From the IMG/VR virus record IMGVR_UViG_2821904334_000002: a stretch of 64,000 nucleotides of DNA, one strand, 5' to 3'. The number at the start of each line of letters is the position of its first letter. Positions within the stretch are counted from its first letter, which is position 1. The translations under genes and the position numbers were made by a program. Source of the stretch: an uncultured virus (IMG/VR IMGVR_UViG_2821904334_000002). Taxonomy: Duplodnaviria; Heunggongvirae; Uroviricota; Caudoviricetes. The notes under the pieces were generated by a model. That model was given only the letters and a program-made list of their open reading frames with translations. It had not been told where the DNA came from and ran no database searches. Positions 1 to 64,000 of the stretch are shown one piece after another.

Positions 1-228
1 ATGTTAGTACTAGTATTATTTTTATCAGCAATTTATTTAGCATTAGACTTCTCAAACATGAGAGCAATGCGTATTGTAAAGTTCGCAATGTTGTTCATTT
101 ATATAACTGCATTTGGTGACTCAACTGGAATGATGGTGTTATTAACTCTATTTATGATATTCATGGTTGTAGCAAGATTCGCTCGTAAAGTTTTAAAACG
201 TACATCAGTATTCTTTAAACTATTTTAA
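1..228 (+). CDS. small multi-pass membrane protein (possibly 5'-truncated by the window edge)
   Basis: 75-aa ORF with three hydrophobic stretches, followed by a terminator-like hairpin. Confidence 0.6.
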   Translation: MLVLVLFLSAIYLALDFSNMRAMRIVKFAMLFIYITAFGDSTGMMVLLTLFMIFMVVARFARKVLKRTSVFFKLF

Positions 229-262
229 AAGGGTGTTTTTAAATGAATAGCGAACCATAATT

Positions 263-299
263 AAGGCGCATACAAAAATTAAAAGGTATGCGTCTTTTT
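263..299 (+). terminator. intrinsic terminator
   Basis: AAGGCGCATAC...GTATGCGTCTT stem followed by a T-run. Confidence 0.7.
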
Positions 300-502
300 G
301 TGTACTTTTATTTAGGGGTATATTCGAAACCCAGAATGTAGTGAAACGAACGAAACTAGAGGTTTCATCGTCTGGTCTTGCCACTAGCAACGGTTACATA
401 CAAGTAAGAGTTTTATTTCTAATATAAAGGCAAAATTTAACGAACTATTTTAGATAGATATTCAAACAGCACATAACAATTAAAACGAAGAGGTGAACCC
501 AA

Positions 503-1294
503 ATGACAGAATTCTTGGATAGGCATTTTGCGAAAGAATTTAAGCAACTAATGGCTGAGTTACGAAGTGAGACAAGATTTAGTATAAAACAACTCCCCTC
601 ACCATTCAGCAAACCAGCTTTACTAAACAAAGTATACATTAAAGGGATTGAAGACGAGAAATATAGTAAACTAAACGGTAAGTATGCACCAATACGTAAG
701 GGTAACTCAATTGTCCGTAATATCTATCATAATAACGGTCAAAAGAAAGCGGAGACTACATACACCGCAAAGGATGGTAATGCATTAATCGTTACAAATG
801 AAAACTTACAATTACCATACCGATATCGTCCTACAGACAAAGCATTAGAGTATGTAGACTACAGAGAAACAAATGGTGTTCGTACTTTCATTTATTCAAT
901 ACCGAAGAAGTATCTATATAAAACAAAGCAAACCGCATTGGTATTAGCACAGAACACAAAAAGAAGTCATTACGGCGGGTTAAAACTTATGTTAACAAAC
1001 GGTCATTCCATTTACCTATACATTGTATCATTGGGTAACGTGCGTGAGCGAGAAGGTAACGTTCCATTAATCACAAAGACAGGCAATGATTATAGCGTAG
1101 AGTTACAGAAACTACAAGAGTACTGGTTACAAAGGGGTATTATCTTCCCTAAAAACGTACTGGAACTGGAAATACCATATGGAGATTCAACAAACTTAGG
1201 TTATAAAGTATTAGAAGCGGTAGAAGACTATGTAGGCATAGACGAGTTTAGTATTACAGAACGAGCAGAAATGAAAGCGAGACAGGCTTACTAA
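503..1294 (+). CDS. hypothetical protein (263 aa)
   Basis: long ORF with GAGGTG RBS; no family recognised. Confidence 0.8.
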   Translation: MTEFLDRHFAKEFKQLMAELRSETRFSIKQLPSPFSKPALLNKVYIKGIEDEKYSKLNGKYAPIRKGNSIVRNIYHNNGQKKAETTYTAKDGNALIVTNENLQLPYRYRPTDKALEYVDYRETNGVRTFIYSIPKKYLYKTKQTALVLAQNTKRSHYGGLKLMLTNGHSIYLYIVSLGNVREREGNVPLITKTGNDYSVELQKLQEYWLQRGIIFPKNVLELEIPYGDSTNLGYKVLEAVEDYVGIDEFSITERAEMKARQAY

Positions 1295-1316
1295 TCATTA
1301 TGAACAGATATTACAT

Positions 1317-1345
1317 TTGACAAATACCAAAACTTATGTTATAAT
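1317..1345 (+). promoter_or_regulatory. sigma-A promoter, repeated family
   Basis: TTGACA-17 nt-TATAAT with extended TG; spacer AATACCAAAACTTATGT. Confidence 0.85.
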
Positions 1346-1395
1346 AGATATATAAATGATTGGTGATAAGAATTATTTACGAAAGGAGAAAGGGA

Positions 1396-3243
1396 ATGGA
1401 ATATAATGTTGTGAAACACGGAAATAAAGAAGCATACATCATTAAGAAAGAAACAACATTCAAAATCGTAAAAGAACTACTAGGTACAGACTACCTAAAC
1501 ACCGTTACAACTGAGTTCATTAAGAATAAGTGTGTACACAATCCGAACTTAAATAAAGGGGTATTAGTATCAAACCGTAGGTCTTTAAAGGCAAAATTTG
1601 CAAAAGAGCGTATGATGTCAGATGTTGTTATGAACCGATTTTTAGAGCAAGAGATACCTGAAGAACAGTATAGCTTCTTACAACAATACGTAGGAAACTT
1701 AATACTTCATAATAAGGGTGCAGAGAATATTTTCTTAAACCTCGGTCGAGGGGTAAATGAAGAATATTTCCGTAAGAAAGGTATTAAGTTAGCAAACTTA
1801 AACCAAAATGCAAAGTGGCGTTTAGCCTTCGTAAAAGACATCGTTCATGGTTATTGTTCATTAGGTCATGAGATACGATACGCTTTTACCGCTATAAACG
1901 ATTTTGGAGATAGTTTAGTCTTTGGTAGTACATGTGTTCATGATTTCTTTGAAATAGACGAGCAGTTAGGAGAAAGACTTACGGAATATGTAAATCAAAT
2001 CAGAACACATACAGAAGACTACTATAACGATTATCATTCATACTATGAGATTCATCGTAAACAAGACCAGTTCATGGCACTGTTAATGAAGTTCGTAAAT
2101 AGTTCTACAAATGAGCAAACATTTAATCAGACTGAATTAAACTACATGAGTACATTCATTGGTTATGGTTTACCAATACCAAGACCTTTAGCAGAGCAAG
2201 TAGGAGATAAAATAATGGACTTCTTTGCTAAGGAGTATAAGATGTTAGTAGCATTCGAACCGTATGACATTGTAACCAAACTGATATACCTTTGTGGTTG
2301 TTTCGCATATGGGTGTCATGGAACTACAGTAAATGAGTTAAATACAAACTTCCCAGTAAACTACTTAGGCGATAGAATCATGCCGAAGATGGTAGAACAC
2401 CTACAAGAGAAGTTTGATGCCTTACAAACAGGTACAACCAATAATGATTTTATCCAAGTAATGACACAAAACTTAAATATCAATCAATTTGTCATGCTAT
2501 TAAATAACTTATCTATGATGAAGAAGTTAACAGGGGTATTAGCACAAGATAATGTTTTAACTCTTGAACCAAACCCTACTGAAACGGGTTATAAATTAAC
2601 ATACAAAGAGATTACATTATCAAGACAAAGCCATATAGCGTCAAAAACTCACGCTACTGAAAGTGCAAAACGGATGAACTTACTATTCGGATTACCACTT
2701 GTAGAAACACGAGAAGACGCATTGAAAATTTTCATGAATCAGCAAATCCAACTAAAACTAGATAAGAACGTATTAGCAACGAGAGATTTTGCTTATCTGA
2801 ACATGTTTGAGTACGAAGAAGGGGTATCGGTTTTCTCCACTAAACTCAATGCAGGTGCAGAAAAACTAAAGAATTTCATGCATGAAAACGAAGGAAAAGT
2901 CGTAGCAGAAGATATTGTGCTACAAATCTTAAATAATGACTTTGTAAATAAGGATAAACCAAAAGGTTTAGAATGGTACAATTTAATCATTCAAGAAAAC
3001 CACGTAGCAGAAGCTATGCAAAGTAATAAACCACGCACAGGGGTAGTTAGAAACCGTTCAAACTTCCCTACAGAAGAGTATGAAGAGTTATTAGAAAAAG
3101 CAATCAGACATAGGGACGTAGTTGATAAGAAGAGAAAAGGTTTTGCAGTAGACATACTGAAAACAGTATTAACCTACAAGAAAGTATCACCAAAACAGAA
3201 AAAGTTTATAGATGATTTAGAGAGTGTACTACAAGACGTATAA
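1396..3243 (+). CDS. hypothetical protein with putative Zn-binding motif
   Basis: ORF (track start 1360; ATG 1396 follows an AGGAG/AGGGA RBS); CSLGHEIRY...FGSTC motif. Confidence 0.75.
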   Translation: MEYNVVKHGNKEAYIIKKETTFKIVKELLGTDYLNTVTTEFIKNKCVHNPNLNKGVLVSNRRSLKAKFAKERMMSDVVMNRFLEQEIPEEQYSFLQQYVGNLILHNKGAENIFLNLGRGVNEEYFRKKGIKLANLNQNAKWRLAFVKDIVHGYCSLGHEIRYAFTAINDFGDSLVFGSTCVHDFFEIDEQLGERLTEYVNQIRTHTEDYYNDYHSYYEIHRKQDQFMALLMKFVNSSTNEQTFNQTELNYMSTFIGYGLPIPRPLAEQVGDKIMDFFAKEYKMLVAFEPYDIVTKLIYLCGCFAYGCHGTTVNELNTNFPVNYLGDRIMPKMVEHLQEKFDALQTGTTNNDFIQVMTQNLNINQFVMLLNNLSMMKKLTGVLAQDNVLTLEPNPTETGYKLTYKEITLSRQSHIASKTHATESAKRMNLLFGLPLVETREDALKIFMNQQIQLKLDKNVLATRDFAYLNMFEYEEGVSVFSTKLNAGAEKLKNFMHENEGKVVAEDIVLQILNNDFVNKDKPKGLEWYNLIIQENHVAEAMQSNKPRTGVVRNRSNFPTEEYEELLEKAIRHRDVVDKKRKGFAVDILKTVLTYKKVSPKQKKFIDDLESVLQDV

Positions 3244-3270
3244 TAACAAGCGAGTTTATAGAGAATTAGG

Positions 3271-3300
3271 TAGGAACTGGATGTTATTTTCCAGTTCCTA
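3271..3300. terminator. inverted repeat abutting the next promoter (terminator or operator)
   Basis: TAGGAACTGGA...TCCAGTTCCTA. Confidence 0.55.
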
Positions 3301-3329
3301 TTGACATTTTGGGAAACTTATGTTATAAT
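3301..3329 (+). promoter_or_regulatory. sigma-A promoter, repeated family
   Basis: TTGACA-17-TATAAT with AAACTTATG spacer and extended -10. Confidence 0.85.
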
Positions 3330-3376
3330 ATTAATATAAATAAGCAGGAGAAATAAATATAAAGAGGTCTATTTAT

Positions 3377-3733
3377 ATGATTTATTTACGTAAACTAGGG
3401 CAAGGAGAGACAACTCTCATAATGAAAGGTAAAGCATTTTACTTTGATATGCTGAACGAGTTTAAACGGGAAGTACCTGTAAAATTTATAAACTTAGAAC
3501 AGGTACAAATAATTTCATTTATTACACAAGGTAACCAAGTAGAAGTGGCATATACAGATAAAGAGGGTAATGTAACAAAGAGATTGATAATAAACATGAG
3601 TGAGTTATTACCTACAATTGATAGACTAAAGAAAGAACCGAGATATATTGTTACATTAACGAAAACGGTAAGGATTGGGGAAGTAGTGAGTAAACAATAC
3701 ATTGTGGTATACAAGACTTCAAGTAAACAATAG
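3377..3733 (+). CDS. hypothetical protein (118 aa)
   Basis: ORF with AGAGGT RBS downstream of a promoter. Confidence 0.75.
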   Translation: MIYLRKLGQGETTLIMKGKAFYFDMLNEFKREVPVKFINLEQVQIISFITQGNQVEVAYTDKEGNVTKRLIINMSELLPTIDRLKKEPRYIVTLTKTVRIGEVVSKQYIVVYKTSSKQ

Positions 3734-3764
3734 AAAGTAGGTGAAGGAGGTGGAGTTAAAAGCA

Positions 3765-5507
3765 ATGACTTATTTTAAGAATGGATTTGAAGTACAACAT
3801 AACAAACTGAAAATTAGATTATCGTCTATCCGTAGTTTATTACATAACCTAAACTTCCAAATAGCAGACCGAGGTATGATTGATACAGCTTCTATCGTAA
3901 GTAGACAAGACGTATCAGCATACTTAATGGATGAGTACGGGGTAGAGGAATTAGAGGTTATTAAAAATTATTCAGACGGGTTCTACGAAGTAGACGATTA
4001 TTTAATGTTAGAATTCGGAGCAAGAGTAACAACCAACGAGGATTTAAAGAAAGACTTAGAGTTACTATCAAACTATTTTAGAGTACAAACAACTGAAAAT
4101 CACTTATCTAAGTATCTAGGTAAGAAACAGTCGGTGAATAGTAATACAATCGTAAAACCACTTGCTACCATCGAGAAAGGTAGAATCAAATTCAGAGGGG
4201 TAAACGATTTATCTTACATCGAGAATTTCTATACAGTAGGAAACGCAAAAGAGATTTATATCAGTAATATTTTCTATCAAGCCTTGTCTGATTATGCAGG
4301 GATTAGTAATCTATCAAACTGGACATTCAGAGAAGAACTGTCTAGACATGATGAGTCTAGGTATATCTTAAAAGTGTTAGAGGGAGCAATTAAGCCAAAC
4401 ACGGAAAAAGGTATGCTAGTTTACGAAAAGTATTTAGATGTTATCACGAAAAAAGGTGAAAACTTCATTTTCATGGAAACATATCTAAAACGAGCAGAAG
4501 AGTTAGATTACTATACTGATAGATTACTAGCAGAGGGTAAACAATTAAAGGGTATTACAGACTATAGTATCATTTATGAAGACAATATCGAAGAAGTAGA
4601 CACATTCCCTTTCTATACGAGTTACTATGCGATAGATTACGATAATCAATGTGAATTAGACATGGTAAACCGTATCAGAGGGGTAGGTGGAGAATTTACA
4701 AGGGAGATTACAGAAGAAAACAAGTATGATTTCCCTGTAACAGTATACATAAACGGCAAGAAAGAGAAAATGTATCCTGTCAAAGAAAACCCTATCATTA
4801 AAATGCATAATTTAGAGAAAACTGGTTTCGCATATTCAGGAGATAACGAATATATTAGAGCCTTAAACGCTTCTGAATTACAGCTAGACGCTAGTATCTT
4901 AGTTACGGAAGCTACTAAATATGTAAACGTATATAACAAAGCAATGTGTAAAGCAGTTGATGAATACAATGAATTACTGGAGGATGAAGACGATATGCAT
5001 TTAAAAGTAACGCCTAAAGTAACAAAAGAAGACAACAAAATGTACATTGCAAACAAGCTAAAATATTACTCTGTAAATCCAAACCTTGAAAGAGTAGTAG
5101 AAGGTACATTAATTTTAAACGAGAATTTAGAGTCTCCAACATTAAAGATGTTAATTTCAGACGATATGTTTGTAGATTATAGCATTGAAGATTTAGAGAA
5201 ACGTAGAGCATTCTATGTAGAAGAAGAAAAGGCGATGTACGCTTACAAGTTCACAATGCAATATGATACAGAAAGCAAAGACATCATTACAGTACGTGAA
5301 AACCTAGTAGGTATTGTACGTAAAGGTAAGAAAGTAAATCCAACTGTATTAACGGCAATGGGATTAACATTAGAGCAAGAAGAACTGATTCGTAAGATGG
5401 TTCGTAATGAAGTACTAAACAAAGTAATGGATTGTAAAGACAGTTCAGAGTACTTTAAGAAAGTGATTGAGTCATCTTCAAAAGAAGGTGTGAAACAACA
5501 TGCATGA
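3765..5507 (+). CDS. hypothetical protein; N-terminal half weakly resembles a degenerate family A DNA polymerase
   Basis: ORF (track start 3741; ATG 3765 after AAGGAGGTGG); colinear weak matches to PolA thumb/palm motifs, by eye only. Confidence 0.55.
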   Translation: MTYFKNGFEVQHNKLKIRLSSIRSLLHNLNFQIADRGMIDTASIVSRQDVSAYLMDEYGVEELEVIKNYSDGFYEVDDYLMLEFGARVTTNEDLKKDLELLSNYFRVQTTENHLSKYLGKKQSVNSNTIVKPLATIEKGRIKFRGVNDLSYIENFYTVGNAKEIYISNIFYQALSDYAGISNLSNWTFREELSRHDESRYILKVLEGAIKPNTEKGMLVYEKYLDVITKKGENFIFMETYLKRAEELDYYTDRLLAEGKQLKGITDYSIIYEDNIEEVDTFPFYTSYYAIDYDNQCELDMVNRIRGVGGEFTREITEENKYDFPVTVYINGKKEKMYPVKENPIIKMHNLEKTGFAYSGDNEYIRALNASELQLDASILVTEATKYVNVYNKAMCKAVDEYNELLEDEDDMHLKVTPKVTKEDNKMYIANKLKYYSVNPNLERVVEGTLILNENLESPTLKMLISDDMFVDYSIEDLEKRRAFYVEEEKAMYAYKFTMQYDTESKDIITVRENLVGIVRKGKKVNPTVLTAMGLTLEQEELIRKMVRNEVLNKVMDCKDSSEYFKKVIESSSKEGVKQHA

Positions 5508-6579
5508 TGAAAACAAACTATCACTAAATGCATTAGAACAGCAAGTGAAAGAACTCTCTACTCAAAGGGGTAGGGAGTCTTCTCCTGTTCAAGACGAAGT
5601 ATCTCATGTCGAAGACTTAGAGAAATGTGTATATCCAATTCCTTATGATACAGGGAATGGTGAAACAAGTTATACACCAACTACAGAAGAAATAGAGGAA
5701 GACGATTCTGTACAATTAGTAGAACCGATTGAAGATGAAGATGAAATCGTTGAAACACCTATTATAGACGATGAGATACTGGATGAAGACGAAGATGAGG
5801 ATTTACTAGACTTAAACGAACCAAAGGATTTTGATGATTTCAGTAAACAAGACGAAGTAGATAAAGAAGACCGTAAGTTCTTATCTCATGCAGAAGATAA
5901 ATCGTTAGTTTATTACGATAGAGAAACATTAAATGAAGAAGAACGAAACATTATGTTATCCGCTATCGAACAGCATATCTTAACACCGCAATATGATAGA
6001 ACAGGAAATTTATACTTCAACCCAAGAGGTATCGTATCAAGAGCAGAAAGTATAAACGCTCTAGAACGATTTGGTAAGAAGCGTAAATCTATAGACGGTG
6101 TATCAGAAGAATCGGATTACTTCAATCAGGGGTATAACGAATTAGTAAGTTCTGGACTTGATAATTTCTTTGAATTCTATACGAAAGAAAACATATATGG
6201 AAACATACGTAGATGTGAGTTAGCCTACATGATATCATCACACCCAAACTATTTCTTTAATAAAGACGTAGCGGTAAAAGAGAACATTTCAAAACTATAT
6301 GGGTATGAAGACATCAAAAAGATTCAAATTTCTCTAGAAGATGCAGGTAGACTATATAGTTTAATCCAAGTAAACAATAACCGAAATGAAGACATTGATT
6401 ATTACTTCAATAAAGTTCGTAGCGGAGAAATTAAACTTCCAATCTCACTTATACTTCTTACACATTATCTAGTTGAGTTGGGGTATAGTGAATCAGACGA
6501 GAAAGTAACAAATCTACACCCATTAAAAGGTGTATCAAGACTAGAATTTGCAAAGTACATTGTAAATCTAAAGAAGTAA
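5500..6579 (+). CDS. acidic protein with three SLH-like repeats
   Basis: FNPRGIVSRAES, NIRRCELAYMI and LHPLKGVSRLEFAKYI resemble the SLH F-x-P-xxx-ITRAE motif; acidic N-terminus; no signal peptide. Confidence 0.55.
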   Translation: MHDENKLSLNALEQQVKELSTQRGRESSPVQDEVSHVEDLEKCVYPIPYDTGNGETSYTPTTEEIEEDDSVQLVEPIEDEDEIVETPIIDDEILDEDEDEDLLDLNEPKDFDDFSKQDEVDKEDRKFLSHAEDKSLVYYDRETLNEEERNIMLSAIEQHILTPQYDRTGNLYFNPRGIVSRAESINALERFGKKRKSIDGVSEESDYFNQGYNELVSSGLDNFFEFYTKENIYGNIRRCELAYMISSHPNYFFNKDVAVKENISKLYGYEDIKKIQISLEDAGRLYSLIQVNNNRNEDIDYYFNKVRSGEIKLPISLILLTHYLVELGYSESDEKVTNLHPLKGVSRLEFAKYIVNLKK

Positions 6580-6591
6580 ATACATAGAAAC

Positions 6592-6626
6592 GAGACTGTA
6601 GGTGAAAACTTACAGTCTTTTTCTTT
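6592..6626 (+). terminator. intrinsic terminator
   Basis: AGACTGTAG...TTACAGTCT followed by a T-run. Confidence 0.75.
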
Positions 6627-6936
6627 GTTTACATGGGTAGAACTGAGTTAATTTTTCAGCTATCTAAATCAAATTTTACGTAACTTCATATGTTGATGAT
6701 TGAGCATTGAAGCGATTTTAACTTAGTAAAATAAATACGTCATTTTTCGTAATATACCTTCATTATCTATATCAAACTAGTAGTCTCATCCTCATTTCTT
6801 AATTTACAATCCCACCTAACTACAATGATTTTATAACCCTTCCTAATCTATGAAAACAAATAGGTATAAACTATCAGATTACCCAAAATCACATGAAATA
6901 AATAACAAGACTACAAACTTTTTGAAATTTTGGTAG

Positions 6937-6965
6937 TTTACAAATGGAAAAATGTATGGTATAAT
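6937..6965 (+). promoter_or_regulatory. sigma-A promoter of the ardC-like operon
   Basis: TTTACA-17-TATAAT with extended TG. Confidence 0.75.
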
Positions 6966-7122
6966 AGAGTAGTAAACAAGTGGGTACAATGTCCATAACG
7001 AGATATAGATTTTTGTAGGGTAATAAGAGGGGAAGAGTAGAAAGGTAGAGTCAGACTGGAATATGATAAGAAAGTCTTGAATCTATCGTGTAATAAAACA
7101 AGAAAAGAGGGGAATACTAAGT

Positions 7123-7401
7123 ATGTCAAAACGATACGGTAACTATAGACTAGATGATATACATTCAATGGCGGTAACACCAACTAACGAGCAGGAAAGT
7201 CAAGACTACAGAAATGCATTAGCAACTGGAAACTATCCATTAAGCATAACGGATTGTGAAACGGTTGGATTATCAGGTGGCTGTGGGGTAGACTGTCATG
7301 TATACTTAGATGGTAAATGTCAAGAGCATGAAGAAATGATTCCTGAGTTGAAAACTGAAGAAGACAAAGCTACATACCAAGAACTGTACGTAAACCAGTA
7401 A
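7123..7401 (+). CDS. small Cys-rich hypothetical protein
   Basis: 92-aa ORF with GAGGGG RBS; CETVGLSGGCGVDCHVYLDGKC. Confidence 0.7.
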   Translation: MSKRYGNYRLDDIHSMAVTPTNEQESQDYRNALATGNYPLSITDCETVGLSGGCGVDCHVYLDGKCQEHEEMIPELKTEEDKATYQELYVNQ

Positions 7402-7441
7402 TTCAAACATCCATTGAATCTAGTAAGAGAGGGGTATTCAA

Positions 7442-8458
7442 ATGACAACGGAAGTAAGAGAAGTAAACGAAGAACTTTTATCGAAAAACCCTAAAGATTT
7501 AAAAGGTAAAGAACGAGATAATTGGTTGACCGAAAAGCAAAAAGACATTATGAATAAAGTAACAAATCATAAAACTTCTAAAGAAGACATCATAGAAATG
7601 TTAACCTTTATGTCTAAGTTCCACAATTATTCTTACAAGAACTCTATGTTAATAGAAGCACAGTGGGAAGGGGCAATGGCAGTAGCAAGTTCACAACGTT
7701 GGAAGAAGCTAGGGTATTACATTCGTAAAGGTGAAACTGGTAAAATACTCATTTGGATTCGAGTAAAGTATAAACGTATTAAACTAGATGAAGGTTGGAT
7801 TCCTTGGAGTAAAGCACCGAAACAAGTACAACAAGATGCTTTAGCAGGGAAATATGAGTGGACGGAGTCAGTAAGTTACAAGTCAGGTTATGTGTATGAT
7901 ATTTCACAAACGACAGCTGAGATTGAAGACTACCCTAAACTAATGCCAAACCGCCATTACAACTTTGAAGAAAATGAAGTAGATTATCAGAACTTACTGG
8001 GTGGTATTGACTTACTAGCAAACAATCTAGGTTACGAAATGAACTGGGACGAACGTGGTGTGTTACAGAGTGCAAAAGGTGGTTGTATCTATGATACAAA
8101 ACAAATCCTTTTAAACAAACGAAATACACATACGGAAAACGTAAGTACTTCTATCCATGAACTAGCACATGCCTATATGCACCCAAAATCTGAATTAGAT
8201 AGAGGTGAAAAAGAGTTACAAGCTGAACTGGTAGCTACGGTAGTTTCAAGTGTATTTGGTATAGACACAAAAGAAAAAGCAGTAGGTTACATTGCAACTT
8301 GGATGAATTCAGCAAATAAACGATTAAAAGAAGATGGAAAAGAAATGCAATTAGAAGACTTACTACAAGAAGTACAAAGAACCGTTAAGAAGTTCGTAAG
8401 AATTATTAATGGTGAAATGGATTATCAAGGTGGAAACGATAAGGCAATGGATAACTAA
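7442..8458 (+). CDS. ardC: ArdC-like antirestriction protein (ssDNA-binding N domain plus zincin-like metallopeptidase domain)
   Basis: FHNYSYKNSMLI...RWKKLGYYIRKGE...VYDISQT N-terminal signature; HELAH motif followed by ELQAEL. Confidence 0.8.
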   Translation: MTTEVREVNEELLSKNPKDLKGKERDNWLTEKQKDIMNKVTNHKTSKEDIIEMLTFMSKFHNYSYKNSMLIEAQWEGAMAVASSQRWKKLGYYIRKGETGKILIWIRVKYKRIKLDEGWIPWSKAPKQVQQDALAGKYEWTESVSYKSGYVYDISQTTAEIEDYPKLMPNRHYNFEENEVDYQNLLGGIDLLANNLGYEMNWDERGVLQSAKGGCIYDTKQILLNKRNTHTENVSTSIHELAHAYMHPKSELDRGEKELQAELVATVVSSVFGIDTKEKAVGYIATWMNSANKRLKEDGKEMQLEDLLQEVQRTVKKFVRIINGEMDYQGGNDKAMDN

Positions 8459-8477
8459 TCTATTGCTTTATCTTTTT
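8438..8477 (+). terminator. intrinsic terminator overlapping the ardC stop
   Basis: GATAAGGCAATGGAT...ATCTATTGCTTTATC followed by TTTTT. Confidence 0.6.
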
Positions 8478-8503
8478 AAACGAATATAAAGTGAGGGTAC
8501 AAA

Positions 8504-8941
8504 ATGAAATCAACATTAAACTTAACAAGTCTACAATTCATGGTATCGTTAATTGTAGAGGATTTAGAAAACTTCAGATTAACAGGGAATAAACTATTTG
8601 ATTTTGAAGAAGTAAGTAATTGTACAAACCTAGATGAATTATTAAAACAATGGTTATTACAGTTTGATGATTTGTCTAGTATTTCTGACGAAGATTTAGA
8701 AGATGTAAAACTAGAATTAGAAGAACACATGAAGTATATGTCAATTTGGAACGTAAGTGAAATCGAAAGAGCAACTAACATCAAATCCTTTAAAGATTAC
8801 TTTGAGGGGTATGTAGGATTCTCTAAACTCGTAGTTGATTTCTATGAGACTAGTTCTAAAGAAGATGAAGAGTATGCAAAAGCGAAAAACTCACCTGAGT
8901 TCAAGGCAAAGTTTAAAGAAATGACAGGTATGGATATTTAA
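8504..8941 (+). CDS. hypothetical acidic protein (145 aa)
   Basis: ORF with GAGGG RBS. Confidence 0.75.
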   Translation: MKSTLNLTSLQFMVSLIVEDLENFRLTGNKLFDFEEVSNCTNLDELLKQWLLQFDDLSSISDEDLEDVKLELEEHMKYMSIWNVSEIERATNIKSFKDYFEGYVGFSKLVVDFYETSSKEDEEYAKAKNSPEFKAKFKEMTGMDI

Positions 8942-8964
8942 GCTAGGAATAGGGGTAGGTAGTT

Positions 8965-9297
8965 ATGGAAACAGGATTAGAAACACAGTTATCTAGTATT
9001 CTAGCAACTTCAAAGGTACTCTCATTCAAAGAGTTTCAAGACTCATTAGATAACTTAGTAAATGAAGAAAACAAACGTAGTTTTAAGATGACAACTGATA
9101 CAGGCTCTCGTATACAGGGGTATATCCTTAGTTTAGACACGGAGGAAAACAGGTCTAAACTGAAAGTGAATAAGTTAGGGAAGGAAGAACATCACCTAAC
9201 TTTTGTACCTAGTATTGTAAAGTGTATCTCACAGAAACAAGAAGGTGTATTCACCGTCTTTTATGAAACGTCAATTGTCTTTATTACAGTAAAATAA
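8965..9297 (+). CDS. hypothetical protein (110 aa)
   Basis: ORF with AGGGGTAGG RBS. Confidence 0.7.
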   Translation: METGLETQLSSILATSKVLSFKEFQDSLDNLVNEENKRSFKMTTDTGSRIQGYILSLDTEENRSKLKVNKLGKEEHHLTFVPSIVKCISQKQEGVFTVFYETSIVFITVK

Positions 9298-9305
9298 TGA
9301 GGGTT

Positions 9306-9343
9306 ATAGCTCTAGACTACTAAGTTTAGGGCTATTTCTCTTT
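9306..9343 (+). terminator. intrinsic terminator
   Basis: ATAGCTCTAGAC...GTTTAGGGCTAT followed by a T-rich tail. Confidence 0.65.
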
Positions 9344-9361
9344 ATAATTTTGTAACTATAG

Positions 9362-9390
9362 TTGACAAATGGCAAAACTTATGTTATAAT
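9362..9390 (+). promoter_or_regulatory. sigma-A promoter, repeated family
   Basis: TTGACAAATGGCAAAACTTATGTTATAAT. Confidence 0.85.
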
Positions 9391-9456
9391 AGTATTATAG
9401 TTAAAGATAAAGCAAAGTACATAGTAGACTTTGAAACAATTGGGAGGAAGAATAAA

Positions 9457-12021
9457 ATGAAAGCATCAAATATAACAAAATTAGCAACTACTGGACTAGT
9501 AGTCTTAGGTGCATTAACGTTTCCATCAAGTTCACTAGCAGAAGTAGGAAACCAAGCTACAAAGAAAATCGAAATGGTACAAGAACAGAAGCAAGAAACT
9601 GTTAAAGCAGGGGAAGTAACACAAAAAGATTTATTACAATTACAAGATTACTTAAAACAGCAAGGAAAGTTATTTGCTGACGAAGATAAATTAAAGGAAC
9701 AACAAAATAAAGAGAAAGACAGTACGGTTGAAAATAAAGAGTTAGAAAATAAATTCGTAGAGTTACAAACAAAGCAAGATAAACTAGCAAAAGAGATTCA
9801 AACGTTTAAAGAAAGTATCAAATATCCTTCTGAAACAACAGGGGTAGAAAAGAAAGATGAAAACAAGGTTGTAACAGAGCAAGATGTAGAAAAAGAGTAT
9901 GTAAAGAAACGTGAAGACAATAAGAAAGAAGTGAAGGAAGTAGAAAGCAAGTTACAAGAGTTAAAAGTAAAAGAAGAACAGCAGAAGAAAGAAACTGAAC
10001 TTAAAGCAAAACAGGAAGCTGAGTTAAAGGCAAAACAAGAAGCGGAACTGAAAGCAAAGGAAGAAGCGGATTCAAAAGCAAAAGTAGAAGCTGAAACGAA
10101 AGCGAAAGAAGAAGCAGACGCTAAAGTGAAGAAGGAAGCCGAAGATAAAGCGAAGTTAGATGCTGAAATGAAGGCAAAACAAGAAGCTGAACTGAAAGAA
10201 AAGCAAGATAAGGAAGCAAAAGAAAAAGTAGAAGCTGAAACAAAAGCGAAAGCAGATGCAGAGTTAAAAGCAAAAGAAGAGTCTGAATTAAAAGCAAAAC
10301 AAGAAGCTGAATTAAAAGCGAAAAAGGAAGCAGAACTAAAAGCGAAATCAGTTGCACCTCAATTAGCATCATCACAAGCATCAGACCGACCAGTAATTAA
10401 ACGTATTAAAATTGATAAAAACTTCTTCACATACCATGAACCATCATTATCATCAGGTATTTCATGTGAGTATGCACCACAAACTGTTAATGTAGTAGAA
10501 GAAGGTAAAGACGGTTGGATTAAAATCAAAACATACTTTGGCGATAAATGGATGTTAATTGAGCAAAACAAGAAAGTTAAAATTGATAGAATATTCTACA
10601 CATACAATGAACCTTCATTATCATCAGGTATCTCATCAGGATTCGCACCACAAACAGTTAACGTGGTAGAAGAACGTTCTGACGGTTGGATGAAGATTAA
10701 AACATACTTCGGTGAAAAGTGGATGTTAAAAGAAGATAAGAAACTGCAAATGAATAGCTCTTTCTATACGTATAACGATGCTTCTTTATCATCAGGTATT
10801 TCATCAGGTTATTCACCTCAAACTGTAACTGTAGTGGAAGAAAAAGAAGGTTGGGCAAAAATCAAAACTTATTATGGTGAAAAGTGGATGCCATTAAACC
10901 AAAAGAAAGTATGGATGAATAAAAACTTCTATATTTACAATGATGCTTCTTTATCATCAGGTATCGCAAGTGAATGTGGAGCGCAACCAGTAGGTGTAAT
11001 TGAAGAACGAGCAGATGGTTGGATTAAAATTGATACATGGTTAGGTCATAAATGGGTTAAGACTACTGAGAAGAAAGTAAACATGACTAAAAACTTCTAT
11101 CTATATAATGACTCAAACTATGCATCAGGTATTTCTTCTGAATGTGCGCCACAACCAGTTGGGGTAATTGAAGAACGTGCAGGTGGTTGGATTAAGATTG
11201 GTACTTGGTTAGGTGAGAAATGGGTAAACACAGTTCAAAACGAAGCGAAACATGAAAACATCTATTTCGATAAAGTATTCTTTGCATATGATAGCCCTAA
11301 CTTCTCTTCAAACGTTGCAGGTAAATTCGCACCACAATCAGTAGAAGTAAAAGAAAAACGTGGTGACTGGTTACGTATTGGAACTGGTTTAGGTGACAAA
11401 TGGGTAAACAAAGGTACACTAACAAACAGTTCTGTAATGTTAGACGTACCACATTACTATCAATACCCTTCATTATACAATGGTTGTGAAGTAGTTTCAT
11501 TACAAATGTTAGTAGAATATCATACGGGACAAAGATTTAACATGGTAAACTTTGCAATGCAAATGCCAATGGATACTACACCAATGGTTAAGCAAGGTGG
11601 ACGTTACAAAACTTGGGGAGACCCAGATGTTGGTTTCGTAGGTGATGTTACAGGTAAGAGACCAGGATTCTCTATCAACCCAGCACCGTTAAAACGTCTT
11701 TTAGACCAATATGCTAAAGGAACAAACCTTACAGGTCAAAGCTTCTCTGTATTAGAAAACTATGTTCGTAATGGTAAACCAGTAGTAGCTTGGGTAACGG
11801 AAGGATTAACAACTCCAAATAGTTCTGTTACATGGAAAACTCCAAGTGGTAAAACAATTTATGCGAAATTCAATACTCATGCAGTTACAATCACAGGGGT
11901 AGACGGTAATAATGTTTACTATAATGACCCTGTAACTGGTCAGAAGAATGCAAGAGCATCTAAATCTCACTTTGAAAACATCTACAATCAAATGGGACAA
12001 AAAGCATTGAGCATTAACTAA
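9457..12021 (+). CDS. secreted surface protein: coiled-coil stalk, six SH3-like repeats, C-terminal C39-like peptidase
   Basis: signal peptide ending SSLA; KAKQEAEL repeats; six ~57-aa repeats GWxKIxTxxGxKW; LDVPHYYQYPSLYNGCEVVSL...H...YYNDP C39-type motifs. Confidence 0.85.
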   Translation: MKASNITKLATTGLVVLGALTFPSSSLAEVGNQATKKIEMVQEQKQETVKAGEVTQKDLLQLQDYLKQQGKLFADEDKLKEQQNKEKDSTVENKELENKFVELQTKQDKLAKEIQTFKESIKYPSETTGVEKKDENKVVTEQDVEKEYVKKREDNKKEVKEVESKLQELKVKEEQQKKETELKAKQEAELKAKQEAELKAKEEADSKAKVEAETKAKEEADAKVKKEAEDKAKLDAEMKAKQEAELKEKQDKEAKEKVEAETKAKADAELKAKEESELKAKQEAELKAKKEAELKAKSVAPQLASSQASDRPVIKRIKIDKNFFTYHEPSLSSGISCEYAPQTVNVVEEGKDGWIKIKTYFGDKWMLIEQNKKVKIDRIFYTYNEPSLSSGISSGFAPQTVNVVEERSDGWMKIKTYFGEKWMLKEDKKLQMNSSFYTYNDASLSSGISSGYSPQTVTVVEEKEGWAKIKTYYGEKWMPLNQKKVWMNKNFYIYNDASLSSGIASECGAQPVGVIEERADGWIKIDTWLGHKWVKTTEKKVNMTKNFYLYNDSNYASGISSECAPQPVGVIEERAGGWIKIGTWLGEKWVNTVQNEAKHENIYFDKVFFAYDSPNFSSNVAGKFAPQSVEVKEKRGDWLRIGTGLGDKWVNKGTLTNSSVMLDVPHYYQYPSLYNGCEVVSLQMLVEYHTGQRFNMVNFAMQMPMDTTPMVKQGGRYKTWGDPDVGFVGDVTGKRPGFSINPAPLKRLLDQYAKGTNLTGQSFSVLENYVRNGKPVVAWVTEGLTTPNSSVTWKTPSGKTIYAKFNTHAVTITGVDGNNVYYNDPVTGQKNARASKSHFENIYNQMGQKALSIN
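9990..10345 (+). repeat. 8-aa coding tandem repeats, (A/E)ELKAK(Q/E)E type
   Basis: ~24-nt periodic AAAGCAAAACAAGAAGCTGAA-like units inside the CDS. Confidence 0.75.
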
Positions 12022-12032
12022 GGTAAATAGGA

Positions 12033-12066
12033 GAGTCTTAGACATAATAGTCTAAGGCTTTTTTTT
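12033..12066 (+). terminator. intrinsic terminator
   Basis: AGTCTTAGAC...GTCTAAGGCT followed by a long T-run. Confidence 0.8.
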
Positions 12067-12082
12067 ATTTGTGTAACTATAT

Positions 12083-12111
12083 TTGACAAATAAAGAAACT
12101 TATGGTATAAT
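12083..12111 (+). promoter_or_regulatory. sigma-A promoter, repeated family
   Basis: TTGACAAATAAAGAAACTTATGGTATAAT. Confidence 0.85.
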
Positions 12112-12152
12112 AGTATTATAAGTAAAAGAGATACTTTAAAAGGGAAGAGGTA

Positions 12153-12482
12153 ATGAGAATGAGTAAAGTAGTAATGCCAAAACGAGTAAGTTTAATGGAA
12201 GCAATGGAGTTAGCAGAGAAAAACAATATGTGGCGTGGAAATATGGCTATGATTGTAGATGGAGAACCTACAGAGCATACATTTATCGTAATTCATGCGT
12301 TACCTTATGTAGAGGAAACTAAGTTTGTTGTTACAATGGAACGTGATTTAAGTGTATTAACAGAAGTAAATAAACGATTTGGTGAAGTTGAACAGCCTTT
12401 AGACCAGATAATCTACACATTAGAACAATTTACAGAACAATTTACAGGGAATGAATCAGACAATTTTGAGTTATTTGCTTAA
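12153..12482 (+). CDS. hypothetical protein, WxG paralog family A
   Basis: VSLMEAMELAEKNNMWRGNM motif shared with the five downstream ORFs. Confidence 0.8.
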   Translation: MRMSKVVMPKRVSLMEAMELAEKNNMWRGNMAMIVDGEPTEHTFIVIHALPYVEETKFVVTMERDLSVLTEVNKRFGEVEQPLDQIIYTLEQFTEQFTGNESDNFELFA

Positions 12483-12516
12483 AGTATAAGAATAAAGGAA
12501 GGTAGGTTGTAAACAT

Positions 12517-12852
12517 ATGAAAACACCTATTCAATTTAAAGAGGTTTCACTAGAGCATGTAAAACAAGTAGCGAAACAAGATTTTCAGTGGCGTGGGGAT
12601 ATTTCGATTCAGTCAGACAATCCAGTACATTGTAAAAACTATTTTGTCGTTGTCCATCATGTAGAGTTAGATGGGAAAGACCACTATATTTGTACATTCA
12701 GCTACGATATTCTTGGTTTAGAGTACATTCATGATGAAAACGAACAGGATTACGATGATAGAACAAGATTCTTAAAACCATTAGACGTAGTACATAACTG
12801 GTATACATCAGAGCCATATACAGGTTATAAGTTTATAGAACGAAGTAAGTAA
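12517..12852 (+). CDS. hypothetical protein, WxG paralog family A
   Basis: VSLEHVKQVAKQDFQWRGDI. Confidence 0.8.
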   Translation: MKTPIQFKEVSLEHVKQVAKQDFQWRGDISIQSDNPVHCKNYFVVVHHVELDGKDHYICTFSYDILGLEYIHDENEQDYDDRTRFLKPLDVVHNWYTSEPYTGYKFIERSK

Positions 12853-12878
12853 TCTACATTCAGAAAGGGGTATATGTC

Positions 12879-13160
12879 ATGGAAACAAGAGGGAAAGAGT
12901 TAACCGTTGCAGACGTAAAAGCCTTAGCAAAGAATCAGGAGAAGTGGGAAGGTAAACTACGTTTAAACCATACATGGGAAAAGTATGCTGAGAAAGAACT
13001 GATTGAAACAACTGTATCTATTGCACCTGTTAAAACGTTTACTGGAACACAATACATCATGTTTAATTTTCAAGGAGATAAAATGAGAGAATTAGACTGG
13101 TTTATCAGAGATAATAAGGAACTAGGTATTGAGGTTACATTTTATGAGTTAAAACGATAA
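12879..13160 (+). CDS. hypothetical protein, WxG paralog family A
   Basis: LTVADVKALAKNQEKWEGKL. Confidence 0.8.
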   Translation: METRGKELTVADVKALAKNQEKWEGKLRLNHTWEKYAEKELIETTVSIAPVKTFTGTQYIMFNFQGDKMRELDWFIRDNKELGIEVTFYELKR

Positions 13161-13173
13161 AGGGGTAGATTGT

Positions 13174-13440
13174 ATGTCAGGTCAAGTAGTTACGCAACAA
13201 GACGTGAAGAACTATGCAAGAACACATGGTAAATGGTTTGGAACACTCATTTCACAACCTATGTATAATGGGCAAGCGATGGGTGTTCCAACCCTAGCTA
13301 GGGCTTCTGTAGTACGTATCAACACAATTAGAGGGTTTGGATATGTAGTAGTAGGTACAGACAAGGAAATTATCGGTGAGTTGGGTTGGTTTGTATCACA
13401 AAACGAAAAAGAAGGTCATAAGATTTCTTTCACATCTTAG
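13174..13440 (+). CDS. hypothetical protein, WxG paralog family A
   Basis: VTQQDVKNYARTHGKWFGTL. Confidence 0.8.
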   Translation: MSGQVVTQQDVKNYARTHGKWFGTLISQPMYNGQAMGVPTLARASVVRINTIRGFGYVVVGTDKEIIGELGWFVSQNEKEGHKISFTS

Positions 13441-13486
13441 ATAAACAGAATAGTGAATAAAATCTATCATAAAGGGGTATGAAACG

Positions 13487-13744
13487 ATGTCAAATGTTGC
13501 TACCAAATCAAAGGAAAAGACGTTAGAAAGTATCTTAGACACAAAAGGTGTGTGGAAAGGTAAGTTAGTTTTCTTTAACCATATTGGAGTAATCACGAGT
13601 CGAAAGAAAGCAATTATCAGACAAGTACAAACACCTACAGATATAGTTCGAACGATTAAATTTGAGGGTTCAGGTGCGATACAAGATTTAGACTTATTCC
13701 TAGCTACATTAGAACAGGAAGGAATGACGGTTCATTTAATGTAG
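13487..13744 (+). CDS. hypothetical protein, WxG paralog family A
   Basis: TLESILDTKGVWKGKL. Confidence 0.75.
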   Translation: MSNVATKSKEKTLESILDTKGVWKGKLVFFNHIGVITSRKKAIIRQVQTPTDIVRTIKFEGSGAIQDLDLFLATLEQEGMTVHLM

Positions 13745-13769
13745 TGAAACAGAAAGGACTGTAACAAAC

Positions 13770-14027
13770 ATGGGTGATTATTTAACACTAGCACATATCG
13801 CAGGTGGTTTAAGCGTTACAAAGAAGTGGATGGGTAGAATGATACTAGTAAACCGTTGGGGTGCTATCAACTCTTATAACGTTGTAATTGAAGTAAAGGA
13901 TACAGACGAAGGAGAAAAGTCTACAATTTATTTAGTGGAAAGAGAACTAACATTAGACTTTAATGAGTATGTAAAGAGTAACCATAAAGACGGATGGGTA
14001 TTTCATTTTCTAGACCCAAACGATTAA
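13770..14027 (+). CDS. hypothetical protein, WxG paralog family A
   Basis: LTLAHIAGGLSVTKKWMGRM. Confidence 0.75.
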   Translation: MGDYLTLAHIAGGLSVTKKWMGRMILVNRWGAINSYNVVIEVKDTDEGEKSTIYLVERELTLDFNEYVKSNHKDGWVFHFLDPND

Positions 14028-14073
14028 ACATATTGTAAATAAGCCTAAATTCCAAAATAAACGGTAAAGAATC

Positions 14074-14106
14074 AGACTAGACCATTGTGGTTTAGTCTTT
14101 CTTTTT
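14074..14106 (+). terminator. intrinsic terminator
   Basis: AGACTAGACCA...TGGTTTAGTCT followed by a T-run. Confidence 0.75.
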
Positions 14107-14238
14107 GTTATTTTCAAGCTAACTTGGATAAGAAGAATAGAAGTATTCAACTTTGTTGAGTCAATCTAAGAAAACAGGTAAATTAGAAACCAAACTTGTT
14201 ATATCTAGGTGTGAACACCTTCGAGGGGTAGATATGAC

Positions 14239-14267
14239 TTGACAAATCAGTGATTTTATGTTATAAT
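14239..14267 (+). promoter_or_regulatory. sigma-A promoter, repeated family
   Basis: TTGACAAATCAGTGATTTTATGTTATAAT. Confidence 0.85.
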
Positions 14268-14321
14268 ATAAGTAAGTTAAACGTTATAGAGATTTCAATA
14301 AACAATGTAGGGGTGTAAAAC

Positions 14322-15059
14322 ATGGCAAAGAGAAAAGACACAAAACAGTCCCACTTTTGTAAAGTTTGTGGAGAACAATGGTGGATTGAGTATAACGAGA
14401 AAGATTACAAGAAGTTTACTGAGAAGGGTAAACCGATTGATGAAGTCATGCCTTATTTAACAGATACAGAGAGTCATTTAATAGAGCATAAGACTTGTAC
14501 ATCATGTATACCACCTACAATGCCAATGAACTCAACTCCACTTATAAAAGACCTAGAAGATGGAGTCTATCAAGTACAAAGTAATGCTTTTGGTGGGGTA
14601 AGGATAGAGAAACAAGGTGAGTGGATACATACGATACTAGAAGGAAAAGGAAACAAAGGTTTCTTCTCATATAATTTAGATGCTACGATTGGTGGTCTTA
14701 GATTAAAAGGAGACTACAAAGGTTCAATAGCAGAGAGTCAAATACGTCTTGAACATATGGCTTCTCTTACACAAGTTGTATACAAAAACTTATTCATGCA
14801 TGATTATATTCCTTCAAACTTCAAAGGAATTGCGTATTATGGTTTAAAAGAGCATAAAGACGTACAACCGTCCACACCTGAGGGGTTAGATTTATCAAGT
14901 AGACCAGATAATGAATATATGGTATTAATGAATGCTACAGAAGAACGTGGTTTATATAAAGAAAAGATAAAGGCTGAAAGTGAAGAACAGTTAAAAATGG
15001 TAATTGAACAAACTTTAGTTGGTGAACTTGTATCTTACAAACCAACAAAGTATATGTAA
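14322..15059 (+). CDS. modular paralog family B (Z-Y-X), with CxxC..CxxC Zn module
   Basis: CKVCG...CTSC; LIKDLEDGVYQV..KQGEWI; YMVLMN..RGLYKEKI..ELVSYK. Confidence 0.8.
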   Translation: MAKRKDTKQSHFCKVCGEQWWIEYNEKDYKKFTEKGKPIDEVMPYLTDTESHLIEHKTCTSCIPPTMPMNSTPLIKDLEDGVYQVQSNAFGGVRIEKQGEWIHTILEGKGNKGFFSYNLDATIGGLRLKGDYKGSIAESQIRLEHMASLTQVVYKNLFMHDYIPSNFKGIAYYGLKEHKDVQPSTPEGLDLSSRPDNEYMVLMNATEERGLYKEKIKAESEEQLKMVIEQTLVGELVSYKPTKYM

Positions 15060-15087
15060 AACAATAAAATAAGTAGAGGTGTAACAT

Positions 15088-15462
15088 ATGAGATACAAAG
15101 TATTAATGAATGATGCAGAAGACAGAGGTTTATATTCAGAGACTTTATCAGTTACAGATGAGTCTCAATTGAAAAACATGATTCCAAAACTGTTTAAGGG
15201 TGAACTTGTTTCCTATAAACCAATAGAAGAAGGTAAAGATATTACTAGTGATAAGTTAAAACCAATTGTAAAAGAGATTCCAAAAGTAGAAAAGTCAAAA
15301 CCAAGTAGTGGTAGTTCTTCCAGTATCGAGAATGTTCCTTTAAGAAGTAAACCACAAGAAGAATATAAGAGTGCGGAAAGTAAGTATAACGATGCAGTAC
15401 AAGAAGCAAAAGTAGAGATAATGGCAGAAGCACTGAAACAAAGTTTAGGGGAATATGATTGA
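15088..15462 (+). CDS. modular paralog family B (X plus low-complexity tail)
   Basis: YKVLMNDAEDRGLYSE...ELVSYK. Confidence 0.8.
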   Translation: MRYKVLMNDAEDRGLYSETLSVTDESQLKNMIPKLFKGELVSYKPIEEGKDITSDKLKPIVKEIPKVEKSKPSSGSSSSIENVPLRSKPQEEYKSAESKYNDAVQEAKVEIMAEALKQSLGEYD

Positions 15463-15476
15463 TAGAGGGGTAGACG

Positions 15477-16130
15477 ATGAACTATAAAGTATTAATGGAT
15501 GACAAAAATGGTCGTGGATTATACTCTGAAACAGTAGAAGCTTATAGTGAAGACCAAGTGAAGATGGTAGTAGCAGAATTATTACCGGGAAAACTAGTAA
15601 CCTTTAAAGAGATTAAAGATAAAGGAGACATAGTATATTACAAAGGGTTCGAATTGCATATAAATGAGACAAAAGATGTGTACGGAAAACCTAGAGGTGA
15701 CTACTTCACAATCATAAAAGCAGACACAGTAGAAGGAGCAATAGACTATATAAATAAAAAGTATGGTGAAGTTATTAGTATTCATCGAAATGTACTATTT
15801 GTAGATAAAGATACAAGACTAGAGCAACTACATGATGGACAAGAATATTACATTCAAGTCAAAACAGAATATGAAACTGATGTATTGGAAATTTTTAAAG
15901 AGGGAAATCGAATTTATACAAAAGCAATTGGTGGAGAGTCAGTTAGACCCTTTGAACATTCATTTTTAGTAGAAGAAACTATAAAGGAATTTAATAAACG
16001 TGGTTTCTTTAAAGAATTTAGCTTAAATACACTTACTTTAAAGCACTTAGAAGAATTAAACTTTGAGGTATATAATATGGTTAGTGGATTATCAGAAAGA
16101 CCCGAAGAATTTGATGGAATCGTATTCTAA
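15477..16130 (+). CDS. modular paralog family B (X-X'-Y)
   Basis: YKVLMDD..RGLYSE..KLVTFK; LEQLHDGQEYYI..KEGNRI. Confidence 0.8.
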   Translation: MNYKVLMDDKNGRGLYSETVEAYSEDQVKMVVAELLPGKLVTFKEIKDKGDIVYYKGFELHINETKDVYGKPRGDYFTIIKADTVEGAIDYINKKYGEVISIHRNVLFVDKDTRLEQLHDGQEYYIQVKTEYETDVLEIFKEGNRIYTKAIGGESVRPFEHSFLVEETIKEFNKRGFFKEFSLNTLTLKHLEELNFEVYNMVSGLSERPEEFDGIVF

Positions 16131-16138
16131 AGGGTAGT

Positions 16139-16173
16139 GAGACGTTTGTCCTAAAGGCAAGCGTTTTTCTTTT
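16139..16173 (+). terminator. intrinsic terminator, near-duplicate of 16871-16904
   Basis: GACGTTTGTC...GGCAAGCGTT followed by a T-run. Confidence 0.7.
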
Positions 16174-16186
16174 ATAGTAACATACA

Positions 16187-16215
16187 TTGACAAATAGAAA
16201 ACTTTATGGTATAAT
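16187..16215 (+). promoter_or_regulatory. sigma-A promoter, repeated family
   Basis: TTGACAAATAGAAAACTTTATGGTATAAT. Confidence 0.85.
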
Positions 16216-16245
16216 ATAAGTATATTAAATAAGGAGTGATACGTA

Positions 16246-16854
16246 ATGACATCAAATACAATTGAAAACAAGCATGTTACTATTTCAGACTTAAAAGAAG
16301 GTGTAGAGTTTTATCCGTTAAGAGAATTCCATAAAACAGGTAGACAGGTAACCGTACAAAGAGAAGGTATTTATGCAATCGTGTCTGATTTAAATGAAGA
16401 TGGAGCAGTACTTAGAAAACGTATGATAAACATGCATAAACTAGTTGATAAGTTAAAGAGTATTGATATTATAGAAGAGTTATTATTTGAATTTGAACCA
16501 AACATGGAACAGTTCCTAGAACTAGATTGGTTGATATCACATGAAGTAACATCAAACGGTACTGTTATTCCTGAGTGGCAAGGTATTGTATACAGTCTAG
16601 AGCCTATAAAAGATAGTCATGTAGGTGTAGTAGAAACATTTGAAGATACAGAAACAGAAGTAGTCGTTAAGATTTGTTCTACATGCGGAAAAGAAAAGAA
16701 ATTTACAGTATCGTCTAGAGCATTAAAAGACTGGGAAAACGGTCAATTAATTCAAAGAGCATTTCCAAACATGGAAGCACCTGATAGAGAACTATTTAGA
16801 GGTGGCATGTGTGGGGATTGTTGGAATCGTATGTTTCCAGTAGAAGAAGAGTAA
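16246..16854 (+). CDS. modular paralog family B (Y-Z), C-terminal Zn module
   Basis: ISDLKEGVEFY..; CSTCGKE...GMCGDCW. Confidence 0.8.
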   Translation: MTSNTIENKHVTISDLKEGVEFYPLREFHKTGRQVTVQREGIYAIVSDLNEDGAVLRKRMINMHKLVDKLKSIDIIEELLFEFEPNMEQFLELDWLISHEVTSNGTVIPEWQGIVYSLEPIKDSHVGVVETFEDTETEVVVKICSTCGKEKKFTVSSRALKDWENGQLIQRAFPNMEAPDRELFRGGMCGDCWNRMFPVEEE

Positions 16855-16870
16855 GCCATCAAGGGGTAGT

Positions 16871-16904
16871 GAAACGTTTGTCAAAAGGCAAGCGTTTTTC
16901 TTTT
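16871..16904 (+). terminator. intrinsic terminator
   Basis: AAACGTTTGTC...GGCAAGCGTTT followed by a T-run. Confidence 0.7.
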
Positions 16905-17037
16905 GCCTTAAAACAGATAGGTTTCGAGACCGTGATTTTATTCTATTTAAAACCATTAGTGAGTGTTAAAATTAAACCTCCAACGGGAAACTCCTAATCC
17001 CAACTGAGTAATCGGAATAAGTGGTAAAACAAGGTAC

Positions 17038-17066
17038 TTGACAAAATCGTGATTTTATGGTATAAT
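17038..17066 (+). promoter_or_regulatory. sigma-A promoter, repeated family
   Basis: TTGACAAAATCGTGATTTTATGGTATAAT. Confidence 0.85.
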
Positions 17067-17175
17067 GAAAGTACTTAGTAAGGAATACAGTACCTAAATA
17101 GTATAAGTTAAAAGGGTTACGTATTGTATAAACTTACTGAAAGAAAGTAACTAGAACTATTAAGGAGTGTTAAAC

Positions 17176-17670
17176 ATGAGTACTGAAACAGTAGTAGCAT
17201 TTAAAACTCTAATCGAAGGTAAAAACGGAATTTATACAGAGCATATAGAAGCATCTACAGAAGAAAAACTTCATGAAATCTTTAATAAATATTATGCAAA
17301 CTCTAAATTAGTATCATTTAAACAAAAAGAAATGGTTTCAAAGAAAATGAAATTATTAAACATGATAGATGGTCAAGAATATGAAGCAACTTCTCATTCA
17401 GACCACTCAAATGATATTGTTATCTTCCGTAAAGAAGGAGATTGGATTTATTCCACTATTCGAGGTGGAGAGTTCATAACTGATGTGAAGCATAGATACA
17501 AGCTAGTAGAAATTGTAAACCTACTAGATGATGTAGACGCAATCCCATTTGAAGATATGGATATTGATTATTTAATATATGTAGACTCACAAGTATATGC
17601 AGACGTTCTTATGCCAAAGGAAACAGCTGAGAAGTTCAAGGGTCTTGCAGAAGATTTAACAGAAGAATAA
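17176..17670 (+). CDS. modular paralog family B (X-Y)
   Basis: track start 17167; ATG 17176 follows AAGGAG; strongly similar to the C-terminal half of 17742-18632. Confidence 0.8.
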   Translation: MSTETVVAFKTLIEGKNGIYTEHIEASTEEKLHEIFNKYYANSKLVSFKQKEMVSKKMKLLNMIDGQEYEATSHSDHSNDIVIFRKEGDWIYSTIRGGEFITDVKHRYKLVEIVNLLDDVDAIPFEDMDIDYLIYVDSQVYADVLMPKETAEKFKGLAEDLTEE

Positions 17671-17677
17671 GGGGTAT

Positions 17678-17703
17678 AAGGTGGGAAACCACCTTTTCCT
17701 TTT
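17678..17703 (+). terminator. intrinsic terminator with GAAA loop
   Basis: AAGGTGG-GAAA-CCACCTT followed by a T-rich tail. Confidence 0.75.
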
Positions 17704-17741
17704 GCAAATAATTAGATTACATAACAAACGGAGGTTTTTAC

Positions 17742-18632
17742 ATGCAAGAATTACAAACAAACCCAGAAATGTTCCTAGTGGACTTAGAAGAGAGTGGATA
17801 TTATACAGTAAGTGATGGTTTAACAGAGATTAAGGTAGAAAGACAAGATACTAAATTTAAATTTTCTGAGTTCTATCCCGCAAGTGGTAAAACTTTAGTA
17901 CAAACATTTGATTTAAAGAGATATATACATGTATTAGTAGAAAACGGAAAAATTGAACCTAACGCTCATACAGATTTTCAGTTAAAAGATGTGTATGCTC
18001 TAAGTAGACGTATGTTAACTTATAATGAAGGTACTCATTTCATTAAAAGTAAAACAAACTCTACTTCGGTAGAAAATCGTTGGTTAGATGGTACAGAAAA
18101 GTATGATTATAAAGGTCGTATGGGTGGTGGCGATGGTAGAACTTTAATCGCATTTAAAACTTTAATTAGTAGCCCTAAACATGGTTTATATACAGAGCAT
18201 ATCGAAGCAAATTCAGAAGAGAGACTAAAACAATTATTTCATGATTACTATGATAAAGACTCAAGAATTGTATCATTTAAACAAAAAGAAATGACATCAA
18301 CTACTTTTAAAGTAAAAGACATGGTAGAAGGTAAAGAGTACGAAGTTATTGCTGATTCTGAACATACAAATGATACAATCGCTTTTCGTAAAGAAGGAGA
18401 CTGGATTTTCAGTGAAATTCGTGGCGGTGAGTTCGAAGAACCTTATAGACATTCTTATAAACTATTAGATATTTTAAAAGTGTTATCAGCAAAAGACTAC
18501 ATTGATAAAATTCCATTTGAAGATATGGATATTGAATATTTAATGTGGGTAGACTCTGAGGTTTATAATAACGTTACTGGATATGCAGAACTACCTGAGG
18601 AATACAGAGGAATGGCAGTAGATACTTGGTAA
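17742..18632 (+). CDS. modular paralog family B (Y-X-Y)
   Basis: AFKTLI..GLYTEHIEA..IVSFKQKEM..RKEGDWI..IPFEDMDI. Confidence 0.8.
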   Translation: MQELQTNPEMFLVDLEESGYYTVSDGLTEIKVERQDTKFKFSEFYPASGKTLVQTFDLKRYIHVLVENGKIEPNAHTDFQLKDVYALSRRMLTYNEGTHFIKSKTNSTSVENRWLDGTEKYDYKGRMGGGDGRTLIAFKTLISSPKHGLYTEHIEANSEERLKQLFHDYYDKDSRIVSFKQKEMTSTTFKVKDMVEGKEYEVIADSEHTNDTIAFRKEGDWIFSEIRGGEFEEPYRHSYKLLDILKVLSAKDYIDKIPFEDMDIEYLMWVDSEVYNNVTGYAELPEEYRGMAVDTW

Positions 18633-18639
18633 ATCATTT

Positions 18640-18670
18640 AAGGGGTAGGTAAAACTACTCCTTTTTATTT
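18640..18670 (+). terminator. intrinsic terminator
   Basis: AAGGGGTAG...CTACTCCTT followed by a T-run. Confidence 0.7.
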
Positions 18671-18700
18671 AAACAATTTAATACGAAAGAGGTTATAGAT

Positions 18701-19399
18701 GTGTCCTATAATGTATTGTTAAATCAAGTAAACGGTAAAGGTTTATTTCAAGAGCAAATTAAGGTAGACACAGAAGGTCAATTGGTAGACTATGTAAATA
18801 CAAACTTTGCTGATTCAGAGATTGTATCATTTAAAAAGGTTCAAATCTTATATACAAAGAATCCAAACCCAATTAAAGGTTATGAGATTGGTTTACGTTT
18901 GAAAAAGAAAGGTAATTTACAAGCAGACGTATATACATTTACAGTAGCAAAAGATACAGAAGAACAAGTAAAACAATACGTAAACAAATATTGTCCAGAA
19001 GATGAACTAATATTTATTAAAGAAGTTACATTAACAGATGCCAAAACTCCTTTATCTGAAATTGAAGAAGGGGTAGCCTATGAGGTGTTAGCTGATACAG
19101 ACCATTCAAACTCAAGTGTAGAGATTACAAAACAAGGGGAAAGAATACAAATCTATATTAAAGGGTTAGACTTTAGTGATACTATCTTTATTCATAACTT
19201 TATTCCTTCTGAGATTATGAAACTAGGATTAGAAGCGAAAGAGTATGAGAAAGAATGGTGTGATGTAAATAACTTAACATTAGGTGATGTTGATTTACTA
19301 GGTACATTGGCATATGAAACACATCATGGAATCGTAAACTTAGGTGAAAGATTCAAAGAAGTAGCTTCTATTGTAAAGAACGAAAGAAAAGGCGAATAA
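18701..19399 (+). CDS. modular paralog family B (X-X'-Y)
   Basis: YNVLLN..KGLFQEQI..EIVSFK; YEIGL; LSEIEEGVAYEV..KQGERI. Confidence 0.8.
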   Translation: MSYNVLLNQVNGKGLFQEQIKVDTEGQLVDYVNTNFADSEIVSFKKVQILYTKNPNPIKGYEIGLRLKKKGNLQADVYTFTVAKDTEEQVKQYVNKYCPEDELIFIKEVTLTDAKTPLSEIEEGVAYEVLADTDHSNSSVEITKQGERIQIYIKGLDFSDTIFIHNFIPSEIMKLGLEAKEYEKEWCDVNNLTLGDVDLLGTLAYETHHGIVNLGERFKEVASIVKNERKGE

Positions 19400-19413
19400 G
19401 TATAGAAACAAAT

Positions 19414-19445
19414 AAGAAAGACTTCGTAATTGGAGTCTTTCTTTT
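19414..19445 (+). terminator. intrinsic terminator, AAGACTTC/GAGGTCTT family
   Basis: AAGAAAGACTTC...GGAGTCTTTCTTTT. Confidence 0.8.
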
Positions 19446-19469
19446 AATATATGAGTAAATAAACTATAG

Positions 19470-19498
19470 TTGACATATGAAGAACTTTATGGTATAAT
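19470..19498 (+). promoter_or_regulatory. sigma-A promoter, repeated family
   Basis: TTGACATATGAAGAACTTTATGGTATAAT. Confidence 0.85.
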
Positions 19499-19532
19499 AT
19501 AATTATAGTTAAGATAAAGGAGAGGTAATAAT

Positions 19533-20102
19533 ATGAAAACTAGCAAAGCATATGAAGTAGGTTTAATTTTAGAAAATAAAGGCGGTATGCAAGGAGACTT
19601 GTATGTTATCACAGTTAATAAAACTACAGTAGAAGCGGTAAAAGAATATTTAAACAAATATTACACTGAGGATACAGTAGTCTATATAAAAGAAACTACA
19701 TTAGTAGAAGGTAAAACATTATTATCAGAGTTAGAAGAAGGAGTTTCAGTTGAGACTTTAGCATTTTCTGATACTTCAAACTCTACATCACAATTTACAA
19801 AACATGGTGATTGGGTTTACATTCAGCCAAAAGGCTTAGACTTCAGTGATGGGGTATTCATTTATAAATTTATTCCCTCTAAATTCCTTGAACTGGCAAT
19901 TGCAGAAGGAGAGTATGAAGCAGAGTGGTTAGATATTAATAATCCTACATTAACTCAAATTGATGAACTAGGTATTTTAGTATATGAATCATTAAACGGT
20001 ATGTCAGAACTAAGTGAAAAGATAGAAGGAGTAGCAGAAATTGTTGTAAACAATAATTTCGAGAAGAAAGAAGAAACAGAAGGAAACATTGAATTTAATT
20101 AA
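19533..20102 (+). CDS. modular paralog family B (X'-Y)
   Basis: YEVGL..; LSELEEGV..KHGDWV..KGLDFSD; close paralog of 18701-19399. Confidence 0.8.
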   Translation: MKTSKAYEVGLILENKGGMQGDLYVITVNKTTVEAVKEYLNKYYTEDTVVYIKETTLVEGKTLLSELEEGVSVETLAFSDTSNSTSQFTKHGDWVYIQPKGLDFSDGVFIYKFIPSKFLELAIAEGEYEAEWLDINNPTLTQIDELGILVYESLNGMSELSEKIEGVAEIVVNNNFEKKEETEGNIEFN

Positions 20103-20127
20103 TAAAAACTTAAATAAGTATATAAAC

Positions 20128-20156
20128 AGAAAGACTTCTTAGTGAGGTCTTTCTTT
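20128..20156 (+). terminator. intrinsic terminator, AAGACTTC/GAGGTCTT family
   Basis: AGAAAGACTTC-TTAGT-GAGGTCTTTCTTT. Confidence 0.8.
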
Positions 20157-20186
20157 ATATAACTAGAAGTAAGGGAGGAAATAAAA

Positions 20187-21074
20187 GTGGGAGTAAACGT
20201 AAAATCAATGTGGGTTTATAAGGTTAGATTAGAGGGTTCAGCTACAGGTGATAAACCAAGAGTAGTACATTTGAGAGTAGATAATCAAGCAGAGTTACAT
20301 AAATGTTTAAACGAGTATTTCAATGATGAGACTGTAGTAGAGTTTATGCCATATCCATTATCAGACCCTTCAACAAAGGTATCGAAATTGCTAGATGGGG
20401 TATACTACGAAATTTTAGCAGAAAACAAGGTCATTCAGCAAGGAGACTCTGTAAACGATACAGAAATTTTCATCAAACATGGAGATTGGGTGGAGTGTTA
20501 TATTCGTGGCTACGATTTTGATAGTTTTGAGTGGAAACACGTATTCCATATTAAAGACTTCATTAAAATAGCTTCTGAACAAGGAGATTTAGATTTGGAA
20601 GACTTCCAGTATGAAGAATTAGACTTACATAAATTAGAGAACTTGTCTTCTATTGTATTTGAGTACTTAGCAAGTGGGATAGAACTAGATGGGAAAGTAG
20701 AAAAGGTTGCAAGAAGTATCAATGAAAACCCAATTACACCAATAGACTTCAAATTCGCTGATATGGTAGAAAGAGAAGAGTATACAATCTATTCAAAAGG
20801 TGGAACTGATAAGGCGTATACTACGTTCATGAAAGATAGGGATAAAGTATTAGTTACATTAGACGGTACAGGCTACCAAGCAAAGAAAATGTATGAATTA
20901 GACGTAAAAAGTTCAATCTCTAAACTACAAGCAATTAATGTACGTTCAGAAGACTTCAATCTAGAGAATGAAACAATAGCTGAACTAGAAGGGTTATTTT
21001 GGAGTATGGTCGCTTTAGGTTACGGAGGGGTAGTTGAAAACCCAAGTTACACGCAATTTGTGAAGAAAGTTTAA
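20187..21074 (+). CDS. modular paralog family B (X-Y-Y)
   Basis: YKVRL..; VSKLLDGVYYEI..KHGDWV; FADMVEREEYTI. Confidence 0.8.
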   Translation: MGVNVKSMWVYKVRLEGSATGDKPRVVHLRVDNQAELHKCLNEYFNDETVVEFMPYPLSDPSTKVSKLLDGVYYEILAENKVIQQGDSVNDTEIFIKHGDWVECYIRGYDFDSFEWKHVFHIKDFIKIASEQGDLDLEDFQYEELDLHKLENLSSIVFEYLASGIELDGKVEKVARSINENPITPIDFKFADMVEREEYTIYSKGGTDKAYTTFMKDRDKVLVTLDGTGYQAKKMYELDVKSSISKLQAINVRSEDFNLENETIAELEGLFWSMVALGYGGVVENPSYTQFVKKV

Positions 21075-21091
21075 GTAGAAAGGGAAAATAG

Positions 21092-21439
21092 ATGAGAAAC
21101 AGATATAGATACATTCTAAGTGGTATTACACTAGGTACAGACTCAATTGGTAGATTCCGTCTAATTGCAGGAAACAACATTAAACCCTCTTATGACGGGT
21201 ATATGGCAATTCGAGTTAAGATACCTGAGGATTTAAAACTGGAAAAATGGAGTTGTGACCCTTATTCTACTACAAATGACGAAAGGACATTAGAAGAACT
21301 GGGTTATGATATATTAGTATGGTATGAGAAGGAAAGAAAGTGGAAGGTTCATAACGAATTTAAAGGTATAAAACCGTGTCATATACAAACAGTACGTACA
21401 AAAGATAATGGTTTTAAATTTTTAGTTACAAAAGAATAG
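21092..21439 (+). CDS. hypothetical protein (115 aa)
   Basis: ORF with AGGGA RBS; not obviously family B. Confidence 0.7.
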   Translation: MRNRYRYILSGITLGTDSIGRFRLIAGNNIKPSYDGYMAIRVKIPEDLKLEKWSCDPYSTTNDERTLEELGYDILVWYEKERKWKVHNEFKGIKPCHIQTVRTKDNGFKFLVTKE

Positions 21440-21448
21440 TATAAAGAT

Positions 21449-21479
21449 AGAAGACTTCTTATTGTGAGGTCTTCTTTTT
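21449..21479 (+). terminator. intrinsic terminator, AAGACTTC/GAGGTCTT family
   Basis: AGAAGACTTC...GAGGTCTTCTTTTT. Confidence 0.8.
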
Positions 21480-21497
21480 ATTGCATAAAAACCTTAT

Positions 21498-21526
21498 TTG
21501 ACAAATAAAGAAACATATGTTATAAT
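21498..21526 (+). promoter_or_regulatory. sigma-A promoter, repeated family
   Basis: TTGACAAATAAAGAAACATATGTTATAAT. Confidence 0.85.
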
Positions 21527-21557
21527 ATAGGTATGTTAAAGAAAAGGAGAGATAGAA

Positions 21558-21956
21558 ATGGGTATTGTTACATTAGAAAACAAACAAATAAAGTTAAGTG
21601 AACTAGAAGAAGGTATAACTTACGAAGTAGTTTTGAATGAACATATTGAAGTTGGTAAGGTTTTAATTACAAGAGAAAACGGTTGGGTTACTACAGAAAG
21701 AGGAAGTAGAGAAGACGGTACTTTTTGGAAGCAGACATATAAGGTATCTGAAGTTCTTTCTATCATTGGAGAAAATTATTCTTATAAAGGAACTTGTGAA
21801 GAGGATTTAGTAATAGGAGACTTTGAATTTGTAAGTTTAGACCATACAATATATGAAAATTTATTTGGGTTAGAACACCATGCAGAAAAGATTAAAGACG
21901 TTGCTAAAGTAGTAGAAGGAACTACATTAGTAGATAGAATTGCACAAAATAAATAA
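21558..21956 (+). CDS. modular paralog family B (single Y module)
   Basis: LSELEEGITYEV..RENGWV. Confidence 0.8.
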   Translation: MGIVTLENKQIKLSELEEGITYEVVLNEHIEVGKVLITRENGWVTTERGSREDGTFWKQTYKVSEVLSIIGENYSYKGTCEEDLVIGDFEFVSLDHTIYENLFGLEHHAEKIKDVAKVVEGTTLVDRIAQNK

Positions 21957-21967
21957 CTTAAATATCT

Positions 21968-22000
21968 AAAGAAGACTTCCTATTGCGAGGTCTTCTTTTT
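21968..22000 (+). terminator. intrinsic terminator, AAGACTTC/GAGGTCTT family
   Basis: AGAAGACTTC...GAGGTCTTCTTTTT. Confidence 0.8.
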
Positions 22001-22019
22001 ATTTGCGTATAAACCATAT

Positions 22020-22048
22020 TTGACAAATTAATAAACTTATGATATAAT
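22020..22048 (+). promoter_or_regulatory. sigma-A promoter, repeated family
   Basis: TTGACAAATTAATAAACTTATGATATAAT. Confidence 0.85.
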
Positions 22049-22084
22049 AGATATAAGTTAATGAAAAGAAAGAGGTTTATACAT

Positions 22085-22939
22085 ATGGTTACAAAACAAA
22101 CATATAAGGTAGTACTACAAGACAGAGATTCAGAGCGGATGTTATTAGTAGAAGGTAATGTAAATTCAATTAAAGATAGTGAAACAATTAGTAGAATTAA
22201 AGAACTTTCAAAAGTACAAGAAGCAGACCGGAATATGAAAGTAGAAGACATGGTTTCGAATCGTAAATATACGTTTATTCTAGATAATGGTACTCAAAAA
22301 GACTTAGGTATTCTACGTGAACATAAAGGTAGATATCAATTTGAGTTAAAACTTACATCACCTGATTGTCCAGTGATTAAACTAGAATTTGACAAAGACA
22401 AGTTTCAACAAAGATTATATGATTTAGAAATGGTAGACGGATTGGTGGATGCAGAAGATATGACGATGCAAAACCTACTAATCTTGGCTCTTACGTTATA
22501 CATGGGGTATGCAAACAAGATTGAACTAGGTGATGTGTCTGATATTTCTCGTGTTATCTTGTTTGATGTTACGTTTGAAGGTAGTATGAAACTAGAACAT
22601 GTACAAGACGGTATTGAGTATACAATTGTAGCTGATAAAGACGCACATCATGAGTATGTAACCATTGCTAAAGAGTTTGGTGTTATTACCGCTATCTTAG
22701 ACGGAGAAAATTGTGAGAAGAAAGAAATCTTCACATTCCATATTTGGGAAGCACTAAACGTACTAAAAGAGTTAACACTCTATGATAAGAGCTATGACTT
22801 TGAAGGTCGTACATTAAAAGACCTAGAATTATTAATCTCTAAATTATTTGGCTTCTATCAAGACCCTATGTTTAAGGATGTATTTAAGAAGGTATTCATC
22901 GAATCCCAAGAAGGGGTAGAAGAAACAGAAGAAGTGTAA
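22085..22939 (+). CDS. modular paralog family B (X-Y-Y, divergent)
   Basis: track start 22061; ATG 22085 follows AGAGG; YKVVLQD; VEDMVSNRKYTF; LEHVQDGIEYTI. Confidence 0.75.
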   Translation: MVTKQTYKVVLQDRDSERMLLVEGNVNSIKDSETISRIKELSKVQEADRNMKVEDMVSNRKYTFILDNGTQKDLGILREHKGRYQFELKLTSPDCPVIKLEFDKDKFQQRLYDLEMVDGLVDAEDMTMQNLLILALTLYMGYANKIELGDVSDISRVILFDVTFEGSMKLEHVQDGIEYTIVADKDAHHEYVTIAKEFGVITAILDGENCEKKEIFTFHIWEALNVLKELTLYDKSYDFEGRTLKDLELLISKLFGFYQDPMFKDVFKKVFIESQEGVEETEEV

Positions 22940-22942
22940 AAG

Positions 22943-22968
22943 GAGACCTCTATTATGGAGGTCTTTTT
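22943..22968 (+). terminator. intrinsic terminator, GAGGTCTT family
   Basis: GAGACCTC...GAGGTCTTTTT. Confidence 0.75.
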
Positions 22969-23011
22969 ATTATGTAAATTTACAAAACAAGATTAAAAGT
23001 ATCAAACACTA

Positions 23012-23040
23012 TTGACAAATGTAAAAACTTATGGTATAAT
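23012..23040 (+). promoter_or_regulatory. sigma-A promoter, repeated family
   Basis: TTGACAAATGTAAAAACTTATGGTATAAT. Confidence 0.85.
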
Positions 23041-23110
23041 ATAGGTATAGATAAAGAGATAAATCAAGGTTAAGAGTAGAAAATCAAACAAGTTAAAGGA
23101 GATAAGTATC

Positions 23111-24109
23111 ATGTTTAAATCATTTAACAATAAAGGTTTCGAGTTAAACTTTACAAATGGCGTATCAATCAGTGTGCAATGGGGTTATTCAAACTACTGT
23201 TCAGTTCGTGATTTAGATAGAAAACACGATGATTCAATGCAAGTGTCAGAACATAAATCAGAAACAGCAGAAATTGAAATCATGCATGGTAAGAAAAACA
23301 TAACAGGAGAGTTTGCAGAACACTATAAACTATCTGCTGACAGTCACGTTATCGGTTGGTTACAGGCTGATGTAGTAGCAAACGCAATTACATGGGCGCA
23401 AAACTATAAAACGATGGATTTAACAGAAGAAGTAAAAGAAACATTATTAAACTACAATAAGCAAGATATGGCACTAACACGAGGGATATTAGGGGATACA
23501 TCTGACCAAGGTTATCTTGAAACACTTGGAGAAACAACTAAAAGACTATATGATGAAATGAACAGAGAAAATATAGAAGGTAGACATAACACAAGTAATG
23601 TTAGATTTATTGGAGAAATTCCTCGTAATGATAGAAGTAACTTAGAAGAGTATGAGGGAGACGGTTTAGTAGTAAATGATTTAGATACAGAAAAGTATAT
23701 TACAAGAGAACGTAAACAAATAAGAACCTTAAACCCAACTCGATATTCAACAGAAAACCCATTAGAATTAAAGTATTATTATGATTATTTAACTTTCCCA
23801 ACTCATGGTCGTATTATGTTAGGGGAGTATCAATACACAGACAACCCTATTGCAATCTTAGACTTCGAGTTAGAAGAAAATGATTCGGTTGGAACATTGA
23901 GTCTAACGGATGTAAATAAACAGAAACGTCATGAATTCCAAGTTAACTTAGATTCTGATGTACGGTTAATCATTTCTAAAATTGAATTTATTGGTTATGA
24001 CTTACTTGTATACTTAAACGTAGAGGGTAAAGAAGAAGACGATAAAGTAGTCTTTCCTATAGATACAATGACAATTAAACGTATTCTAACTTACGTGATA
24101 ACGGATTGA
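23111..24109 (+). CDS. hypothetical fusion protein; C-terminal part related to paralog family C
   Basis: N-terminal GFELNFTNGVSISVQWG domain; C-terminal GTLSLTD..DVR..LLVYLN similar to 24694-25086. Confidence 0.75.
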   Translation: MFKSFNNKGFELNFTNGVSISVQWGYSNYCSVRDLDRKHDDSMQVSEHKSETAEIEIMHGKKNITGEFAEHYKLSADSHVIGWLQADVVANAITWAQNYKTMDLTEEVKETLLNYNKQDMALTRGILGDTSDQGYLETLGETTKRLYDEMNRENIEGRHNTSNVRFIGEIPRNDRSNLEEYEGDGLVVNDLDTEKYITRERKQIRTLNPTRYSTENPLELKYYYDYLTFPTHGRIMLGEYQYTDNPIAILDFELEENDSVGTLSLTDVNKQKRHEFQVNLDSDVRLIISKIEFIGYDLLVYLNVEGKEEDDKVVFPIDTMTIKRILTYVITD

Positions 24110-24136
24110 TAATAAAAGGAGGAAGGGGTAGTTATA

Positions 24137-24544
24137 GTGAAGACGGCAAATTGTAAGAAACCAGACAGATTAAGCGTTGTAAGAACTAAGAAACAAGTAA
24201 GTGCAATTCCAGTAGAGTTTGAATTAAGAAGTTTAAACTATGATGAATTTGATTCAGTTTTCATAGAAGGGGTAGAAATGTTCCGTTTTCAAGGAACTCA
24301 CGGTCATATGGAACCGAAAAACTTCGGTAGTGGTCAGTTATTGTTTACAGATAGTAAATTTAGAAACCCACAATATTTTAATTTCAGTGAGTTATCTAAA
24401 GTACAAGACTTCATTACAGGCATTGGGTTAACAAAAAATAAACTGATTGTACAAGTGTACGACCAGCATCAAGAACGTAAACTACAACTTGTGTATGTTG
24501 CTCCTTCATGGTTAATTCAACGAGAGAAGGAACGAATGAAATAA
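24137..24544 (+). CDS. hypothetical protein, paralog family C
   Basis: G.L..TDS..YF.F..RKL..APSWL shared with 24694-25086. Confidence 0.8.
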   Translation: MKTANCKKPDRLSVVRTKKQVSAIPVEFELRSLNYDEFDSVFIEGVEMFRFQGTHGHMEPKNFGSGQLLFTDSKFRNPQYFNFSELSKVQDFITGIGLTKNKLIVQVYDQHQERKLQLVYVAPSWLIQREKERMK

Positions 24545-24693
24545 ACTAGAGATAAACTACCTGTAGCAGACAAAAGGAAACAGTCTATACAGGTAGTTAT
24601 ATGTAGTTAAACAAGAGGTCAAAAAGTAGAAATAAACGGAGTATAAGACGTATTATTAAATCTAGATGCGAAATAAAAGGGGAGACTAGTAAG

Positions 24694-25086
24694 ATGTTTT
24701 CAAGTAGAAGTAATGTAATTCATTTGAACTCTATAAAATTTGAAGAAACTAAGAGAGCAATCAGTTTACCATTCGACTATATAAGAGAAAATGAAAATGA
24801 TTTCGGAACTGTTATGCTACATGGGGAGAAGTTATTTGTATTTAAAGACGCACATGAGAATCTAACACCTGATACATTTGAAAACGGTAGATTAGCATTA
24901 AAAGACTCCAATCTGAAAACAAGAGAATACTTTACATTTCCTACAATGATAGACGTGCGTAATGCGGTAGAAGATGTAGTATTAGATGATAACCGCTTAG
25001 TAGTTACAATAAACGATGTATCTTACAAGCGTAAACTAAAAGTATCTATGTTCGCACCTGATTGGTTAGTAGAAAAGTATAAATAA
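24694..25086 (+). CDS. hypothetical protein, paralog family C
   Basis: GRLALKDS..YFTF..RKL..APDWL. Confidence 0.8.
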   Translation: MFSSRSNVIHLNSIKFEETKRAISLPFDYIRENENDFGTVMLHGEKLFVFKDAHENLTPDTFENGRLALKDSNLKTREYFTFPTMIDVRNAVEDVVLDDNRLVVTINDVSYKRKLKVSMFAPDWLVEKYK

Positions 25087-25098
25087 GGTGGGCTTATA

Positions 25099-25374
25099 TT
25101 GAACAAGACTGATAAAGATTTAAGACAAGACATCAAGAATGCAGTAAGTGAACAACAATTCGTAAACTTCCAAACACTAGAGATAGTTGGGTTATTAATG
25201 GCAGAACGAGTAAAACGTGGTCTATCACAAAGGGAGTTATCAAAGTTATCAGGGGTAGCACAGAAGACTATTTCACGTATCGAAAGTGGAGAAGATATTC
25301 CTTCCATTGAAACGATAGTAAAACTAGCTAAACACTTAGGTTACGAAGTAAAAGTATCGGTAGAGAAAGTATAA
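25099..25374 (+). CDS. XRE/Cro-C1 family helix-turn-helix regulator
   Basis: RVKRGLSQRELSKLSGVAQKTISRIESGEDIPSIETIVKLAKHLG, a classic HTH_3 pattern. Confidence 0.9.
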   Translation: MNKTDKDLRQDIKNAVSEQQFVNFQTLEIVGLLMAERVKRGLSQRELSKLSGVAQKTISRIESGEDIPSIETIVKLAKHLGYEVKVSVEKV

Positions 25375-25396
25375 ACCAGTATATAGGAGGTAAGAC

Positions 25397-25570
25397 ATGG
25401 AACCATCAATCGTATTTCTATTACTAGGTTTAGGGGTAGTCGGAATTATCTTCATTACCCTAGACATCATTACGAGACTAAGAGGGTTTGGCTTAGGTTG
25501 TTTAGGAGCAATAGGTTGGGGACTACTAGCTTTTACATTAGTTATGACATTGTTATTCGCAACTATCTAA
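25397..25570 (+). CDS. small two-TM membrane protein (57 aa, not in ORF track)
   Basis: AGGAGG RBS; MEPSIVFLLLGLGVVGIIFI...LLFATI*. Confidence 0.7.
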   Translation: MEPSIVFLLLGLGVVGIIFITLDIITRLRGFGLGCLGAIGWGLLAFTLVMTLLFATI

Positions 25571-25585
25571 TATAGGAGGGTAAAC

Positions 25586-25837
25586 ATGATATTCGGGAGC
25601 TTTGCAGATAATTTTTGGGGTTATGTGATACCTGCCTGTATTACGTATGCAGGAGTAAACCATAAAGATGTTGTATTTAAAGATGAAAAGTATAGCAAAG
25701 GAATGTTGAAACGAGAGTGGGTATTTGTATTAACGCCTTATATAAACATGGCGTGTGCGTTATTTGTTACCTGTTTAATGTTCTTACAAGTCATCTTTTG
25801 GTTTATGAAAGGGTTCTTAGACAACGATAAAGACTAG
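25586..25837 (+). CDS. small membrane protein (83 aa)
   Basis: AGGAGG RBS; hydrophobic segments. Confidence 0.7.
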   Translation: MIFGSFADNFWGYVIPACITYAGVNHKDVVFKDEKYSKGMLKREWVFVLTPYINMACALFVTCLMFLQVIFWFMKGFLDNDKD

Positions 25838-25946
25838 AAGTAAGCATTCAAACAAGAATATAGAAGTATGGAGTTATTTCTATAATAGAGAGAAACTATA
25901 ATAAGTATAAAGATAGAGTAAAACGAGTGAAAGAAGGGAATATAAA

Positions 25947-27152
25947 GTGGATAAAAAGACATTACAAGAAACTTTACAAAACTATGGTAGAGCTTTAGCA
26001 GACCATATGTTACCCTTAACATTTATCGTAGGCGAGGAAATGGAATTTGGTCGTCAAGACTTACTTAACAATTCTGAACCAGGAAACATGTTAAGAGACA
26101 TCCTAACTGAGAATGCAAAAACGGCTTTTGGTATGCAAGATAGTAGTCAAGTTACAGACTTACTTATCGTATACTACTTAATGTTAAATACATCAATCTT
26201 AGTAGAGCATACGACCCATACACACAAGGGAGGTACATATCAACCTGATGTAGACCGTGGTATCTTTACATTAGACAAGGAAGAAATCGAGTATATGTAT
26301 AATACGCATGGGGTAGAGACACCTGATAAAGTCTATAAAGACTTACAACGTGTATCAGAATCCATTGCAGAACATTATACAACAAATAAAATCAAAGGTT
26401 TAAAGCTAGACTTTAGGAAAGCAAAGGTAGTCAATCCAAGGTCGCTTATGAGTTTTGATAATGGAATACATGTGATTCCAGCTGACGTGATAGTGGGGTA
26501 TCTACAAGGTTTGCGTGAACATGCAAAAACAGGTATACTTAAAATAACATACAAGCGTGTGAATCAAGTAGACCGCACACAATACGTTACCTTAAATAAA
26601 GGAGCAATTAATGATATATACAAGGAAGACTTAATGTTTGCCGATACTTTCTATGAAGTATCCAATCCAAAGTCTTACACGTATCATGGACAACCTTGTC
26701 ATGCTGAAACGCATAGTGGATTTTGGAAAGTTGGAGATTTAGGTATTTCAAGATTCGAATTCCAAGCAAGCAGACAGGTTTCTCTAGCAAGAATCACAGA
26801 AGTAAAGTTAGCAACCCGTAGTGAATACGAAGGATTAAAGAAATATGTAAATGTAGACTTAGAAGGGGTAGAAGAGGCATTTGGTCATTATGTTTGTCAG
26901 TTAGATGAAGAACAAACAAAAGAAGTAAAGAACCATTTAAACGCCCCTGAGACAGTAGATGTTTTACATTATGTCAATGGTCAAATCGCTATATTCACTA
27001 CAACCTACCGTAAGAAACTACATGATTATATGGTCATGAACCAAGAGCATTTTACAGGATATACAGGAATCAAGACTGATATTTACGGTCAATCGAAAGA
27101 ATTCAGCGGTAAAGATGTAGCATTTGGTCAGACAGAGCATATGGATTTTTAA
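25947..27152 (+). CDS. hypothetical protein with possible WYL-like/SH3-barrel domain
   Basis: GILKITYKRVNQVDRTQYVTLN...WKVGDL...RQVSLARI resembles the WYL_2/DUF2693 pattern, by eye. Confidence 0.55.
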   Translation: MDKKTLQETLQNYGRALADHMLPLTFIVGEEMEFGRQDLLNNSEPGNMLRDILTENAKTAFGMQDSSQVTDLLIVYYLMLNTSILVEHTTHTHKGGTYQPDVDRGIFTLDKEEIEYMYNTHGVETPDKVYKDLQRVSESIAEHYTTNKIKGLKLDFRKAKVVNPRSLMSFDNGIHVIPADVIVGYLQGLREHAKTGILKITYKRVNQVDRTQYVTLNKGAINDIYKEDLMFADTFYEVSNPKSYTYHGQPCHAETHSGFWKVGDLGISRFEFQASRQVSLARITEVKLATRSEYEGLKKYVNVDLEGVEEAFGHYVCQLDEEQTKEVKNHLNAPETVDVLHYVNGQIAIFTTTYRKKLHDYMVMNQEHFTGYTGIKTDIYGQSKEFSGKDVAFGQTEHMDF

Positions 27153-27169
27153 ACTTATCAATATGAGTT

Positions 27170-27222
27170 AATATTATTACTCCTATAGTCAGACATAGAT
27201 ATATAGGAGTAGTAATATTTTT
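27170..27222 (+). terminator. long inverted repeat, probable terminator
   Basis: AATATTATTACTCCTATA...TATAGGAGTAGTAATATT followed by TTT. Confidence 0.65.
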
Positions 27223-27263
27223 GCATATAGTTTGTAATTTTTGAAAGGAGGTTTGTAACGAGT

Positions 27264-28688
27264 TTGAGTGAGGTAAAGTATAGGGAGTACATTGAAAACC
27301 TACTATTAAGATTAAGTCGGAACGGAATATCAATCCCAACTGAATTTTCATCTTTTAATGAAATCGTTTGGGGTATCGGTTCGTTATACGAGATTGATAG
27401 ACTACTAGCTTTAGGAGATAGTAGGGTACGAATAGACGCTTCCATATCACATAAAACACATAACCAACTTCTAAAAGAACAAGCTATAGATGAATACAAT
27501 AAAGAGTATCAGACTAGAGTGAATGAATTATATGAACGCCAAGTCAAAGACAAGGTAAGTCAGATACAAGAACCTGTAGAAGTCGAAGAAGTTGAGTCAG
27601 AAGAAGCTTCTAAGTACCGTAATCAGTTCTTAAACCAGTTAGTACAAGCCCAAGGGGTAGCAGAAGTTGAAGATGAAACGGATGAAGACATCATTGAAGA
27701 CGATGATTCAGAAGAGGAAGACGAAGATATCATTGAAGAAGAGGAAGAAGAACTTCTAGACGATGATATTGAGGATGACGAAGATGAAATCATAGACGAA
27801 GATGATGAGGAAATCATAGAAGATGAGGATGAAACAGAATATGAAGAAGTTCATAACGTATCTGTACCTTCAATCACTTTAAACTTCAATAGCCCTAATC
27901 AATTTCCCGATGATGAAGACGAAGAGGACGAACTCCTAGACGAAGATGAAGATGAACTCCTTGATGAAGATGAGGACGAAGAATTCATTGAAGACGAGGA
28001 AGAGGAATTTGAGGATGAATCAGAAGAAGACTTTGATGATGAGGAAGAGGAACTGGATGAAGATGAGGAAGAACTTCTAGATGATGAAAACGAAGAGTTT
28101 GACGACGATGAAGAACTCTTAGAAGATGATGAAGACTTTGAAGGTGGTGAGGAAGACGAAGAAGAACTCGAAGATGATGATGACTTCCTTGACGATGAAG
28201 ACGAGGAAGAGGAAGAGTTTCTAGATGATGAGGAAGAAGACGATGAATTCCCTGATGAAGACGACGAAGAACTCGATGAAGACGAAGGTGAGTTCGAAGA
28301 CGAGGACGAGGAATTTGACGATGATGACGAAGAACTAGATGATGAAGAGGAAGACGATGAGGAATTTGATGATGATGATGAAGACCTTGATGAGGAAGAA
28401 GACGAAGAAGAGTATGAAGAGGAGTATGAGGAAGACGATATTCCAGTTCAACAAAACGTATCTTCTACTGTATCAACCAATACGCATCAAGGTATATCAA
28501 ATCAACCTATCATGCAGACTCCAATGTCACAAGTACCAAGCAATCCTCCAATCGACCCAAAACTTGCTGAAAAACGTAAGAAATTACAGCAAGACCCTGA
28601 TGATGCCATGATGGATAATATGGAAAAAGGTGTTACGTGGGGTATCAATAAGTTAAAATCAGCTTTTACTTCTGAGAAAAAGAAGTAG
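27264..28688 (+). CDS. hyperacidic low-complexity protein (474 aa)
   Basis: TTG start after AAAGGAGG; roughly 250 residues dominated by D/E with periodic L/F/I. Confidence 0.8.
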   Translation: MSEVKYREYIENLLLRLSRNGISIPTEFSSFNEIVWGIGSLYEIDRLLALGDSRVRIDASISHKTHNQLLKEQAIDEYNKEYQTRVNELYERQVKDKVSQIQEPVEVEEVESEEASKYRNQFLNQLVQAQGVAEVEDETDEDIIEDDDSEEEDEDIIEEEEEELLDDDIEDDEDEIIDEDDEEIIEDEDETEYEEVHNVSVPSITLNFNSPNQFPDDEDEEDELLDEDEDELLDEDEDEEFIEDEEEEFEDESEEDFDDEEEELDEDEEELLDDENEEFDDDEELLEDDEDFEGGEEDEEELEDDDDFLDDEDEEEEEFLDDEEEDDEFPDEDDEELDEDEGEFEDEDEEFDDDDEELDDEEEDDEEFDDDDEDLDEEEDEEEYEEEYEEDDIPVQQNVSSTVSTNTHQGISNQPIMQTPMSQVPSNPPIDPKLAEKRKKLQQDPDDAMMDNMEKGVTWGINKLKSAFTSEKKK

Positions 28689-28729
28689 ACTGTTAAAATA
28701 AAACTAATATAAGAAAAGGTGGAATTTAA

Positions 28730-29704
28730 ATGTTATTTACAAAAGACCAAATTAATCAATTACTAGGAACTATCGAAAGCCCTGAGGTAGAGAAGGTAGT
28801 AGAAGCACATAGCGATGTATTAAAAGCAACTGAAATTGAAAATGAAGTACAATTAAAATCAATTGCAGACCGCATTTTAACATTAGGTAAAGGTATCATT
28901 GCAGGGGTATTATACAATTGCAGTACTTTAAACTTAAACATGAAACGTCCATTATTCCGTGTTTACGCTTCAACAGTAGAAGGAACAGATGTACCAGACA
29001 TCAAGATGTTATTAACAGACATTCAATCTTGTGAGTTCCGATTCAAAGAAGAAACTCGTTTAGTATTAGACCACAGATTCGAAGAAGGTTTCCACGAGTT
29101 CATGGACAGAGTAATCCTTAAATATATCTCTTGCTCAATTGCTAACGAGCATACAAAAGAACTAAACAAGAAATTAGAAGAAATCAAAGAGAAAATGATT
29201 GAAGACGAAGTAGTACCTGCATTTGACATTCAATTCGCTTTACATGATAAAGCAGTTAAATCTGTATCTGATAACCATATTGAGTTTGGTACAACTTACG
29301 AAGAAATGTTCGAGTTATCTAGCCGTAACTCAAACCTACAAGTATTATTCGATGATGCAGAAGATGTAGAGTACATTCGTAATGCAACTCTAGAGTCTAT
29401 CAAAGAGGATTGGGGTACATCAGCAAACGCATTAATCTTTATCCGTAAACACAATAAATTCTTAATGCCATTAGTTGCTACAAACCCAAATACTCGTAAG
29501 ACACAACGTCCTGATGTATTATTACGTCATGCATTTACATTAAAATTAGATGGTTTAGAACACCGAAACAGAGCAACAGCTCACCACGTAGAAACAGAAG
29601 GTGAAACTACTTACATTTCTGTATTCGCTAAAGAAGGTAAAGATGCAGAGCCAGTACAAACGTTATCACCAGTTGATACAAACACATTAGTATTCAAAGG
29701 TTAA
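28730..29704 (+). CDS. hypothetical protein (324 aa)
   Basis: long ORF with AAGGTGG RBS. Confidence 0.8.
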   Translation: MLFTKDQINQLLGTIESPEVEKVVEAHSDVLKATEIENEVQLKSIADRILTLGKGIIAGVLYNCSTLNLNMKRPLFRVYASTVEGTDVPDIKMLLTDIQSCEFRFKEETRLVLDHRFEEGFHEFMDRVILKYISCSIANEHTKELNKKLEEIKEKMIEDEVVPAFDIQFALHDKAVKSVSDNHIEFGTTYEEMFELSSRNSNLQVLFDDAEDVEYIRNATLESIKEDWGTSANALIFIRKHNKFLMPLVATNPNTRKTQRPDVLLRHAFTLKLDGLEHRNRATAHHVETEGETTYISVFAKEGKDAEPVQTLSPVDTNTLVFKG

Positions 29705-29764
29705 TTGAATAAAGGGTTACTGAAATAAATCATAGTAATCGTTCAAACACACATACAAAACAAA

Positions 29765-29797
29765 CAGGTTGGGGCAAACACGCTTCAACCTGTCTTT
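29765..29797 (+). terminator. intrinsic terminator
   Basis: ACAGGTTGGGGC...GCTTCAACCTGT followed by CTTT. Confidence 0.6.
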
Positions 29798-29818
29798 CAT
29801 ATAAGGGAGGGGTAGTAG

Positions 29819-29953
29819 TTGGAAGATTTAAATGAGTTGTTATTAGGTATTGAGAACTACATGAATGAAAAAGGTTTATCTAAAACTGAAACAACCGTAT
29901 TCAAATTACTAGACCTAATTGCAGAAGATGTTATGGAAGAAGATGAATGCTAA
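29819..29953 (+). CDS. small acidic protein (44 aa, not in ORF track)
   Basis: GGGAGGGG RBS, TTG start; MEDLNELLLGIENY...EEDEC*. Confidence 0.5.
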   Translation: MEDLNELLLGIENYMNEKGLSKTETTVFKLLDLIAEDVMEEDEC

Positions 29954-30004
29954 CCTAGTATTCAAAGTGTAAAACAAAATTGAATAGAAAGAGAAGAGGG
30001 TACA

Positions 30005-30703
30005 ATGAATAAGAAACTTGTTGGTATTATAGTATCAGTTATTATTCTAATCATTCTCTTGGTTGCATGGTTAATAGGTGGGGTAAGACTTTCTAAAGAT
30101 AAGGATGTTAAGGTAATCAGTAATCAAACCGAACAACAGACGAATCAAAAACAGAAGCAACCTCAACATGAATCTAATGTCTCTACGAATAGAGAAAAAC
30201 CTAGCCAAGAATCTAGAGAAAATTCTTCAAGACAGGCTGAAAATGGTCATAAACAATCCGAAAATGGAAATAGACCATCTGAAAACCCTAGTAGTCAAGA
30301 AAAGTCTAAAGGTAACGACATTTCAGAGGTAGTCCCTGATAGCAAAGAGTATTCTAACTCCGTAGCACAAGGGCAAGACTTGATTGGAAAAGCAGTAGAA
30401 AATAGCCAAGTTGAGCAAGACGGTAATAGAGTCAGCATGAACCCTACGCAAACTCACTTAGAAGAAAGAGTTTACTCAATCGCAGGGGTAGTAGACCAAG
30501 TTGCCTTATACAAGAACTCAGAAGGTACACAAGCGCAATATAAGTTAGATATCAAAGTACAATTAGAAGATAAGACTTTAACATTAGCGTACTTCACATC
30601 GGCAAACTCTGTTACAAAGTTAAAACAGGGTTCAAAGGTAACTGTAGAGTATCAGCTAACTAGCGATAAAGCAATGGTAATTAAAAGTTTAAAAGATAGA
30701 TAG
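30005..30703 (+). CDS. membrane-anchored protein with low-complexity linker and beta-rich (possibly OB-fold) C domain
   Basis: N-terminal TM; S/E/N/Q linker; KLKQGSKVTVEY. Confidence 0.7.
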   Translation: MNKKLVGIIVSVIILIILLVAWLIGGVRLSKDKDVKVISNQTEQQTNQKQKQPQHESNVSTNREKPSQESRENSSRQAENGHKQSENGNRPSENPSSQEKSKGNDISEVVPDSKEYSNSVAQGQDLIGKAVENSQVEQDGNRVSMNPTQTHLEERVYSIAGVVDQVALYKNSEGTQAQYKLDIKVQLEDKTLTLAYFTSANSVTKLKQGSKVTVEYQLTSDKAMVIKSLKDR

Positions 30704-30813
30704 AATTTGTATGAGACGATTTCCCTCATTTCTCTATGCTTATTAGGGGTAGTTGCCTTTTAGGTAATAAAACAGAAGGTAATAAATTTAAACCACGTAA
30801 ATTTTTCATGTAA

Positions 30814-30982
30814 CTTGACTAAAATATGAAGAGTTAGTAAACTTTTCTGTAACGGAAACGGAAATTGGAAGGTGTCAAAGTCAAGAGAGTTTCAGTTTAC
30901 GTAAAAGGGGTAGATTTGCGGTGGAAGTGCGAGAGTCAAGAGTCTTTTCGATGAGTCAAGAGGGGAGAACAGAAAAGTCAAG
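30814..30982. repeat. AGTCAAG heptamer cluster (4 direct, 1 inverted)
   Basis: AGTCAAG at 30879, 30934, 30954, 30976; CTTGACT at 30814. Confidence 0.55.
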
Positions 30983-31045
30983 TAGGAAAAAGAAAATAAA
31001 GTACGAAAAAACTTTCTATTTTTACTATATTTTTCATGAAAACCT

Positions 31046-31075
31046 TTGACAAAATACCGATTCTCATAGTATAAT
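31046..31075 (+). promoter_or_regulatory. sigma-A promoter
   Basis: TTGACA-18-TATAAT. Confidence 0.7.
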
Positions 31076-31188
31076 AAGTATATAGAAATGAGGGAGATAC
31101 ATAAGAGATTATGAAAGTCCTTCATGCAAGTAGCTAGAAATATCTATCATAAAAAAAAAAATTAAAAATTATTAGGAGGTCATTTTAA

Positions 31189-31950
31189 ATGGCAATCAAA
31201 AACGTAGTAGAAGAAAAAGGTACACAAGTAGCAGTAGAAAATAAAGCAGTTGGAGAATTAAAACCTGCTGAAACAAAACGTCCACAAGGCGCAGTTAACT
31301 TACAAGCACAAGGTGAGTCAATTTTAGCGGCTAAATCAGAAGAAGAAAAAGCTAACATCGGTTCTAACTCAAAAGACATCGAATTCTTAAACCTTGTAAC
31401 TAACCCTTGGCAACCAGTTTCTCGTAAAAAAGACGGAGACGTATTCAAAGGTGAAGAGTCTGTAGGTGCTATCTTCAAAAACGTTGGTACTGAACCAATC
31501 ACTATCATGGAAGTTCCAAACAAAACTTACAAAGTAATGGACGGAGACTTCGATAAAGTAACTGAGCGTTCTGTAGCACCAGGCGAAACATTCGTATTAA
31601 ACTACATCGAAACTGCAATGTTATTAACTCGTGATGAGTACGGTTGCCGTGCAACAGGTGGAGACAAAGTTGTTTCTTACTCTACACAAGTTTCTAAGAA
31701 AGACCCAACTGGTATCCCAACTACTAAATTAAATCTTAAAGGTTCTTCTATCAAAGACCTTTCAATCTCTATCGCTGACGTAGATGCTAACGGCAACAAA
31801 ACTATCAAAGATGAGTTCAAAGAGAAATTCGAAATCTTCTCAACTCGTGGTACTCGTGGAAAACGTTCTGCATCAGCTTCTGGTAACAAAGCGAAAGTTA
31901 ACTACGCAGGTCTTGCTGTACAAGCTATGTTCCAAGCTAAAATCAAGTAA
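31189..31950 (+). CDS. hypothetical protein, probably highly expressed, with basic C-terminus
   Basis: AGGAGGT RBS; strong use of TTC/AAC/ATC/CGT/GCT codons; own promoter and downstream hairpin. Confidence 0.85.
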   Translation: MAIKNVVEEKGTQVAVENKAVGELKPAETKRPQGAVNLQAQGESILAAKSEEEKANIGSNSKDIEFLNLVTNPWQPVSRKKDGDVFKGEESVGAIFKNVGTEPITIMEVPNKTYKVMDGDFDKVTERSVAPGETFVLNYIETAMLLTRDEYGCRATGGDKVVSYSTQVSKKDPTGIPTTKLNLKGSSIKDLSISIADVDANGNKTIKDEFKEKFEIFSTRGTRGKRSASASGNKAKVNYAGLAVQAMFQAKIK

Positions 31951-31978
31951 TCTGAGTTTAGCGAAAGTGTTCTAAAAC

Positions 31979-32020
31979 TAACTGTTAGTGCTTAGTCGTC
32001 CTACTAAGTGCTAACAGTTA
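31979..32020 (+). terminator. stem-loop after 31189-31950
   Basis: TAACTGTTAGTGCTTAGT...ACTAAGTGCTAACAGTTA. Confidence 0.6.
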
Positions 32021-32318
32021 TCTTATTGTAATAAAACGTTACTTAATTCATGCCTAGAAATAAGTAATCTAGTAAAACTCCCTATTGGAAATATTGTATT
32101 CTTCAAATTCAACTATTTTTAATGGGCGTGGCACTAAAACACAAAACAAAACAATCGTAAGTTACTTGTGAATGTATCTTATGTCAAACGAAACTCTTTA
32201 TTTTATCTGTCCTATCTTATCTATCAGGTAAACATTTTATGTTTACAAACTGTTTATATAGATGTTAACTTTAAATACCATTAGTATTACCGCCTAGTAG
32301 AAATATTACCAACTTGAA

Positions 32319-32353
32319 GGGAGGTTGACTGGAAACAGTTAACCTCCTTATTT
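32319..32353 (+). terminator. GAAA-tetraloop hairpin, probable terminator
   Basis: GGAGGTTGACTG-GAAA-CAGTTAACCTCC followed by TTATTT. Confidence 0.6.
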
Positions 32354-32588
32354 CATACACAAAACTTTTAATTAGGTAATAAACAATGTGATAAGAGTTA
32401 ATAACGGTATAAGGTAAGTAAGACAGATACATATAAGAGTAAGAAAATTATCTGTAATGGAGTAAAAGAATGAGGGGTAGTTAGACTTTGTTCTTTTAAG
32501 ATGTATGTCGAATATTTTACGCAACTATAGACGGCATAAGTAGAATTGTACAATATATGTATAAAGTAAGAAAGTAGGGGTATGTATT

Positions 32589-33881
32589 ATGTCAAACGAC
32601 AAGTTAGAGAGTAACGAGAAATTAAATATTACTCGTAGATATAGACCAAAGTCGATGGATGAGTATAAAGGAAACGAAGACTTAAAGAAAGCACTTTTCA
32701 GTTGGTTAAGAAATATTAACAAACCACAAGCGATTCTTTTAAGAGGTGCTACAGGTGGGGGTAAAACTTCAATGGCTCGTATCGTAGCCAAGGAGTACCT
32801 ATGTGAAGACCGTGATGAAGAAAAAGGAGCATGTGGTGTATGTTATAACTGTAGAATGATGGAAGACTATATTGAAACAGGTAGTACAGATGGTTTAATG
32901 GGGGTACATGAAATTAATGCTTCTAAAGACTCTGGTATTTCCGCTATTAACTCTGTATTAGAAGATGCTCAATATACAAGTCCGACTGGGGAATGGAAGA
33001 TATACATTCTCGATGAGTGTCACCGAATCAGTATTCCAGCTCAAAACAGCTTATTAAAACTAGTAGAAGAACCACCTGAGAACGTGTTATTCATGTTCTG
33101 TACAACTGACCCTGAGAAAATGTTAGATACGTTATTAAACCGTTGTAACATTAAATTAGACGTTAAGAAACCTTCTGAGGAACAGCTTACGCAAATCTTA
33201 TTAGACATTTGTGTGAAAGAAGGTATCTCGTATGACAGAAAAGGTCTTTCCTTAATCGTAGACAGGTCTGAACTTGTTATTAGACAGGCTCTTATGGATT
33301 TAGAAAACGTAATTGTACAAACTGAAAGTGCAGAACATCGTTTCGTATCAAAAATATTCGATAAGCATCCAAACAGTTTGTATTTCGACTTTTATCGTGC
33401 TTTACTCAAACATGACACGCATCAATTTGTTTCCATTATCCACAAGGTTAAAACGAAGATGACGGTGCAAGAATTTGTTAAAAATTTAACTAACTTCACT
33501 AAAAGAGGGATATACATTTGGAATGGTGTGAATCTTGAGGGAATTACGGAGAACGAACTACGAAACATGAAGGAATTGTTTAAACAGTTCAAGCTAGAAG
33601 AACTTGCATTGATGATTGAATTCCTAACTACGGTATCAGACGGTGATGTAGAAGTTAATTTACTTCTTCTAGGCTTCAAGGGGTTAGAGAAACCTAAGAA
33701 CGTACAAGCACAAGAAGAGGTAGTAATTGAAGAGAACAAGAACGATATCGAACAGGAAAACAAAGTAATATCAGGTAATAAAAAAGCCATTACAGAGGAA
33801 CGAAAACTAAAGAGTATAGAAAGCGTGAAGAATGCGGTAGAAACTACAACCGCAGATGAAGTATTGAATTTGTTTGATTGA
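32589..33881 (+). CDS. dnaX: DNA polymerase III gamma/tau-like clamp-loader ATPase
   Basis: RRYRPKS; Walker A GATGGGKT; C..CGVCYNC Zn site; ILDECH; NSLLKLVEEPP; NRC. Confidence 0.9.
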   Translation: MSNDKLESNEKLNITRRYRPKSMDEYKGNEDLKKALFSWLRNINKPQAILLRGATGGGKTSMARIVAKEYLCEDRDEEKGACGVCYNCRMMEDYIETGSTDGLMGVHEINASKDSGISAINSVLEDAQYTSPTGEWKIYILDECHRISIPAQNSLLKLVEEPPENVLFMFCTTDPEKMLDTLLNRCNIKLDVKKPSEEQLTQILLDICVKEGISYDRKGLSLIVDRSELVIRQALMDLENVIVQTESAEHRFVSKIFDKHPNSLYFDFYRALLKHDTHQFVSIIHKVKTKMTVQEFVKNLTNFTKRGIYIWNGVNLEGITENELRNMKELFKQFKLEELALMIEFLTTVSDGDVEVNLLLLGFKGLEKPKNVQAQEEVVIEENKNDIEQENKVISGNKKAITEERKLKSIESVKNAVETTTADEVLNLFD

Positions 33882-33923
33882 TAAATTTGATACGATATAT
33901 AAGGATAGATAGGAGGTAAACCA

Positions 33924-34688
33924 GTGTTTAAAAAGTTAAAAGCTTTAAGAGTAGGGGTATCAACCGCTTTCTTTATGGCTGTTTTTAAAGCACAAACTAC
34001 GTTTGCCGAGTATGACGATGTAAACAGCGGAGGTTACGATGCAGTTACAGGCGAAGGTGGACGTAGTAGTTTCAATGGTGGAACGAGTACTCCTAGTGAA
34101 GTCTTTAAGGGGTATAATCCAGTTACTACCGAGCAAATGGAACAGGGTAGGTATTGGGCAGCACCCCTTACTAATGTGTTAGGTATTGGTATTGGTGTAC
34201 TAATGTCAGCGACTTTTGCGTGGGTGTTCTTCCAAACAGCATTAGACTTGTTATATTGGGCTATCCCACCGTTAAGGGGTTTACTAGCAAAACAAAACCC
34301 TGCAATGCAAGGTGGCGGTATGATGGGTATGCAACCACAACAGCAACAATCCTCTAGTCGTAAATTCGTTTGTGTATCAGATGAAATGTTACAAGCGATG
34401 GAGGAAGCAGGAAACCAAGCTTCACAAGGCGGTATGGGTGGAGGAATGCCTATGGGCGGTGGAATGGGAATGCCTATGGGTGGCGGTATGGGGATGCAAC
34501 AAGCACCTCCAAGTCGGAAGAATGTGTTAGTTACATATTTCAAGAAACGATTACTTTCAATCATCATTCTAGGTATATGTGCAACTGTTCTATTCTCTAG
34601 CTTACTGTTAGATACAGGTATAAACATGGGACAATTCGTACTGAAAATTATTTCATTCTTTAACGATATTGTTGTTAGTAACACATAA
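33924..34688 (+). CDS. exported membrane protein, pilin-like paralog 1 (G/M/Q-rich loop)
   Basis: signal-like N-terminus; ALDLLYWAIPPL; TYFKKR followed by a TM; paralog of 36455 and 37454. Confidence 0.7.
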   Translation: MFKKLKALRVGVSTAFFMAVFKAQTTFAEYDDVNSGGYDAVTGEGGRSSFNGGTSTPSEVFKGYNPVTTEQMEQGRYWAAPLTNVLGIGIGVLMSATFAWVFFQTALDLLYWAIPPLRGLLAKQNPAMQGGGMMGMQPQQQQSSSRKFVCVSDEMLQAMEEAGNQASQGGMGGGMPMGGGMGMPMGGGMGMQQAPPSRKNVLVTYFKKRLLSIIILGICATVLFSSLLLDTGINMGQFVLKIISFFNDIVVSNT

Positions 34689-34704
34689 GAGAGGGGTATG
34701 TTAG

Positions 34705-34983
34705 ATGAAATCAAAAACATTAACTCTTTTATTTCAGAAACTAAACAGTAAAGATACAGAATCAGCGAAGAACCTTGATAAAAACCGTATCAAAGTAGAA
34801 ATTGAAAATGCATGTGAACTTCATTTAAATGAAGCAAGCGAGGTATTTCAATTCGAGGTAAATCCTAAAGAGTTAGACCACGTAATTACAATCATTGAAC
34901 TAGGATTAATCAATAAGTATGATATATTCCAAGTTGAAAGAACAATCTTTAATGCAAGACTAAGAGAAGTAGACTTAATGTAG
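34705..34983 (+). CDS. hypothetical protein (92 aa)
   Basis: GAGGGG RBS. Confidence 0.7.
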   Translation: MKSKTLTLLFQKLNSKDTESAKNLDKNRIKVEIENACELHLNEASEVFQFEVNPKELDHVITIIELGLINKYDIFQVERTIFNARLREVDLM

Positions 34984-35213
34984 TTTACAAATCAAACTGG
35001 GGTAGGCGGTGGTACTATCTTTACTCTCCCTATCCCAAAACTCTTATTCTTTACCTAATAGAGTTATAGATTGAATTATTCTTCTATGAGCCTATGAGTG
35101 TATTAGGATAAGTTAATAGGTAATTTAAGGTAATAAACCAACAAATTACATTACTCATCGACTATTACTAATCCTAAACCTAGTAACAGTCAGTAATCAA
35201 AGGAGTCAAGTAT

Positions 35214-35735
35214 ATGGAACATATTAAGGAAAGCAGTACTTCCAGTAAAGTTCTAACAAACATGCAATCCGAAGTGATTTCCGAAAAGTTGAATATACCG
35301 TTTGTAACAGTCAGAACTGTAATCAAGAATTACAGATACATCCTAGCCGAAGAATTATATCTTGGTATGGAAGTTAGATTGGGGTATATTTTAAAACTTG
35401 TACCTGACGTAATAACAAACAATTATTTAGCAACAACTGGTTATGAAGCATCCGTAATTTCGACAAGAACAAACATCCCTTATAATACAGTTTTAAGTAT
35501 CGTTACAAGTTACCTAGACATGATTATAGACACATTAGCTAGAGGAAAAGACTTCAACGTAGTTGGTATTGTAACTCTAAAGTCTTCATTTGATGGAGAA
35601 ACTGGTGAGTTAAAAGTAAATACGAGTACGTCTAGAACATTAGTTGATGATTTACGTGAACATGATAAGGCTGTAAGGGTGAAACTGAATAAAAATCTAA
35701 GGGACTTGTTTAAGAAGAGAGTGTCTATCGCTTAA
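35214..35735 (+). CDS. tandem HU/IHF-like DNA-binding protein
   Basis: two repeats, ISEKLNIP..V..VI..Y...L...L..G.EV.L and ISTRTNIP..V...V..Y...I...L..G..F.V.G. Confidence 0.55.
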   Translation: MEHIKESSTSSKVLTNMQSEVISEKLNIPFVTVRTVIKNYRYILAEELYLGMEVRLGYILKLVPDVITNNYLATTGYEASVISTRTNIPYNTVLSIVTSYLDMIIDTLARGKDFNVVGIVTLKSSFDGETGELKVNTSTSRTLVDDLREHDKAVRVKLNKNLRDLFKKRVSIA

Positions 35736-36442
35736 TGGAAGGAAAAACTCATTATATCGGTGGCTCTATAGGTGCAATGACTGGGTACATCTTGTTGAAA
35801 GAGAATAATATGTTGTTAGACTCGGTACATCCAACACTTCAATTTAGCATGATATATTTAGCAGGGGTATACGGTGGAATGCTACCAGATGCAGACCATC
35901 ATTCGGGTTCTAACCCAATGAAAGACCCTGTAGGAGTAGTATTTAATAAACTACTTCATGTATTTAATAAACCTTATAAGAGATTAGATAGTGTTATGAG
36001 TAGTAATCATAAGAAGCGTAGTTTTGCTTATAAACTTCTAAGTATACTAAAGTGTACGCATAGGAGTTGGCAAACTCATAGTGAGTTAACCTTACTATTC
36101 TTCCTGTACTTTATCGTACAATTACTTACCGCAAACACGTCAGACCCTTCGGTAGCTATAGCAGTATTACTACTAACGGGCTTATCTTTAGGGGTACTAT
36201 CACACTTGGTATTAGACCTGTTAACCGCAGAGGGCATCAAATTTGCGACAGGTATAATAATAAAAACTTTCTTTCCGAGGATTCCAATGATTGATTCAAT
36301 AAGACTAGTACCCAAGTGGAGTACTTTTACAACAGGCTCACCTTATGAATTAACTGTAAGGTACTCGTTAAACGTAGTTCAGTATTTCCTATTGGGGTAT
36401 TCTATATTGACTTTCTTTGGATACTCAATCATAACAGTATAG
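35735..36442 (+). CDS. membrane-bound metal-dependent hydrolase (YdjM-like)
   Basis: MEGKTH, LPDADH, HRSWQTHS and SHLVLDLLT motifs; several TMs. Confidence 0.85.
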   Translation: MEGKTHYIGGSIGAMTGYILLKENNMLLDSVHPTLQFSMIYLAGVYGGMLPDADHHSGSNPMKDPVGVVFNKLLHVFNKPYKRLDSVMSSNHKKRSFAYKLLSILKCTHRSWQTHSELTLLFFLYFIVQLLTANTSDPSVAIAVLLLTGLSLGVLSHLVLDLLTAEGIKFATGIIIKTFFPRIPMIDSIRLVPKWSTFTTGSPYELTVRYSLNVVQYFLLGYSILTFFGYSIITV

Positions 36443-36454
36443 GAGTGAATTACA

Positions 36455-37333
36455 TTGGAAAAGACAGCAAACTTTCCTCACAAAGCGCTGAAATTCTTGA
36501 TGGCATTTATAATGATGTTATCAATCGGTGCATCGTTTATGGTTGCGCCAAACTTGGCATCAGCCGATAACCGAATTGGTTCTACTGCAAACTCTAGTAG
36601 CGATGGTTCACAAGGGCGTTTACGTTCTTCTGTAGATGGCGCTATTGCAGACAAGTCTTACATTGCTAAGACTGGTGACACTATCCGTGGTACAGAGTTA
36701 GTTAAAAATGGTGTTACAACTGACCGTTTCGTAGAGTTAACCTCTAAAGAACAACAGAAGTTAATCAACGATATGGCAGGAGCAGTATCTAAGCAACAAG
36801 CAAAAGATAAAGAAAACAACACTACAAACCCAGTAACGTCTGATACAGCTACTAACTGGTTAAAAGAATTACAACAACGTCCAGGCGTTGGTGCTAAACT
36901 TTTAGGTAACATCACTGAACAGTTGAAGCCAGACTACGTTAAAGCTAACCGTATCTTCCAACCGTTCGCTGGACCTATGAACACAGCTATCGCACTTATG
37001 GCTATCATAACTATCTTCGGGATAGTGTTCACTTTCGCTATCGACTTAGCATTCCTAAACGTTCCTATGTTCCAAGCATGGGTAACTAGTGCAGGAGAAG
37101 GTCAAGGTGGAGGTCGTAAAGGAAACTTCTTCGTTTCTCGTGAAGCAATGGCTTCTCTTGAAGAGTCAGAAGGAGGAAGTAACGGTAAATCTAAGAACCA
37201 AAACGGTATTTATATCAAGAAACGTTTCATTGGTATGATGTTGTTAGGTGTCTGTCTGTTATACTTAATCCAAGGTCAAATCATGATTCTTGTGGGTATG
37301 TTAATGGACTTACTAGCAGGATTCTTAGAGTAG
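36455..37333 (+). CDS. exported membrane protein, pilin-like paralog 2
   Basis: signal peptide ending ASA; IFQPF..AIDLAFLNVPMFQ..YIKKR followed by a TM; highly-expressed codon bias. Confidence 0.75.
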   Translation: MEKTANFPHKALKFLMAFIMMLSIGASFMVAPNLASADNRIGSTANSSSDGSQGRLRSSVDGAIADKSYIAKTGDTIRGTELVKNGVTTDRFVELTSKEQQKLINDMAGAVSKQQAKDKENNTTNPVTSDTATNWLKELQQRPGVGAKLLGNITEQLKPDYVKANRIFQPFAGPMNTAIALMAIITIFGIVFTFAIDLAFLNVPMFQAWVTSAGEGQGGGRKGNFFVSREAMASLEESEGGSNGKSKNQNGIYIKKRFIGMMLLGVCLLYLIQGQIMILVGMLMDLLAGFLE

Positions 37334-37395
37334 GTTTTACGTTAAGACTGAGTATAATCTCAATCAAAACAAAAACAATCATTCATAACAATTGT

Positions 37396-37431
37396 GAGGT
37401 GTTTAGGGGTAACCTTAAACACCTTACTTTT
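37396..37431 (+). terminator. intrinsic terminator
   Basis: GAGGTGTTTAGGG-GTAA-CCTTAAACACCTT followed by ACTTTT. Confidence 0.7.
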
Positions 37432-37453
37432 AGCTTAAAAACGAGGTGTTAAG

Positions 37454-38263
37454 ATGGTTGCACAAAACAAAGCAATCAACTCTAGATTACTTGTAGTAGT
37501 TCTTCTACTTGTTTCACTGTTAGGGGTATATAATCCCGTAACGGCAAATGCAGTCTCTAACCCTTATATCTTACTAGATAGTGATAAAGGGGTAGATTCA
37601 GTAGTAGAGTCAGTAAACTCCAAGTCGCAATCCTTCCCTGATTATGGATTCAAATTATTAATTCAAGATAAGAAAGACCCAAAGAAAGTTGAAATTGATA
37701 AGGTAAACTACCAAAAACTATCTACTGAGGATAAGAAAGAATTAATGAAACAAACCTTTACAGAAGTCGAAAACAGTAGTATGGGTGGTCGTGACCGTTC
37801 AAGACTATATAACTTCATTGAAGAACAAGATGAAGGAACAGCATCAGCGGTTAGACATTTATCTACAAATGTAACGACTGACTTTGTATCAGCTAACGAA
37901 ATATTTAGACCGTTTACAAGTCCAATCAGTACATTTTTAGGTTTAGCGTGTATTGTTATATTCTTCATGTTAGCGGTAGCTATTACAGTAGACATATGTT
38001 TCCTATCAATACCTATGTTCCAAGCCTTTGTAATGAGAAATGACAAAGACAGACCTTCTTATATTTCACAAGAAGCATGGGATAGCTTATTAATTGCCGA
38101 ATCAAACTTAGGAACTGGTGATTATAGCTTATGGGGTACGTATTTAAAGAACCGAACAAAGACAATGGTCTTAGTTGGTTTAACTTTGGGGTATCTAATA
38201 GCAGGTCAAATGTTTGATTTAGCTATATTCATAGTAGACGTGTTTACAAATGCACTATCTTAG
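37454..38263 (+). CDS. exported membrane protein, pilin-like paralog 3
   Basis: signal peptide ending ANA; IFRPF..TVDICFLSIPMFQ..YLKNR followed by a TM. Confidence 0.75.
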   Translation: MVAQNKAINSRLLVVVLLLVSLLGVYNPVTANAVSNPYILLDSDKGVDSVVESVNSKSQSFPDYGFKLLIQDKKDPKKVEIDKVNYQKLSTEDKKELMKQTFTEVENSSMGGRDRSRLYNFIEEQDEGTASAVRHLSTNVTTDFVSANEIFRPFTSPISTFLGLACIVIFFMLAVAITVDICFLSIPMFQAFVMRNDKDRPSYISQEAWDSLLIAESNLGTGDYSLWGTYLKNRTKTMVLVGLTLGYLIAGQMFDLAIFIVDVFTNALS

Positions 38264-38301
38264 AAAGATTGGCTTTAGACTGTAGCCAGTCTTTTTATTT
38301 T
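38264..38301 (+). terminator. intrinsic terminator
   Basis: AAAGATTGGCT...AGCCAGTCTTT followed by a T-run. Confidence 0.8.
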
Positions 38302-38347
38302 GCCTAAAATAAACTAGTAAACTGATACTAGTACTCTATAAACAGTA

Positions 38348-38376
38348 TTGACAAATGAATGAATTTATGGTATAAT
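38348..38376 (+). promoter_or_regulatory. sigma-A promoter heading the transfer operon
   Basis: TTGACAAATGAATGAATTTATGGTATAAT. Confidence 0.85.
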
Positions 38377-38671
38377 AGTAGTATGAGTTGTAGGAAAGAT
38401 TTGGTAGACTCATAGGTAAAACACTATATACGTTTAAAGTAGCTAGATGAGGTAGTATTAGTTAATAACTTGTTTGGCGTAGCAGAACAGATATATAGTG
38501 TTGTAAGTGTTTAAGGAGTATATAGTGTTAAAGTAAAGATAACCTTAATAAACACAGTCCTGTCTTTTATATTACACCTTGAGATATAAGAGACACATAG
38601 GGCAATGGTCGTGAGACTAATCTGAACCGATAGTAGGTGATAGACATAGAAAATCAAGGTGGTGTAAGTAA

Positions 38672-41600
38672 TTGTTTAAGAAGATACGATATAAGAAACA
38701 AAAGAAATTGGATAAACTATCAGCGGAAAACGATATAGTTTTTAATCCAACTTCGAGAAAACAAAAGAGACATGGTATAAGAAACAAGTTAGTGTTCAGC
38801 GTATTGTCATTGTCATTATTTTTACCTATGCTAGAGCCATTAACTGCATTTGCCGACCCCACAACGGGAGGGCAAACTCAGCAACCCCAAACTACCACAC
38901 CTCAAGACCCGAATTCAGGTGGTGGACAACCTCAACAACCAAATGGTGGAGGTCAGCAACCACAACAGCCGGGCGGTAACGGTACTGGTACAGGAGAAAA
39001 CTCAAATGATGCTCGTAAAAACAATGTAACCGTAGGTAAGATGGCTACATTAGGGGTATCGAGTGAGCAAGGTTATAAAGCTGATATGAGCAGTTTATCA
39101 GGGAATGAGTTAAGAACTTTAGGTGTATTTATCTCAAACTATTATGTTCCGTTTAGCACCCAAGTGGGTAACGTAAAAGATGAGAAAGACTCAAAAGAAG
39201 TCCAAGATAGTATCGTAAAAGCGTTGACTGAAACGAATGCATTCGAAAAAGGTATTGCTGAAAAGATATCTAAAGTTGTAACGAATGCAAGTAAACAGAG
39301 TGTTCAACCTTTATACTTTGCACAATCGAAGGATGGAGAGAATTTCGAAGCGGTAGACGGTGGTAATGGTAAGAAAGGTAAACATGCTACATTCTACGAA
39401 TTCTTAGACCAAATTAGCGGTTATGCATACAAACGTTCCAATGAGTTGCCTTATCCTGATATCAAAGATGGGGTAGACAAGAATGGCGATAAAATGGTAT
39501 CTGCCTATAAAGGTAGTGTTTGGAATTATGACCCTAACTCTAAGAAAAACGAAGGTGCATTATATTGGGGTAGTGGAGACAAGGTAGACAAGAGTCATAT
39601 CATGTTTAACTGGAATCCAACTAGTAGTGAAGGTGGAGGTCAAACCGCTTCTCAAACGGTAATGGCTGAAATTTATAAATACTTAGACCCTGAAAATAGT
39701 GTTGGTACTTCATTCTTAGACTACACGGAAAAAGAACGTGGTAAAGGTTCTAAAGGTGAAACAGTTACTAAGATGTTAGAGGAAGAGAAGTTTAAGAAAG
39801 ACTCATCAATTGAAGCTATCTATAAACGCTCAATGTACGACTGGAAAATGTATGTGGATGCTATCGGTAATATCTTAGTAGACACAGGTAAGCGTCAGTA
39901 TGTTGTAGTTCCTGCCGCAATGAACCCTTTCATCTTCAAGAAGAAAGAAACAGATGGCGGTGGTAAAGAGTTAGACTTCGGACGTGCAGTTCCTATCAAT
40001 AACTTCGTTTCATTAGCATTAGCTAGTAAAGGAAACCTTGTAACTGGTAAGCCTACGCAACATACAGCGTATTTCAATTTAGGAAACATCTATGATAAGT
40101 TTTCTAAAGATACAAAGTATAAGCAACCGGCATTATATAAATTCCCTGGCTCAAAAGATGTAGACTGGACAGAGAAACAGAGTTGGTCAGATACAGGTAC
40201 AACTTTATCTGAGGGTTTATTAGACTCATTAACTACACAGTTTGCAATAAATAGCTATGGTGTAAAAGGAGATAAAGATTGGGGTAAGTGGTTAAAACGT
40301 ACTACTGAAAGTTTCTCTGTAAACAAAGGTAATGATATCCAAAGTTATGACCACGATAAACTTACAAAAGAGAAAACTTTCCCATTCTCATTCAACACAA
40401 ATGAGTTAAATGGTAACGATGCAATCTACGCCCCACGTAGTGGTTTAAATTCAAAACCCGGTCATTTCATCATCGGAGACTTAGTAGCCTTTGATAACTT
40501 GGGTGCATTAAATACAACTACTACACAACCCGCTCAACCACAAGAAGGTCAGCAACAAGGTGGAGACCAAGCACAACAGCAACAACCACAACAAACTCCA
40601 TCGGCTGATACAAGTAGTGATGGTAAGCCTTTAACGTTAGATTCTTACAAGAAGAACTATAAAGCAATTGCTGATAAAGGTCATGAGGTTATCAAACGTA
40701 CTCCTAATGCATTATGGGATAAGGATGGTAAACCTTTAATAGACTATAAAGATATTAGTTCTGACGGTGCTTTCGGTGATAAACTTTCACCTAAAATCAA
40801 CGAAGTAAGTGTAGCGAAAAACCAAATCGCACGAGATTATGGTGCTAACTTATTCGTAACGTATATGTTTGCGGCACTTGGAGGTAAAGAAGGGGTAGAC
40901 AAGGTTGGGTTCGAAATTGGATTCACTAGACTACCTACTTTCGATGGAAACCTAGCTTTAGAAGGTGCAGTAACAGAAGCGGATAAGAAAGCAGAAAAAG
41001 AAGCAAACGTAGACGAGTTAATGAATATGGCTTACTACTTCTTACATCCAACTGAAGGTATTTCTTACTTCTCACGTTGGGCTAAGACTAAAATCGGTGC
41101 TTTCTTTGTTGGTTGGCACAATGACATGACTGGTGCAAGTAACGCTCAAAACACAACTGGTTATACTAGGTATATAGGTTTTAACGGATTTACAACTATG
41201 CCTTCCTTATCAGACATGCAATGGACAGACTGGATGGTGAAAAGCTATCTAGACTGGGGTATCTATTTAATCATTTTCGTGGTAGTTATCATGATATTCT
41301 ATGTGGCTATCGGTGAAATAAGTATACAACGGGCAATATTGGGTGTCGGTATATTCTCCTTATGTTTATACCTACCACCAATAGCGATAAACTCTAGTGT
41401 AGAATTTACAAACTCTGTGAGTAACTCAATTTACGGTAAGAAGTTCTTATACTGGGGTATTGTTCAGCAACAAACGTATGCGAAGAAAATAGACGAAGTT
41501 GCGAAGAAAGGTGAAGAAGGTAAGTCAGACGATTATACAATCGGACTTATGAGATTACAGGGTGAAAACAATAAAGGTCTTTATGCAGATAATACCTCTA

Positions 41601-44182
41601 TTGGACGAACTGTAACTCTTAAATGGATGGCTCCGAAAAAGGATAACTATTTATACCAAATTGAACAAGAAATTAAAGGTTCAACTGGTAATATGAGTCC
41701 TATGTTCCAACGAGTTCTCAATAACACTTTAGCAGGTAATTTAAGTGGAGAACGTTATGTAGATTCAAACGAAGCGTTGTATTTATACAGAACATACACG
41801 GATATCGGTAACTATGCTCGTTATTACTACGGTAACTTAATGGGTGATAAAGTTTACGATACAGGCGCAGTGAATCATGATATTGGAGACACAAGTGCAA
41901 GTATGGGTAACGTAAATATGACAAGACAGTATGAGTCTTACATGCAAGGAACGAAGGAGAATTCTTTAACGGAACGTAAAGAGAAAGGGTTCATCAACGA
42001 TGAACAAGATGCTATTCATGGTGCTTCAACAGATAAAACGAAAGTGAAACGTCTGTATGCTCCATTATCTAGTGAACCTGTAGCTAAATCTTCTCAACAA
42101 AGAATTAGTAAAGTAAACGTAGGTGATGAAGTTGGTTTACGAAAAGAATACTTCAATACAACTGTTCGTAACTTCAATAACCACGGTCAATCTCTACAGG
42201 AACAGATAGCAGGTGGCTCTAGTGCAACATCTGAAAACCTAGCGAGTACGGCAAGTTTCGCATTGTTTACAGAGAGTCCTTTCTATTACTTCTCATGGTT
42301 CTTATATGATAATGGTATGAAGTTTGAATCAGGTAAACATGATACTTTCAGAAACTTAATGATGAAAGATAACGATTCATTCTTCTATAACTATAAGATT
42401 AAGAAAGAATCTTCGGGGTATGGAGAGTTAAAAGACTATATGGACATGGGTTCTATGTTCCATACAGTTATTCCATACTTACGAGAAGTAAACAAACCGT
42501 TAAAAGAATGGTCATCTATCTATGGTACAAAACCTTATCCTGAGATTCCAACTAAGGAAGAAGATTTTGCAAACCAAGGTGACAAGAATTCAGAAGAGTA
42601 TTATAAGTATTGGTTCAATATTAGTCTTGCAAGGTTATTTAACACATATACTCCTTGGGTAGACGCAATGTACGATACAGACTACGCTAAACCTGAGAAT
42701 ATCACGTATGGTGGTAAAAAGCAAACAATCATCGACCCTATTAACCCTAAGTCATATGAAATTAGACCAATGGTATTCAGTGAGTCAGAAATGGCTTACT
42801 ACGGTTTAAAAGATTATAACTTAACTACGGTTGAGAGTAAAATTATTAAAGTACAACGTCAAACACGTAATGACTTACTACGTTTGATGAATTACTATAA
42901 TTTCGATGATAATGTATTGAATCAAACAGCTTCAATGATTATGACTTTCAACTTTAATAAAGAATTCTCACAAGAAAACTTTATTACAGAAAGTTTCGTT
43001 CAATACCCACAAAGCTTTGAATTGAAAAACTTCTCGTATGATGCTTACCTACGTCTAATCTTAGCACAAACTACAGGTGAGACGATTACAGGTGATGATG
43101 GGAAACTATCAATCTATGATAGAGTAGTAGAGAAATCTAGTATTCTAACTGGTATCTTACTAGTGTTGGGTGATATCGTTGCAATTTATGGTATTCCAAC
43201 TATGAAGTTCGTATTCTTAGTTTTAGTGTTTGTATTATCAGTCGTGACGATATTCGTTAAGGCTTTAAGGGTAGAGATATCCTTTAGAAGAGTAGTTTGG
43301 CAAGCATTAGCGAAACCTTTAATACAATTTTGTGGTGTTACACTAGGTCATTCGCTAGTAATTTCATTCTTTATGTCAGAAGGTTTAACAGATGTAACTG
43401 GTAAGACTACCTACTCAATCGCATTAGGAGACCCAGTTATGACATTAGTAGTATTACTATTAATCAACATCGTAACCTTAGTTCTTTACTCATTCATCGT
43501 AATGGGACTTGTAAGAAGCTTAATTGTATACGGTAAACTTGCAGGTACGATTGTTGGGGGTATTGTTGCTTCAGCAGGAACATTCGCATCAGCTACCGCA
43601 GGTAAAGTTACAGGTAGCGTAAACGATAAGATGTTTGGATATGGTGGTTCAGAAGCAAACGGTAAATCCGCCCCATCTTCTACAAGCGCTCAAGCCGACC
43701 CTGAGACAAGAGGTTCTAGAAACGTAGAGCCTGAGTTATCAGTACAGGAAGACATGAGATATCGTAAAGCAAACGAGGAAGCTTATGGTTCAAAAGAGCG
43801 TCCTAAAGACAATACGAATGTAGAAGATATGATTAATAGGGGTAAAGAGAACTTCAAAGAATCTGAAAGAGAACGATATAAAGAACAAAGAAATTACTCA
43901 AATGACTTAAATGAGTATGACTTGAACGACATTGCAGAGAGTAGAAAACATACTCATAATCACACTCATAACCACGAGCATAACTATCAAGGTTCTGCCG
44001 ATGGCAGAGGTCGTGTTCCTGAGACTGAGTCATTAGATGAATTAGCGCAGAATAGAAGGGAAACTCAAACGAGTGATTTACAAAAACCTCATTCTAGCTC
44101 TAGAACTGATGCACAAAGAGAATTAGAACGCAAGAAAGCAGAAGCAGATGAAGTGAAAAAGAAATACAATCTAGACGACTAA
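38672..44182 (+). CDS. very large exported/polytopic membrane protein of the transfer locus (candidate channel component)
   Basis: 1836 aa; signal-like N-terminus; Q/P/G linkers; central TMs and a C-terminal cluster of about 4-5 TMs; first gene of the operon containing VirB4- and FtsK-like ATPases. Confidence 0.75.
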   Translation: MFKKIRYKKQKKLDKLSAENDIVFNPTSRKQKRHGIRNKLVFSVLSLSLFLPMLEPLTAFADPTTGGQTQQPQTTTPQDPNSGGGQPQQPNGGGQQPQQPGGNGTGTGENSNDARKNNVTVGKMATLGVSSEQGYKADMSSLSGNELRTLGVFISNYYVPFSTQVGNVKDEKDSKEVQDSIVKALTETNAFEKGIAEKISKVVTNASKQSVQPLYFAQSKDGENFEAVDGGNGKKGKHATFYEFLDQISGYAYKRSNELPYPDIKDGVDKNGDKMVSAYKGSVWNYDPNSKKNEGALYWGSGDKVDKSHIMFNWNPTSSEGGGQTASQTVMAEIYKYLDPENSVGTSFLDYTEKERGKGSKGETVTKMLEEEKFKKDSSIEAIYKRSMYDWKMYVDAIGNILVDTGKRQYVVVPAAMNPFIFKKKETDGGGKELDFGRAVPINNFVSLALASKGNLVTGKPTQHTAYFNLGNIYDKFSKDTKYKQPALYKFPGSKDVDWTEKQSWSDTGTTLSEGLLDSLTTQFAINSYGVKGDKDWGKWLKRTTESFSVNKGNDIQSYDHDKLTKEKTFPFSFNTNELNGNDAIYAPRSGLNSKPGHFIIGDLVAFDNLGALNTTTTQPAQPQEGQQQGGDQAQQQQPQQTPSADTSSDGKPLTLDSYKKNYKAIADKGHEVIKRTPNALWDKDGKPLIDYKDISSDGAFGDKLSPKINEVSVAKNQIARDYGANLFVTYMFAALGGKEGVDKVGFEIGFTRLPTFDGNLALEGAVTEADKKAEKEANVDELMNMAYYFLHPTEGISYFSRWAKTKIGAFFVGWHNDMTGASNAQNTTGYTRYIGFNGFTTMPSLSDMQWTDWMVKSYLDWGIYLIIFVVVIMIFYVAIGEISIQRAILGVGIFSLCLYLPPIAINSSVEFTNSVSNSIYGKKFLYWGIVQQQTYAKKIDEVAKKGEEGKSDDYTIGLMRLQGENNKGLYADNTSIGRTVTLKWMAPKKDNYLYQIEQEIKGSTGNMSPMFQRVLNNTLAGNLSGERYVDSNEALYLYRTYTDIGNYARYYYGNLMGDKVYDTGAVNHDIGDTSASMGNVNMTRQYESYMQGTKENSLTERKEKGFINDEQDAIHGASTDKTKVKRLYAPLSSEPVAKSSQQRISKVNVGDEVGLRKEYFNTTVRNFNNHGQSLQEQIAGGSSATSENLASTASFALFTESPFYYFSWFLYDNGMKFESGKHDTFRNLMMKDNDSFFYNYKIKKESSGYGELKDYMDMGSMFHTVIPYLREVNKPLKEWSSIYGTKPYPEIPTKEEDFANQGDKNSEEYYKYWFNISLARLFNTYTPWVDAMYDTDYAKPENITYGGKKQTIIDPINPKSYEIRPMVFSESEMAYYGLKDYNLTTVESKIIKVQRQTRNDLLRLMNYYNFDDNVLNQTASMIMTFNFNKEFSQENFITESFVQYPQSFELKNFSYDAYLRLILAQTTGETITGDDGKLSIYDRVVEKSSILTGILLVLGDIVAIYGIPTMKFVFLVLVFVLSVVTIFVKALRVEISFRRVVWQALAKPLIQFCGVTLGHSLVISFFMSEGLTDVTGKTTYSIALGDPVMTLVVLLLINIVTLVLYSFIVMGLVRSLIVYGKLAGTIVGGIVASAGTFASATAGKVTGSVNDKMFGYGGSEANGKSAPSSTSAQADPETRGSRNVEPELSVQEDMRYRKANEEAYGSKERPKDNTNVEDMINRGKENFKESERERYKEQRNYSNDLNEYDLNDIAESRKHTHNHTHNHEHNYQGSADGRGRVPETESLDELAQNRRETQTSDLQKPHSSSRTDAQRELERKKAEADEVKKKYNLDD

Positions 44183-44198
44183 AAGGAGGGTAAACCAT

Positions 44199-46331
44199 TT
44201 GATTGCTCTCGTGGTTGGTTTTATTCTTCCTTTGTTAGTTTGGATAGTTACATTACCTTTAAAGTTCGCATTGTATTTAGCTGAAAAATCGTTAGACGGT
44301 TCTAAAAGCTTCCTAACTAAAAAGTATAAGCAAATAAGTTCTAAGGAAAAAGATTATTTCCAAAAGAATGCAGGGAAAGGTAGCAAACTCGTAAGGTCAA
44401 CCGTTAAGGTTGGCTTTACTGCTACTAAGGTAGGTTTAAACGTAATGGTCAAGTCCATGAAACTTTTAGTAAAAGTAATCAGATGGACGATTCGAGTTTT
44501 AATTTGGCTTACGACTTTAGTATCTTTAGCCTACACTCTCCTTATCTTTGGCGCACTTGCGGCTATAATCGCCATAATCGCTTCTGTACAAACACTAGAC
44601 AAGAGTGGTGGTAATACAGACAGCGCAACACCGAATCAACAAGGTGGTGGCGGTGCAACTGGTATGGCAGACTACTTCTCCATTGATTGGGGACAAGATT
44701 TCAGTAAGCAACTGGATAAGATTGAAGCCGAGAAAGGGGTAGAAGCTAGGAACTGGACTGAGTTTACGATTATAGCAATGAATACAATGCAGAAAACCAA
44801 GAAAGACGGCAAAGCACAAATTGTCGTTGCAGGTTTCTTAAATGGGTTAAAAGCAGTAGAGACGGAACAAAAGTCTTTAACAAGTAAACCTCACTTAGCG
44901 AAACAAATGGTTAGATACGCACCCGGTGGAAACCTAGATACACCATTACAGTTTGATAATACACATTGGCATGAACTTTCACCATACTATAACGACTTAA
45001 AGTCAGAACGTGGACCGACTGGTTCAGCTTATTACTATCCAGACGGATTTTACGGTATCTCACAAAAGTTTAGTAAAGCAGGGGTAGAGGGATTCTTACC
45101 AAAACGTACTACACCGATTTACGAAAGAGCATTTAAAGACTTAGGTGTTGAAATGACTCCTGATAAGTTAAACTGGGTACGTTATGTTGGTAACATTACA
45201 AATCAATACAATGCAGTATTCCTTGAGAAAGGAAACTGGGTTCCGGGTCTAACCGCTGAACAATCAAACGATACAGTTTATGTAAACGCATTGATACTAA
45301 TCAAGTTTGGTGAAATGTATGGTTATAGTGTAAATGAGAAAACTGTTAACCTTTCTAAGTCAATGTATAAAGGAATGATTGGAGACGAGTATCAGAAATG
45401 GTTCTTAGATAAAGGTAAAATGATACAAGGTGCATACGGTATGATTGGTGGACATAAAAACTATCCTGCCGATATTAAGAACGGTCAAAGTTATGGTGTT
45501 ATCTCACCTGACGGACAAGCGCAACAAGGTACATTATTCTCTTATCTAAAAAGTCAGATGCCACCAAACATTCAACAAAACGTAGACAATAGTAGTGGTT
45601 TTAAAACATATAATGCATCTAGGGCGCACTATATGAGGGCTAGATATGATTTAACCGCTTTACTAACAGGGGTATACGATGTATTTTGGGCATCAAACGC
45701 CTTAGGCGTTACACCGCAACAGACTCAACAACCACAACAACCAAATGGTGGAGGTCAAACGAATCAATCATCAGCAATTGGTGATAAAATCGTAGCCCAA
45801 GCTAAGAAATACGCAGAAGACACAAGTGCTAGTCGTATAACTTATAGTTATGCAGGTATAGGTACTACACAAGACTGTTCTTCATTTGTAAACGGTATTT
45901 TACGTGAGTTGGGGTATGCGATTGATGGGAAAACATTAACTCCTGAGCCATTAGCAAACGGTAATTTCAACTATGTAAGGAATACAAGCCAAATGGTAGA
46001 CGCTGTTAGAAAGAAACCTGAGGTATTAGTTAAGTTAGACGGATATACTGGTACACAAGGTATTCCACGTTCAGTACTTGAACCTATCTTACAGCCAGGA
46101 GACATCCTATTAGCAGGTGACAGTGAGCGTAACCATACTGCAATTTATGTTGGTAGAAACTCAAAAGGTGATTATGTAACTATCGAATCCAAAACTAGTT
46201 ATCCACATCAATTCAGTAGTCATAGTGATGCAGAACTAACACAAGGGAAGTACGGTTTCGGATATGATAGAATCAGAGAAGGAAATACAAAATACAAGTA
46301 TTTAATTCGTATGGGTAATGTAATCAAGTAA
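44199..46331 (+). CDS. membrane-anchored cell-wall hydrolase with C-terminal NlpC/P60 domain (VirB1-like; similar to pXO16 TipB as recalled)
   Basis: QDCSSFV...LQPGDILL...NHTAIYVG catalytic Cys/His motifs; N-terminal TMs. Confidence 0.8.
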   Translation: MIALVVGFILPLLVWIVTLPLKFALYLAEKSLDGSKSFLTKKYKQISSKEKDYFQKNAGKGSKLVRSTVKVGFTATKVGLNVMVKSMKLLVKVIRWTIRVLIWLTTLVSLAYTLLIFGALAAIIAIIASVQTLDKSGGNTDSATPNQQGGGGATGMADYFSIDWGQDFSKQLDKIEAEKGVEARNWTEFTIIAMNTMQKTKKDGKAQIVVAGFLNGLKAVETEQKSLTSKPHLAKQMVRYAPGGNLDTPLQFDNTHWHELSPYYNDLKSERGPTGSAYYYPDGFYGISQKFSKAGVEGFLPKRTTPIYERAFKDLGVEMTPDKLNWVRYVGNITNQYNAVFLEKGNWVPGLTAEQSNDTVYVNALILIKFGEMYGYSVNEKTVNLSKSMYKGMIGDEYQKWFLDKGKMIQGAYGMIGGHKNYPADIKNGQSYGVISPDGQAQQGTLFSYLKSQMPPNIQQNVDNSSGFKTYNASRAHYMRARYDLTALLTGVYDVFWASNALGVTPQQTQQPQQPNGGGQTNQSSAIGDKIVAQAKKYAEDTSASRITYSYAGIGTTQDCSSFVNGILRELGYAIDGKTLTPEPLANGNFNYVRNTSQMVDAVRKKPEVLVKLDGYTGTQGIPRSVLEPILQPGDILLAGDSERNHTAIYVGRNSKGDYVTIESKTSYPHQFSSHSDAELTQGKYGFGYDRIREGNTKYKYLIRMGNVIK

Positions 46332-46401
46332 ACAGAACTCATAACTGATAAAGCGTAACGAAGTATAAAACCGAAGTAAATAGGTAAGAAAGTAAGAAAT
46401 T

Positions 46402-46430
46402 GGGTTGTCAAAAATGACAGCCCTTTTCTT
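46402..46430 (+). terminator. intrinsic terminator inside the transfer region
   Basis: GGGTTGTCA-AAAA-TGACAGCCC followed by TTTTCTT. Confidence 0.75.
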
Positions 46431-46584
46431 ATACAAACAAATAGTGTAGTCAGTCAGAAAAGTGGAGAGAATGAAAACAATACCGTATTGTAATATCATT
46501 TTAATATCAAAACAAAGTAGAATGAGTTAAAGTCAGAGGTCTATTAAACAAACGTAAATATTAGATGTATAAGGAGGTTAAATT

Positions 46585-47187
46585 ATGATTACGAAGGGTA
46601 AAAAGATATTAAAACTTGCTCTAATAAGCGGTACTGTTATAGGTTTCAGTGGGGTAGATGTTGCAAAAGCTGAACCAAACGGTATTGATATAGAGAAGCT
46701 ATATAAAACATATAATAACGAGAGAAACGCTAAGTTATCTATTCAAGGAATTGCTGAGAAATACGAGTTAAACGCAATTATGATGATAACAAAACAGAAA
46801 CAATGGAACATGTTTGGTCATAATGCAGAAGATTTAGGAGAAGACAATCAAGAAAACACTGTAACTGTCAACCCTGTGGGTAAATATGAGTCTAAAGAAG
46901 ATTTATTCTCTAAATTAGGTGCAAATCTCGAAGAACACAAAGTAAACTATAAGAAGTATCGAGAAGGTCAAGAAAAACCCGCTGAGGAACAAACAGAAGA
47001 AGATGTAATGATGAAGGTAGAGCCTTTAGACTACTTATCAGAAAGTGAAATCAGTATTGAGTATTTCTATGACTCTTCAAGAGACCAGTTATCACAGTTA
47101 ATTCGTGTCAAAACACCTGATAATGTATTCAGATGTACGGTTATATACGACCATGACGGATTAATTAAAAACTTCCTTGAAGTGTAG
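46585..47187 (+). CDS. secreted hypothetical protein
   Basis: AAGGAGGT RBS; signal peptide ending VAKA. Confidence 0.8.
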   Translation: MITKGKKILKLALISGTVIGFSGVDVAKAEPNGIDIEKLYKTYNNERNAKLSIQGIAEKYELNAIMMITKQKQWNMFGHNAEDLGEDNQENTVTVNPVGKYESKEDLFSKLGANLEEHKVNYKKYREGQEKPAEEQTEEDVMMKVEPLDYLSESEISIEYFYDSSRDQLSQLIRVKTPDNVFRCTVIYDHDGLIKNFLEV

Positions 47188-47196
47188 GAGGTAAAC

Positions 47197-47820
47197 ATGA
47201 AAGAACTATTAAGAAACAAGAAGGTTCTTATCTCTTTAGGGGTAGTTGCAGTTGTCGGTTTAAGTAGTTGGTTTGGATATAGTAAGTATACAGACCACAA
47301 GAACTATGAACTCCAACAAGACCAACTCGTAAAAGAAGCAAAAGAAAGAGATAAGAAGTTAGAAGAATTAAGGCAGAAGGAATTAAAGAACTCAAACTCT
47401 TATAAGTTTAACAAACAGGAGAGGGAAGAGGTAAAGGATTCCAAATTAGACAAGGATGACTTAGACTTAGCAAAGAGATTTAATCGTTCAGAAGTAGAGT
47501 CTCACGCAAAGGCAATACTAAGTATTAATGATGAGAAGACTAGAGAGTATGCAATGAATAACTTACCTCTATCAAAAGAAGCAACTACAAAATACTTTGG
47601 AAATGCGAAGAACATTTTTTACGGTGGCTATAGTGATGTAAACGTTCAAATTATGTACACAGGGGTAGATTACTCTGAGACAGAAAAGAGCTACAAAGCA
47701 AACGTAATAGCAAAAGTAGTTTCTCGCAATAAAGGGCAAGAAAATGTTGCTCCTAAAGTAGAAACAATTAGTTTGGTTATCGAGTACAGAAGTAATGAAA
47801 TAACTGGTTGGAAGTACTAA
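47197..47820 (+). CDS. bitopic membrane protein, possibly VirB8/NTF2-like
   Basis: N-terminal TM, coiled coil, beta-rich C-terminus. Confidence 0.6.
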   Translation: MKELLRNKKVLISLGVVAVVGLSSWFGYSKYTDHKNYELQQDQLVKEAKERDKKLEELRQKELKNSNSYKFNKQEREEVKDSKLDKDDLDLAKRFNRSEVESHAKAILSINDEKTREYAMNNLPLSKEATTKYFGNAKNIFYGGYSDVNVQIMYTGVDYSETEKSYKANVIAKVVSRNKGQENVAPKVETISLVIEYRSNEITGWKY

Positions 47821-47875
47821 CTAGTATTCATACTTACCTGTTCTTTAACAAATAAATAGAAACGAGGTATCAAGC

Positions 47876-49222
47876 GTGGGTGGTAATCATTTTGAAGACG
47901 CTATGAGACCAAAGAAAGGTGAAAGAGTAATAAACCTTCCGATTACATTCAGTAAACGTAGTGAAGGTACAGTTAACAAGACGACCTTGTTTTGGGTAAT
48001 AGCAATATCAACCGTGTTATTCTTAATCTATGTATACGGGGTATTAACAGGTACGAAACCTTTTTACTACAAGATTCCTTTAGCACTCCTTAGTACATAT
48101 GTCTATACTTTCATTCTTAGGTTCATCGTTTTCCAAGAAGGACGAATAAGTGATGCCTATGAAACGATGGTAGAAAAAGACTATGAACAATCTACAAACG
48201 CCTTTTGGAATATCTACAATATCAGTCCTAAACCACCATTCACAGTACATTATGCAAATGGTTTAAAAGGTATCTTTGTTAGATTAGATAAAGACGTAGT
48301 AGTTGGTCAAGAAGACAACATGGAATTTACACACTTCGAGAAACTAGCAGATATGTACAATGTAGCGCACCGATTAGGTTTAGATATGGTAAACATAGAC
48401 TACATGGATATCGTAGGTAATGATTCTCGTATGCAAAGTATGTATGCCAAAGCTTCAAACTGTGAGAACGAGTCTTTAAAACAAATCTTACTAAGCATGT
48501 GTGGATATTTAGAGTATGAAATGAGCCTAGACTATACGAGTTATGATGTGTATCTATTTACAGGTCGTATTAGTGAAGAAGCTTTATTCTACAACGTAAG
48601 GGAAGTACTAGATGCAGGTATGTACGCAAACTACAAGTCATACACATTAATCGACCCTAATCAGTTAAGAAATATGACTCAATCCATTATGAACTTAGAA
48701 AACTTCTCTAGACTTCAAGCTGAGAAAGAAGTAATCATGAATACACTAAGTAAAACGATTACTCCTATCAAGTTAATCAGAGAAGATGGTACAGAAGAGA
48801 TTTATAATAAGACTAGAGCACAATTAGAGGAAGACAAGAAATTCCAAGAAGCGATGAAAGCTGAAGAGAAACGTAAGAAGAAAGCAAATAAGAATAAGAA
48901 ATCTAAAACTTCTGATGTCGTTAAAGAAGACAAAGATGAAAGTCAGGATAAACTGGGTGACTTCTTTGAAAGTACAACTATCTTAGATGACTCGTATTTA
49001 GAAGATGAAGTCGTAGAAGAAGTTAAGTTAGACGATGTGAAAAAGCCTGTTTTACGTAAAGAAAGCGAAGTCATTACACGTAAAGAGGAAGTAGAAGTAA
49101 AAGAAGAAGTAAAACAAGAAGTAAAACCTGTTGTCGTTGAATCAGAAAAGCCGAATACAAAAGAAACAAATAAAGATTCAAAAGTAAACTTATTCAGCGA
49201 TTCAGAAGACGAAGATTGGTAA
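47876..49222 (+). CDS. membrane protein with two N-terminal TMs (VirB3/TcpE-like topology) and charged tail
   Basis: two TMs at about aa 37-85; lies upstream of the VirB4-like gene. Confidence 0.6.
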   Translation: MGGNHFEDAMRPKKGERVINLPITFSKRSEGTVNKTTLFWVIAISTVLFLIYVYGVLTGTKPFYYKIPLALLSTYVYTFILRFIVFQEGRISDAYETMVEKDYEQSTNAFWNIYNISPKPPFTVHYANGLKGIFVRLDKDVVVGQEDNMEFTHFEKLADMYNVAHRLGLDMVNIDYMDIVGNDSRMQSMYAKASNCENESLKQILLSMCGYLEYEMSLDYTSYDVYLFTGRISEEALFYNVREVLDAGMYANYKSYTLIDPNQLRNMTQSIMNLENFSRLQAEKEVIMNTLSKTITPIKLIREDGTEEIYNKTRAQLEEDKKFQEAMKAEEKRKKKANKNKKSKTSDVVKEDKDESQDKLGDFFESTTILDDSYLEDEVVEEVKLDDVKKPVLRKESEVITRKEEVEVKEEVKQEVKPVVVESEKPNTKETNKDSKVNLFSDSEDEDW

Positions 49223-49232
49223 GATTAGTTCA

Positions 49233-49277
49233 AAGAGGGGTAGAGGTTGTAAGAAGACCTTCCCTCTTCTTATCTTT
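49233..49277 (+). terminator. terminator-like hairpin inside the transfer region
   Basis: AAGAGGG...AGGT...ACCT-TCCCTCTT followed by a T-rich tail. Confidence 0.55.
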
Positions 49278-49405
49278 AATGTACTTTAGAATATAAGGTA
49301 TGAACTTATATTTTAAATTATGGTAACGATAAGTATTATCATAGAAACAGTATGAATAATTAAAGTATATAAGATAAAAAGTCAAACAGCAAGGAGGTTA
49401 TAGAT

Positions 49406-50326
49406 ATGAGAGCATTATTGGCGTTTGGTGATATTACAGAAGGTGTTAAACGAGAGATTAACGGACTAGACGATAGTGTAGATATCAGGGCGTATACAAG
49501 AGCCTATGACTTAATTGAAAATATCACAATTCTAAGACTGAACTTTGACCGTATCGTATTAACACATGCAGGGGTAAAGTCGCAACAAGAATTAATAGAT
49601 TTAAACAAGTTTTTGAGAAAGGAACATCCAAGGGCTACAGTAGTCTTTATGTTCCCAAAAGGAAAAGAGAATGCAGAAAAGAAAGCTAAGTTTTTCAATG
49701 AGGTATTTAATTCACCTTTATATACAGACTTAGCAGTAGAAGAACAGAACTTATCTATCCTACTCAAAAGTGTACGAGGGGGTATAGATGAGATACGTGA
49801 ACAGTATTCCGCAAACAAGCAAGATGAAATTGATGATGATTTGTTAGAAGACGATTATGACGAAGAAGAAAACGAAGAATCAGGTGAAGCTACAAGAGAG
49901 TTAGAAATACAACCGATGGTTGTTTTACCACAACGAAAAAGACAGCATAAAAGATACGGGTTTTTTGGTATAAAGAAACTGTCAAAAGTCCAATTGCAAA
50001 CAAAACAACAAAATATGCAAATAATTATGGCTTACATGCAACACCTAAAAGGAGATACTAACATACAGGAAGAATCGTATGAACAGGATATCCATAGTAA
50101 GGTGTTACAAGAAGGTTATAACCATGATGAAGTTAATCAGACAAGTGATGACAATGTATATAACGTAAATGAAAAATCAAAGGAACTAAGTGAAAAATTA
50201 AGTAACCTGACACCTTCTCGTACATTCACAGAACTAGAATTTGGGTTCTATAATTTCATCAATACTTATGATGGTAGACCGATGGTTTCTCAAGAAGGTT
50301 CAGGGTATAAACAGCTTTATAAGTAA
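49406..50326 (+). CDS. hypothetical protein with possible N-terminal receiver-like fold
   Basis: MRALLAF...FDRIVL...LRKEHPRATVVFM pattern reminiscent of CheY-like domains. Confidence 0.55.
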   Translation: MRALLAFGDITEGVKREINGLDDSVDIRAYTRAYDLIENITILRLNFDRIVLTHAGVKSQQELIDLNKFLRKEHPRATVVFMFPKGKENAEKKAKFFNEVFNSPLYTDLAVEEQNLSILLKSVRGGIDEIREQYSANKQDEIDDDLLEDDYDEEENEESGEATRELEIQPMVVLPQRKRQHKRYGFFGIKKLSKVQLQTKQQNMQIIMAYMQHLKGDTNIQEESYEQDIHSKVLQEGYNHDEVNQTSDDNVYNVNEKSKELSEKLSNLTPSRTFTELEFGFYNFINTYDGRPMVSQEGSGYKQLYK

Positions 50327-50343
50327 AGAGACGGTGATGTAAA

Positions 50344-51582
50344 ATGAATTATTTAGTAAGTACAAGTAACGAATACGCTTTAGAAAACTATACAAAGGTA
50401 GATAATTTGCAAGCAGTAACAGAAGCCGATGCAAACTCTATTATTCTCTTACATTCCTTCCAAGAAGATTCCTATAAAGCTTCCTTAATGCTATCAAACT
50501 TATATAGTACAAAAGGTGTTAACAAGTTTATCTATATAAACGAGTCGCCTTACGAAGATGTACGAGTATTAATTGATAGTTTAAAAGGGGTAGTCGAGGA
50601 AGACGAGTCTTTATTAGAAGACGAGGATGAAATTGAAGGTTTGATTGAAATTTTAAAAGAGGACTCCTTAGAAATCGCAGTAGGGGAGACAAGTAATCAA
50701 AACTCACCTTTTAACGTATTAACTGAATTCGTATCCAAGTTGTCTGAGGGTGATGAGTCATTAAACGACCCACTGTATTTAGATGTTGTTAATCGAGCAT
50801 TAACAAGTGTAAATAAAGACATGAAGTTACAAGAAGAACGAATTAATTTAATGGGTAAAGGTGTAATTGAGACATACAATAATACCACAAAAACTATCAA
50901 TAATTTGCAGGTTAAAGCAGAAGAATTGAAAAACAAGGTACTAGAGATAGAGCATGATAGAAAGTATAGTGGTGCAAGTCGAAATAGGGCTAGTAACCTA
51001 TCATTCTATCCACCTATCATCTATACAGGAAACATACCTTTAATTGTATTTAAAGAAATGTCAGCTTGTAGGTATCTAACGAGTATGGTACTAGCTTATA
51101 AGAATCATTTAGAAACGATTAAGAATAAGCGTGTACGTTTGATTGTTGTAGTAGGAAAACAGGAATTAACAAAGCGTAGATACGATGGGTTCTTTGAACT
51201 TACATTACAATCTATGAAGAGTGAGTATGCGATTACAAAAGACGTAGCTTTCACTACAACACCTTTACGAGATATGATGTTAGAAATGACAAAGAAAGCA
51301 GACGAAATTATCTTAATACTAGACCGTACCTATGAAAAAGACCCTATCTTTACAAATAAAGCAAAGGTCATTCATTGTGTAACGAGTATAGGAGAACTAC
51401 GTAAATACAATCTAAAGAGCGAAGAAAGTATCATATCTATAAGAGGATTGAAAAACTCTTTAATGCGTCTAACTCATATTGATAGATATCCAGATGGGGT
51501 AGAGAATAGATTAGACCGTTATGAGAAAACATTCTATGAATCTTTCAACCGTATTGACGAATTTGTAGGCATAACAAGATAA
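50344..51582 (+). CDS. hypothetical protein with coiled coil and possibly degenerate ParA/MinD-like domain
   Basis: LIVFKEMSACRYLTSMVLAY..KRVRLIVV..ADEIILILD topology; no Walker A lysine. Confidence 0.5.
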   Translation: MNYLVSTSNEYALENYTKVDNLQAVTEADANSIILLHSFQEDSYKASLMLSNLYSTKGVNKFIYINESPYEDVRVLIDSLKGVVEEDESLLEDEDEIEGLIEILKEDSLEIAVGETSNQNSPFNVLTEFVSKLSEGDESLNDPLYLDVVNRALTSVNKDMKLQEERINLMGKGVIETYNNTTKTINNLQVKAEELKNKVLEIEHDRKYSGASRNRASNLSFYPPIIYTGNIPLIVFKEMSACRYLTSMVLAYKNHLETIKNKRVRLIVVVGKQELTKRRYDGFFELTLQSMKSEYAITKDVAFTTTPLRDMMLEMTKKADEIILILDRTYEKDPIFTNKAKVIHCVTSIGELRKYNLKSEESIISIRGLKNSLMRLTHIDRYPDGVENRLDRYEKTFYESFNRIDEFVGITR

Positions 51583-51603
51583 AGAAGAAAAGGAGGGGTA
51601 GAG

Positions 51604-53640
51604 TTGTTCGGGTTTAGTATACCAAACTTTAAAAAGATACTTGGCGAAAAGAAACGTACTGTTAAACCTTGGGGTTTATGGGACACAAGAATCGCTGAGT
51701 TTATGAATAAGAACAAAAGTGAACAAGGACCGACTAGACGGGTTAACTTCTATGCAAACACCAATGCTTTCTATAGCGGTGAGAAGAACGTGTCTTATCT
51801 GTATTTAGTAGACCAACTACCTAGTGAATTAGAATTATCATTCCGTAAAACGATTAGACGAGAGTGTAAAGCAGGGGTACGAATTACCTTCATTACAAAC
51901 TTAAATCGAGACACAATTAACTGGGAAAGTCCTACGAATAAAAATAAACTTCAAACGTGGAAGAACTTAGAGAAAGCTAATGATAGAGAGGTTAGTATCT
52001 ATGAAGCGGCAGGAGAGGTTGGACGTTTAGACTTACAAAACTATAAGAAGAAAAGTATTGAATACCTAATCAATGCAGACTTACGTAGGAAGAGAAAGTT
52101 ATTTAACGTACAAGGTATTATGTTAATTACAGGTGAACGAGGGTTAGCATTCGATGATACGGTTAAATCAGTAGAGTCATCTTGTAAACGTAGTAAAATT
52201 AAGATTAAACGTATAACAGGTAACTTAACGGATTACTTAGAAACGTTCAGTCCTTTCTCATTACGTAAGAATAGTGGGGTAATTAAGCGAACAGGTTCAA
52301 ACGTTATACCTGATGAATTAGTAGCAAGATTAAACTCATATGACCAAGGTACAGTTGGAACAGGTTCGATGTATTGGGGTACTGATATCTATTCTAAGAA
52401 ACCAGTACTAAAAGAGCCAAAAGTAATAGATACTGATGCAGAGAACTGGTTAATTGCGGCTGAGACTGGTGGAGGAAAATCATACTTTGTAAAATCATCT
52501 TGTATTCAGTTACTTGGACGAAACGATATGGTAGGAACAATTAACGATATCGAGGGTGATGAGTATGAAGATTTAGGATACATCATCGCCAACCATAGTA
52601 GTGTTGTTATGTTAGATATCGGTGAGTCAGGTGGTTCTTACTTCGACCCTGTAGAGATATATGAAACAGGTGTAGCAGATTTAGATGAAGAAATGCACTC
52701 ATTATCTATCTCCTTTACAAAGAGTATGTTTAAAACATTAGTAGGAGACAAACTACTTCAAAAGCGTGACTGGGCTGAGACAATCATCGAGAACGGTGTA
52801 GAAGAGTTCTATGATGAATTAGGGGTAGTAAACAGCGATAGCAGAACGTGGAAGAAAACAAAAGGTAAAACTATCTTCGATGTGTATGCAAAGATTAAAA
52901 CATACAAACCACATAAGTTAAATGAAGAGTTTGAAGCGGATAAAGAGTTAGTTATTGCTCAGCTAGAATCAAGACTAGGTAGAAACAGTCAAACAACTGG
53001 TCGATTCAGTAATCGTGTACAATTCGACTCTATCCGTGATGCGAAACTAGTAATTAACTCATTCGGTATGAAAGGTCGTTCAGCTTCTACAGTAAGTGCG
53101 GTAGATATGGCACTAATGCAGTTATACACCGCTTTAATTTCTCATTTACGTTCTGTATTTGCGAAATCAAGAGGTATGTATAACTTTAAGATTTGGGAAG
53201 AGTTCCAACGTTGGGGTGGATTCCCTGGCGCAGAAGAAACACTTAAAACTCCATTATCAGGTGGACGTAAATTAGGTGATATAAACATCATTATCACAAA
53301 CAGACCTTCCGAACTATTAGAAACTGACCGATTCAAAATCTTTGACTCAATCACTACATTTGCAATTGGGGCGGTAGGTGACTCGAAAGTTCGTCATGAA
53401 CTATGTGAACGTCTACAAATGCCATTAATGAAGAAAGAATTGGATTTAATTGAAAGAAACCGTAAGAAATCCGATGATAATACAACAGAGTATGAAGACT
53501 TTGATGCAATCAAAATGAATCCATACGCAAAAGCTTTCCTTGTTGGATTAGAGAGACGTGATTTCTCTATTACGAAAATTGTATTACCTGATAGCTTGTC
53601 TAAAACAAGACTATTCCAAACTGGTGTAAAAGTAGGCTAA
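51604..53640 (+). CDS. virB4: VirB4-like conjugative ATPase
   Basis: NWLIAAETGGGKSYFVK Walker A; INDIEGDEY; FKIWEEFQR Walker B; GRKLG..IIITN. Confidence 0.8.
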   Translation: MFGFSIPNFKKILGEKKRTVKPWGLWDTRIAEFMNKNKSEQGPTRRVNFYANTNAFYSGEKNVSYLYLVDQLPSELELSFRKTIRRECKAGVRITFITNLNRDTINWESPTNKNKLQTWKNLEKANDREVSIYEAAGEVGRLDLQNYKKKSIEYLINADLRRKRKLFNVQGIMLITGERGLAFDDTVKSVESSCKRSKIKIKRITGNLTDYLETFSPFSLRKNSGVIKRTGSNVIPDELVARLNSYDQGTVGTGSMYWGTDIYSKKPVLKEPKVIDTDAENWLIAAETGGGKSYFVKSSCIQLLGRNDMVGTINDIEGDEYEDLGYIIANHSSVVMLDIGESGGSYFDPVEIYETGVADLDEEMHSLSISFTKSMFKTLVGDKLLQKRDWAETIIENGVEEFYDELGVVNSDSRTWKKTKGKTIFDVYAKIKTYKPHKLNEEFEADKELVIAQLESRLGRNSQTTGRFSNRVQFDSIRDAKLVINSFGMKGRSASTVSAVDMALMQLYTALISHLRSVFAKSRGMYNFKIWEEFQRWGGFPGAEETLKTPLSGGRKLGDINIIITNRPSELLETDRFKIFDSITTFAIGAVGDSKVRHELCERLQMPLMKKELDLIERNRKKSDDNTTEYEDFDAIKMNPYAKAFLVGLERRDFSITKIVLPDSLSKTRLFQTGVKVG

Positions 53641-53745
53641 CTTGTATTTTAGTATGACATGTATTCAAATACGGAGAATTGACTCAAAAACAACCTATAA
53701 ACGAGTTACAAAAGAGAGGAAATACAAGTAAACTGAGGTGCGAGG

Positions 53746-54108
53746 GTGCAAGATGTAATACAATTCTTTCAAACAACATTAGGGGTATCATTGCTTATAT
53801 TTTTAGCGTATTTTCCTTTGGTTGATTTTATGAGAAGACTTTATTTATACGAGTTTACCTTATATAACCGATTAGAAAAAGAGTATAAACCAATTATTAA
53901 ATATACAATGGGATTTCAAACGATAGCGTTCATTGTGTTTTATATAGTTGCTCCTTACTTTTCGATTCAGAAGTACATGGTAGATGGTGTAACTTCCTTA
54001 TTAATACTTCCAGTTGTATTTTTCATTCTTACAAACATGGGAATCTTCACAATCTACGGATTGATTCATACAGGAAAACTAAAAGTAACCTTAAAAGATA
54101 AGAAGTAG
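53746..54108 (+). CDS. membrane protein (3 TMs)
   Basis: GAGGTG RBS; hydrophobic segments. Confidence 0.7.
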   Translation: MQDVIQFFQTTLGVSLLIFLAYFPLVDFMRRLYLYEFTLYNRLEKEYKPIIKYTMGFQTIAFIVFYIVAPYFSIQKYMVDGVTSLLILPVVFFILTNMGIFTIYGLIHTGKLKVTLKDKK

Positions 54109-54291
54109 GATAAAGTAGTAATCCTTATCTTAAACTAGATTCACATCCATAAACACGTAAGCATACAAGGTACAAAACTTGTTATACTTGTGTCTAGGGG
54201 TATAAAGTACTTAGGTTACATTCACTAAAGAACTGGTGTAGTATCACTGATTAACGTATAAGCTATCAACTAACTTAAATATGTAAAGTAT

Positions 54292-54319
54292 AGGGCGAGG
54301 TTTTCCTCGTCCCTTCTTT
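54292..54319 (+). terminator. intrinsic terminator inside the transfer region
   Basis: AGGGCGAGG-TTTT-CCTCGTCCCT followed by TCTTT. Confidence 0.7.
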
Positions 54320-54379
54320 GTATACATAGCTTTTAAACTATGTAAGTAAAGTCGTAAGACTATAAGGAGTGGTAATTGG

Positions 54380-55408
54380 ATGTTAAGTGGAATAACAAGT
54401 TGGATTATGGAACACAAGAAAACTACACTTGCAATTGCAGGGGTAGTTATCATTGGTATCATATCCTATAATGCAGTAGCAGACCGACAAGCCCAAAAGG
54501 AAGCTGAGGTTTCAGCAGAGAAAAGCGCAAAGCAAGAAAATGTAAAGTCTGACTTTGACATTGAACAAGAGAAATTAGTTAAGAAACATGGCGCACCAAA
54601 GAAAGGTTTCCGTTGGACAGACGATGGTAAGCTACAGGCAATAGGGGATAAGGGGATGACCAGTGAGGACGTTATTTATGCATATGTTCGTGGTCTATCA
54701 ACCTTAGATTTCTCGAATGCACAGAGATATAGCTATAAGACTGATGTAGTAAAATCATACCAAGGATTCTATGAAGCAGAACAAGATTTTACATACAACA
54801 AGAACTTCCAAAAAGGTATGTATAAACAAGTACTACTAAGTCTTAGACCAAACAAAATTGAAGATACAGCTTTATTCGCTGATTACAAAACTTCAATTAC
54901 AATGAATATCGAGTTATTAGATTTAAGTAACAAAGATTTTTGGTTAAAAGACAAGGATAAAATATTCCAAGACTTGAAAAAGTACAAAGTGAATGAGCGT
55001 GATACAACAAAAATGAAAGATTACCTATTCAACTACGTACTAAGTTACTATTCAGGTGAGAAACCAAAAACTAGAAACGTAAAAGTAAACTTTGTAATGC
55101 AACAAACTATGGATGGTTCATGGTTAGTTACAAATGATGCAGAGTTAGATGCATTAGCGAAGTACCAAGACGGTGAAATCGTAGTAAACCAAATCTTAGA
55201 CCAATTTGAACGTTGGATTGGTAAGTCAAGTGAAGATGTAACTCCTGATGCTAAGATTGAGAACACTGAAATTGGTAATGTGAATGGTAATATTGAGAAT
55301 AAGAAAGATTCAGATAACGTTAACCCTTATAGTAGACCTAACAATGATAATGACAAAATCAATCAAAACGAACCGAAAGACGATGCACCAACTGTCATTG
55401 AAAGGTAA
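54380..55408 (+). CDS. bitopic membrane protein, VirB8/NTF2-like
   Basis: N-terminal TM; SEDVIYAYVRGLSTLDF...VNFVMQQTMDGSWLVTN pattern typical of NTF2-like folds. Confidence 0.6.
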   Translation: MLSGITSWIMEHKKTTLAIAGVVIIGIISYNAVADRQAQKEAEVSAEKSAKQENVKSDFDIEQEKLVKKHGAPKKGFRWTDDGKLQAIGDKGMTSEDVIYAYVRGLSTLDFSNAQRYSYKTDVVKSYQGFYEAEQDFTYNKNFQKGMYKQVLLSLRPNKIEDTALFADYKTSITMNIELLDLSNKDFWLKDKDKIFQDLKKYKVNERDTTKMKDYLFNYVLSYYSGEKPKTRNVKVNFVMQQTMDGSWLVTNDAELDALAKYQDGEIVVNQILDQFERWIGKSSEDVTPDAKIENTEIGNVNGNIENKKDSDNVNPYSRPNNDNDKINQNEPKDDAPTVIER

Positions 55409-55421
55409 GGAGGGGTAGACA

Positions 55422-55580
55422 ATGAATGTGGCGTATGCTTTAAGTTTCGCTTTGTTCTTGTTTCTCGTTTCGGTATTCACAACGAATAAAGAAACAATAA
55501 ACGAGAAGTCAAAGCGTAACTTCTGGATTCTAGCAGGGTTGTTTGGGGTATATAGTGTAGTTCGATTTATACTAGCCTAA
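55422..55580 (+). CDS. small two-TM membrane protein (52 aa, not in ORF track)
   Basis: AAGGAGGGG RBS; MNVAYALSFALFLFLVSVF...RFILA*. Confidence 0.65.
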   Translation: MNVAYALSFALFLFLVSVFTTNKETINEKSKRNFWILAGLFGVYSVVRFILA

Positions 55581-55598
55581 ACAGAAAGGTAGGAAGTT

Positions 55599-55739
55599 AT
55601 GTCAATAACAGTATTAAAGATTCTACTTGTATTACTATTAATCTATTCTTTATTTTCAAGAAAGATGTCTTTAAATGGGAAGACTAGAGTGGTCTTCCTA
55701 TTACTAGTAGCAATCTTTATCACATTTTTCTTTATCTAA
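55599..55739 (+). CDS. small two-TM membrane protein (46 aa, not in ORF track)
   Basis: AAAGGTAGGA RBS; MSITVLKILLVLLLIYSLF...FFFI*. Confidence 0.6.
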   Translation: MSITVLKILLVLLLIYSLFSRKMSLNGKTRVVFLLLVAIFITFFFI

Positions 55740-55789
55740 ACTGAGATAGAGAGTAATAGTTTCAAAGTCTAAGAAAGGAGGGGTATTGT

Positions 55790-58111
55790 ATGAGTTTCGA
55801 TTCACGAAACTTTGTCTCTGACGATGACTTAGCAAAGGAACGTCAAGATAGGCAAGACAGACAAAACCCACCAAGCGTAGAACATGGTCAAGGTGGAGAC
55901 GCCTTTGCTGATTTAAATATAGATGATTTATTCAGCACTCCTTCTCCTTCTTCACCAACTGATAATAACAATTCGTTTAACTCTTTTGGTGATGCACCTC
56001 CAATGGGGCAACCCTTAGGTGGTGGAAATGACCCTTTCTTGAACCCAATTGGAGGGATACCTCCGATGGGAGGTATGAATCAACCACCTACTCCATTCGG
56101 TCAACAACCTAAGACTGATGAAGAGAAAATAATGGATGCAGGAAAGAAAAGTTGGTCATTCATTAAAGACTTAGGTAGTGGGTTTCATGATTTAAAGTCA
56201 ACACCTACAAACTGGTCTATGACTGGTAGGAACTTAGTTAAAATGTCAGCAATCGCTTTTGGTTTATCCTTTGCAACCATGATGATATTCAAGAAAGACG
56301 TAATGGACTACATGATGGGTAGCGGTTTTACCGCAATAGCAGGGGTATTATTACTGTCTTTCAATAACGATAAAGCACGATTGATAAAAGGTACAGACGG
56401 AGAAGAGGAACAGCCCTTTGATATTAATAAAATAGAGGGAGACCCTTTACCACAAGATGATATCTTTGCGAGTGCATTTGCAACTGAGCCTAACATGTTA
56501 GTAAACTTAGATAAACCACCATTGGAAGATGAACAACCTTTTGCAACCTTTGAAGATGAGGAAGATGAAGGAGAAGAAGATGATGATGGATTTGATGATG
56601 GTTGGGATGAGTTTGATGAGGAAGAAGACGAGGAATTCGATGAGGAAGACGAAGAGATAACAGAATTTGTTACAGTAGATGAAGCACCTTCTGATATAGC
56701 AACGGTATTAACCGAAGTAGACCAAGTACCCGCAGGTATGTATACAAGACATTTCTTATATGAAAACTATAAGAGAGCCTTAACAAGCATTACACCATCA
56801 TACAGTGAAACAATCTTCTTAGACGAAGATGAAGATGATGAATGGGATGCATATAGTAGACTAATTCGAGAAGTACAACAGCAAATGGATTTAGAATCAG
56901 GGGTAGACGATTACGAAAGTGATTTATCTGAAATCCTGTCTGTAGAGAAACGTCTATTAACGGTTTATGTAGAAGCAACAAGACCAAAGAAACTTAAAAA
57001 TAGTAAGATTGATGAGTTCAACCGAGAACTATCAAATATTGTTTCAAGGGTAAAAGGAAGACTGGTAGAGGGAAGATACTCTCAAACAATAGCAGTTGGT
57101 AACACAATTTACATTACAATTTTTACGGGTGAAACAGCAAGTGTATCTGTTAAAGACGCTATTATAAAAGAGCAAGATTTCTTCTTAAATACAGACAACC
57201 GTATTCCAGTTGTAATGGGCTTTAACGAATTAGGAGACACAATTAAAATTGATTTATACGATGTGGAATCTATCCTAACAGCAGGTATGCCAAGGGGTGG
57301 TAAAACATTCTCTGTTAAAACAGTAATGTCTCAAATGGTTCAATTTTGTAGTCCATCAGAAGTTACTTTCTACTTTGCAGACGTAAAAGGTAAAGTATCT
57401 GACTGGTATCAGTTCAGAACACCTCATGTTAGAAGGTTCGAAAGTGACCCACAACAAATCATAACCATGTTAACTCACTTAACAGACGTAGAAGGACCGA
57501 GACGTGAGAAGATAATGGCAGAAGTAGGGGTAACAAACTTAAAAGACTATAATCAAGTTCCACACGATATTGAACTACCTATGATTTATGTTGTTATAGA
57601 TGAAATGGCAACTCTAATGCAGAAGTTAACAGACAAGGATAAAAAGTTATTCCACGCAAGAATGGTCGATTTAGTAACGAAAATGCCAGGGTTTGGACTT
57701 AGATTATGGGGTATTCCTCACTTAGTTAAGAACGATATCATCCCTAAAACAGTATCAGACTTAATACCTTGTAAGATATCTGTTAAAGGGGATGAGAGTC
57801 ACGTTGAAGCTACAACTGGTGCAAAACCAAGTAAGTTTAAGTTTAAGTTATCTCATGTAGGAGATTGTGCGGTAAACATGCCAGCTATCTCTAGTGACGT
57901 ATTCTTTATGCACTCATTTATCTTAGCTAAAAACGGTACTGGGGTAACTCGTGTATTAGATTATCAATCGAAGTTATGGGAGAAACTAGAACCTGATTCT
58001 GTAAAAGGTTCACTATCCTATCAACTAGACAATACAAATAGACAAAAAGTAGTATTAGATAAGTTAGACTTACCTAGTGAGCCTGTATTCGGTAAGGATG
58101 GGATGTACTAG
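55790..58111 (+). CDS. FtsK/SpoIIIE-family DNA translocase (two TMs, acidic linker, motor domain)
   Basis: IPVVMG..DL..SILTAGMPRGGKT Walker A; YFADVKG; IYVVIDEMATL Walker B; GDC; no evident C-terminal gamma domain. Confidence 0.88.
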   Translation: MSFDSRNFVSDDDLAKERQDRQDRQNPPSVEHGQGGDAFADLNIDDLFSTPSPSSPTDNNNSFNSFGDAPPMGQPLGGGNDPFLNPIGGIPPMGGMNQPPTPFGQQPKTDEEKIMDAGKKSWSFIKDLGSGFHDLKSTPTNWSMTGRNLVKMSAIAFGLSFATMMIFKKDVMDYMMGSGFTAIAGVLLLSFNNDKARLIKGTDGEEEQPFDINKIEGDPLPQDDIFASAFATEPNMLVNLDKPPLEDEQPFATFEDEEDEGEEDDDGFDDGWDEFDEEEDEEFDEEDEEITEFVTVDEAPSDIATVLTEVDQVPAGMYTRHFLYENYKRALTSITPSYSETIFLDEDEDDEWDAYSRLIREVQQQMDLESGVDDYESDLSEILSVEKRLLTVYVEATRPKKLKNSKIDEFNRELSNIVSRVKGRLVEGRYSQTIAVGNTIYITIFTGETASVSVKDAIIKEQDFFLNTDNRIPVVMGFNELGDTIKIDLYDVESILTAGMPRGGKTFSVKTVMSQMVQFCSPSEVTFYFADVKGKVSDWYQFRTPHVRRFESDPQQIITMLTHLTDVEGPRREKIMAEVGVTNLKDYNQVPHDIELPMIYVVIDEMATLMQKLTDKDKKLFHARMVDLVTKMPGFGLRLWGIPHLVKNDIIPKTVSDLIPCKISVKGDESHVEATTGAKPSKFKFKLSHVGDCAVNMPAISSDVFFMHSFILAKNGTGVTRVLDYQSKLWEKLEPDSVKGSLSYQLDNTNRQKVVLDKLDLPSEPVFGKDGMY

Positions 58112-58143
58112 GGGTAGTCAGTGATTTTAGACCTTAAAAGAAG

Positions 58144-59421
58144 GTGTTTTATTTGCGAGTAATGTTAGAAAGTATATCCAATGAAGACTTATATTTTGCC
58201 TTACAAAAGTATGGTGAGAAGTTAGCAGACAATAAAAAAGATTATAGTCAAGTAAAATCGGAAGAGTTTGAGAGGTTACAGCTTCTTAGACCTCTTCCAG
58301 TATTAGATGAACGGAGTCTGATATCCGAAGAGGTAGAAGAAGATTATGAAATACAATCAAAAGCTACAGACTCACTAGAGTATATTACATTAGAATCTAT
58401 TCTACCGCATGAAATTACAAGTCATATTGAGAATGTCTTTGAAAAGCTAAACAGTAGTGTAAACTTAGATTTAGTTTCAGAAGATGAACCAATTGATTAT
58501 ACAAAAGAAGAACCTCCAGTTGTCATTATAGACGAAGAAGAGGAAGAGGAAATCATAGATGATGAAATTATAGACGATGAAGTCATTGAAGATGAAATAG
58601 AAGATGAAGAATTAGAAGATGAGGAAGAGGAAGAACTACTAGAAGATGACGATGAGGAAGAATTGTTAGACGATGACGAGGAAGAAGACCTTGAAGACGA
58701 AGAAGACGACTTTGAGGATGAGGACGAAGAAGAGGAATTCTTAGAAGACGAAGAGGAAGATGACGAGATTATAGAGGAAGAGGAAGAAGACGATTTCGAG
58801 GATGAAGAAGACCTTGAAGACGAAGAAGATTTAGAAGAGGAAGACGAGGAAGAGGAAGAAGAATTCCACGAACCTGAGCCTGAACCTATAATCGAAGAAG
58901 TTAAACTAGTAAAACCAATCATTACACCTCCAATCGTAGAAAAGAAAGAACCTATTCAATCTTATGAACCAGTGTTTAAAAAGGATGCACCAGTCGTTAA
59001 AAAGACTGAACCTGAATTTAAGAAGGATACACCATATGTATCACCTTCAAAACCTGAGTTGAAGAAAGAGGAACCTGTTCAAAGTCAATTTGACATTCCA
59101 AATAATCCAAGACCGAGTCGTAGAGCTAGTTCAAACTCAAGAAGAATGAATAGCATAGGCGGAAGTGAAGAAGACTTCATTAAAAATATAATGAACGGTA
59201 CAAATTCCGAAGTAACTCCACCTTCAACGAATGTCAATCCATCTTCTCCAAAAGTAGAAGAAGTAAAAGTAGAAAACTTACCTCCAGACCCAATTTCGTA
59301 TTTAAGACTTCATCCGAGGTCGAAGGAAAACGAGGTCAAAAAGTTATATCCACCTAAAGTAGTAGATGAGTATATTAATAGCGGTATCATAACGAGGGCT
59401 AGAGGGGTATTATTAATTTAA
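58144..59421 (+). CDS. hyperacidic protein with small C-terminal winged-helix-like domain
   Basis: ~120-aa D/E tract; P-rich linker; C-terminus PISYLRLHPRSKENEVKKLY..VVDEYINSGIITRARGVLLI. Confidence 0.7.
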   Translation: MFYLRVMLESISNEDLYFALQKYGEKLADNKKDYSQVKSEEFERLQLLRPLPVLDERSLISEEVEEDYEIQSKATDSLEYITLESILPHEITSHIENVFEKLNSSVNLDLVSEDEPIDYTKEEPPVVIIDEEEEEEIIDDEIIDDEVIEDEIEDEELEDEEEEELLEDDDEEELLDDDEEEDLEDEEDDFEDEDEEEEFLEDEEEDDEIIEEEEEDDFEDEEDLEDEEDLEEEDEEEEEEFHEPEPEPIIEEVKLVKPIITPPIVEKKEPIQSYEPVFKKDAPVVKKTEPEFKKDTPYVSPSKPELKKEEPVQSQFDIPNNPRPSRRASSNSRRMNSIGGSEEDFIKNIMNGTNSEVTPPSTNVNPSSPKVEEVKVENLPPDPISYLRLHPRSKENEVKKLYPPKVVDEYINSGIITRARGVLLI

Positions 59422-59464
59422 GTCCAGTAAACCTGTAAGAAAGTGATGAAAGAAGGGGTATTTC

Positions 59465-59809
59465 GTGTCAATTAAAGTAACAGCAGTAAGTTTTAGTTTT
59501 GCAAAAGCAATGGATGAAAACAGAAACGGTTCATGTGGGTTCTGTAGGGTTATCTTAAATGGGGTAATCACGATAAACAGGGTAAGGGTTATCAAGAAAG
59601 AATCAGACTATATTGTACAAATGCCTGTAACACCTTGTAGGAATGTAGAAGAAAGTGCAATCAAGTCAGTTGTACAGATAACAGATAGAGAGACGATGTC
59701 GGAAATAGAAACAGCAGTTTTAAAGGAGTATAACGAGATATTAAAGAATACAAAAGTCTATACGAAGAAGCCCTCTAGAAATAACAATCAAACTAAAACA
59801 TACAAGTAG
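59465..59809 (+). CDS. spoVG: SpoVG-family protein
   Basis: IKVTAV..GFCRVILNGVITINRVRVI..IVQMP..IETAVLKEY matches the SpoVG pattern. Confidence 0.75.
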   Translation: MSIKVTAVSFSFAKAMDENRNGSCGFCRVILNGVITINRVRVIKKESDYIVQMPVTPCRNVEESAIKSVVQITDRETMSEIETAVLKEYNEILKNTKVYTKKPSRNNNQTKTYK

Positions 59810-59818
59810 AGAAGTTAA

Positions 59819-59846
59819 AGCCGTTGTGTAGAACAACGGCTATTTT
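59819..59846 (+). terminator. intrinsic terminator
   Basis: AGCCGTTGT...ACAACGGCT followed by ATTTT. Confidence 0.7.
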
Positions 59847-59864
59847 AATTAGGAGGAAGGTTAA

Positions 59865-61451
59865 ATGGCGAAACGAACGGTTAAATACTATAATGATAGA
59901 TTACAAGGCTCAATGAACGAAGCAGACTGTGATAATTTAGAGCATATTTTAAAAATGAAAGAAGTAAACGGAAGCATTGATTCACTAAAACGTACAATCT
60001 ATGCTTTATCAGACGAAGAAGTAGAAAGAATACAACGAGAAAAGAAAGTAGACCCGACTATTTCAAAAGAAAAAGGTACATTAGCTGATAACCAAACACT
60101 AGGAACAGCTTATATGTATTATTCAGGAGACTGTATTATTGGAGATAGCGTAGGTTTAGGTAAAACTGTACAGGTATCAGCCCTTATCAATTTAAAGAGA
60201 AAGCAAAACCATGATAACGGTATCCCTTTCCGCTACCTATTCTTAACAGAGAAAACACTAGTAGAACAGGCAGTTAGAGAGTTAACTCGTTTTACAAGAC
60301 AGTATGTACATGAGTTAACTGGTGAAAAGAAAGAGAACGTAAAATGGCGTGAAGAAATGTGGGATGGTCATAAAGGCGGTATTGTTGCGCCACACTCTTT
60401 ACTGAAACAGCAAGTCTTTCATTCATGGTTAGACGATATGTTAGACGAATATGGGTTAGCAGAAGGAAACTACTATTTCGATTATCTGTTTATAGATGAA
60501 TCGAGTTTATTAGGTAGTACAAACACACAACTGTATAAGTATGCTGAATTACTAAGAAGATATGCAAAACACGTTATCTTAATGAATGCAACACCATTCG
60601 AAAGTAACTTAGAAACATTCTATGGTCAATTAAACTTCTTAGACCCAAACCTTATGCCAGCTAAGACTACATTTAAGAAGATATACTACGTATTAGAGTA
60701 TGGACACGGTCAGAAGAAATGGGGTGTTCATAACGGTAAGTATAAGAATGCACATGTGTTTAGGCATCAAGTGGGGTATTTCTATTTCTATCAAACTCGT
60801 AAACAATTAGGTGCGGAAATGAAGAATACGACCTATGAGATTATAACAAGGGAAATGACAAAGGAACAAACAGAGTTAATGAAGCTAACTGATATGTATG
60901 GGTATGTGTATGATTGTCCTACCTATCTAGACGCTGATATTCCATTTGATGAAGAGAATGTACCGAAGTTAGACATGTTAGAAGAGTTACTAGAAAACAA
61001 AATCAAGGTAGGAGAACAGGTATTAATCTTCTGTCATTACAAAGAATCACAAAGAAGACTACAAGATTGGTTTGAGAACCGTGGTTATGATACTGAAATC
61101 TTAAATGGTGATATTACAAACCGAGAAGAACGAAACAGTATTGTAAATGCATTTAAAGAGAAAGAGTACGAAGTATTAATAACTTCTGTTCAGAAGGGGT
61201 TAAACTTTGGAGACGTACCACATTTAATCTTCTATTCATTCAGTACAAACCCAAACAAAATGATTCAAATGGAAGGTCGTGTTACTCGTTCATTCCATAT
61301 TGAGAATAAAAACTTCTATCTATTAGCGCATGAAGGTAGGGAGTTAAACAAACTGAAGAAAGATGTTAAAAAGACCTTACAATCAAGTCGTGAGTTCTCT
61401 AGTGATGATTTAAGTGCAGTAGTTGAAATGTTACTAAACCTTATGGATTAA
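59865..61451 (+). CDS. SNF2-like SF2 helicase/ATPase
   Basis: IIGDSVGLGKT; FIDESS; MNATP; VLIFC; KGLN; QMEGRVTR. Confidence 0.88.
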   Translation: MAKRTVKYYNDRLQGSMNEADCDNLEHILKMKEVNGSIDSLKRTIYALSDEEVERIQREKKVDPTISKEKGTLADNQTLGTAYMYYSGDCIIGDSVGLGKTVQVSALINLKRKQNHDNGIPFRYLFLTEKTLVEQAVRELTRFTRQYVHELTGEKKENVKWREEMWDGHKGGIVAPHSLLKQQVFHSWLDDMLDEYGLAEGNYYFDYLFIDESSLLGSTNTQLYKYAELLRRYAKHVILMNATPFESNLETFYGQLNFLDPNLMPAKTTFKKIYYVLEYGHGQKKWGVHNGKYKNAHVFRHQVGYFYFYQTRKQLGAEMKNTTYEIITREMTKEQTELMKLTDMYGYVYDCPTYLDADIPFDEENVPKLDMLEELLENKIKVGEQVLIFCHYKESQRRLQDWFENRGYDTEILNGDITNREERNSIVNAFKEKEYEVLITSVQKGLNFGDVPHLIFYSFSTNPNKMIQMEGRVTRSFHIENKNFYLLAHEGRELNKLKKDVKKTLQSSREFSSDDLSAVVEMLLNLMD

Positions 61452-61480
61452 GTCTATAGGGTTTAGTAATGAAACTCTAT

Positions 61481-61509
61481 TTGACAAATTGCTTAACTTA
61501 TGTTATAAT
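61481..61509 (+). promoter_or_regulatory. sigma-A promoter, repeated family
   Basis: TTGACAAATTGCTTAACTTATGTTATAAT. Confidence 0.85.
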
Positions 61510-61541
61510 AAAGATATAAAATTTAAAGGTAGGGGCTAAAA

Positions 61542-62465
61542 GTGGATGAATTAAGAGCAAGTGAAAAATCAAGAGGGGCAAAATACAGTAACGTTGCTAG
61601 GGAAAAGACGGTCACACTGTTATTTAAGGATGAACCTGTAACATTTTTAAGGGAAGAGTATAATAAGAAACTAACAAAATTCATAACGAGATTTGAGAAA
61701 CACGATGGGGTGAAGTCAATTCGTTGTCACTTCTCTAAAACGTCAGAAAGTATATATGTAATGGTACAGTATGAAAACAGAAATGGTTACTTACTGTTTA
61801 CTATTAAAAACCACAAAGATTATCGAGTATCTAGTGTTAAGATATTCACAACTACGAAATTCTTTGATATGGCTCATTTAGGTAGAGCAATTGGAATGTA
61901 CATACAAGAAGCCAAAGAGAGTGAAACTTTATTATTTAACTTCAAGTTTGGAACATTCTTAGGATTAAACACAATTTATAAGTTAGCAGATAAAGGGTAT
62001 CAGATTACAACTCACCCTTTAAACTATGAACTAGATTTATCAAGAGGTATTTACATTTCATCTAAGGTAAACATATCAGATAGTACACTAATTACAGATG
62101 AAGTATTCTTAAAAAGAATTAAGAAACTAGTACATTGCGGATTAATTAGAGCCTACAAAGTAAACGAAGGGGTAGTACGATTCTACATTTCGATTTTCGG
62201 TAGTGAGTTATACAAGCAAAACGCTGAAAAGTATAAACAACAATTATCAGAAACAAACTTAGCAGGTATTGATGGATTACTTGAAAATTCAGTAGGAGTA
62301 TCCAAGAGAACTTCTTCTACCGCAAAGCATCATAAAAAGAAACCACATACAAAGGGTTCTTACAAAGGTAAACAGCCATATAAGAAGAAACCGTATCAAG
62401 GAAAGTCAGATAGTACGCAAAAACCGAGCAAACCTCATTATAAGAAAGATGATAATACAAAATGA
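61542..62465 (+). CDS. hypothetical protein with possible winged-helix and Lys-rich tail
   Basis: IKKLVHCGLI...FYISIFG; KKKP-rich C-terminus. Confidence 0.7.
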   Translation: MDELRASEKSRGAKYSNVAREKTVTLLFKDEPVTFLREEYNKKLTKFITRFEKHDGVKSIRCHFSKTSESIYVMVQYENRNGYLLFTIKNHKDYRVSSVKIFTTTKFFDMAHLGRAIGMYIQEAKESETLLFNFKFGTFLGLNTIYKLADKGYQITTHPLNYELDLSRGIYISSKVNISDSTLITDEVFLKRIKKLVHCGLIRAYKVNEGVVRFYISIFGSELYKQNAEKYKQQLSETNLAGIDGLLENSVGVSKRTSSTAKHHKKKPHTKGSYKGKQPYKKKPYQGKSDSTQKPSKPHYKKDDNTK

Positions 62466-62635
62466 GAGGTTTAGAGATATTATTTCTCGTATTCGTTGGA
62501 ACGGTATTACTATATGTGTTTAGTAATTCATGGGGTTGGAGTCAAGAAGTAAAAAGACTCGTTATATTTGGGATTACGGTTCTTACAATGATAGGAACAG
62601 TAATCGGAGTAGTGATTTACGGAATACACATCTAA
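62462..62635 (+). CDS. small two-TM membrane protein (57 aa, not in ORF track)
   Basis: ATGA overlap with the upstream stop; MRGLEILFLVFVGTVLLYVF...YGIHI*. Confidence 0.55.
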   Translation: MRGLEILFLVFVGTVLLYVFSNSWGWSQEVKRLVIFGITVLTMIGTVIGVVIYGIHI

Positions 62636-62673
62636 GGGTTAAGATGTGGAAACAAAAGAGGTGAGCAAGAGAC

Positions 62674-62835
62674 ATGCCAACAATGTTAATATATGCGTAT
62701 ACATTATCAGTTTTGATTTTCGTATTCATGTTATGGACGAAGATGGAGACTACAAAGTTTAAGAAGGTATTCTTAACAGGGGTAATTGGTGCTTCCTTAT
62801 ATGCATTAAACTATTTCGGTTTATTCTATAGCTAA
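62674..62835 (+). CDS. small two-TM membrane protein (53 aa, not in ORF track)
   Basis: GAGGTGA RBS; MPTMLIYAYTLSVLIFVFMLW...GLFYS*. Confidence 0.6.
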   Translation: MPTMLIYAYTLSVLIFVFMLWTKMETTKFKKVFLTGVIGASLYALNYFGLFYS

Positions 62836-62896
62836 GGGTTAAGTTATAGACGAGTAAACGTAAAAAGAAACTATGGAGAGTATAGGAGTGTTTATC

Positions 62897-63094
62897 ATGA
62901 AAGCAGAATACACAGTACACATTTTAAAACTGGGTTTAGGGTTCATGCTTGCAACATCTATCATAATCGGTTTAGTAAAGAACTTTAGTGTTAGTCCAAT
63001 AGAAGTCATTGCATTATTCGTTTTGATTTTAATTACACCTAAAACAAATTTAGCTTGGAAAGACCTAGTAGCTGTTTGGAATGGTCGAAAATAA
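62897..63094 (+). CDS. small two-TM membrane protein
   Basis: track start 62873; ATG 62897 follows AGGAG. Confidence 0.65.
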   Translation: MKAEYTVHILKLGLGFMLATSIIIGLVKNFSVSPIEVIALFVLILITPKTNLAWKDLVAVWNGRK

Positions 63095-63344
63095 GATGGG
63101 AAAAATGACACCACCACTCGGCATAACAGGGTACAGAAAACCTGTTACAAGAAAGTTAATGAGACAGCTAGTAGAAGAGAACAAATTTCATTTTATTACA
63201 GGTTATTCTCCAATCATATACAAACCGGAGTTAGGGTTATATGTTTGTCATATGGATGAGAGATACGATAATAAAACAGTAGAGGAACTTTGGGAAGTAT
63301 TAAGGGGTAGTAGAGGAGGAAGACAGTTATGCTATCAGGATTAA
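63081..63344 (+). CDS. hypothetical protein (87 aa)
   Basis: ORF overlapping its neighbours in operon fashion. Confidence 0.55.
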   Translation: MVENKMGKMTPPLGITGYRKPVTRKLMRQLVEENKFHFITGYSPIIYKPELGLYVCHMDERYDNKTVEELWEVLRGSRGGRQLCYQD

Positions 63345-63658
63345 AACGGATATTCAAGCCAAACAAACAAGCAATGAAAGAGAAAGATATCATTATAAAC
63401 ATTAAAGTTATGCAAAAAGATAGAAAGAAATTAGAAACTGAAAGAGCATTAAAAATAGATGAAATGTGCGAAGCGGTTAAAGGTATATCAAAAGAAAACA
63501 AAGATGAAGTAAGTACAAAACTAACAAAAGATATTATGGAAATTAACGCACAAATTGACCCGAAAATTGAAGAGTGTAACTTACGTATCCAAGAGCAAAT
63601 GGATAAAGCAAGATATTTAAAACTAGATGTAGGGTACATAGAAGAAATGGTAAGCTAA
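63329..63658 (+). CDS. hypothetical coiled-coil protein (109 aa)
   Basis: GAGGAGG RBS. Confidence 0.7.
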   Translation: MLSGLKRIFKPNKQAMKEKDIIINIKVMQKDRKKLETERALKIDEMCEAVKGISKENKDEVSTKLTKDIMEINAQIDPKIEECNLRIQEQMDKARYLKLDVGYIEEMVS

Positions 63659-63662
63659 CTAG

Positions 63663-63812
63663 ATGGGATTCTTAACAGACTTTATTATTTTATCTACAGT
63701 ACCAAGTGTGGCATTATTACTAACAAAGAAGTTTCCAATGAAACTAAGAATTGTATTAGTTATTAATATGGGTTATTATCGTAGTTTTTATGCTAAACAC
63801 GGAAGCATATAA
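63663..63812 (+). CDS. small hydrophobic protein (49 aa, not in ORF track)
   Basis: ORF immediately after the previous stop; weak RBS. Confidence 0.35.
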   Translation: MGFLTDFIILSTVPSVALLLTKKFPMKLRIVLVINMGYYRSFYAKHGSI

Positions 63813-63859
63813 AGTAGACGGATGTTTAAAAGGTTGTAAATAAGAGAGGGGTAGTTACA

Positions 63860-64000
63860 ATGAATACAGAAACTCAATCTATGCATTTATTAGAAAAGGC
63901 AGTAGAACAGAAGGTCAAACTACTATTAACAAAGCAAGAAGAACAGAGACTTATTGAAATTGAAAATAACTATTTAAGTTTAAACGGATTACAATTAGAC
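63860..64000 (+). CDS. hypothetical protein, 3'-truncated by the window edge
   Basis: GAGGGG RBS; open to the window end (MNTETQSMHLLEKAVEQK...). Confidence 0.6.
   Translation, partial: MNTETQSMHLLEKAVEQKVKLLLTKQEEQRLIEIENNYLSLNGLQLD

Follow-up and report, generated by a model that had tools for sequence, protein, structure and literature searches.

The window, that is, the whole stretch of 64,000 nucleotides analysed here, is a relative of pXO16 (90-93% identical), a 350-kb conjugative plasmid of B. thuringiensis. Throughout its length runs the hexamer GGGGTA, and three of its genes bear on how this word may be read (Table). An exact count gives 118 copies on the + strand, the sense strand for all genes in the window, and none on the − strand. 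The sequence-only reading had arrived at about 117 copies, with no TACCCC, where 10-15 were expected; in 100 dinucleotide-preserving shuffles of the window the mean was 14.1 (sd 3.9, maximum 26, both strands together), and not one shuffle reached 118. The gaps average 543 bp (minimum 51, maximum 1567), close to the one copy per 550 bp estimated earlier, and the twelve positions then given as examples are all in the exact list. No earlier report of a GGGGTA signal was found in the literature.

Table. Features of the window that bear on the GGGGTA word
Feature	Position	Strand	Remarks
Array of 118 GGGGTA copies, extended form W-GGGGTA-K	315..63853	+	Positions, flanks and spacing
GGGGTA in Shine-Dalgarno position	7431..7436	+	5 nt before ATG of ORF 7442-8458
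GGGGTA in Shine-Dalgarno position	12867..12872	+	6 nt before ATG of ORF 12879-13160
GGGGTA in Shine-Dalgarno position	13162..13167	+	6 nt before ATG of ORF 13174-13440
GGGGTA in Shine-Dalgarno position	15467..15472	+	4 nt before ATG of ORF 15477-16130
DNA polymerase III delta'-like AAA+ protein	32589..33881	+	PF13177, 2.3e-29
GGGGTA in Shine-Dalgarno-like context (AAGGAGGGGTA)	55412..55417	+	4 nt before an ATG
GGGGTA in Shine-Dalgarno position	55780..55785	+	4 nt before ATG of FtsK-like gene
FtsK/TcpA-type motor ATPase, 773 aa	55790..58111	+	PF01580 only; candidate reader in the sequence-only reading
425-aa protein	58144..59421	+	No Pfam family at E<=0.01; second candidate reader

Of the 118 copies, 78 are preceded by A and 33 by T, and 50 are followed by G and 47 by T. 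Nearly all GGGG runs belong to GGGGTA; among the GGGGNN words of pXO16 it occurs 658 times, and the runner-up only 43 times. In the window, there are 1.6 copies per kb in coding and 3.5 in non-coding DNA. Those inside ORFs are spread over all three reading frames (60 as GGG-GTA, 17 and 13). The other 28 copies are non-coding or straddling, and 13 of them stop 3-7 nt short of a start codon. The three frame examples and the six Shine-Dalgarno copies named earlier were read in the sequence and are as described. Two genes singled out for lacking the word do lack it, but they are not special in this respect, as 7 of the 37 ORFs of at least 600 nt have no GGGGTA.

The absence of the reverse word, TACCCC, is what composition predicts and is no evidence of counter-selection. 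For the ORFs of the window, where none is seen, codon nulls predict just 0.9-1.2 copies; for pXO16, where there are 3, they predict 4.4-4.5. A comparable orientation is known from the EcoP15I sites of phage T7, also an asymmetric hexamer in one orientation on DNA whose genes all point one way; the count of CTGCTG on T7 was confirmed as 36/0. That orientation reflects escape from type III restriction together with codon usage, and it needs no enrichment. Unlike these sites, GGGGTA is enriched 8-11 times, conserved and evenly spaced, and its reverse word is not avoided beyond expectation.

The enrichment survives codon-aware nulls, for which our own + strand ORF calls were used. The window holds 90 in-ORF copies, against 13.4 +/- 3.8 when codons are permuted within genes and 24.0 +/- 4.1 when synonymous codons are shuffled with the protein kept. 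On pXO16, 493 in-ORF copies compare with 115 under synonymous shuffling, a null under which GGGGTA is the top outlier of the plasmid (z 43), and Gly-Val pairs are encoded as GGG-GTA in 318 of 585 cases vs 54 expected. Of 116 aligned window copies, 103 (89%) are kept in pXO16, compared with 68.3% of all hexamer positions, while the shared region holds nearly the same number in the window's element and in pXO16 (118 and 119), a pattern of purifying selection with balanced turnover. The earlier claim that selection acts on the DNA and not on the protein is thus borne out by the codon nulls, the Gly-Val pairs and the site conservation. A plasmid comparison that had also been proposed gave no enrichment on the one co-resident plasmid of a pXO16 host that was compared (13 copies on the gene-sense strand vs 11.2 expected; GGG-GTA in 8 of 85 Gly-Val pairs). 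Judged against this plasmid, the enrichment is specific to the element.

Mapping of the polarity around a full replicon, another check suggested by the sequence-only reading, was carried out on the complete circle of pXO16. GGGGTA occurs there 658/5 times (+/−), once per 0.53 kb and evenly around the whole circle (15-26 copies in each 10-kb bin), and its polarity is constant, with no flip anywhere. All 455 annotated CDS lie on the strand that bears the word. GC skew is positive in 35 of 35 bins; such skew, the basis for judging the direction of replication, is also produced by coding bias. A 4.4-kb stretch with no ORF longer than 69 aa has 8 copies on the + strand and none on the other. The spacing is of a coverage type, more even than chance. 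None of 2000 random placements gave a CV of the gaps below 0.87 or a longest gap below 2365 bp, whereas pXO16 has a CV of 0.71 and a longest gap of 2071 bp; gaps under 100 bp number 31 where 112 were expected.

The core of the word, GGGTA, is conserved across a wide family of elements: even in distant giant one-strand members, with an ATPase of only 30-39% identity, it is polar and enriched. Relatives were sampled as loci (8 kb or longer, 400 or more matched ATPase residues), and under a strict test GGGTA was enriched in 12 of 21 of them. GGGGTA itself is found 43/0 times (+/−; 4.4 expected) in L021 and 46/0 times (8.1 expected) in L028, which has 47% G+C; in L018 the word is AGGGTA (58/4, 6.0 expected). 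Over whole records, GGGTA reaches 660/52 in G002 (160 expected) and GGGTAT 328/12 in G003 (102 expected). G003 shows a mere 2-fold enrichment or so, and its spacing is not significantly even; it also holds the only clear minus-strand gene found (845 aa), which has one copy on each strand. In place of GGGTA, G005 has GTTTAT (583/83, z 25), and on the same strand AGCGG (837/98 vs 313 expected). The motif is absent from G004, G006, L029, L037 and L039, which have the ATPase, and the first two, read whole, have no outlier word.

The ATPase of the window (773 aa) is a genuine motor of the FtsK/TcpA type. In the PDB it best matches the FtsK motor (TM 0.72-0.78) and TcpA of pCW3, the closest fold being the dsDNA-bound FtsK motor 6t8b (TM 0.78). 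It had been proposed from the sequence that GGGGTA may be a guide like KOPS, SRS or TRS, loading or orienting this motor, which would be the coupling ATPase of the transfer apparatus. KOPS (GGGNAGGG), SRS (GAGAAGGG) and the L. lactis KOPS (GAAGAAG) are words read by FtsK or SpoIIIE and, like GGGGTA, they are short, G-rich, skewed and over-represented on one strand, with an FtsK-family motor on the element (PMC3384302). The ATPase is present in all motif-bearing elements, though these were found through it, and neither a relaxase nor an oriT is described as identified so far on pXO16 (PMC9673590). However, the gamma domain by which known guides are read is absent here: neither precomputed Pfam data nor Pfam at E<=0.01 gave one, the family has PF01580 only while true FtsK matches have PF09397, the profile-profile alignment to true FtsK ends where the motor ends, and only 2-3 helices follow. 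Known guides switch strand at ori and dif, which GGGGTA never does on pXO16; they occur once per 2-13 kb (PMC3384302), so GGGGTA is 4-24 times as dense, and their skew is 0.79-0.91 against 0.99-1.0. The motif-less carriers of the ATPase also speak against a guide, as does a conjugative plasmid of Tcp type from a pXO16 host, which has its own FtsK-domain protein and no enrichment. The likeness to Streptomyces TraB, an FtsK-family conjugation ATPase, extends to a Gram-positive plasmid and short repeated words. The 8-bp TRS, though, are clustered in one small locus (clt) and read by the C-terminal winged helix of TraB in the transfer of dsDNA, whereas GGGGTA is even over 350 kb and pXO16, according to a review, transfers single-stranded DNA by a pCW3-like system (PMC6199540). 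On these grounds the proposal is not supported, and we give a guide for the motor only a slight chance.

The word may instead act at the level of transcription or the transcript, with a factor encoded by the element binding it either as GGGGUA in RNA or as GGGGTA in the non-template strand of the transcription bubble. Such a factor could be an RNA-binding protein, or one for processivity or antitermination that has to be recruited anew along the very long co-directional operons. In the pXO16 lineage it would also pair with the 3' end of 16S rRNA as a Shine-Dalgarno variant, and it lies at most 20 nt upstream of 94 of 450 pXO16 ORFs (GGAGG, 81). Because all genes are on the + strand, where the word always is, a DNA-level and a transcript-level signal are inseparable. 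GGGGTAG presumably differs by a single base from the E. coli ops core, and in a relative of ~94%-like identity RNA-library contigs of 10-12 kb span the region, though contigs reveal neither strand nor ends. Against this, pXO16 and five relatives gave no match to a NusG-like NGN domain, the core in the relatives hardly ever takes a Shine-Dalgarno position (per locus, 0-6 of 50-107 copies), the distribution of copies along ORFs is even, internal Shine-Dalgarno-like words are generally avoided in genes, and the co-resident plasmid, without sense-strand enrichment, argues against a host factor of general use. A transcript signal is clearly unlikely. Very unlikely, in our view, is a Chi-like role, in which the word would attenuate a helicase-nuclease (host AddAB or an unrecognised enzyme of the element) at a broken fork or rolling-circle tail, protecting the giant plasmid and promoting repair. 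The word shares with the Chi of RecBCD and AddAB its polarity, its richness in G and its excess on the G-rich strand, its density is like that of short Chi words, and coverage-type spacing would suit a protective signal. AGCGG, which we take to be the Chi of B. subtilis, is enriched in G005, so such elements can accumulate Chi-type words; but G005 has GTTTAT as an outlier beside it, so the special word of the family is not Chi there, and on pXO16 AGCGG is not enriched (83/51). Chi words differ between genera, whereas GGGTA is common to elements of evidently different hosts, one at 47% G+C, and is not shared by the co-resident plasmid. Moreover, pXO16, G002, G003, G004 and G005 gave no match to a RecB/AddB-type PD-(D/E)XK domain.

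Unlikely, too, is that the + strand is nicked at the word by a nuclease of the element (e.g. HNH, GIY-YIG or RuvC-like), so that strand-displacement replication, or single-strand transfer independent of oriT, could begin at many places, or that a protein of unknown family reads it, e.g. for self-recognition or compaction. Some phages do carry site-specific nicks in one strand only. With all copies on one strand, any nick would expose the same strand; about four-fifths of the scanned window proteins (43 of 53) have no Pfam family, and a RuvC-like ORF directly after the zinc-ribbon gene is kept in pXO16, G002 and G003. In the published accounts, pXO16 has no known relaxase or oriT, and it can mobilise plasmids with neither mob nor oriT (PMC9673590, PMC6199540). 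Nevertheless, no result links a nuclease with GGGGTA, nicking at intervals of 0.5 kb would break the strand into pieces, and recircularisation after transfer from arbitrary starts is left unexplained.

The best-supported reading, offered as a candidate that still falls short of an even chance, is that GGGGTA is the preferred recognition and start site of a split DnaG-type primase, a possibility that the sequence-only reading had listed among its alternatives. Of the element's own replication gene set, the window holds the gene for the delta'-like AAA+ protein (Table); the primase, helicase and polymerase genes map to other parts of pXO16. pXO16 encodes a stand-alone CHC2 zinc ribbon, of which the window's own element has a 95% identical copy, and whose profile matches the solved DnaG zinc-binding domains 1d0q and 2au3; a stand-alone Toprim_2 protein matches DnaG catalytic cores (2au3, 9e-13), and a DnaB-like helicase and a family-A polymerase are also present. 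The element has, then, a split primase, with its zinc ribbon and its catalytic domain on separate proteins, unlike the known systems. Among the six elements read whole, zinc ribbon and Toprim_2 occur together in pXO16, G002 and G003, all of the GGGTA type; G005, with its GTTTAT word, has a divergent zinc ribbon only, and G004 and G006, without an outlier word, have neither. These elements are nested by relatedness, so any other backbone gene, including those for the FtsK-like ATPase and for the many proteins without an assigned function, would correlate equally.

Known primase sites (5'-GTC-3' for T7 gp4, and those of Firmicute DnaG) are likewise short single-strand words with an uncopied 3' base, and primase systems share DnaG-type zinc-ribbon and catalytic proteins with this element. 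Firmicute DnaG, including that of B. anthracis, is described as starting on the middle base of d(CTA) or d(TTA), the 3' base being cryptic; the zinc-binding domain sets the specificity and can act in trans, and the d(GTC) of T7 primase shifts to d(GTA)/d(GTG) with His33Ala (PMC2978363). GGGGTA shares the xTA form with the Firmicute sites, a form that fits both GGGGTA (GTA) and GTTTAT (TTA), and the 5' G tract with the GGGTC of T7. Unlike GGGGTA, the T7 sites are not enriched genome-wide and show no polarity (GGGTC 39/55, TGGTC 79/62, GTGTC 43/42), and none of 46 other phage loci (at least 12 kb, with a DnaG-type zinc ribbon) has GGGTA enrichment or a comparable outlier. We know of no primase site that is enriched genome-wide. 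The residues beside the third zinc ligand (I-F-H-C) are identical to those of the CTA/TTA-type G. stearothermophilus 1d0q, and nothing in the zinc-ribbon sequence predicts a preference for a G tract.

If the primase is the reader, the + strand would become single-stranded as the lagging-strand template, provided that replication runs with transcription, and would probably also be the strand that enters the recipient during conjugation; the direction, the strand and the reader are what we infer. The zinc ribbon would recognise the word and, with the Toprim protein, the DnaB-like helicase and the family-A polymerase, support priming: the 3' A of 5'-GGGGTA-3' would be the uncopied (cryptic) base, and primer synthesis would begin opposite T and continue across the G tract to give pppACCCC. 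A site of about six bases would arise by chance only every 5-6 kb in A+T-rich DNA; selection would therefore have brought the copies closer together, to one per ~0.5 kb, and made their spacing more even, with copies placed at least cost, as GGG-GTA (Gly-Val), in non-coding DNA and at Shine-Dalgarno positions. Whichever protein reads it, GGGGTA is clearly a selected, strand-specific DNA signal, kept around a giant one-directional pXO16-like plasmid, and it probably gives direction to the element's own DNA-copying or DNA-transfer machinery rather than to that of the host.

GGGGTA is found 118 times on the + strand of the window and not once on the other (exact count), as against 14.1 ± 3.9 copies, and 26 at the most, on both strands together in dinucleotide-preserving shuffles. 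The one-strand enrichment claimed in the sequence-only reading is thus borne out, and its statements on the frames used, the intergenic copies and the Shine-Dalgarno copies are also correct. Among all window hexamers, GGGGTA ranks second in strand skew after AGAAGA (179/23; counts are given as +/-), and AGGGGTA (78/0) and AGGGGTAG (42/0) head the lists of polar 7-mers and 8-mers. The information is limited to the six bases and one weak flank on each side (W 5', K 3'), and the one-mismatch neighbours are of ordinary abundance. Shine-Dalgarno placement, about 4-10 nt before start codons, was observed for 13 of the 118 window copies and about 80 of the 658 on pXO16; the remaining copies are not so placed. 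TACCCC is indeed absent from the window, as had been stated, but its absence says little, because codon nulls expect just 0.9-1.2 in the window ORFs (on pXO16, 3 are seen and 4.4-4.5 expected). The 'strict polarity' is one-strand enrichment within C-poor DNA and not avoidance of the reverse word. Similarly, the two genes singled out as free of the word do exist but have no special status, since the word is missing from 7 of the 37 ORFs that reach 600 nt.

The window aligns almost end to end, at 90-93% identity, with the 349.6-kb plasmids of B. thuringiensis, the region of the FtsK-like ATPase included. In the plasmid collection PLSDB, pXO16 is represented by just ten nearly identical copies, and intermediate relatives are absent; the window is, therefore, a new, diverged pXO16 relative. 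No near match to it was found in the phage collection. pXO16, from the B. thuringiensis israelensis strain used as a biopesticide, is a long-studied conjugative plasmid that transfers very efficiently. All real-looking window ORFs of at least 100 aa lie on the + strand, the G+C content is 32-37%, and both GC and AT skew are positive throughout. A Pfam family was found for only 10 of the 53 scanned proteins, among them an ArdC-N/M78 protein, a C39 peptidase with SH3, a pol III delta'-like AAA+ protein, an FtsK/SpoIIIE-domain protein, SpoVG and an SNF2 helicase. The domain pairing of the first resembles that of proteins which accompany transferred DNA. In an acidic stretch further along, contigs from several runs break or show small in-frame gains and losses. 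Sequencing runs searched with the window stretch gave only contig-level runs of an approximately 94%-like relative (share 0.19), and RNA-library contigs span the region while revealing neither strand nor ends. Review passages identify the 349.6-kb plasmids as pXO16 (PMC6199540), give all its CDS a single orientation and known homologues for few of them, and describe its relaxase, oriT and replication origin as unidentified (PMC9673590, PMC6199540). According to one such passage, pXO16 transfers single-stranded DNA by an apparatus distantly like that of pCW3 (PMC6199540, section 30).

Four independent tests bear on the level of selection. The ORFs of the window hold 90 copies, against 13.4 under codon permutation and 24.0 under synonymous shuffling, and those of pXO16 hold 493 against 71 and 115; under the synonymous null the word is the extreme outlier on pXO16 (z 43). 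Codon-pair use is shaped accordingly: 318 of the 585 Gly-Val pairs of pXO16 (54%) are written GGG-GTA where 54 are expected, GGG-TAY is seen 150 times against 53 expected, and the codon before it ends in G in more than half of the cases, as compared with 14% in general. In the window, non-coding DNA carries the word at twice the density of coding DNA. Over the alignment with pXO16 (92.8% identity), 103 of the 116 aligned copies are intact in both, whereas 68.3% of all hexamer positions are; each side has 13-14 private copies, mostly opposite one-base neighbours, and the totals over the shared region stay level (118 in the window, 119 in pXO16). As codon-aware nulls, codon-pair use, non-coding density and conservation agree, GGGGTA is selected at the nucleotide level, which is what the sequence-only reading had proposed.

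On the complete pXO16 circle there are 658 copies on the + strand and 5 on the other, with 15-26 in every 10-kb bin and a positive GC skew in 35 of 35 bins. A flip of polarity, which that reading had suggested mapping round the full replicon, was found neither here nor on the whole records of two relatives (G002 and G003). The copies are also evenly spaced. Their gaps have a coefficient of variation (CV) of 0.71, whereas none of 2000 random placements falls below 0.87; the longest gap, 2071 bp, compares with a mean of 3757 and a minimum of 2365 in random placements, and gaps below 100 bp number 31 against 112 expected. Position along the ORFs is uniform, and a 4.4-kb stretch without any ORF above 69 aa carries 8 copies on + and none on -. 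Such even spacing and uniformity are the pattern of a signal that needs to cover the molecule. That stretch and a shorter one of the same kind could serve as origin or regulatory regions, or else hold RNA genes missing from the plasmid table. A second polar word, CCTGAG, was also observed (19/0 in the window, 107/4 on pXO16); composition predicts its two orientations about equally, and synonymous shuffling on pXO16 gives 27 copies where 103 are seen (z 23).

The host was controlled for with the first 100 kb of a 107-kb plasmid of strain HD1002, itself a pXO16 carrier. Its gene-sense strand holds 13 copies of GGGGTA against 11.2 expected and its antisense strand 3 against 4.5, and 8 of its 85 Gly-Val pairs are GGG-GTA. 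The comparison with another plasmid, which the sequence-only reading had proposed, thus came out on the side of an element-specific word. The word is no general habit of host translation, transcription or codon-pair use and, since this plasmid has Tcp-like transfer genes of its own and also encodes an FtsK-domain protein, no general property of Tcp-type plasmids either. A metagenome-assembled genome with a 3.4-kb element contig (sense-strand GGGTA 60 against 61.1 expected on its other contigs) is a weak control only, because that contig is too short to reveal the motif.

Relatives of the ATPase, at 73, 53, 50, 47 and about 30-39% identity, occur on contigs as long as 360 kb; a viral-contig scan with the single ATPase as query gave no match. 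In all the loci collected around them (24 metagenome and 21 IMG/VR), genes are confined to one strand. The top polar hexamer in many is GGGGTA or a one-base variant: GGGGTA in L021 (43/0, 4.4 expected), L023 (37/0, with GGGGGT 36/0), L026 (40/0) and L028 (46/0, at 47% G+C), AGGGTA in L018 (58/4) and L036 (43/2), and GGGTAT in L022 (60/0). By a strict measure (observed/expected at least 1.7, Poisson P <1e-4), the core GGGTA is enriched in 12 of the 21 loci that span 8 kb or more and match 400 or more ATPase residues, and borderline in six, although several enriched loci are near-duplicates within one clade and the counts are not independent. It is not enriched in L029, L037 and L039, and only 2 of 23 loci with shorter ATPase matches show the enrichment. 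The core takes a Shine-Dalgarno position in just 0-6 of its 50-107 copies per locus; the Shine-Dalgarno use is, therefore, a cheap placement particular to the pXO16 lineage and not the function that is conserved.

Five IMG/VR records were also read whole. The 140-kb G002 has GGGTA 660/52 (160 expected; AGGGTA and GGGTAT z 17-18; gap CV 0.85), and the 225-kb G003, with terminal repeats, has GGGTAT 328/12 (102 expected, z 15; its gap CV of 0.90 is not significant). The 264.6-kb record behind L039, G005, lacks a GGGTA excess and has GTTTAT instead (583/83, 103 expected, z 25, CV 0.80). No outlier word was found in the whole records G004 and G006. The distant relatives (L011-L036, G002, G003 and G005) sit on metagenome and IMG/VR contigs of 100-270 kb, some filed as viruses and two with terminal repeats, and have one-strand genes and a very high GC skew (0.25-0.44). 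They look like a family of giant one-directional elements that has so far gone unrecognised. The GGGGTA pattern is real, extreme, selected, element-specific and common to a wide family of giant one-strand elements. A literature search for GGGGTA or GGGTA with pXO16, plasmids and primases returned no report, within a coverage that stopped short of the two primary papers on the pXO16 sequence (Makart 2015, 2018).

GGGGTA is quite probably a strand signal at the level of DNA, with the replication or transfer machinery of the element itself as its reader. DNA-level and RNA-level signals are inseparable where all genes share a strand, and minus-strand genes, which might discriminate between them, offer one clear case, in G003, that is uninformative: there, GGGTA on the + strand drops to 1 in 2.5 kb with one copy each way, the GC skew, about 0.38 elsewhere, is down to +0.14, and GGTATT stands at 4/0 with reference to the + strand of the element. 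This is the only clear antisense gene found in any of these elements. A transcription-level signal of the ops type, recruiting a NusG paralogue as RfaH is recruited, would be expected in operon leaders, but GGGGTA is uniform along ORFs; this reading is weakened because the NusG-like domain PF02357 is absent from pXO16 and from all five relatives. A Chi-like site is likewise a weakened alternative, since none of the 5 records searched has the RecB/AddB-type nuclease domain PF12705, AGCGG is unenriched on pXO16 (83/51), the co-resident plasmid lacks the enrichment, and the core is conserved in elements of different hosts. In G005, AGCGG, the B. subtilis Chi sequence, stands at 837/98 (313 expected), on the strand shared with GTTTAT. 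Nicking at the word, or its recognition by one of the many proteins without a known family, may also account for the pattern.

The sequence-only reading favoured a KOPS/TRS-like guide for the FtsK-like translocase. GGGGTA is, like KOPS and SRS, short, skewed and over-represented, and the 773-aa ATPase folds as an FtsK-type motor (best PDB matches 6t8b and 2ius, TM 0.72-0.78, and pCW3 TcpA). However, FtsK and SpoIIIE read their guides through a C-terminal winged-helix gamma domain, which the window ATPase lacks: Pfam at E<=0.01 finds PF01580 alone, hhalign against true FtsK covers only the motor (381-714), and PF09397 is present in 0 of 19 family members, whereas true FtsK matches carry it. Known guides, as described in the source passages, are gamma-read and occur once per 2-13 kb (1/12.6, 1/12.7 and 1/2.1 kb; PMC3384302). 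Even at one per 2-20 kb they would be far sparser than GGGGTA, at one per 0.53 kb, and they switch strand at the origin and dif, while GGGGTA on pXO16, G002 and G003 never does. The TRS repeats of Streptomyces TraB are clustered in one cis-acting locus (clt), whereas GGGGTA is spread evenly over the replicon; moreover, TraB transfers double-stranded DNA and pXO16, in the review passage, single-stranded DNA (PMC6199540, section 30). The motif-less elements, too, carry the ATPase. Taken together, these results leave the case for a KOPS/TRS-like guide weak, and the proposal is not supported. The ATPase may, nevertheless, read GGGGTA by a new mode.

Within the reading of GGGGTA as a signal for the element's own machinery, a split primase is a plausible reader, held at rather less than even confidence. 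The replisome of pXO16 is T7-style but in separate pieces, namely zinc ribbon, Toprim, helicase and polymerase, all encoded outside the span of the window; the annotation of NZ_CP039723.1 also lists a ligase, GyrA/GyrB-like genes and a dUTPase. The window's own element has a zinc-ribbon protein 95% identical to that of pXO16, and its gene and the window's ATPase each lie on a 359,548-bp contig. The zinc-ribbon profile matches DnaG zinc-binding domains (1d0q, 3e-10; 2au3, 9e-9). A PDB search with the single Toprim sequence gave no match, and a three-sequence profile was needed to match DnaG catalytic cores (2au3, 9e-13; also 5vaz, 1eqn, 1dd9, 3b39 and 5guj). By these profile matches, the two proteins are the separate reader and catalyst of a split DnaG-type primase.

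Features of the window, pXO16 (NZ_CP039723.1) and relatives, with their positions
Feature	Record	Position (strand)	Description
Counterpart of the window	pXO16	about 63.3-126.1 kb	
ArdC-N/M78 protein	window	7442-8458 (+)	338 aa; ArdC N-terminal (ssDNA-binding antirestriction) and M78/IrrE-type peptidase domains
FtsK-like ATPase	window	55790-58111 (+)	773 aa
Acidic stretch	window	58540-58800	repetitive, Asp/Glu-rich; inside ORF 58144-59421
DnaB-like helicase	pXO16	141895-143340	
Zinc-ribbon protein	pXO16	150701-151273	190 aa; CHC2 only (PF01807)
ORF after zinc-ribbon gene	pXO16	151319-152194	287-315 aa across the three records; no Pfam family
Same ORF	L056	109-1056 (-)	
Same ORF	L057	437-1300 (-)	
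Family-A polymerase	pXO16	234100-237498	with 3'-5' exonuclease domain
Toprim_2 protein	pXO16	279102-279887	261 aa (PF13155)
Stretch without listed CDS	pXO16	279888-284324	4.4 kb; no + ORF >69 aa; starts immediately 3' of Toprim gene
Stretch without listed CDS	pXO16	336688-338376	1.7 kb; no + ORF >69 aa
Antisense gene	G003	100140-102674 (-, L035 orientation)	845 aa; signal-peptide-like start

In DnaG, as the source passages have it, the zinc-binding domain determines the start trinucleotide and is able to act in trans; the enzymes of Firmicutes, among them B. anthracis, initiate on the middle base of d(CTA) or d(TTA) and leave the 3' base uncopied, and in the T7 primase His33Ala changes d(GTC) to d(GTA)/d(GTG) (PMC2978363). 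GGGGTA ends in GTA and GTTTAT contains TTA, so that both fit the xTA form. A primer made on GGGGTA, with the 3' base uncopied, would be pppACCCC, which closely resembles the T7 primer made on GGGTC. G exceeds C on the + strand in each bin, and every gene runs the same way, which would fit a lagging-strand template, though such skew may also stem from coding bias. If forks travel with transcription, this G-rich sense strand with its GGGGTA would be the lagging-strand template, and it may also be the strand exposed in transfer. A split primase with a template specificity of 5-7 bases, unusually long for a primase, would oblige the strand turning single-stranded to offer start sites at intervals of a few hundred bases. 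The start site would then co-evolve with the element, as GGGGTA, AGGGTAT or GGGGGTA and, in a distant branch, GTTTAT. It is a still more tentative proposal that the sequence of giant (140-360 kb) one-directional Firmicute plasmid- and phage-like elements is shaped throughout by the specificity of their own split primase.

Co-occurrence was followed in pXO16 and five IMG/VR records, all read whole. Zinc ribbon and Toprim_2 are present together in pXO16, G002 and G003, all with GGGTA-type words; G005, with GTTTAT, has a divergent zinc ribbon only; G004 and G006 have neither protein and no outlier word, a pattern confounded by the relatedness of the six elements. DnaB-like genes occur in all six, PolA occurs in the complete ones, and no Prim-Pol family was found in the motif-less elements. 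The specificity of the zinc ribbon is not predictable from its residues, because its I-F-H-C stretch equals that of a CTA/TTA-type domain (1d0q). T7 (L122) and generic zinc-ribbon phages were considered as a precedent for polar primase words and rejected: the T7 primase sites are neither polar nor enriched and lack strand bias, and a comparable word was found in 0 of 46 other phage loci with a zinc ribbon. A word that is polar on T7 is CTGCTG (36/0), the known one-orientation EcoP15I sites. Next to the zinc-ribbon gene, further genes were observed. In G005, it is followed by a D12-class adenine methyltransferase gene, and in pXO16, G002 and G003 by an ORF (27-36% identity) with invariant D, E and D-x-x-D positions, whose product looks RuvC/RNase-H-like from these residues.

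With 658 one-strand copies under selection, GGGGTA is a handle on which strand of pXO16 is processed and in which direction. The shared core word links previously unconnected one-strand metagenome elements of 100-270 kb, some of them filed as viruses, and could thus serve as a signature to find and orient such elements. Should the primase prove to be the reader, the template preference of a replication enzyme would be seen to reshape codon choice across a whole replicon, as a 'primase code' that is genome-wide and the first of its kind. It would also reveal on which strand and in which direction pXO16 replicates and is transferred, even without a known oriT or relaxase.

Follow-up and report, generated by a model that had tools for sequence, protein, structure and literature searches.

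In Bacillota, the modules of ICEBs1 and Tn916 combine a TcpA-like coupling protein with VirB4, VirB8-like, and hydrolase genes. Their relaxase, of the Rep_trans (MOBT) type, lies beside the coupling protein; it is tabulated in a T4SS review that also describes a TcpA structure and a TcpA family of coupling proteins (PMC12857230). The tcp locus of pCW3 is reported to encode TcpA (FtsK/SpoIIIE type), TcpF (VirB4-like), TcpC (VirB8-like NTF2), TcpH (VirB6-like), and the hydrolase TcpG, and the plasmid's relaxase, TcpM, is of the MOBM type, with an oriT that has been mapped to 150 bp and works with TcpK (PMC6137059). Streptomyces TraB is described as an FtsK-like hexameric motor that moves chromosomal DNA with neither a relaxase nor other T4SS subunits (PMC12857230). 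For the pELF-type linear plasmid of Enterococcus faecium, the essential genes of the tra region are described as those for analogues of VirB4 and VirB6 and for an FtsK/VirD4-type ATPase. On pXO16, the tip ("transfer of israelensis plasmid") locus was, per one review, delimited experimentally as a conjugation locus of 16 CDSs that include two ATPases and the hydrolase TipB; that review gives its relaxase and oriT as not identified and reports that pXO16 moves plasmids lacking oriT and mob, and also pieces of the chromosome 791 kb or more in length (PMC9673590). A second review, from the pXO16 group itself, draws the comparison with pCW3 and states that single-stranded transfer of pXO16 has been proved (PMC6199540).

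The 64-kb stretch of DNA analyzed here (the window) is collinear with pXO16 of Bacillus thuringiensis sv. israelensis (pBTHD789-1 [PMC6199540]; NC_018516) at 90 to 95% nucleotide identity. Positions 30000 to 63997 align at 91.8 to 95.0%, a divergence of ∼5 to 8%. PLSDB queries covering 58.2 of the 64 kb (1 to 25000, 25001 to 50000, and 50000 to 58200) each returned the identical set of 10 records and none besides, all of them B. thuringiensis plasmids of ∼350 kb (90.2 to 94.6% identity). Between 38.3 and 61.5 kb, all ORFs of at least 100 amino acids (aa) in the ORF list lie on the plus strand, in agreement with an earlier reading made from the sequence only, which had proposed a co-oriented transfer block at 38348 to 61451. 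The block's gene order is that of pBTHD789-1, and 13 of 14 compared ORFs are 92.2 to 98.9% identical to pXO16 proteins over their full length; in the 14th (58144 to 59421), 173 aa can be aligned at 87%, and the acidic half is unaligned. The matching stretch of the pXO16 record carries 16 annotated CDSs, and the block carries 14 ORFs of at least 100 aa plus two short ones. A 72-aa pXO16 CDS falls in an alignment gap, as ∼130 bp around it are absent at window position 54114 to 54168.

Since the block is collinear with pXO16, keeps its gene order, has high protein identity, and matches the review in its 16 CDSs, two ATPases, and hydrolase, we conclude that it is the orthologue of tip on a diverged pXO16-like megaplasmid and encodes a Gram-positive conjugative T4SS with a TcpA-family coupling protein (probability of roughly 0.8). 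The sequence-only reading had guessed at a relationship to pXO16, and the guess was sound. A 2022 survey of 1,168 plasmids is reported to have found only near-identical copies of tip, with at least 99.8% protein identity (PMC9673590); the copy in the window is therefore a diverged relative. The module recurs farther afield, at 31 to 41% identity, on metagenome contigs of 26 to 268 kb and in Clostridia.

Table 1. Features of the tip-like block and of one upstream gene in the window
Feature	Position	Strand	Basis or remark
ArdC-like protein (ArdC N-terminal domain, M78 peptidase)	7442..8458	+	Pfam; outside the block
Promoter-like TTGACA-17-TATAAT with TG extension	38348..38376	+	Sigma-A type, 12/12 matches
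Leader, promoter to first gene	38383..38671	+	Three TATATAGTGTT-type inverted-repeat arms
1836-aa polytopic membrane protein	38672..44182	+	Hydropathy; 98.9% identical to pXO16 product
710-aa probable membrane-anchored cell-wall hydrolase, C-terminal NlpC/P60	44199..46331	+	Weak PF00877; 98.3% identical to pXO16
Single-pass proteins of 200 and 207 aa	46585..47820	+	Hydropathy, ORF list
448-aa protein, 2 to 3 N-terminal membrane segments	47876..49222	+	Hydropathy, BLASTP
306-aa soluble protein	49406..50326	+	N-terminal 135 residues kept in two relatives
412-aa soluble protein; predicted receiver-like N-domain, long helix, MinD/ParA/NifH-like C-domain	50344..51582	+	
678-aa VirB4-like (HerA/DUF87-type) ATPase	51604..53640	+	NCBIfam, Walker A, PDB profile
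120-aa polytopic membrane protein	53746..54108	+	Hydropathy
342-aa bitopic protein, predicted NTF2-like domain (VirB8/TcpC/TraM-like)	54380..55408	+	AF2 model, VIA-align
Short hydrophobic ORFs of 52 and 46 aa	55422..55739	+	52-aa ORF has an annotated counterpart CDS in pXO16
773-aa FtsK/SpoIIIE-type ATPase	55790..58111	+	PF01580 E 2.5e-12, above cut-off, one stretch
425-aa acidic, Pro/Lys-rich low-complexity protein	58144..59421	+	Follows FtsK-like gene
114-aa SpoVG-like protein	59465..59809	+	PF04026 E 1.1e-8
528-aa SNF2-family helicase	59865..61451	+	Pfam/PHROG; kept in module in 4 distant relatives

Both ATPases named by the sequence-only reading were recovered. The FtsK-like protein comprises a low-complexity N terminus, one or more hydrophobic segments at ∼149 to 194 (residues 149 to 167 as membrane anchor by hydropathy, followed by a second hydrophobic stretch), an acidic linker, and one motor domain, with Walker A GMPRGGKT at residue 499 and a VVIDE motif that aligns to the Walker B region of the 6o1w chain. 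Its best PDB sequence match is that same entry, "DNA translocase coupling protein" (E 5e-8, versus 1.3e-5 for FtsK), which we take to be TcpA of pCW3; the lead is modest in bit scores (34.8, versus 26.8 for FtsK and 24.2 for EccC), and the alignment is limited to the ATPase core, residues 474 to 618. Searches of this protein returned no VirD4 family and no gamma or wHTH domain, and its last 84 residues had no Pfam match at an E value of ≤10. T7SS EssC/EccC models match it at comparable E values, a point that counts against the coupling-protein reading. The VirB4-like gene ends 2.1 kb upstream of this gene, and in all eight distant loci with enough downstream DNA, an FtsK-like gene follows the VirB4-like gene within 2.5 kb. 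The membrane segments, the single motor, and the T4SS partners suggest a TcpA-family coupling protein that would feed DNA into the channel. The view of an atypical T4SS-like locus in which an FtsK-type ATPase takes the place of the coupling protein was upheld.

The VirB4-like ATPase (Walker A AETGGGKS at residue 286) matched the NCBIfam models VirB4_plasma (E 3e-13) and conju_CD1110 (E 1e-8) at scores far below their cut-offs (48.4 versus 590 bits and 33.9 versus 325 bits, respectively), and no Pfam VirB4 family was matched at an E value of ≤0.01. The best PDB sequence for its family profile is VirB4 4ag5 (E 0.018), and its relatives carry PF01935 (DUF87/HerA). We regard it as VirB4-like by context, on a remote branch; it would supply the channel with power.

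The giant membrane protein seen in the sequence-only reading is hydrophobic at ∼40 to 59, 855 to 907, and 1485 to 1635. Pfam, NCBIfam, and PHROG searches gave no match, and residues ∼720 to 1740 are kept at 25 to 38% in eight distant loci (BLASTP). Its size, topology, and position suggest a VirB6-like channel protein. The plural "VirB8-like proteins" of the same reading held for one ORF only, 54380 to 55408. The AF2 model of this protein (pLDDT 87.0, pTM 0.70) has a helix at the N terminus, spanning the hydrophobic segment 15 to 35, and then an NTF2-like domain that VIA-align places near TraM of pIP501 (4ec6_A; Z 8.4, rmsd 3.0, 96 aligned), 3ub1_A (Z 8.3), and CagV (6iqt_A; Z 7.5), mixed among many generic NTF2 folds with a best Z of 9.3. 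The protein may be called VirB8-like at the level of fold, the NTF2 fold being widespread and a Z of ∼8 near the background of the aligner. The 1836-aa protein and this bitopic protein would form the membrane channel.

The NlpC/P60 hydrolase was called mainly by orthology: PF00877 matched below its cut-off (E 7e-4, 20 bits versus 23), and a PDB sequence search gave no match. The gene is probably the positional orthologue of that for TipB, the published pXO16 hydrolase (PMC9673590), and its product would open the cell wall. Relatives have CHAP or lysozyme-like domains near the equivalent end of the module. The 448-aa protein is conserved wherever the VirB4-like gene occurs; a BLASTP search of loci from 10 relatives matched it in 9. 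Neither the 200-aa nor the 207-aa ORF matched a family or, by BLASTP, the distant relatives. The 207-aa ORF has a weak spanin-like PHROG match.

The 412-aa protein (AF2 pLDDT 77.5, pTM 0.48) has no Walker A by regular expression and no Foldseek match at an E value of ≤1e-3; VIA-align paired its model with NifH (8tc3_B; Z 10.6, rmsd 3.4, 170 aligned), MinD (1g3r_A; Z 10.2), and the KdpE receiver (4kfc_A; Z 10.0), and its domains are not relaxase-like. Nor is the low-complexity, acidic 425-aa protein.

A single strong promoter appears to drive the entire block. The promoter-like site sits at the block's start coordinate, and the same sequence is present in pXO16. Identity to pXO16 reaches 98% over the 412-bp intergenic stretch, versus ∼95% in flanking DNA. 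Within the leader, TATATAGTGTT-type arm copies lie at 38417 to 38431, 38492 to 38505, and 38518 to 38529; the RNA fold is not striking (z, −1.98), and an Rfam search of the leader gave no match. The leader is possibly an operator or an oriT-like site.

The absence of a visible relaxase or VirD4, claimed from the sequence, was confirmed in the window and in the closest complete plasmid, pXO16. In the window, no relaxase or VirD4 Pfam family was found among 63 ORFs scanned, no NCBIfam relaxase was found among 15 block ORFs scanned, and no HUH-type motif was found by regular expression in plus-strand ORFs of at least 120 aa. Six-frame searches of the pXO16 record (349,599 bp) at an E value of ≤1 gave 0 matches to seven relaxase families (PF08751, PF03432, PF03389, and PF01076 [HUH relaxases of MOBF, MOBP, MOBQ, and MOBV]; PF13814; PF02486 [MOBT, Rep_trans]; and PF07514 [MOBH, TraI_2]), to the VirD4 family PF02534 (T4SS-DNA_transf), and to PF00589 (Phage_integrase type), which may not capture tyrosine-recombinase-related MOBM relaxases such as TcpM; PF01580, as a positive control, gave 1 match. 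By sequence, a nicking enzyme would lie outside all nine families.

Set beside the known systems, the block shares with tip of pXO16 an identical promoter, the nearly identical leader, and the lack of relaxase and VirD4. With pCW3 tcp it shares a Gram-positive T4SS built from an FtsK/SpoIIIE-type coupling ATPase, a VirB4-like protein, a VirB8-like NTF2 protein, and a hydrolase; it differs in the 1836-aa protein, MinD-fold protein, SpoVG, and SNF2 helicase that the tip module adds, and pCW3 has TcpM and its oriT, whereas pXO16 has no Phage_integrase-type match. ICEBs1 and Tn916 are alike in pairing a TcpA-like coupling protein with VirB4-, VirB8-like, and hydrolase genes, but a MOBT relaxase neighbors their coupling protein, whereas PF02486 is absent from pXO16 and the FtsK-like gene here is followed by that of the low-complexity acidic protein. 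Streptomyces TraB resembles it in an FtsK-like motor, lack of relaxase, and transfer of chromosomal DNA; unlike TraB systems, the block has VirB4-, VirB8-, and hydrolase-type genes, its FtsK-like protein has no detected C-terminal DNA-reading domain, and single-stranded DNA (ssDNA) is reported for pXO16 (PMC6199540). The pELF region, by its description, is similarly minimized Gram-positive machinery, on a linear plasmid and in another host.

The hexamer GGGGTA, noted earlier for its polarity, is present 118 times on one strand of the window and 0 times on the other, and its 87 copies inside ORFs exceed the 19.4 ± 4.1 expected from synonymous-codon shuffles. The polarity is real and under selection, and four relatives at ∼40% protein identity have it too. 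The hexamer is dispersed, not clustered; its polarity stays the same all the way around pXO16 and, unlike that of KOPS, does not converge on a site; and it is confounded with transcription, because all genes lie on one strand. Four loci (L013, L015, L021, and L022) have the FtsK-like gene and no GGGGTA enrichment, and nothing ties the hexamer to the FtsK-like protein.

Upstream of the block, both domains of the ArdC-like protein scored above cut-offs (PF08401, E 5.7e-6; PF06114, E 2.6e-6). As in ArdC, the N-terminal domain would bind ssDNA, and we counted the gene in favor of an ssDNA substrate. The conserved SNF2 helicase, from a family known as double-stranded DNA (dsDNA) translocases, was counted against the T4SS/ssDNA explanation. 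That the locus serves transfer and that the substrate is ssDNA are statements of two reviews by the same group (PMC9673590, PMC6199540), and by this literature the DNA would cross as a single strand. The mobilization of oriT-less plasmids and of the chromosome would be odd for a site-specific relaxase and so also counts against this explanation.

The main rival is the mechanism proposed from the sequence, a hybrid in which the FtsK-like hexamer pumps dsDNA through or alongside a T4SS-like channel with no relaxase, perhaps oriented by GGGGTA. It would suit the negative relaxase searches of pXO16, the mobilization of oriT-less plasmids and chromosomal DNA (PMC9673590), the hexamer's polarity, and the SNF2 helicase kept in the module, and it is not absurd, given that a 2025 review relays a suggestion of a double-stranded intermediate in TcpA-dependent transfer of pCW3 (PMC12857230). 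Against it stands the statement that ssDNA transfer has been proved for pXO16 (PMC6199540), and the hybrid is therefore not supported. The TcpA-type build without a detected gamma or wHTH domain, the T4SS partners, the ArdC-like gene, the transcription-confounded and nonconverging hexamer, and its lack of enrichment in four loci also disfavor it, and pCW3, too, seemed relaxase-less before the discovery of TcpM (PMC6137059). We consider the hybrid unlikely.

Far less probable is an ordinary relaxase with an oriT on the replicon's remainder beyond 64 kb, with no pXO16 counterpart. The protein cluster of the window's VirB4-like protein does include one 359,548-bp contig, which exceeds pXO16 in length by ∼10 kb, but pXO16 is self-transmissible with none of the seven tested relaxase families, so an extra relaxase is not needed. 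Least probable of all is a T7SS-like protein-secretion or phage-derived device that does not transfer DNA: the FtsK-like protein matches EssC/EccC models (NCBIfam, E 5e-11 to 4e-6) and phage FtsK-like PHROGs (E 1.4e-31), and relatives lie on IMG/VR "viral" contigs, but it has one ATPase domain where EssC has several, VirB4-like and VirB8-like partners are present, and the VirB4-like protein has no match in 50,697 deposited phage records. The phage-like look of pXO16 has been remarked in reviews (PMC6199540), but tip is reported to have been delimited by experiment as a locus for conjugation (PMC9673590).

The sequence-only interpretation is thus partly supported. The block is best read as a tip orthologue encoding a conjugative T4SS with a TcpA-family coupling protein: the gene set is real but not new, a close relative of the studied pXO16 tip cluster.

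All ORFs of at least 100 aa between 38.3 and 61.5 kb lie on the + strand, and NlpC/P60, VirB4-like, NTF2, and FtsK matches were found among their products, which bears out the sequence-only reading of this stretch as a co-oriented block carrying recognizable transfer components. Pfam returned no match at an E value of ≤0.01 for 10 of the 15 block products scanned. The start coordinate of the block coincides with a promoter-like site, and a leader of 296 nt separates this site from the first ORF.

Features of the block (38348-61451, + strand) and of the window upstream of it
Feature	Coordinates	Length (aa)	Properties
ArdC-like protein	7442-8458		ArdC N-terminal domain and M78 peptidase (Pfam)
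SH3/peptidase protein	9457-12021	854	SH3 domains and C39-like peptidase domain; may be another enzyme acting on the wall
Replication gene	32589-33881		DNA polymerase III delta'-like AAA protein
Adjoining paralogues	36455-37333 and 37454-38263		About 29% identity over 199 residues; just upstream of promoter
Promoter-like site	38348-38376		Perfect TTGACA-17-TATAAT with TG extension
Leader stretch	38383-38671		Three TATATAGTGTT-type arms, inverted orientation
Giant membrane protein		1836	First ORF; hydrophobic clusters at about 40-59, 855-907, and 1485-1635
NlpC/P60-like protein		710	Weak NlpC/P60 match (E 7e-4, below cut-off)
Two single-pass proteins		200 and 207	
Membrane protein		448	2-3 membrane segments
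Soluble protein		306	
Soluble protein	50344-51582	412	
VirB4-like ATPase	51604-53640	678	Walker A AETGGGKS
Polytopic protein		120	
NTF2/VirB8-like protein	54380-55408	342	Single-pass
Two hydrophobic ORFs		very short	Between 342-aa and 773-aa ORFs
FtsK-like ATPase	55790-58111	773	FtsK_SpoIIIE, E 2.5e-12
Acidic protein	58144-59421	425	Directly after FtsK-like ORF
SpoVG-like protein		114	SpoVG, E 1.1e-8
SNF2 helicase		528	Last in block

Segments 1-25000, 25001-50000, and 50000-58200 of the window share one set of 10 PLSDB records as their only matches (90.2%, 94.6%, and 94.1% identity, respectively). All 10 are ~350-kb Bacillus thuringiensis plasmids, and they include pBTHD789-1 (NC_018516), which is pXO16 (PMC6199540). 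BLASTN alignment with pBTHD789-1 is unbroken over 30000-54114 (95.0%) and 54168-63997 (91.8%), and of 14 block products compared, 13 are 92.2 to 98.9% identical to pXO16 proteins; the acidic ORF aligns by BLASTP over its last 173 residues (87% identity), with the other half unaligned. The conjugation locus of pXO16, tip, is described in a 2022 review as a 25-kb locus whose 16 CDSs include those for two ATPases and a cell-wall hydrolase and whose relaxase and oriT "remain unidentified" (PMC9673590), and the pXO16 record has 16 annotated CDSs over the stretch matching the block. Because the block is collinear at high identity with a pXO16 stretch that has the 16 CDSs of the published locus, its sequence identifies it as tip from a diverged relative of pXO16, in line with the relationship suspected earlier. 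The system is already known, having been described in 2018 as pXO16 tip, and the block by itself therefore adds little beyond a diverged copy. Near-identical copies only (at least 99.8% protein identity) were reported among 1,168 plasmids (PMC9673590), and the pXO16 reviews consulted mention no others. Given the present copy and VirB4-like relatives in B. cereus (89% identical) and B. toyonensis (77% identical), the tip lineage is somewhat wider than that. Among deposited phages, we found no match to the VirB4-like gene and no nucleotide match.

Two local differences in conservation were observed. The 412-bp intergenic stretch containing the leader is 98% identical to pXO16, above the level of the flanking genes; the leader stretch is a possible operator or oriT-like site, and no structured RNA or Rfam family was detected in it or in the window. 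At 54114-54168, the window has no counterpart of ~130 bp of pXO16 with its annotated 72-aa CDS.

The block had been read as having no recognizable relaxase or VirD4-type protein, and wider searches agreed. Neither was found in 63 window ORFs with Pfam or in 15 block ORFs with NCBIfam. With pXO16, the closest complete plasmid (349,599 bp), serving as proxy for the replicon of the window, six-frame searches at an E value of ≤1 returned nothing for Relaxase, Rep_trans, Mob_Pre, MobA_MobL, TrwC, TraI_2, Replic_Relax, T4SS-DNA_transf (VirD4), or Phage_integrase. The positive control, FtsK_SpoIIIE, recovered exactly the expected gene; the search is loose, so very remote family members could escape it. 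A crude HUH regular expression matched nothing in ORFs of at least 120 aa. MOB-suite typing, as given in PLSDB, calls all 10 matching ~350-kb records, pXO16 among them, non-mobilizable, and such elements are therefore invisible to standard surveys. This label stands against the description of pXO16 in reviews as an efficient self-transmissible plasmid.

Two products no longer qualify as candidates for the relaxase. ICEBs1 and Tn916 keep their relaxase just downstream of the FtsK-like gene; the product of the ORF in that position here has no family match and is a low-complexity protein, acidic and rich in Pro and Lys. Glu/Asp/Ile repeats make up nearly all of its first 250 residues. The 412-aa protein was modeled from 14 sequences (pLDDT 77.5, pTM 0.48) as a receiver-like domain (KdpE 4kfc_A by VIA-align, Z 10.0) followed by a MinD/ParA/NifH-like domain (8tc3_B, Z 10.6, rmsd 3.4, 170 aligned; 1g3r_A, Z 10.2). 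It lacks a Walker A motif, its model gave no Foldseek match at an E value of ≤1e-3, and the ESM Atlas yielded neither a usable match nor a model for it.

Three of the proteins named in the sequence-only reading were examined individually. NCBIfam matched the 678-aa product to VirB4_plasma (E 3e-13) and to the CD1110-type VirB4 (E 1e-8), both far under the curated cut-offs; a profile built from 25 family members had VirB4 4ag5 as its best PDB sequence (E 0.018), and many relatives carry PF01935 (HerA/DUF87). The product is thus a predicted remote VirB4/HerA-type ATPase. The 342-aa protein was modeled from 61 aligned sequences (60 of them chosen from 127 representatives) as an N-terminal helix followed by an NTF2-like domain (pLDDT 87.0, pTM 0.70). 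Foldseek gave nothing for this model at an E value of ≤1e-3, the best match being the NTF2-like 3b7c (E 4e-3). In VIA-align comparisons generic NTF2 folds led (3gwr_B, Z 9.3); listed among them were TraM of pIP501 (4ec6_A; Z 8.4, rmsd 3.0, 96 aligned), 3ub1_A (Z 8.3), which is titled "NTF2 like protein involved in plasmid conjugation," and CagV, a VirB8 homologue (Z 7.5). By fold, topology, and context the modeled protein is consistent with the VirB8 class, with Z values near background. The FtsK-like protein has one motor domain and hydrophobic stretch(es) at about residues 149-194. Its best PDB sequence over residues 474-618 is 6o1w, a "DNA translocase coupling protein" (E 5e-8, 34.8 bits), which we take to be TcpA of pCW3, ahead of FtsK (E 1.3e-5) and EccC (E 8e-5). 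No FtsK gamma domain was detected in the whole protein (E ≤ 0.01) or in its last 84 residues (E ≤ 10).

This gene content points to a Gram-positive type IV secretion system of the kind found on the Clostridium perfringens plasmid pCW3 as the most likely working mode. Systems of that kind combine two ATPases, one an FtsK-like coupling protein and the other VirB4-like, with a VirB8-like NTF2 protein, a hydrolase, and a large polytopic protein of the channel (PMC6137059). TcpA-type coupling proteins are treated as a family of their own in a 2025 review (PMC12857230). The pCW3 relaxase TcpM belongs to a separate family and shows no sequence specificity in vitro (PMC6137059, PMC12857230), which makes pCW3 a precedent for the missing nicking enzyme of pXO16.

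The sequence-only reading had instead proposed a hybrid of a type IV secretion system and a dsDNA translocase. Such a mechanism did not find support for pXO16: the gene content is of the pCW3 type, and the window carries an ArdC-like gene. The ArdC N-terminal domain binds ssDNA, ArdC-like proteins are typical of DNA that enters the recipient as a single strand, and this gene fits single-strand entry. A review also reports ssDNA transfer for pXO16. We nevertheless keep the hybrid as an improbable alternative because this claim is second-hand, because the same dsDNA suggestion is in print for TcpA (PMC12857230), and because pXO16 is reported to mobilize plasmids lacking oriT or mob as well as chromosomal segments of at least 791 kb (PMC9673590). 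Transfer of pXO16 is reported to be complete in about 3.5 to 4 minutes (PMC9673590). In sum, the original observation is confirmed, and the dsDNA reading is not supported but keeps a small probability; for all its fast transfer and broad mobilization, pXO16 has no known relaxase or oriT.

The window holds 118 copies of the strand-polar hexamer GGGGTA on its + strand (for example, at 315, 1134, and 63304), a density of roughly one per 540 bp, and none on its - strand; Markov models of order 1 to 3 predict 12 to 36 copies. The copies fall in the three reading frames 57, 17, and 13 times and are intergenic 31 times. A role merely as a ribosome-binding site was rejected, as no more than 25 of the 118 copies precede an ORF start by 15 nt or less, compared with 286 of 2,000 random positions. 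Codon usage was rejected as well: the 87 copies in ORFs are 4 to 5 times the number in 200 synonymous shuffles (19.4 ± 4.1, maximum 35), and GGGGTA encodes 57 of 101 Gly-Val pairs though GGG makes up 157 of 1,107 Gly codons. In the pXO16 chunks L003-L009 (317,599 bp) the hexamer occurs 593 times on the coding strand and 3 times on the other, with no flip, and in pXO16 chunk L001 91 and 2 times. Right around the pXO16 circle, each 10-kb interval has a positive coding-strand GC skew. Because all genes are on one strand, a DNA-level signal and an RNA-level signal are inseparable. A host-wide signal was discounted, since 50 kb of co-resident pBTHD789-2, of similar G+C content, holds 3 and 4 copies on the two strands. 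GGGGTA is real, selected, and element-specific, and offers a concrete cis element for testing. The polarity named in the earlier reading stands; its fit to an FtsK-type dsDNA motor is not supported, as nothing links GGGGTA to the FtsK-like protein. We found no mention of GGGGTA in the sections covered of two pXO16 reviews, and the 10 papers listed of 61 that name it with "thuringiensis" seem unrelated by title.

Relatives of the module extend well beyond pXO16. The VirB4-like protein has 444 relatives at an E value of ≤1e-3 among 8,000 candidates scored, many of them 43 to 47% identical and on contigs of up to 328 kb. Pattern scans located five loci in species genomes (Clostridia metagenome-assembled genomes and one C. 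difficile contig) and seven more on IMG/VR contigs of 26 to 268 kb. An FtsK-like gene follows the VirB4-like gene in all eight loci with enough downstream DNA (six by Pfam, two by BLASTP only). The giant, 448-aa, 412-aa, and NTF2 proteins and the SNF2 helicase recur, and in more distant relatives a recognizable ParA/MinD domain is encoded nearby, two genes ahead of the VirB4-like one. The distant relatives thereby define a conserved core of the tip-type module. In loci L013 and L015-L022 this module has a giant membrane protein, a hydrolase that varies, and a 2-TM protein, together with a MinD/ParA-type protein, VirB4/HerA-like and FtsK-like ATPases, and an NTF2 protein; an SNF2 helicase is often present as well. 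Pfam detected no relaxase in 96 ORFs from the relatives' modules, namely, 26 from L013 and L015 and 70 of the 91 listed from other loci; the rest of the 91 comprised L019 in full (16 ORFs; this locus is a near-twin of L018) and 5 ORFs on the minus strand. The listing covered ORFs of at least 110 aa, and so took in few genes of SpoVG size. The GGGGTA bias is common to four relatives with ~40% VirB4 identity (L016-L019; 25:3, 23:1, 26:2, and 46:0 in 22 kb each, against 6 to 11.5 expected), which have only short nucleotide patches in common with the window, and is not present in six others.

Two further observations concern large plasmids. Eleven PLSDB plasmids of the B. subtilis group (H41-H51; 136 to 216 kb), also typed non-mobilizable, encode a DUF87 protein 25 to 27% identical to the VirB4-like ATPase. 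The element also has replication genes of its own: in addition to the delta'-like AAA gene within the window, pXO16 encodes elsewhere a DNA polymerase and a primase, a DnaB-like helicase, a ligase, and gyrase-like subunits.

A broader reading, to which we give a probability of roughly 0.12, is that the tip module is the signature of a wide, unnamed Bacillota clade of very large, one-strand-coded elements. That signature would comprise a giant membrane protein, MinD-fold and NTF2 proteins, VirB4/HerA-like and FtsK-like ATPases, a SpoVG-like protein, and an SNF2 helicase, and the elements of the clade would need no site-specific relaxase for DNA transfer. Within one subclade, GGGGTA would act as the cis signal, loading or orienting a module protein on DNA; candidate readers are the FtsK-like motor, the SNF2 helicase, the SpoVG-like protein, and the element's own primase. 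If this reading is true, relaxase-free, GGGGTA-guided transfer would explain how pXO16 moves DNA that has no oriT.
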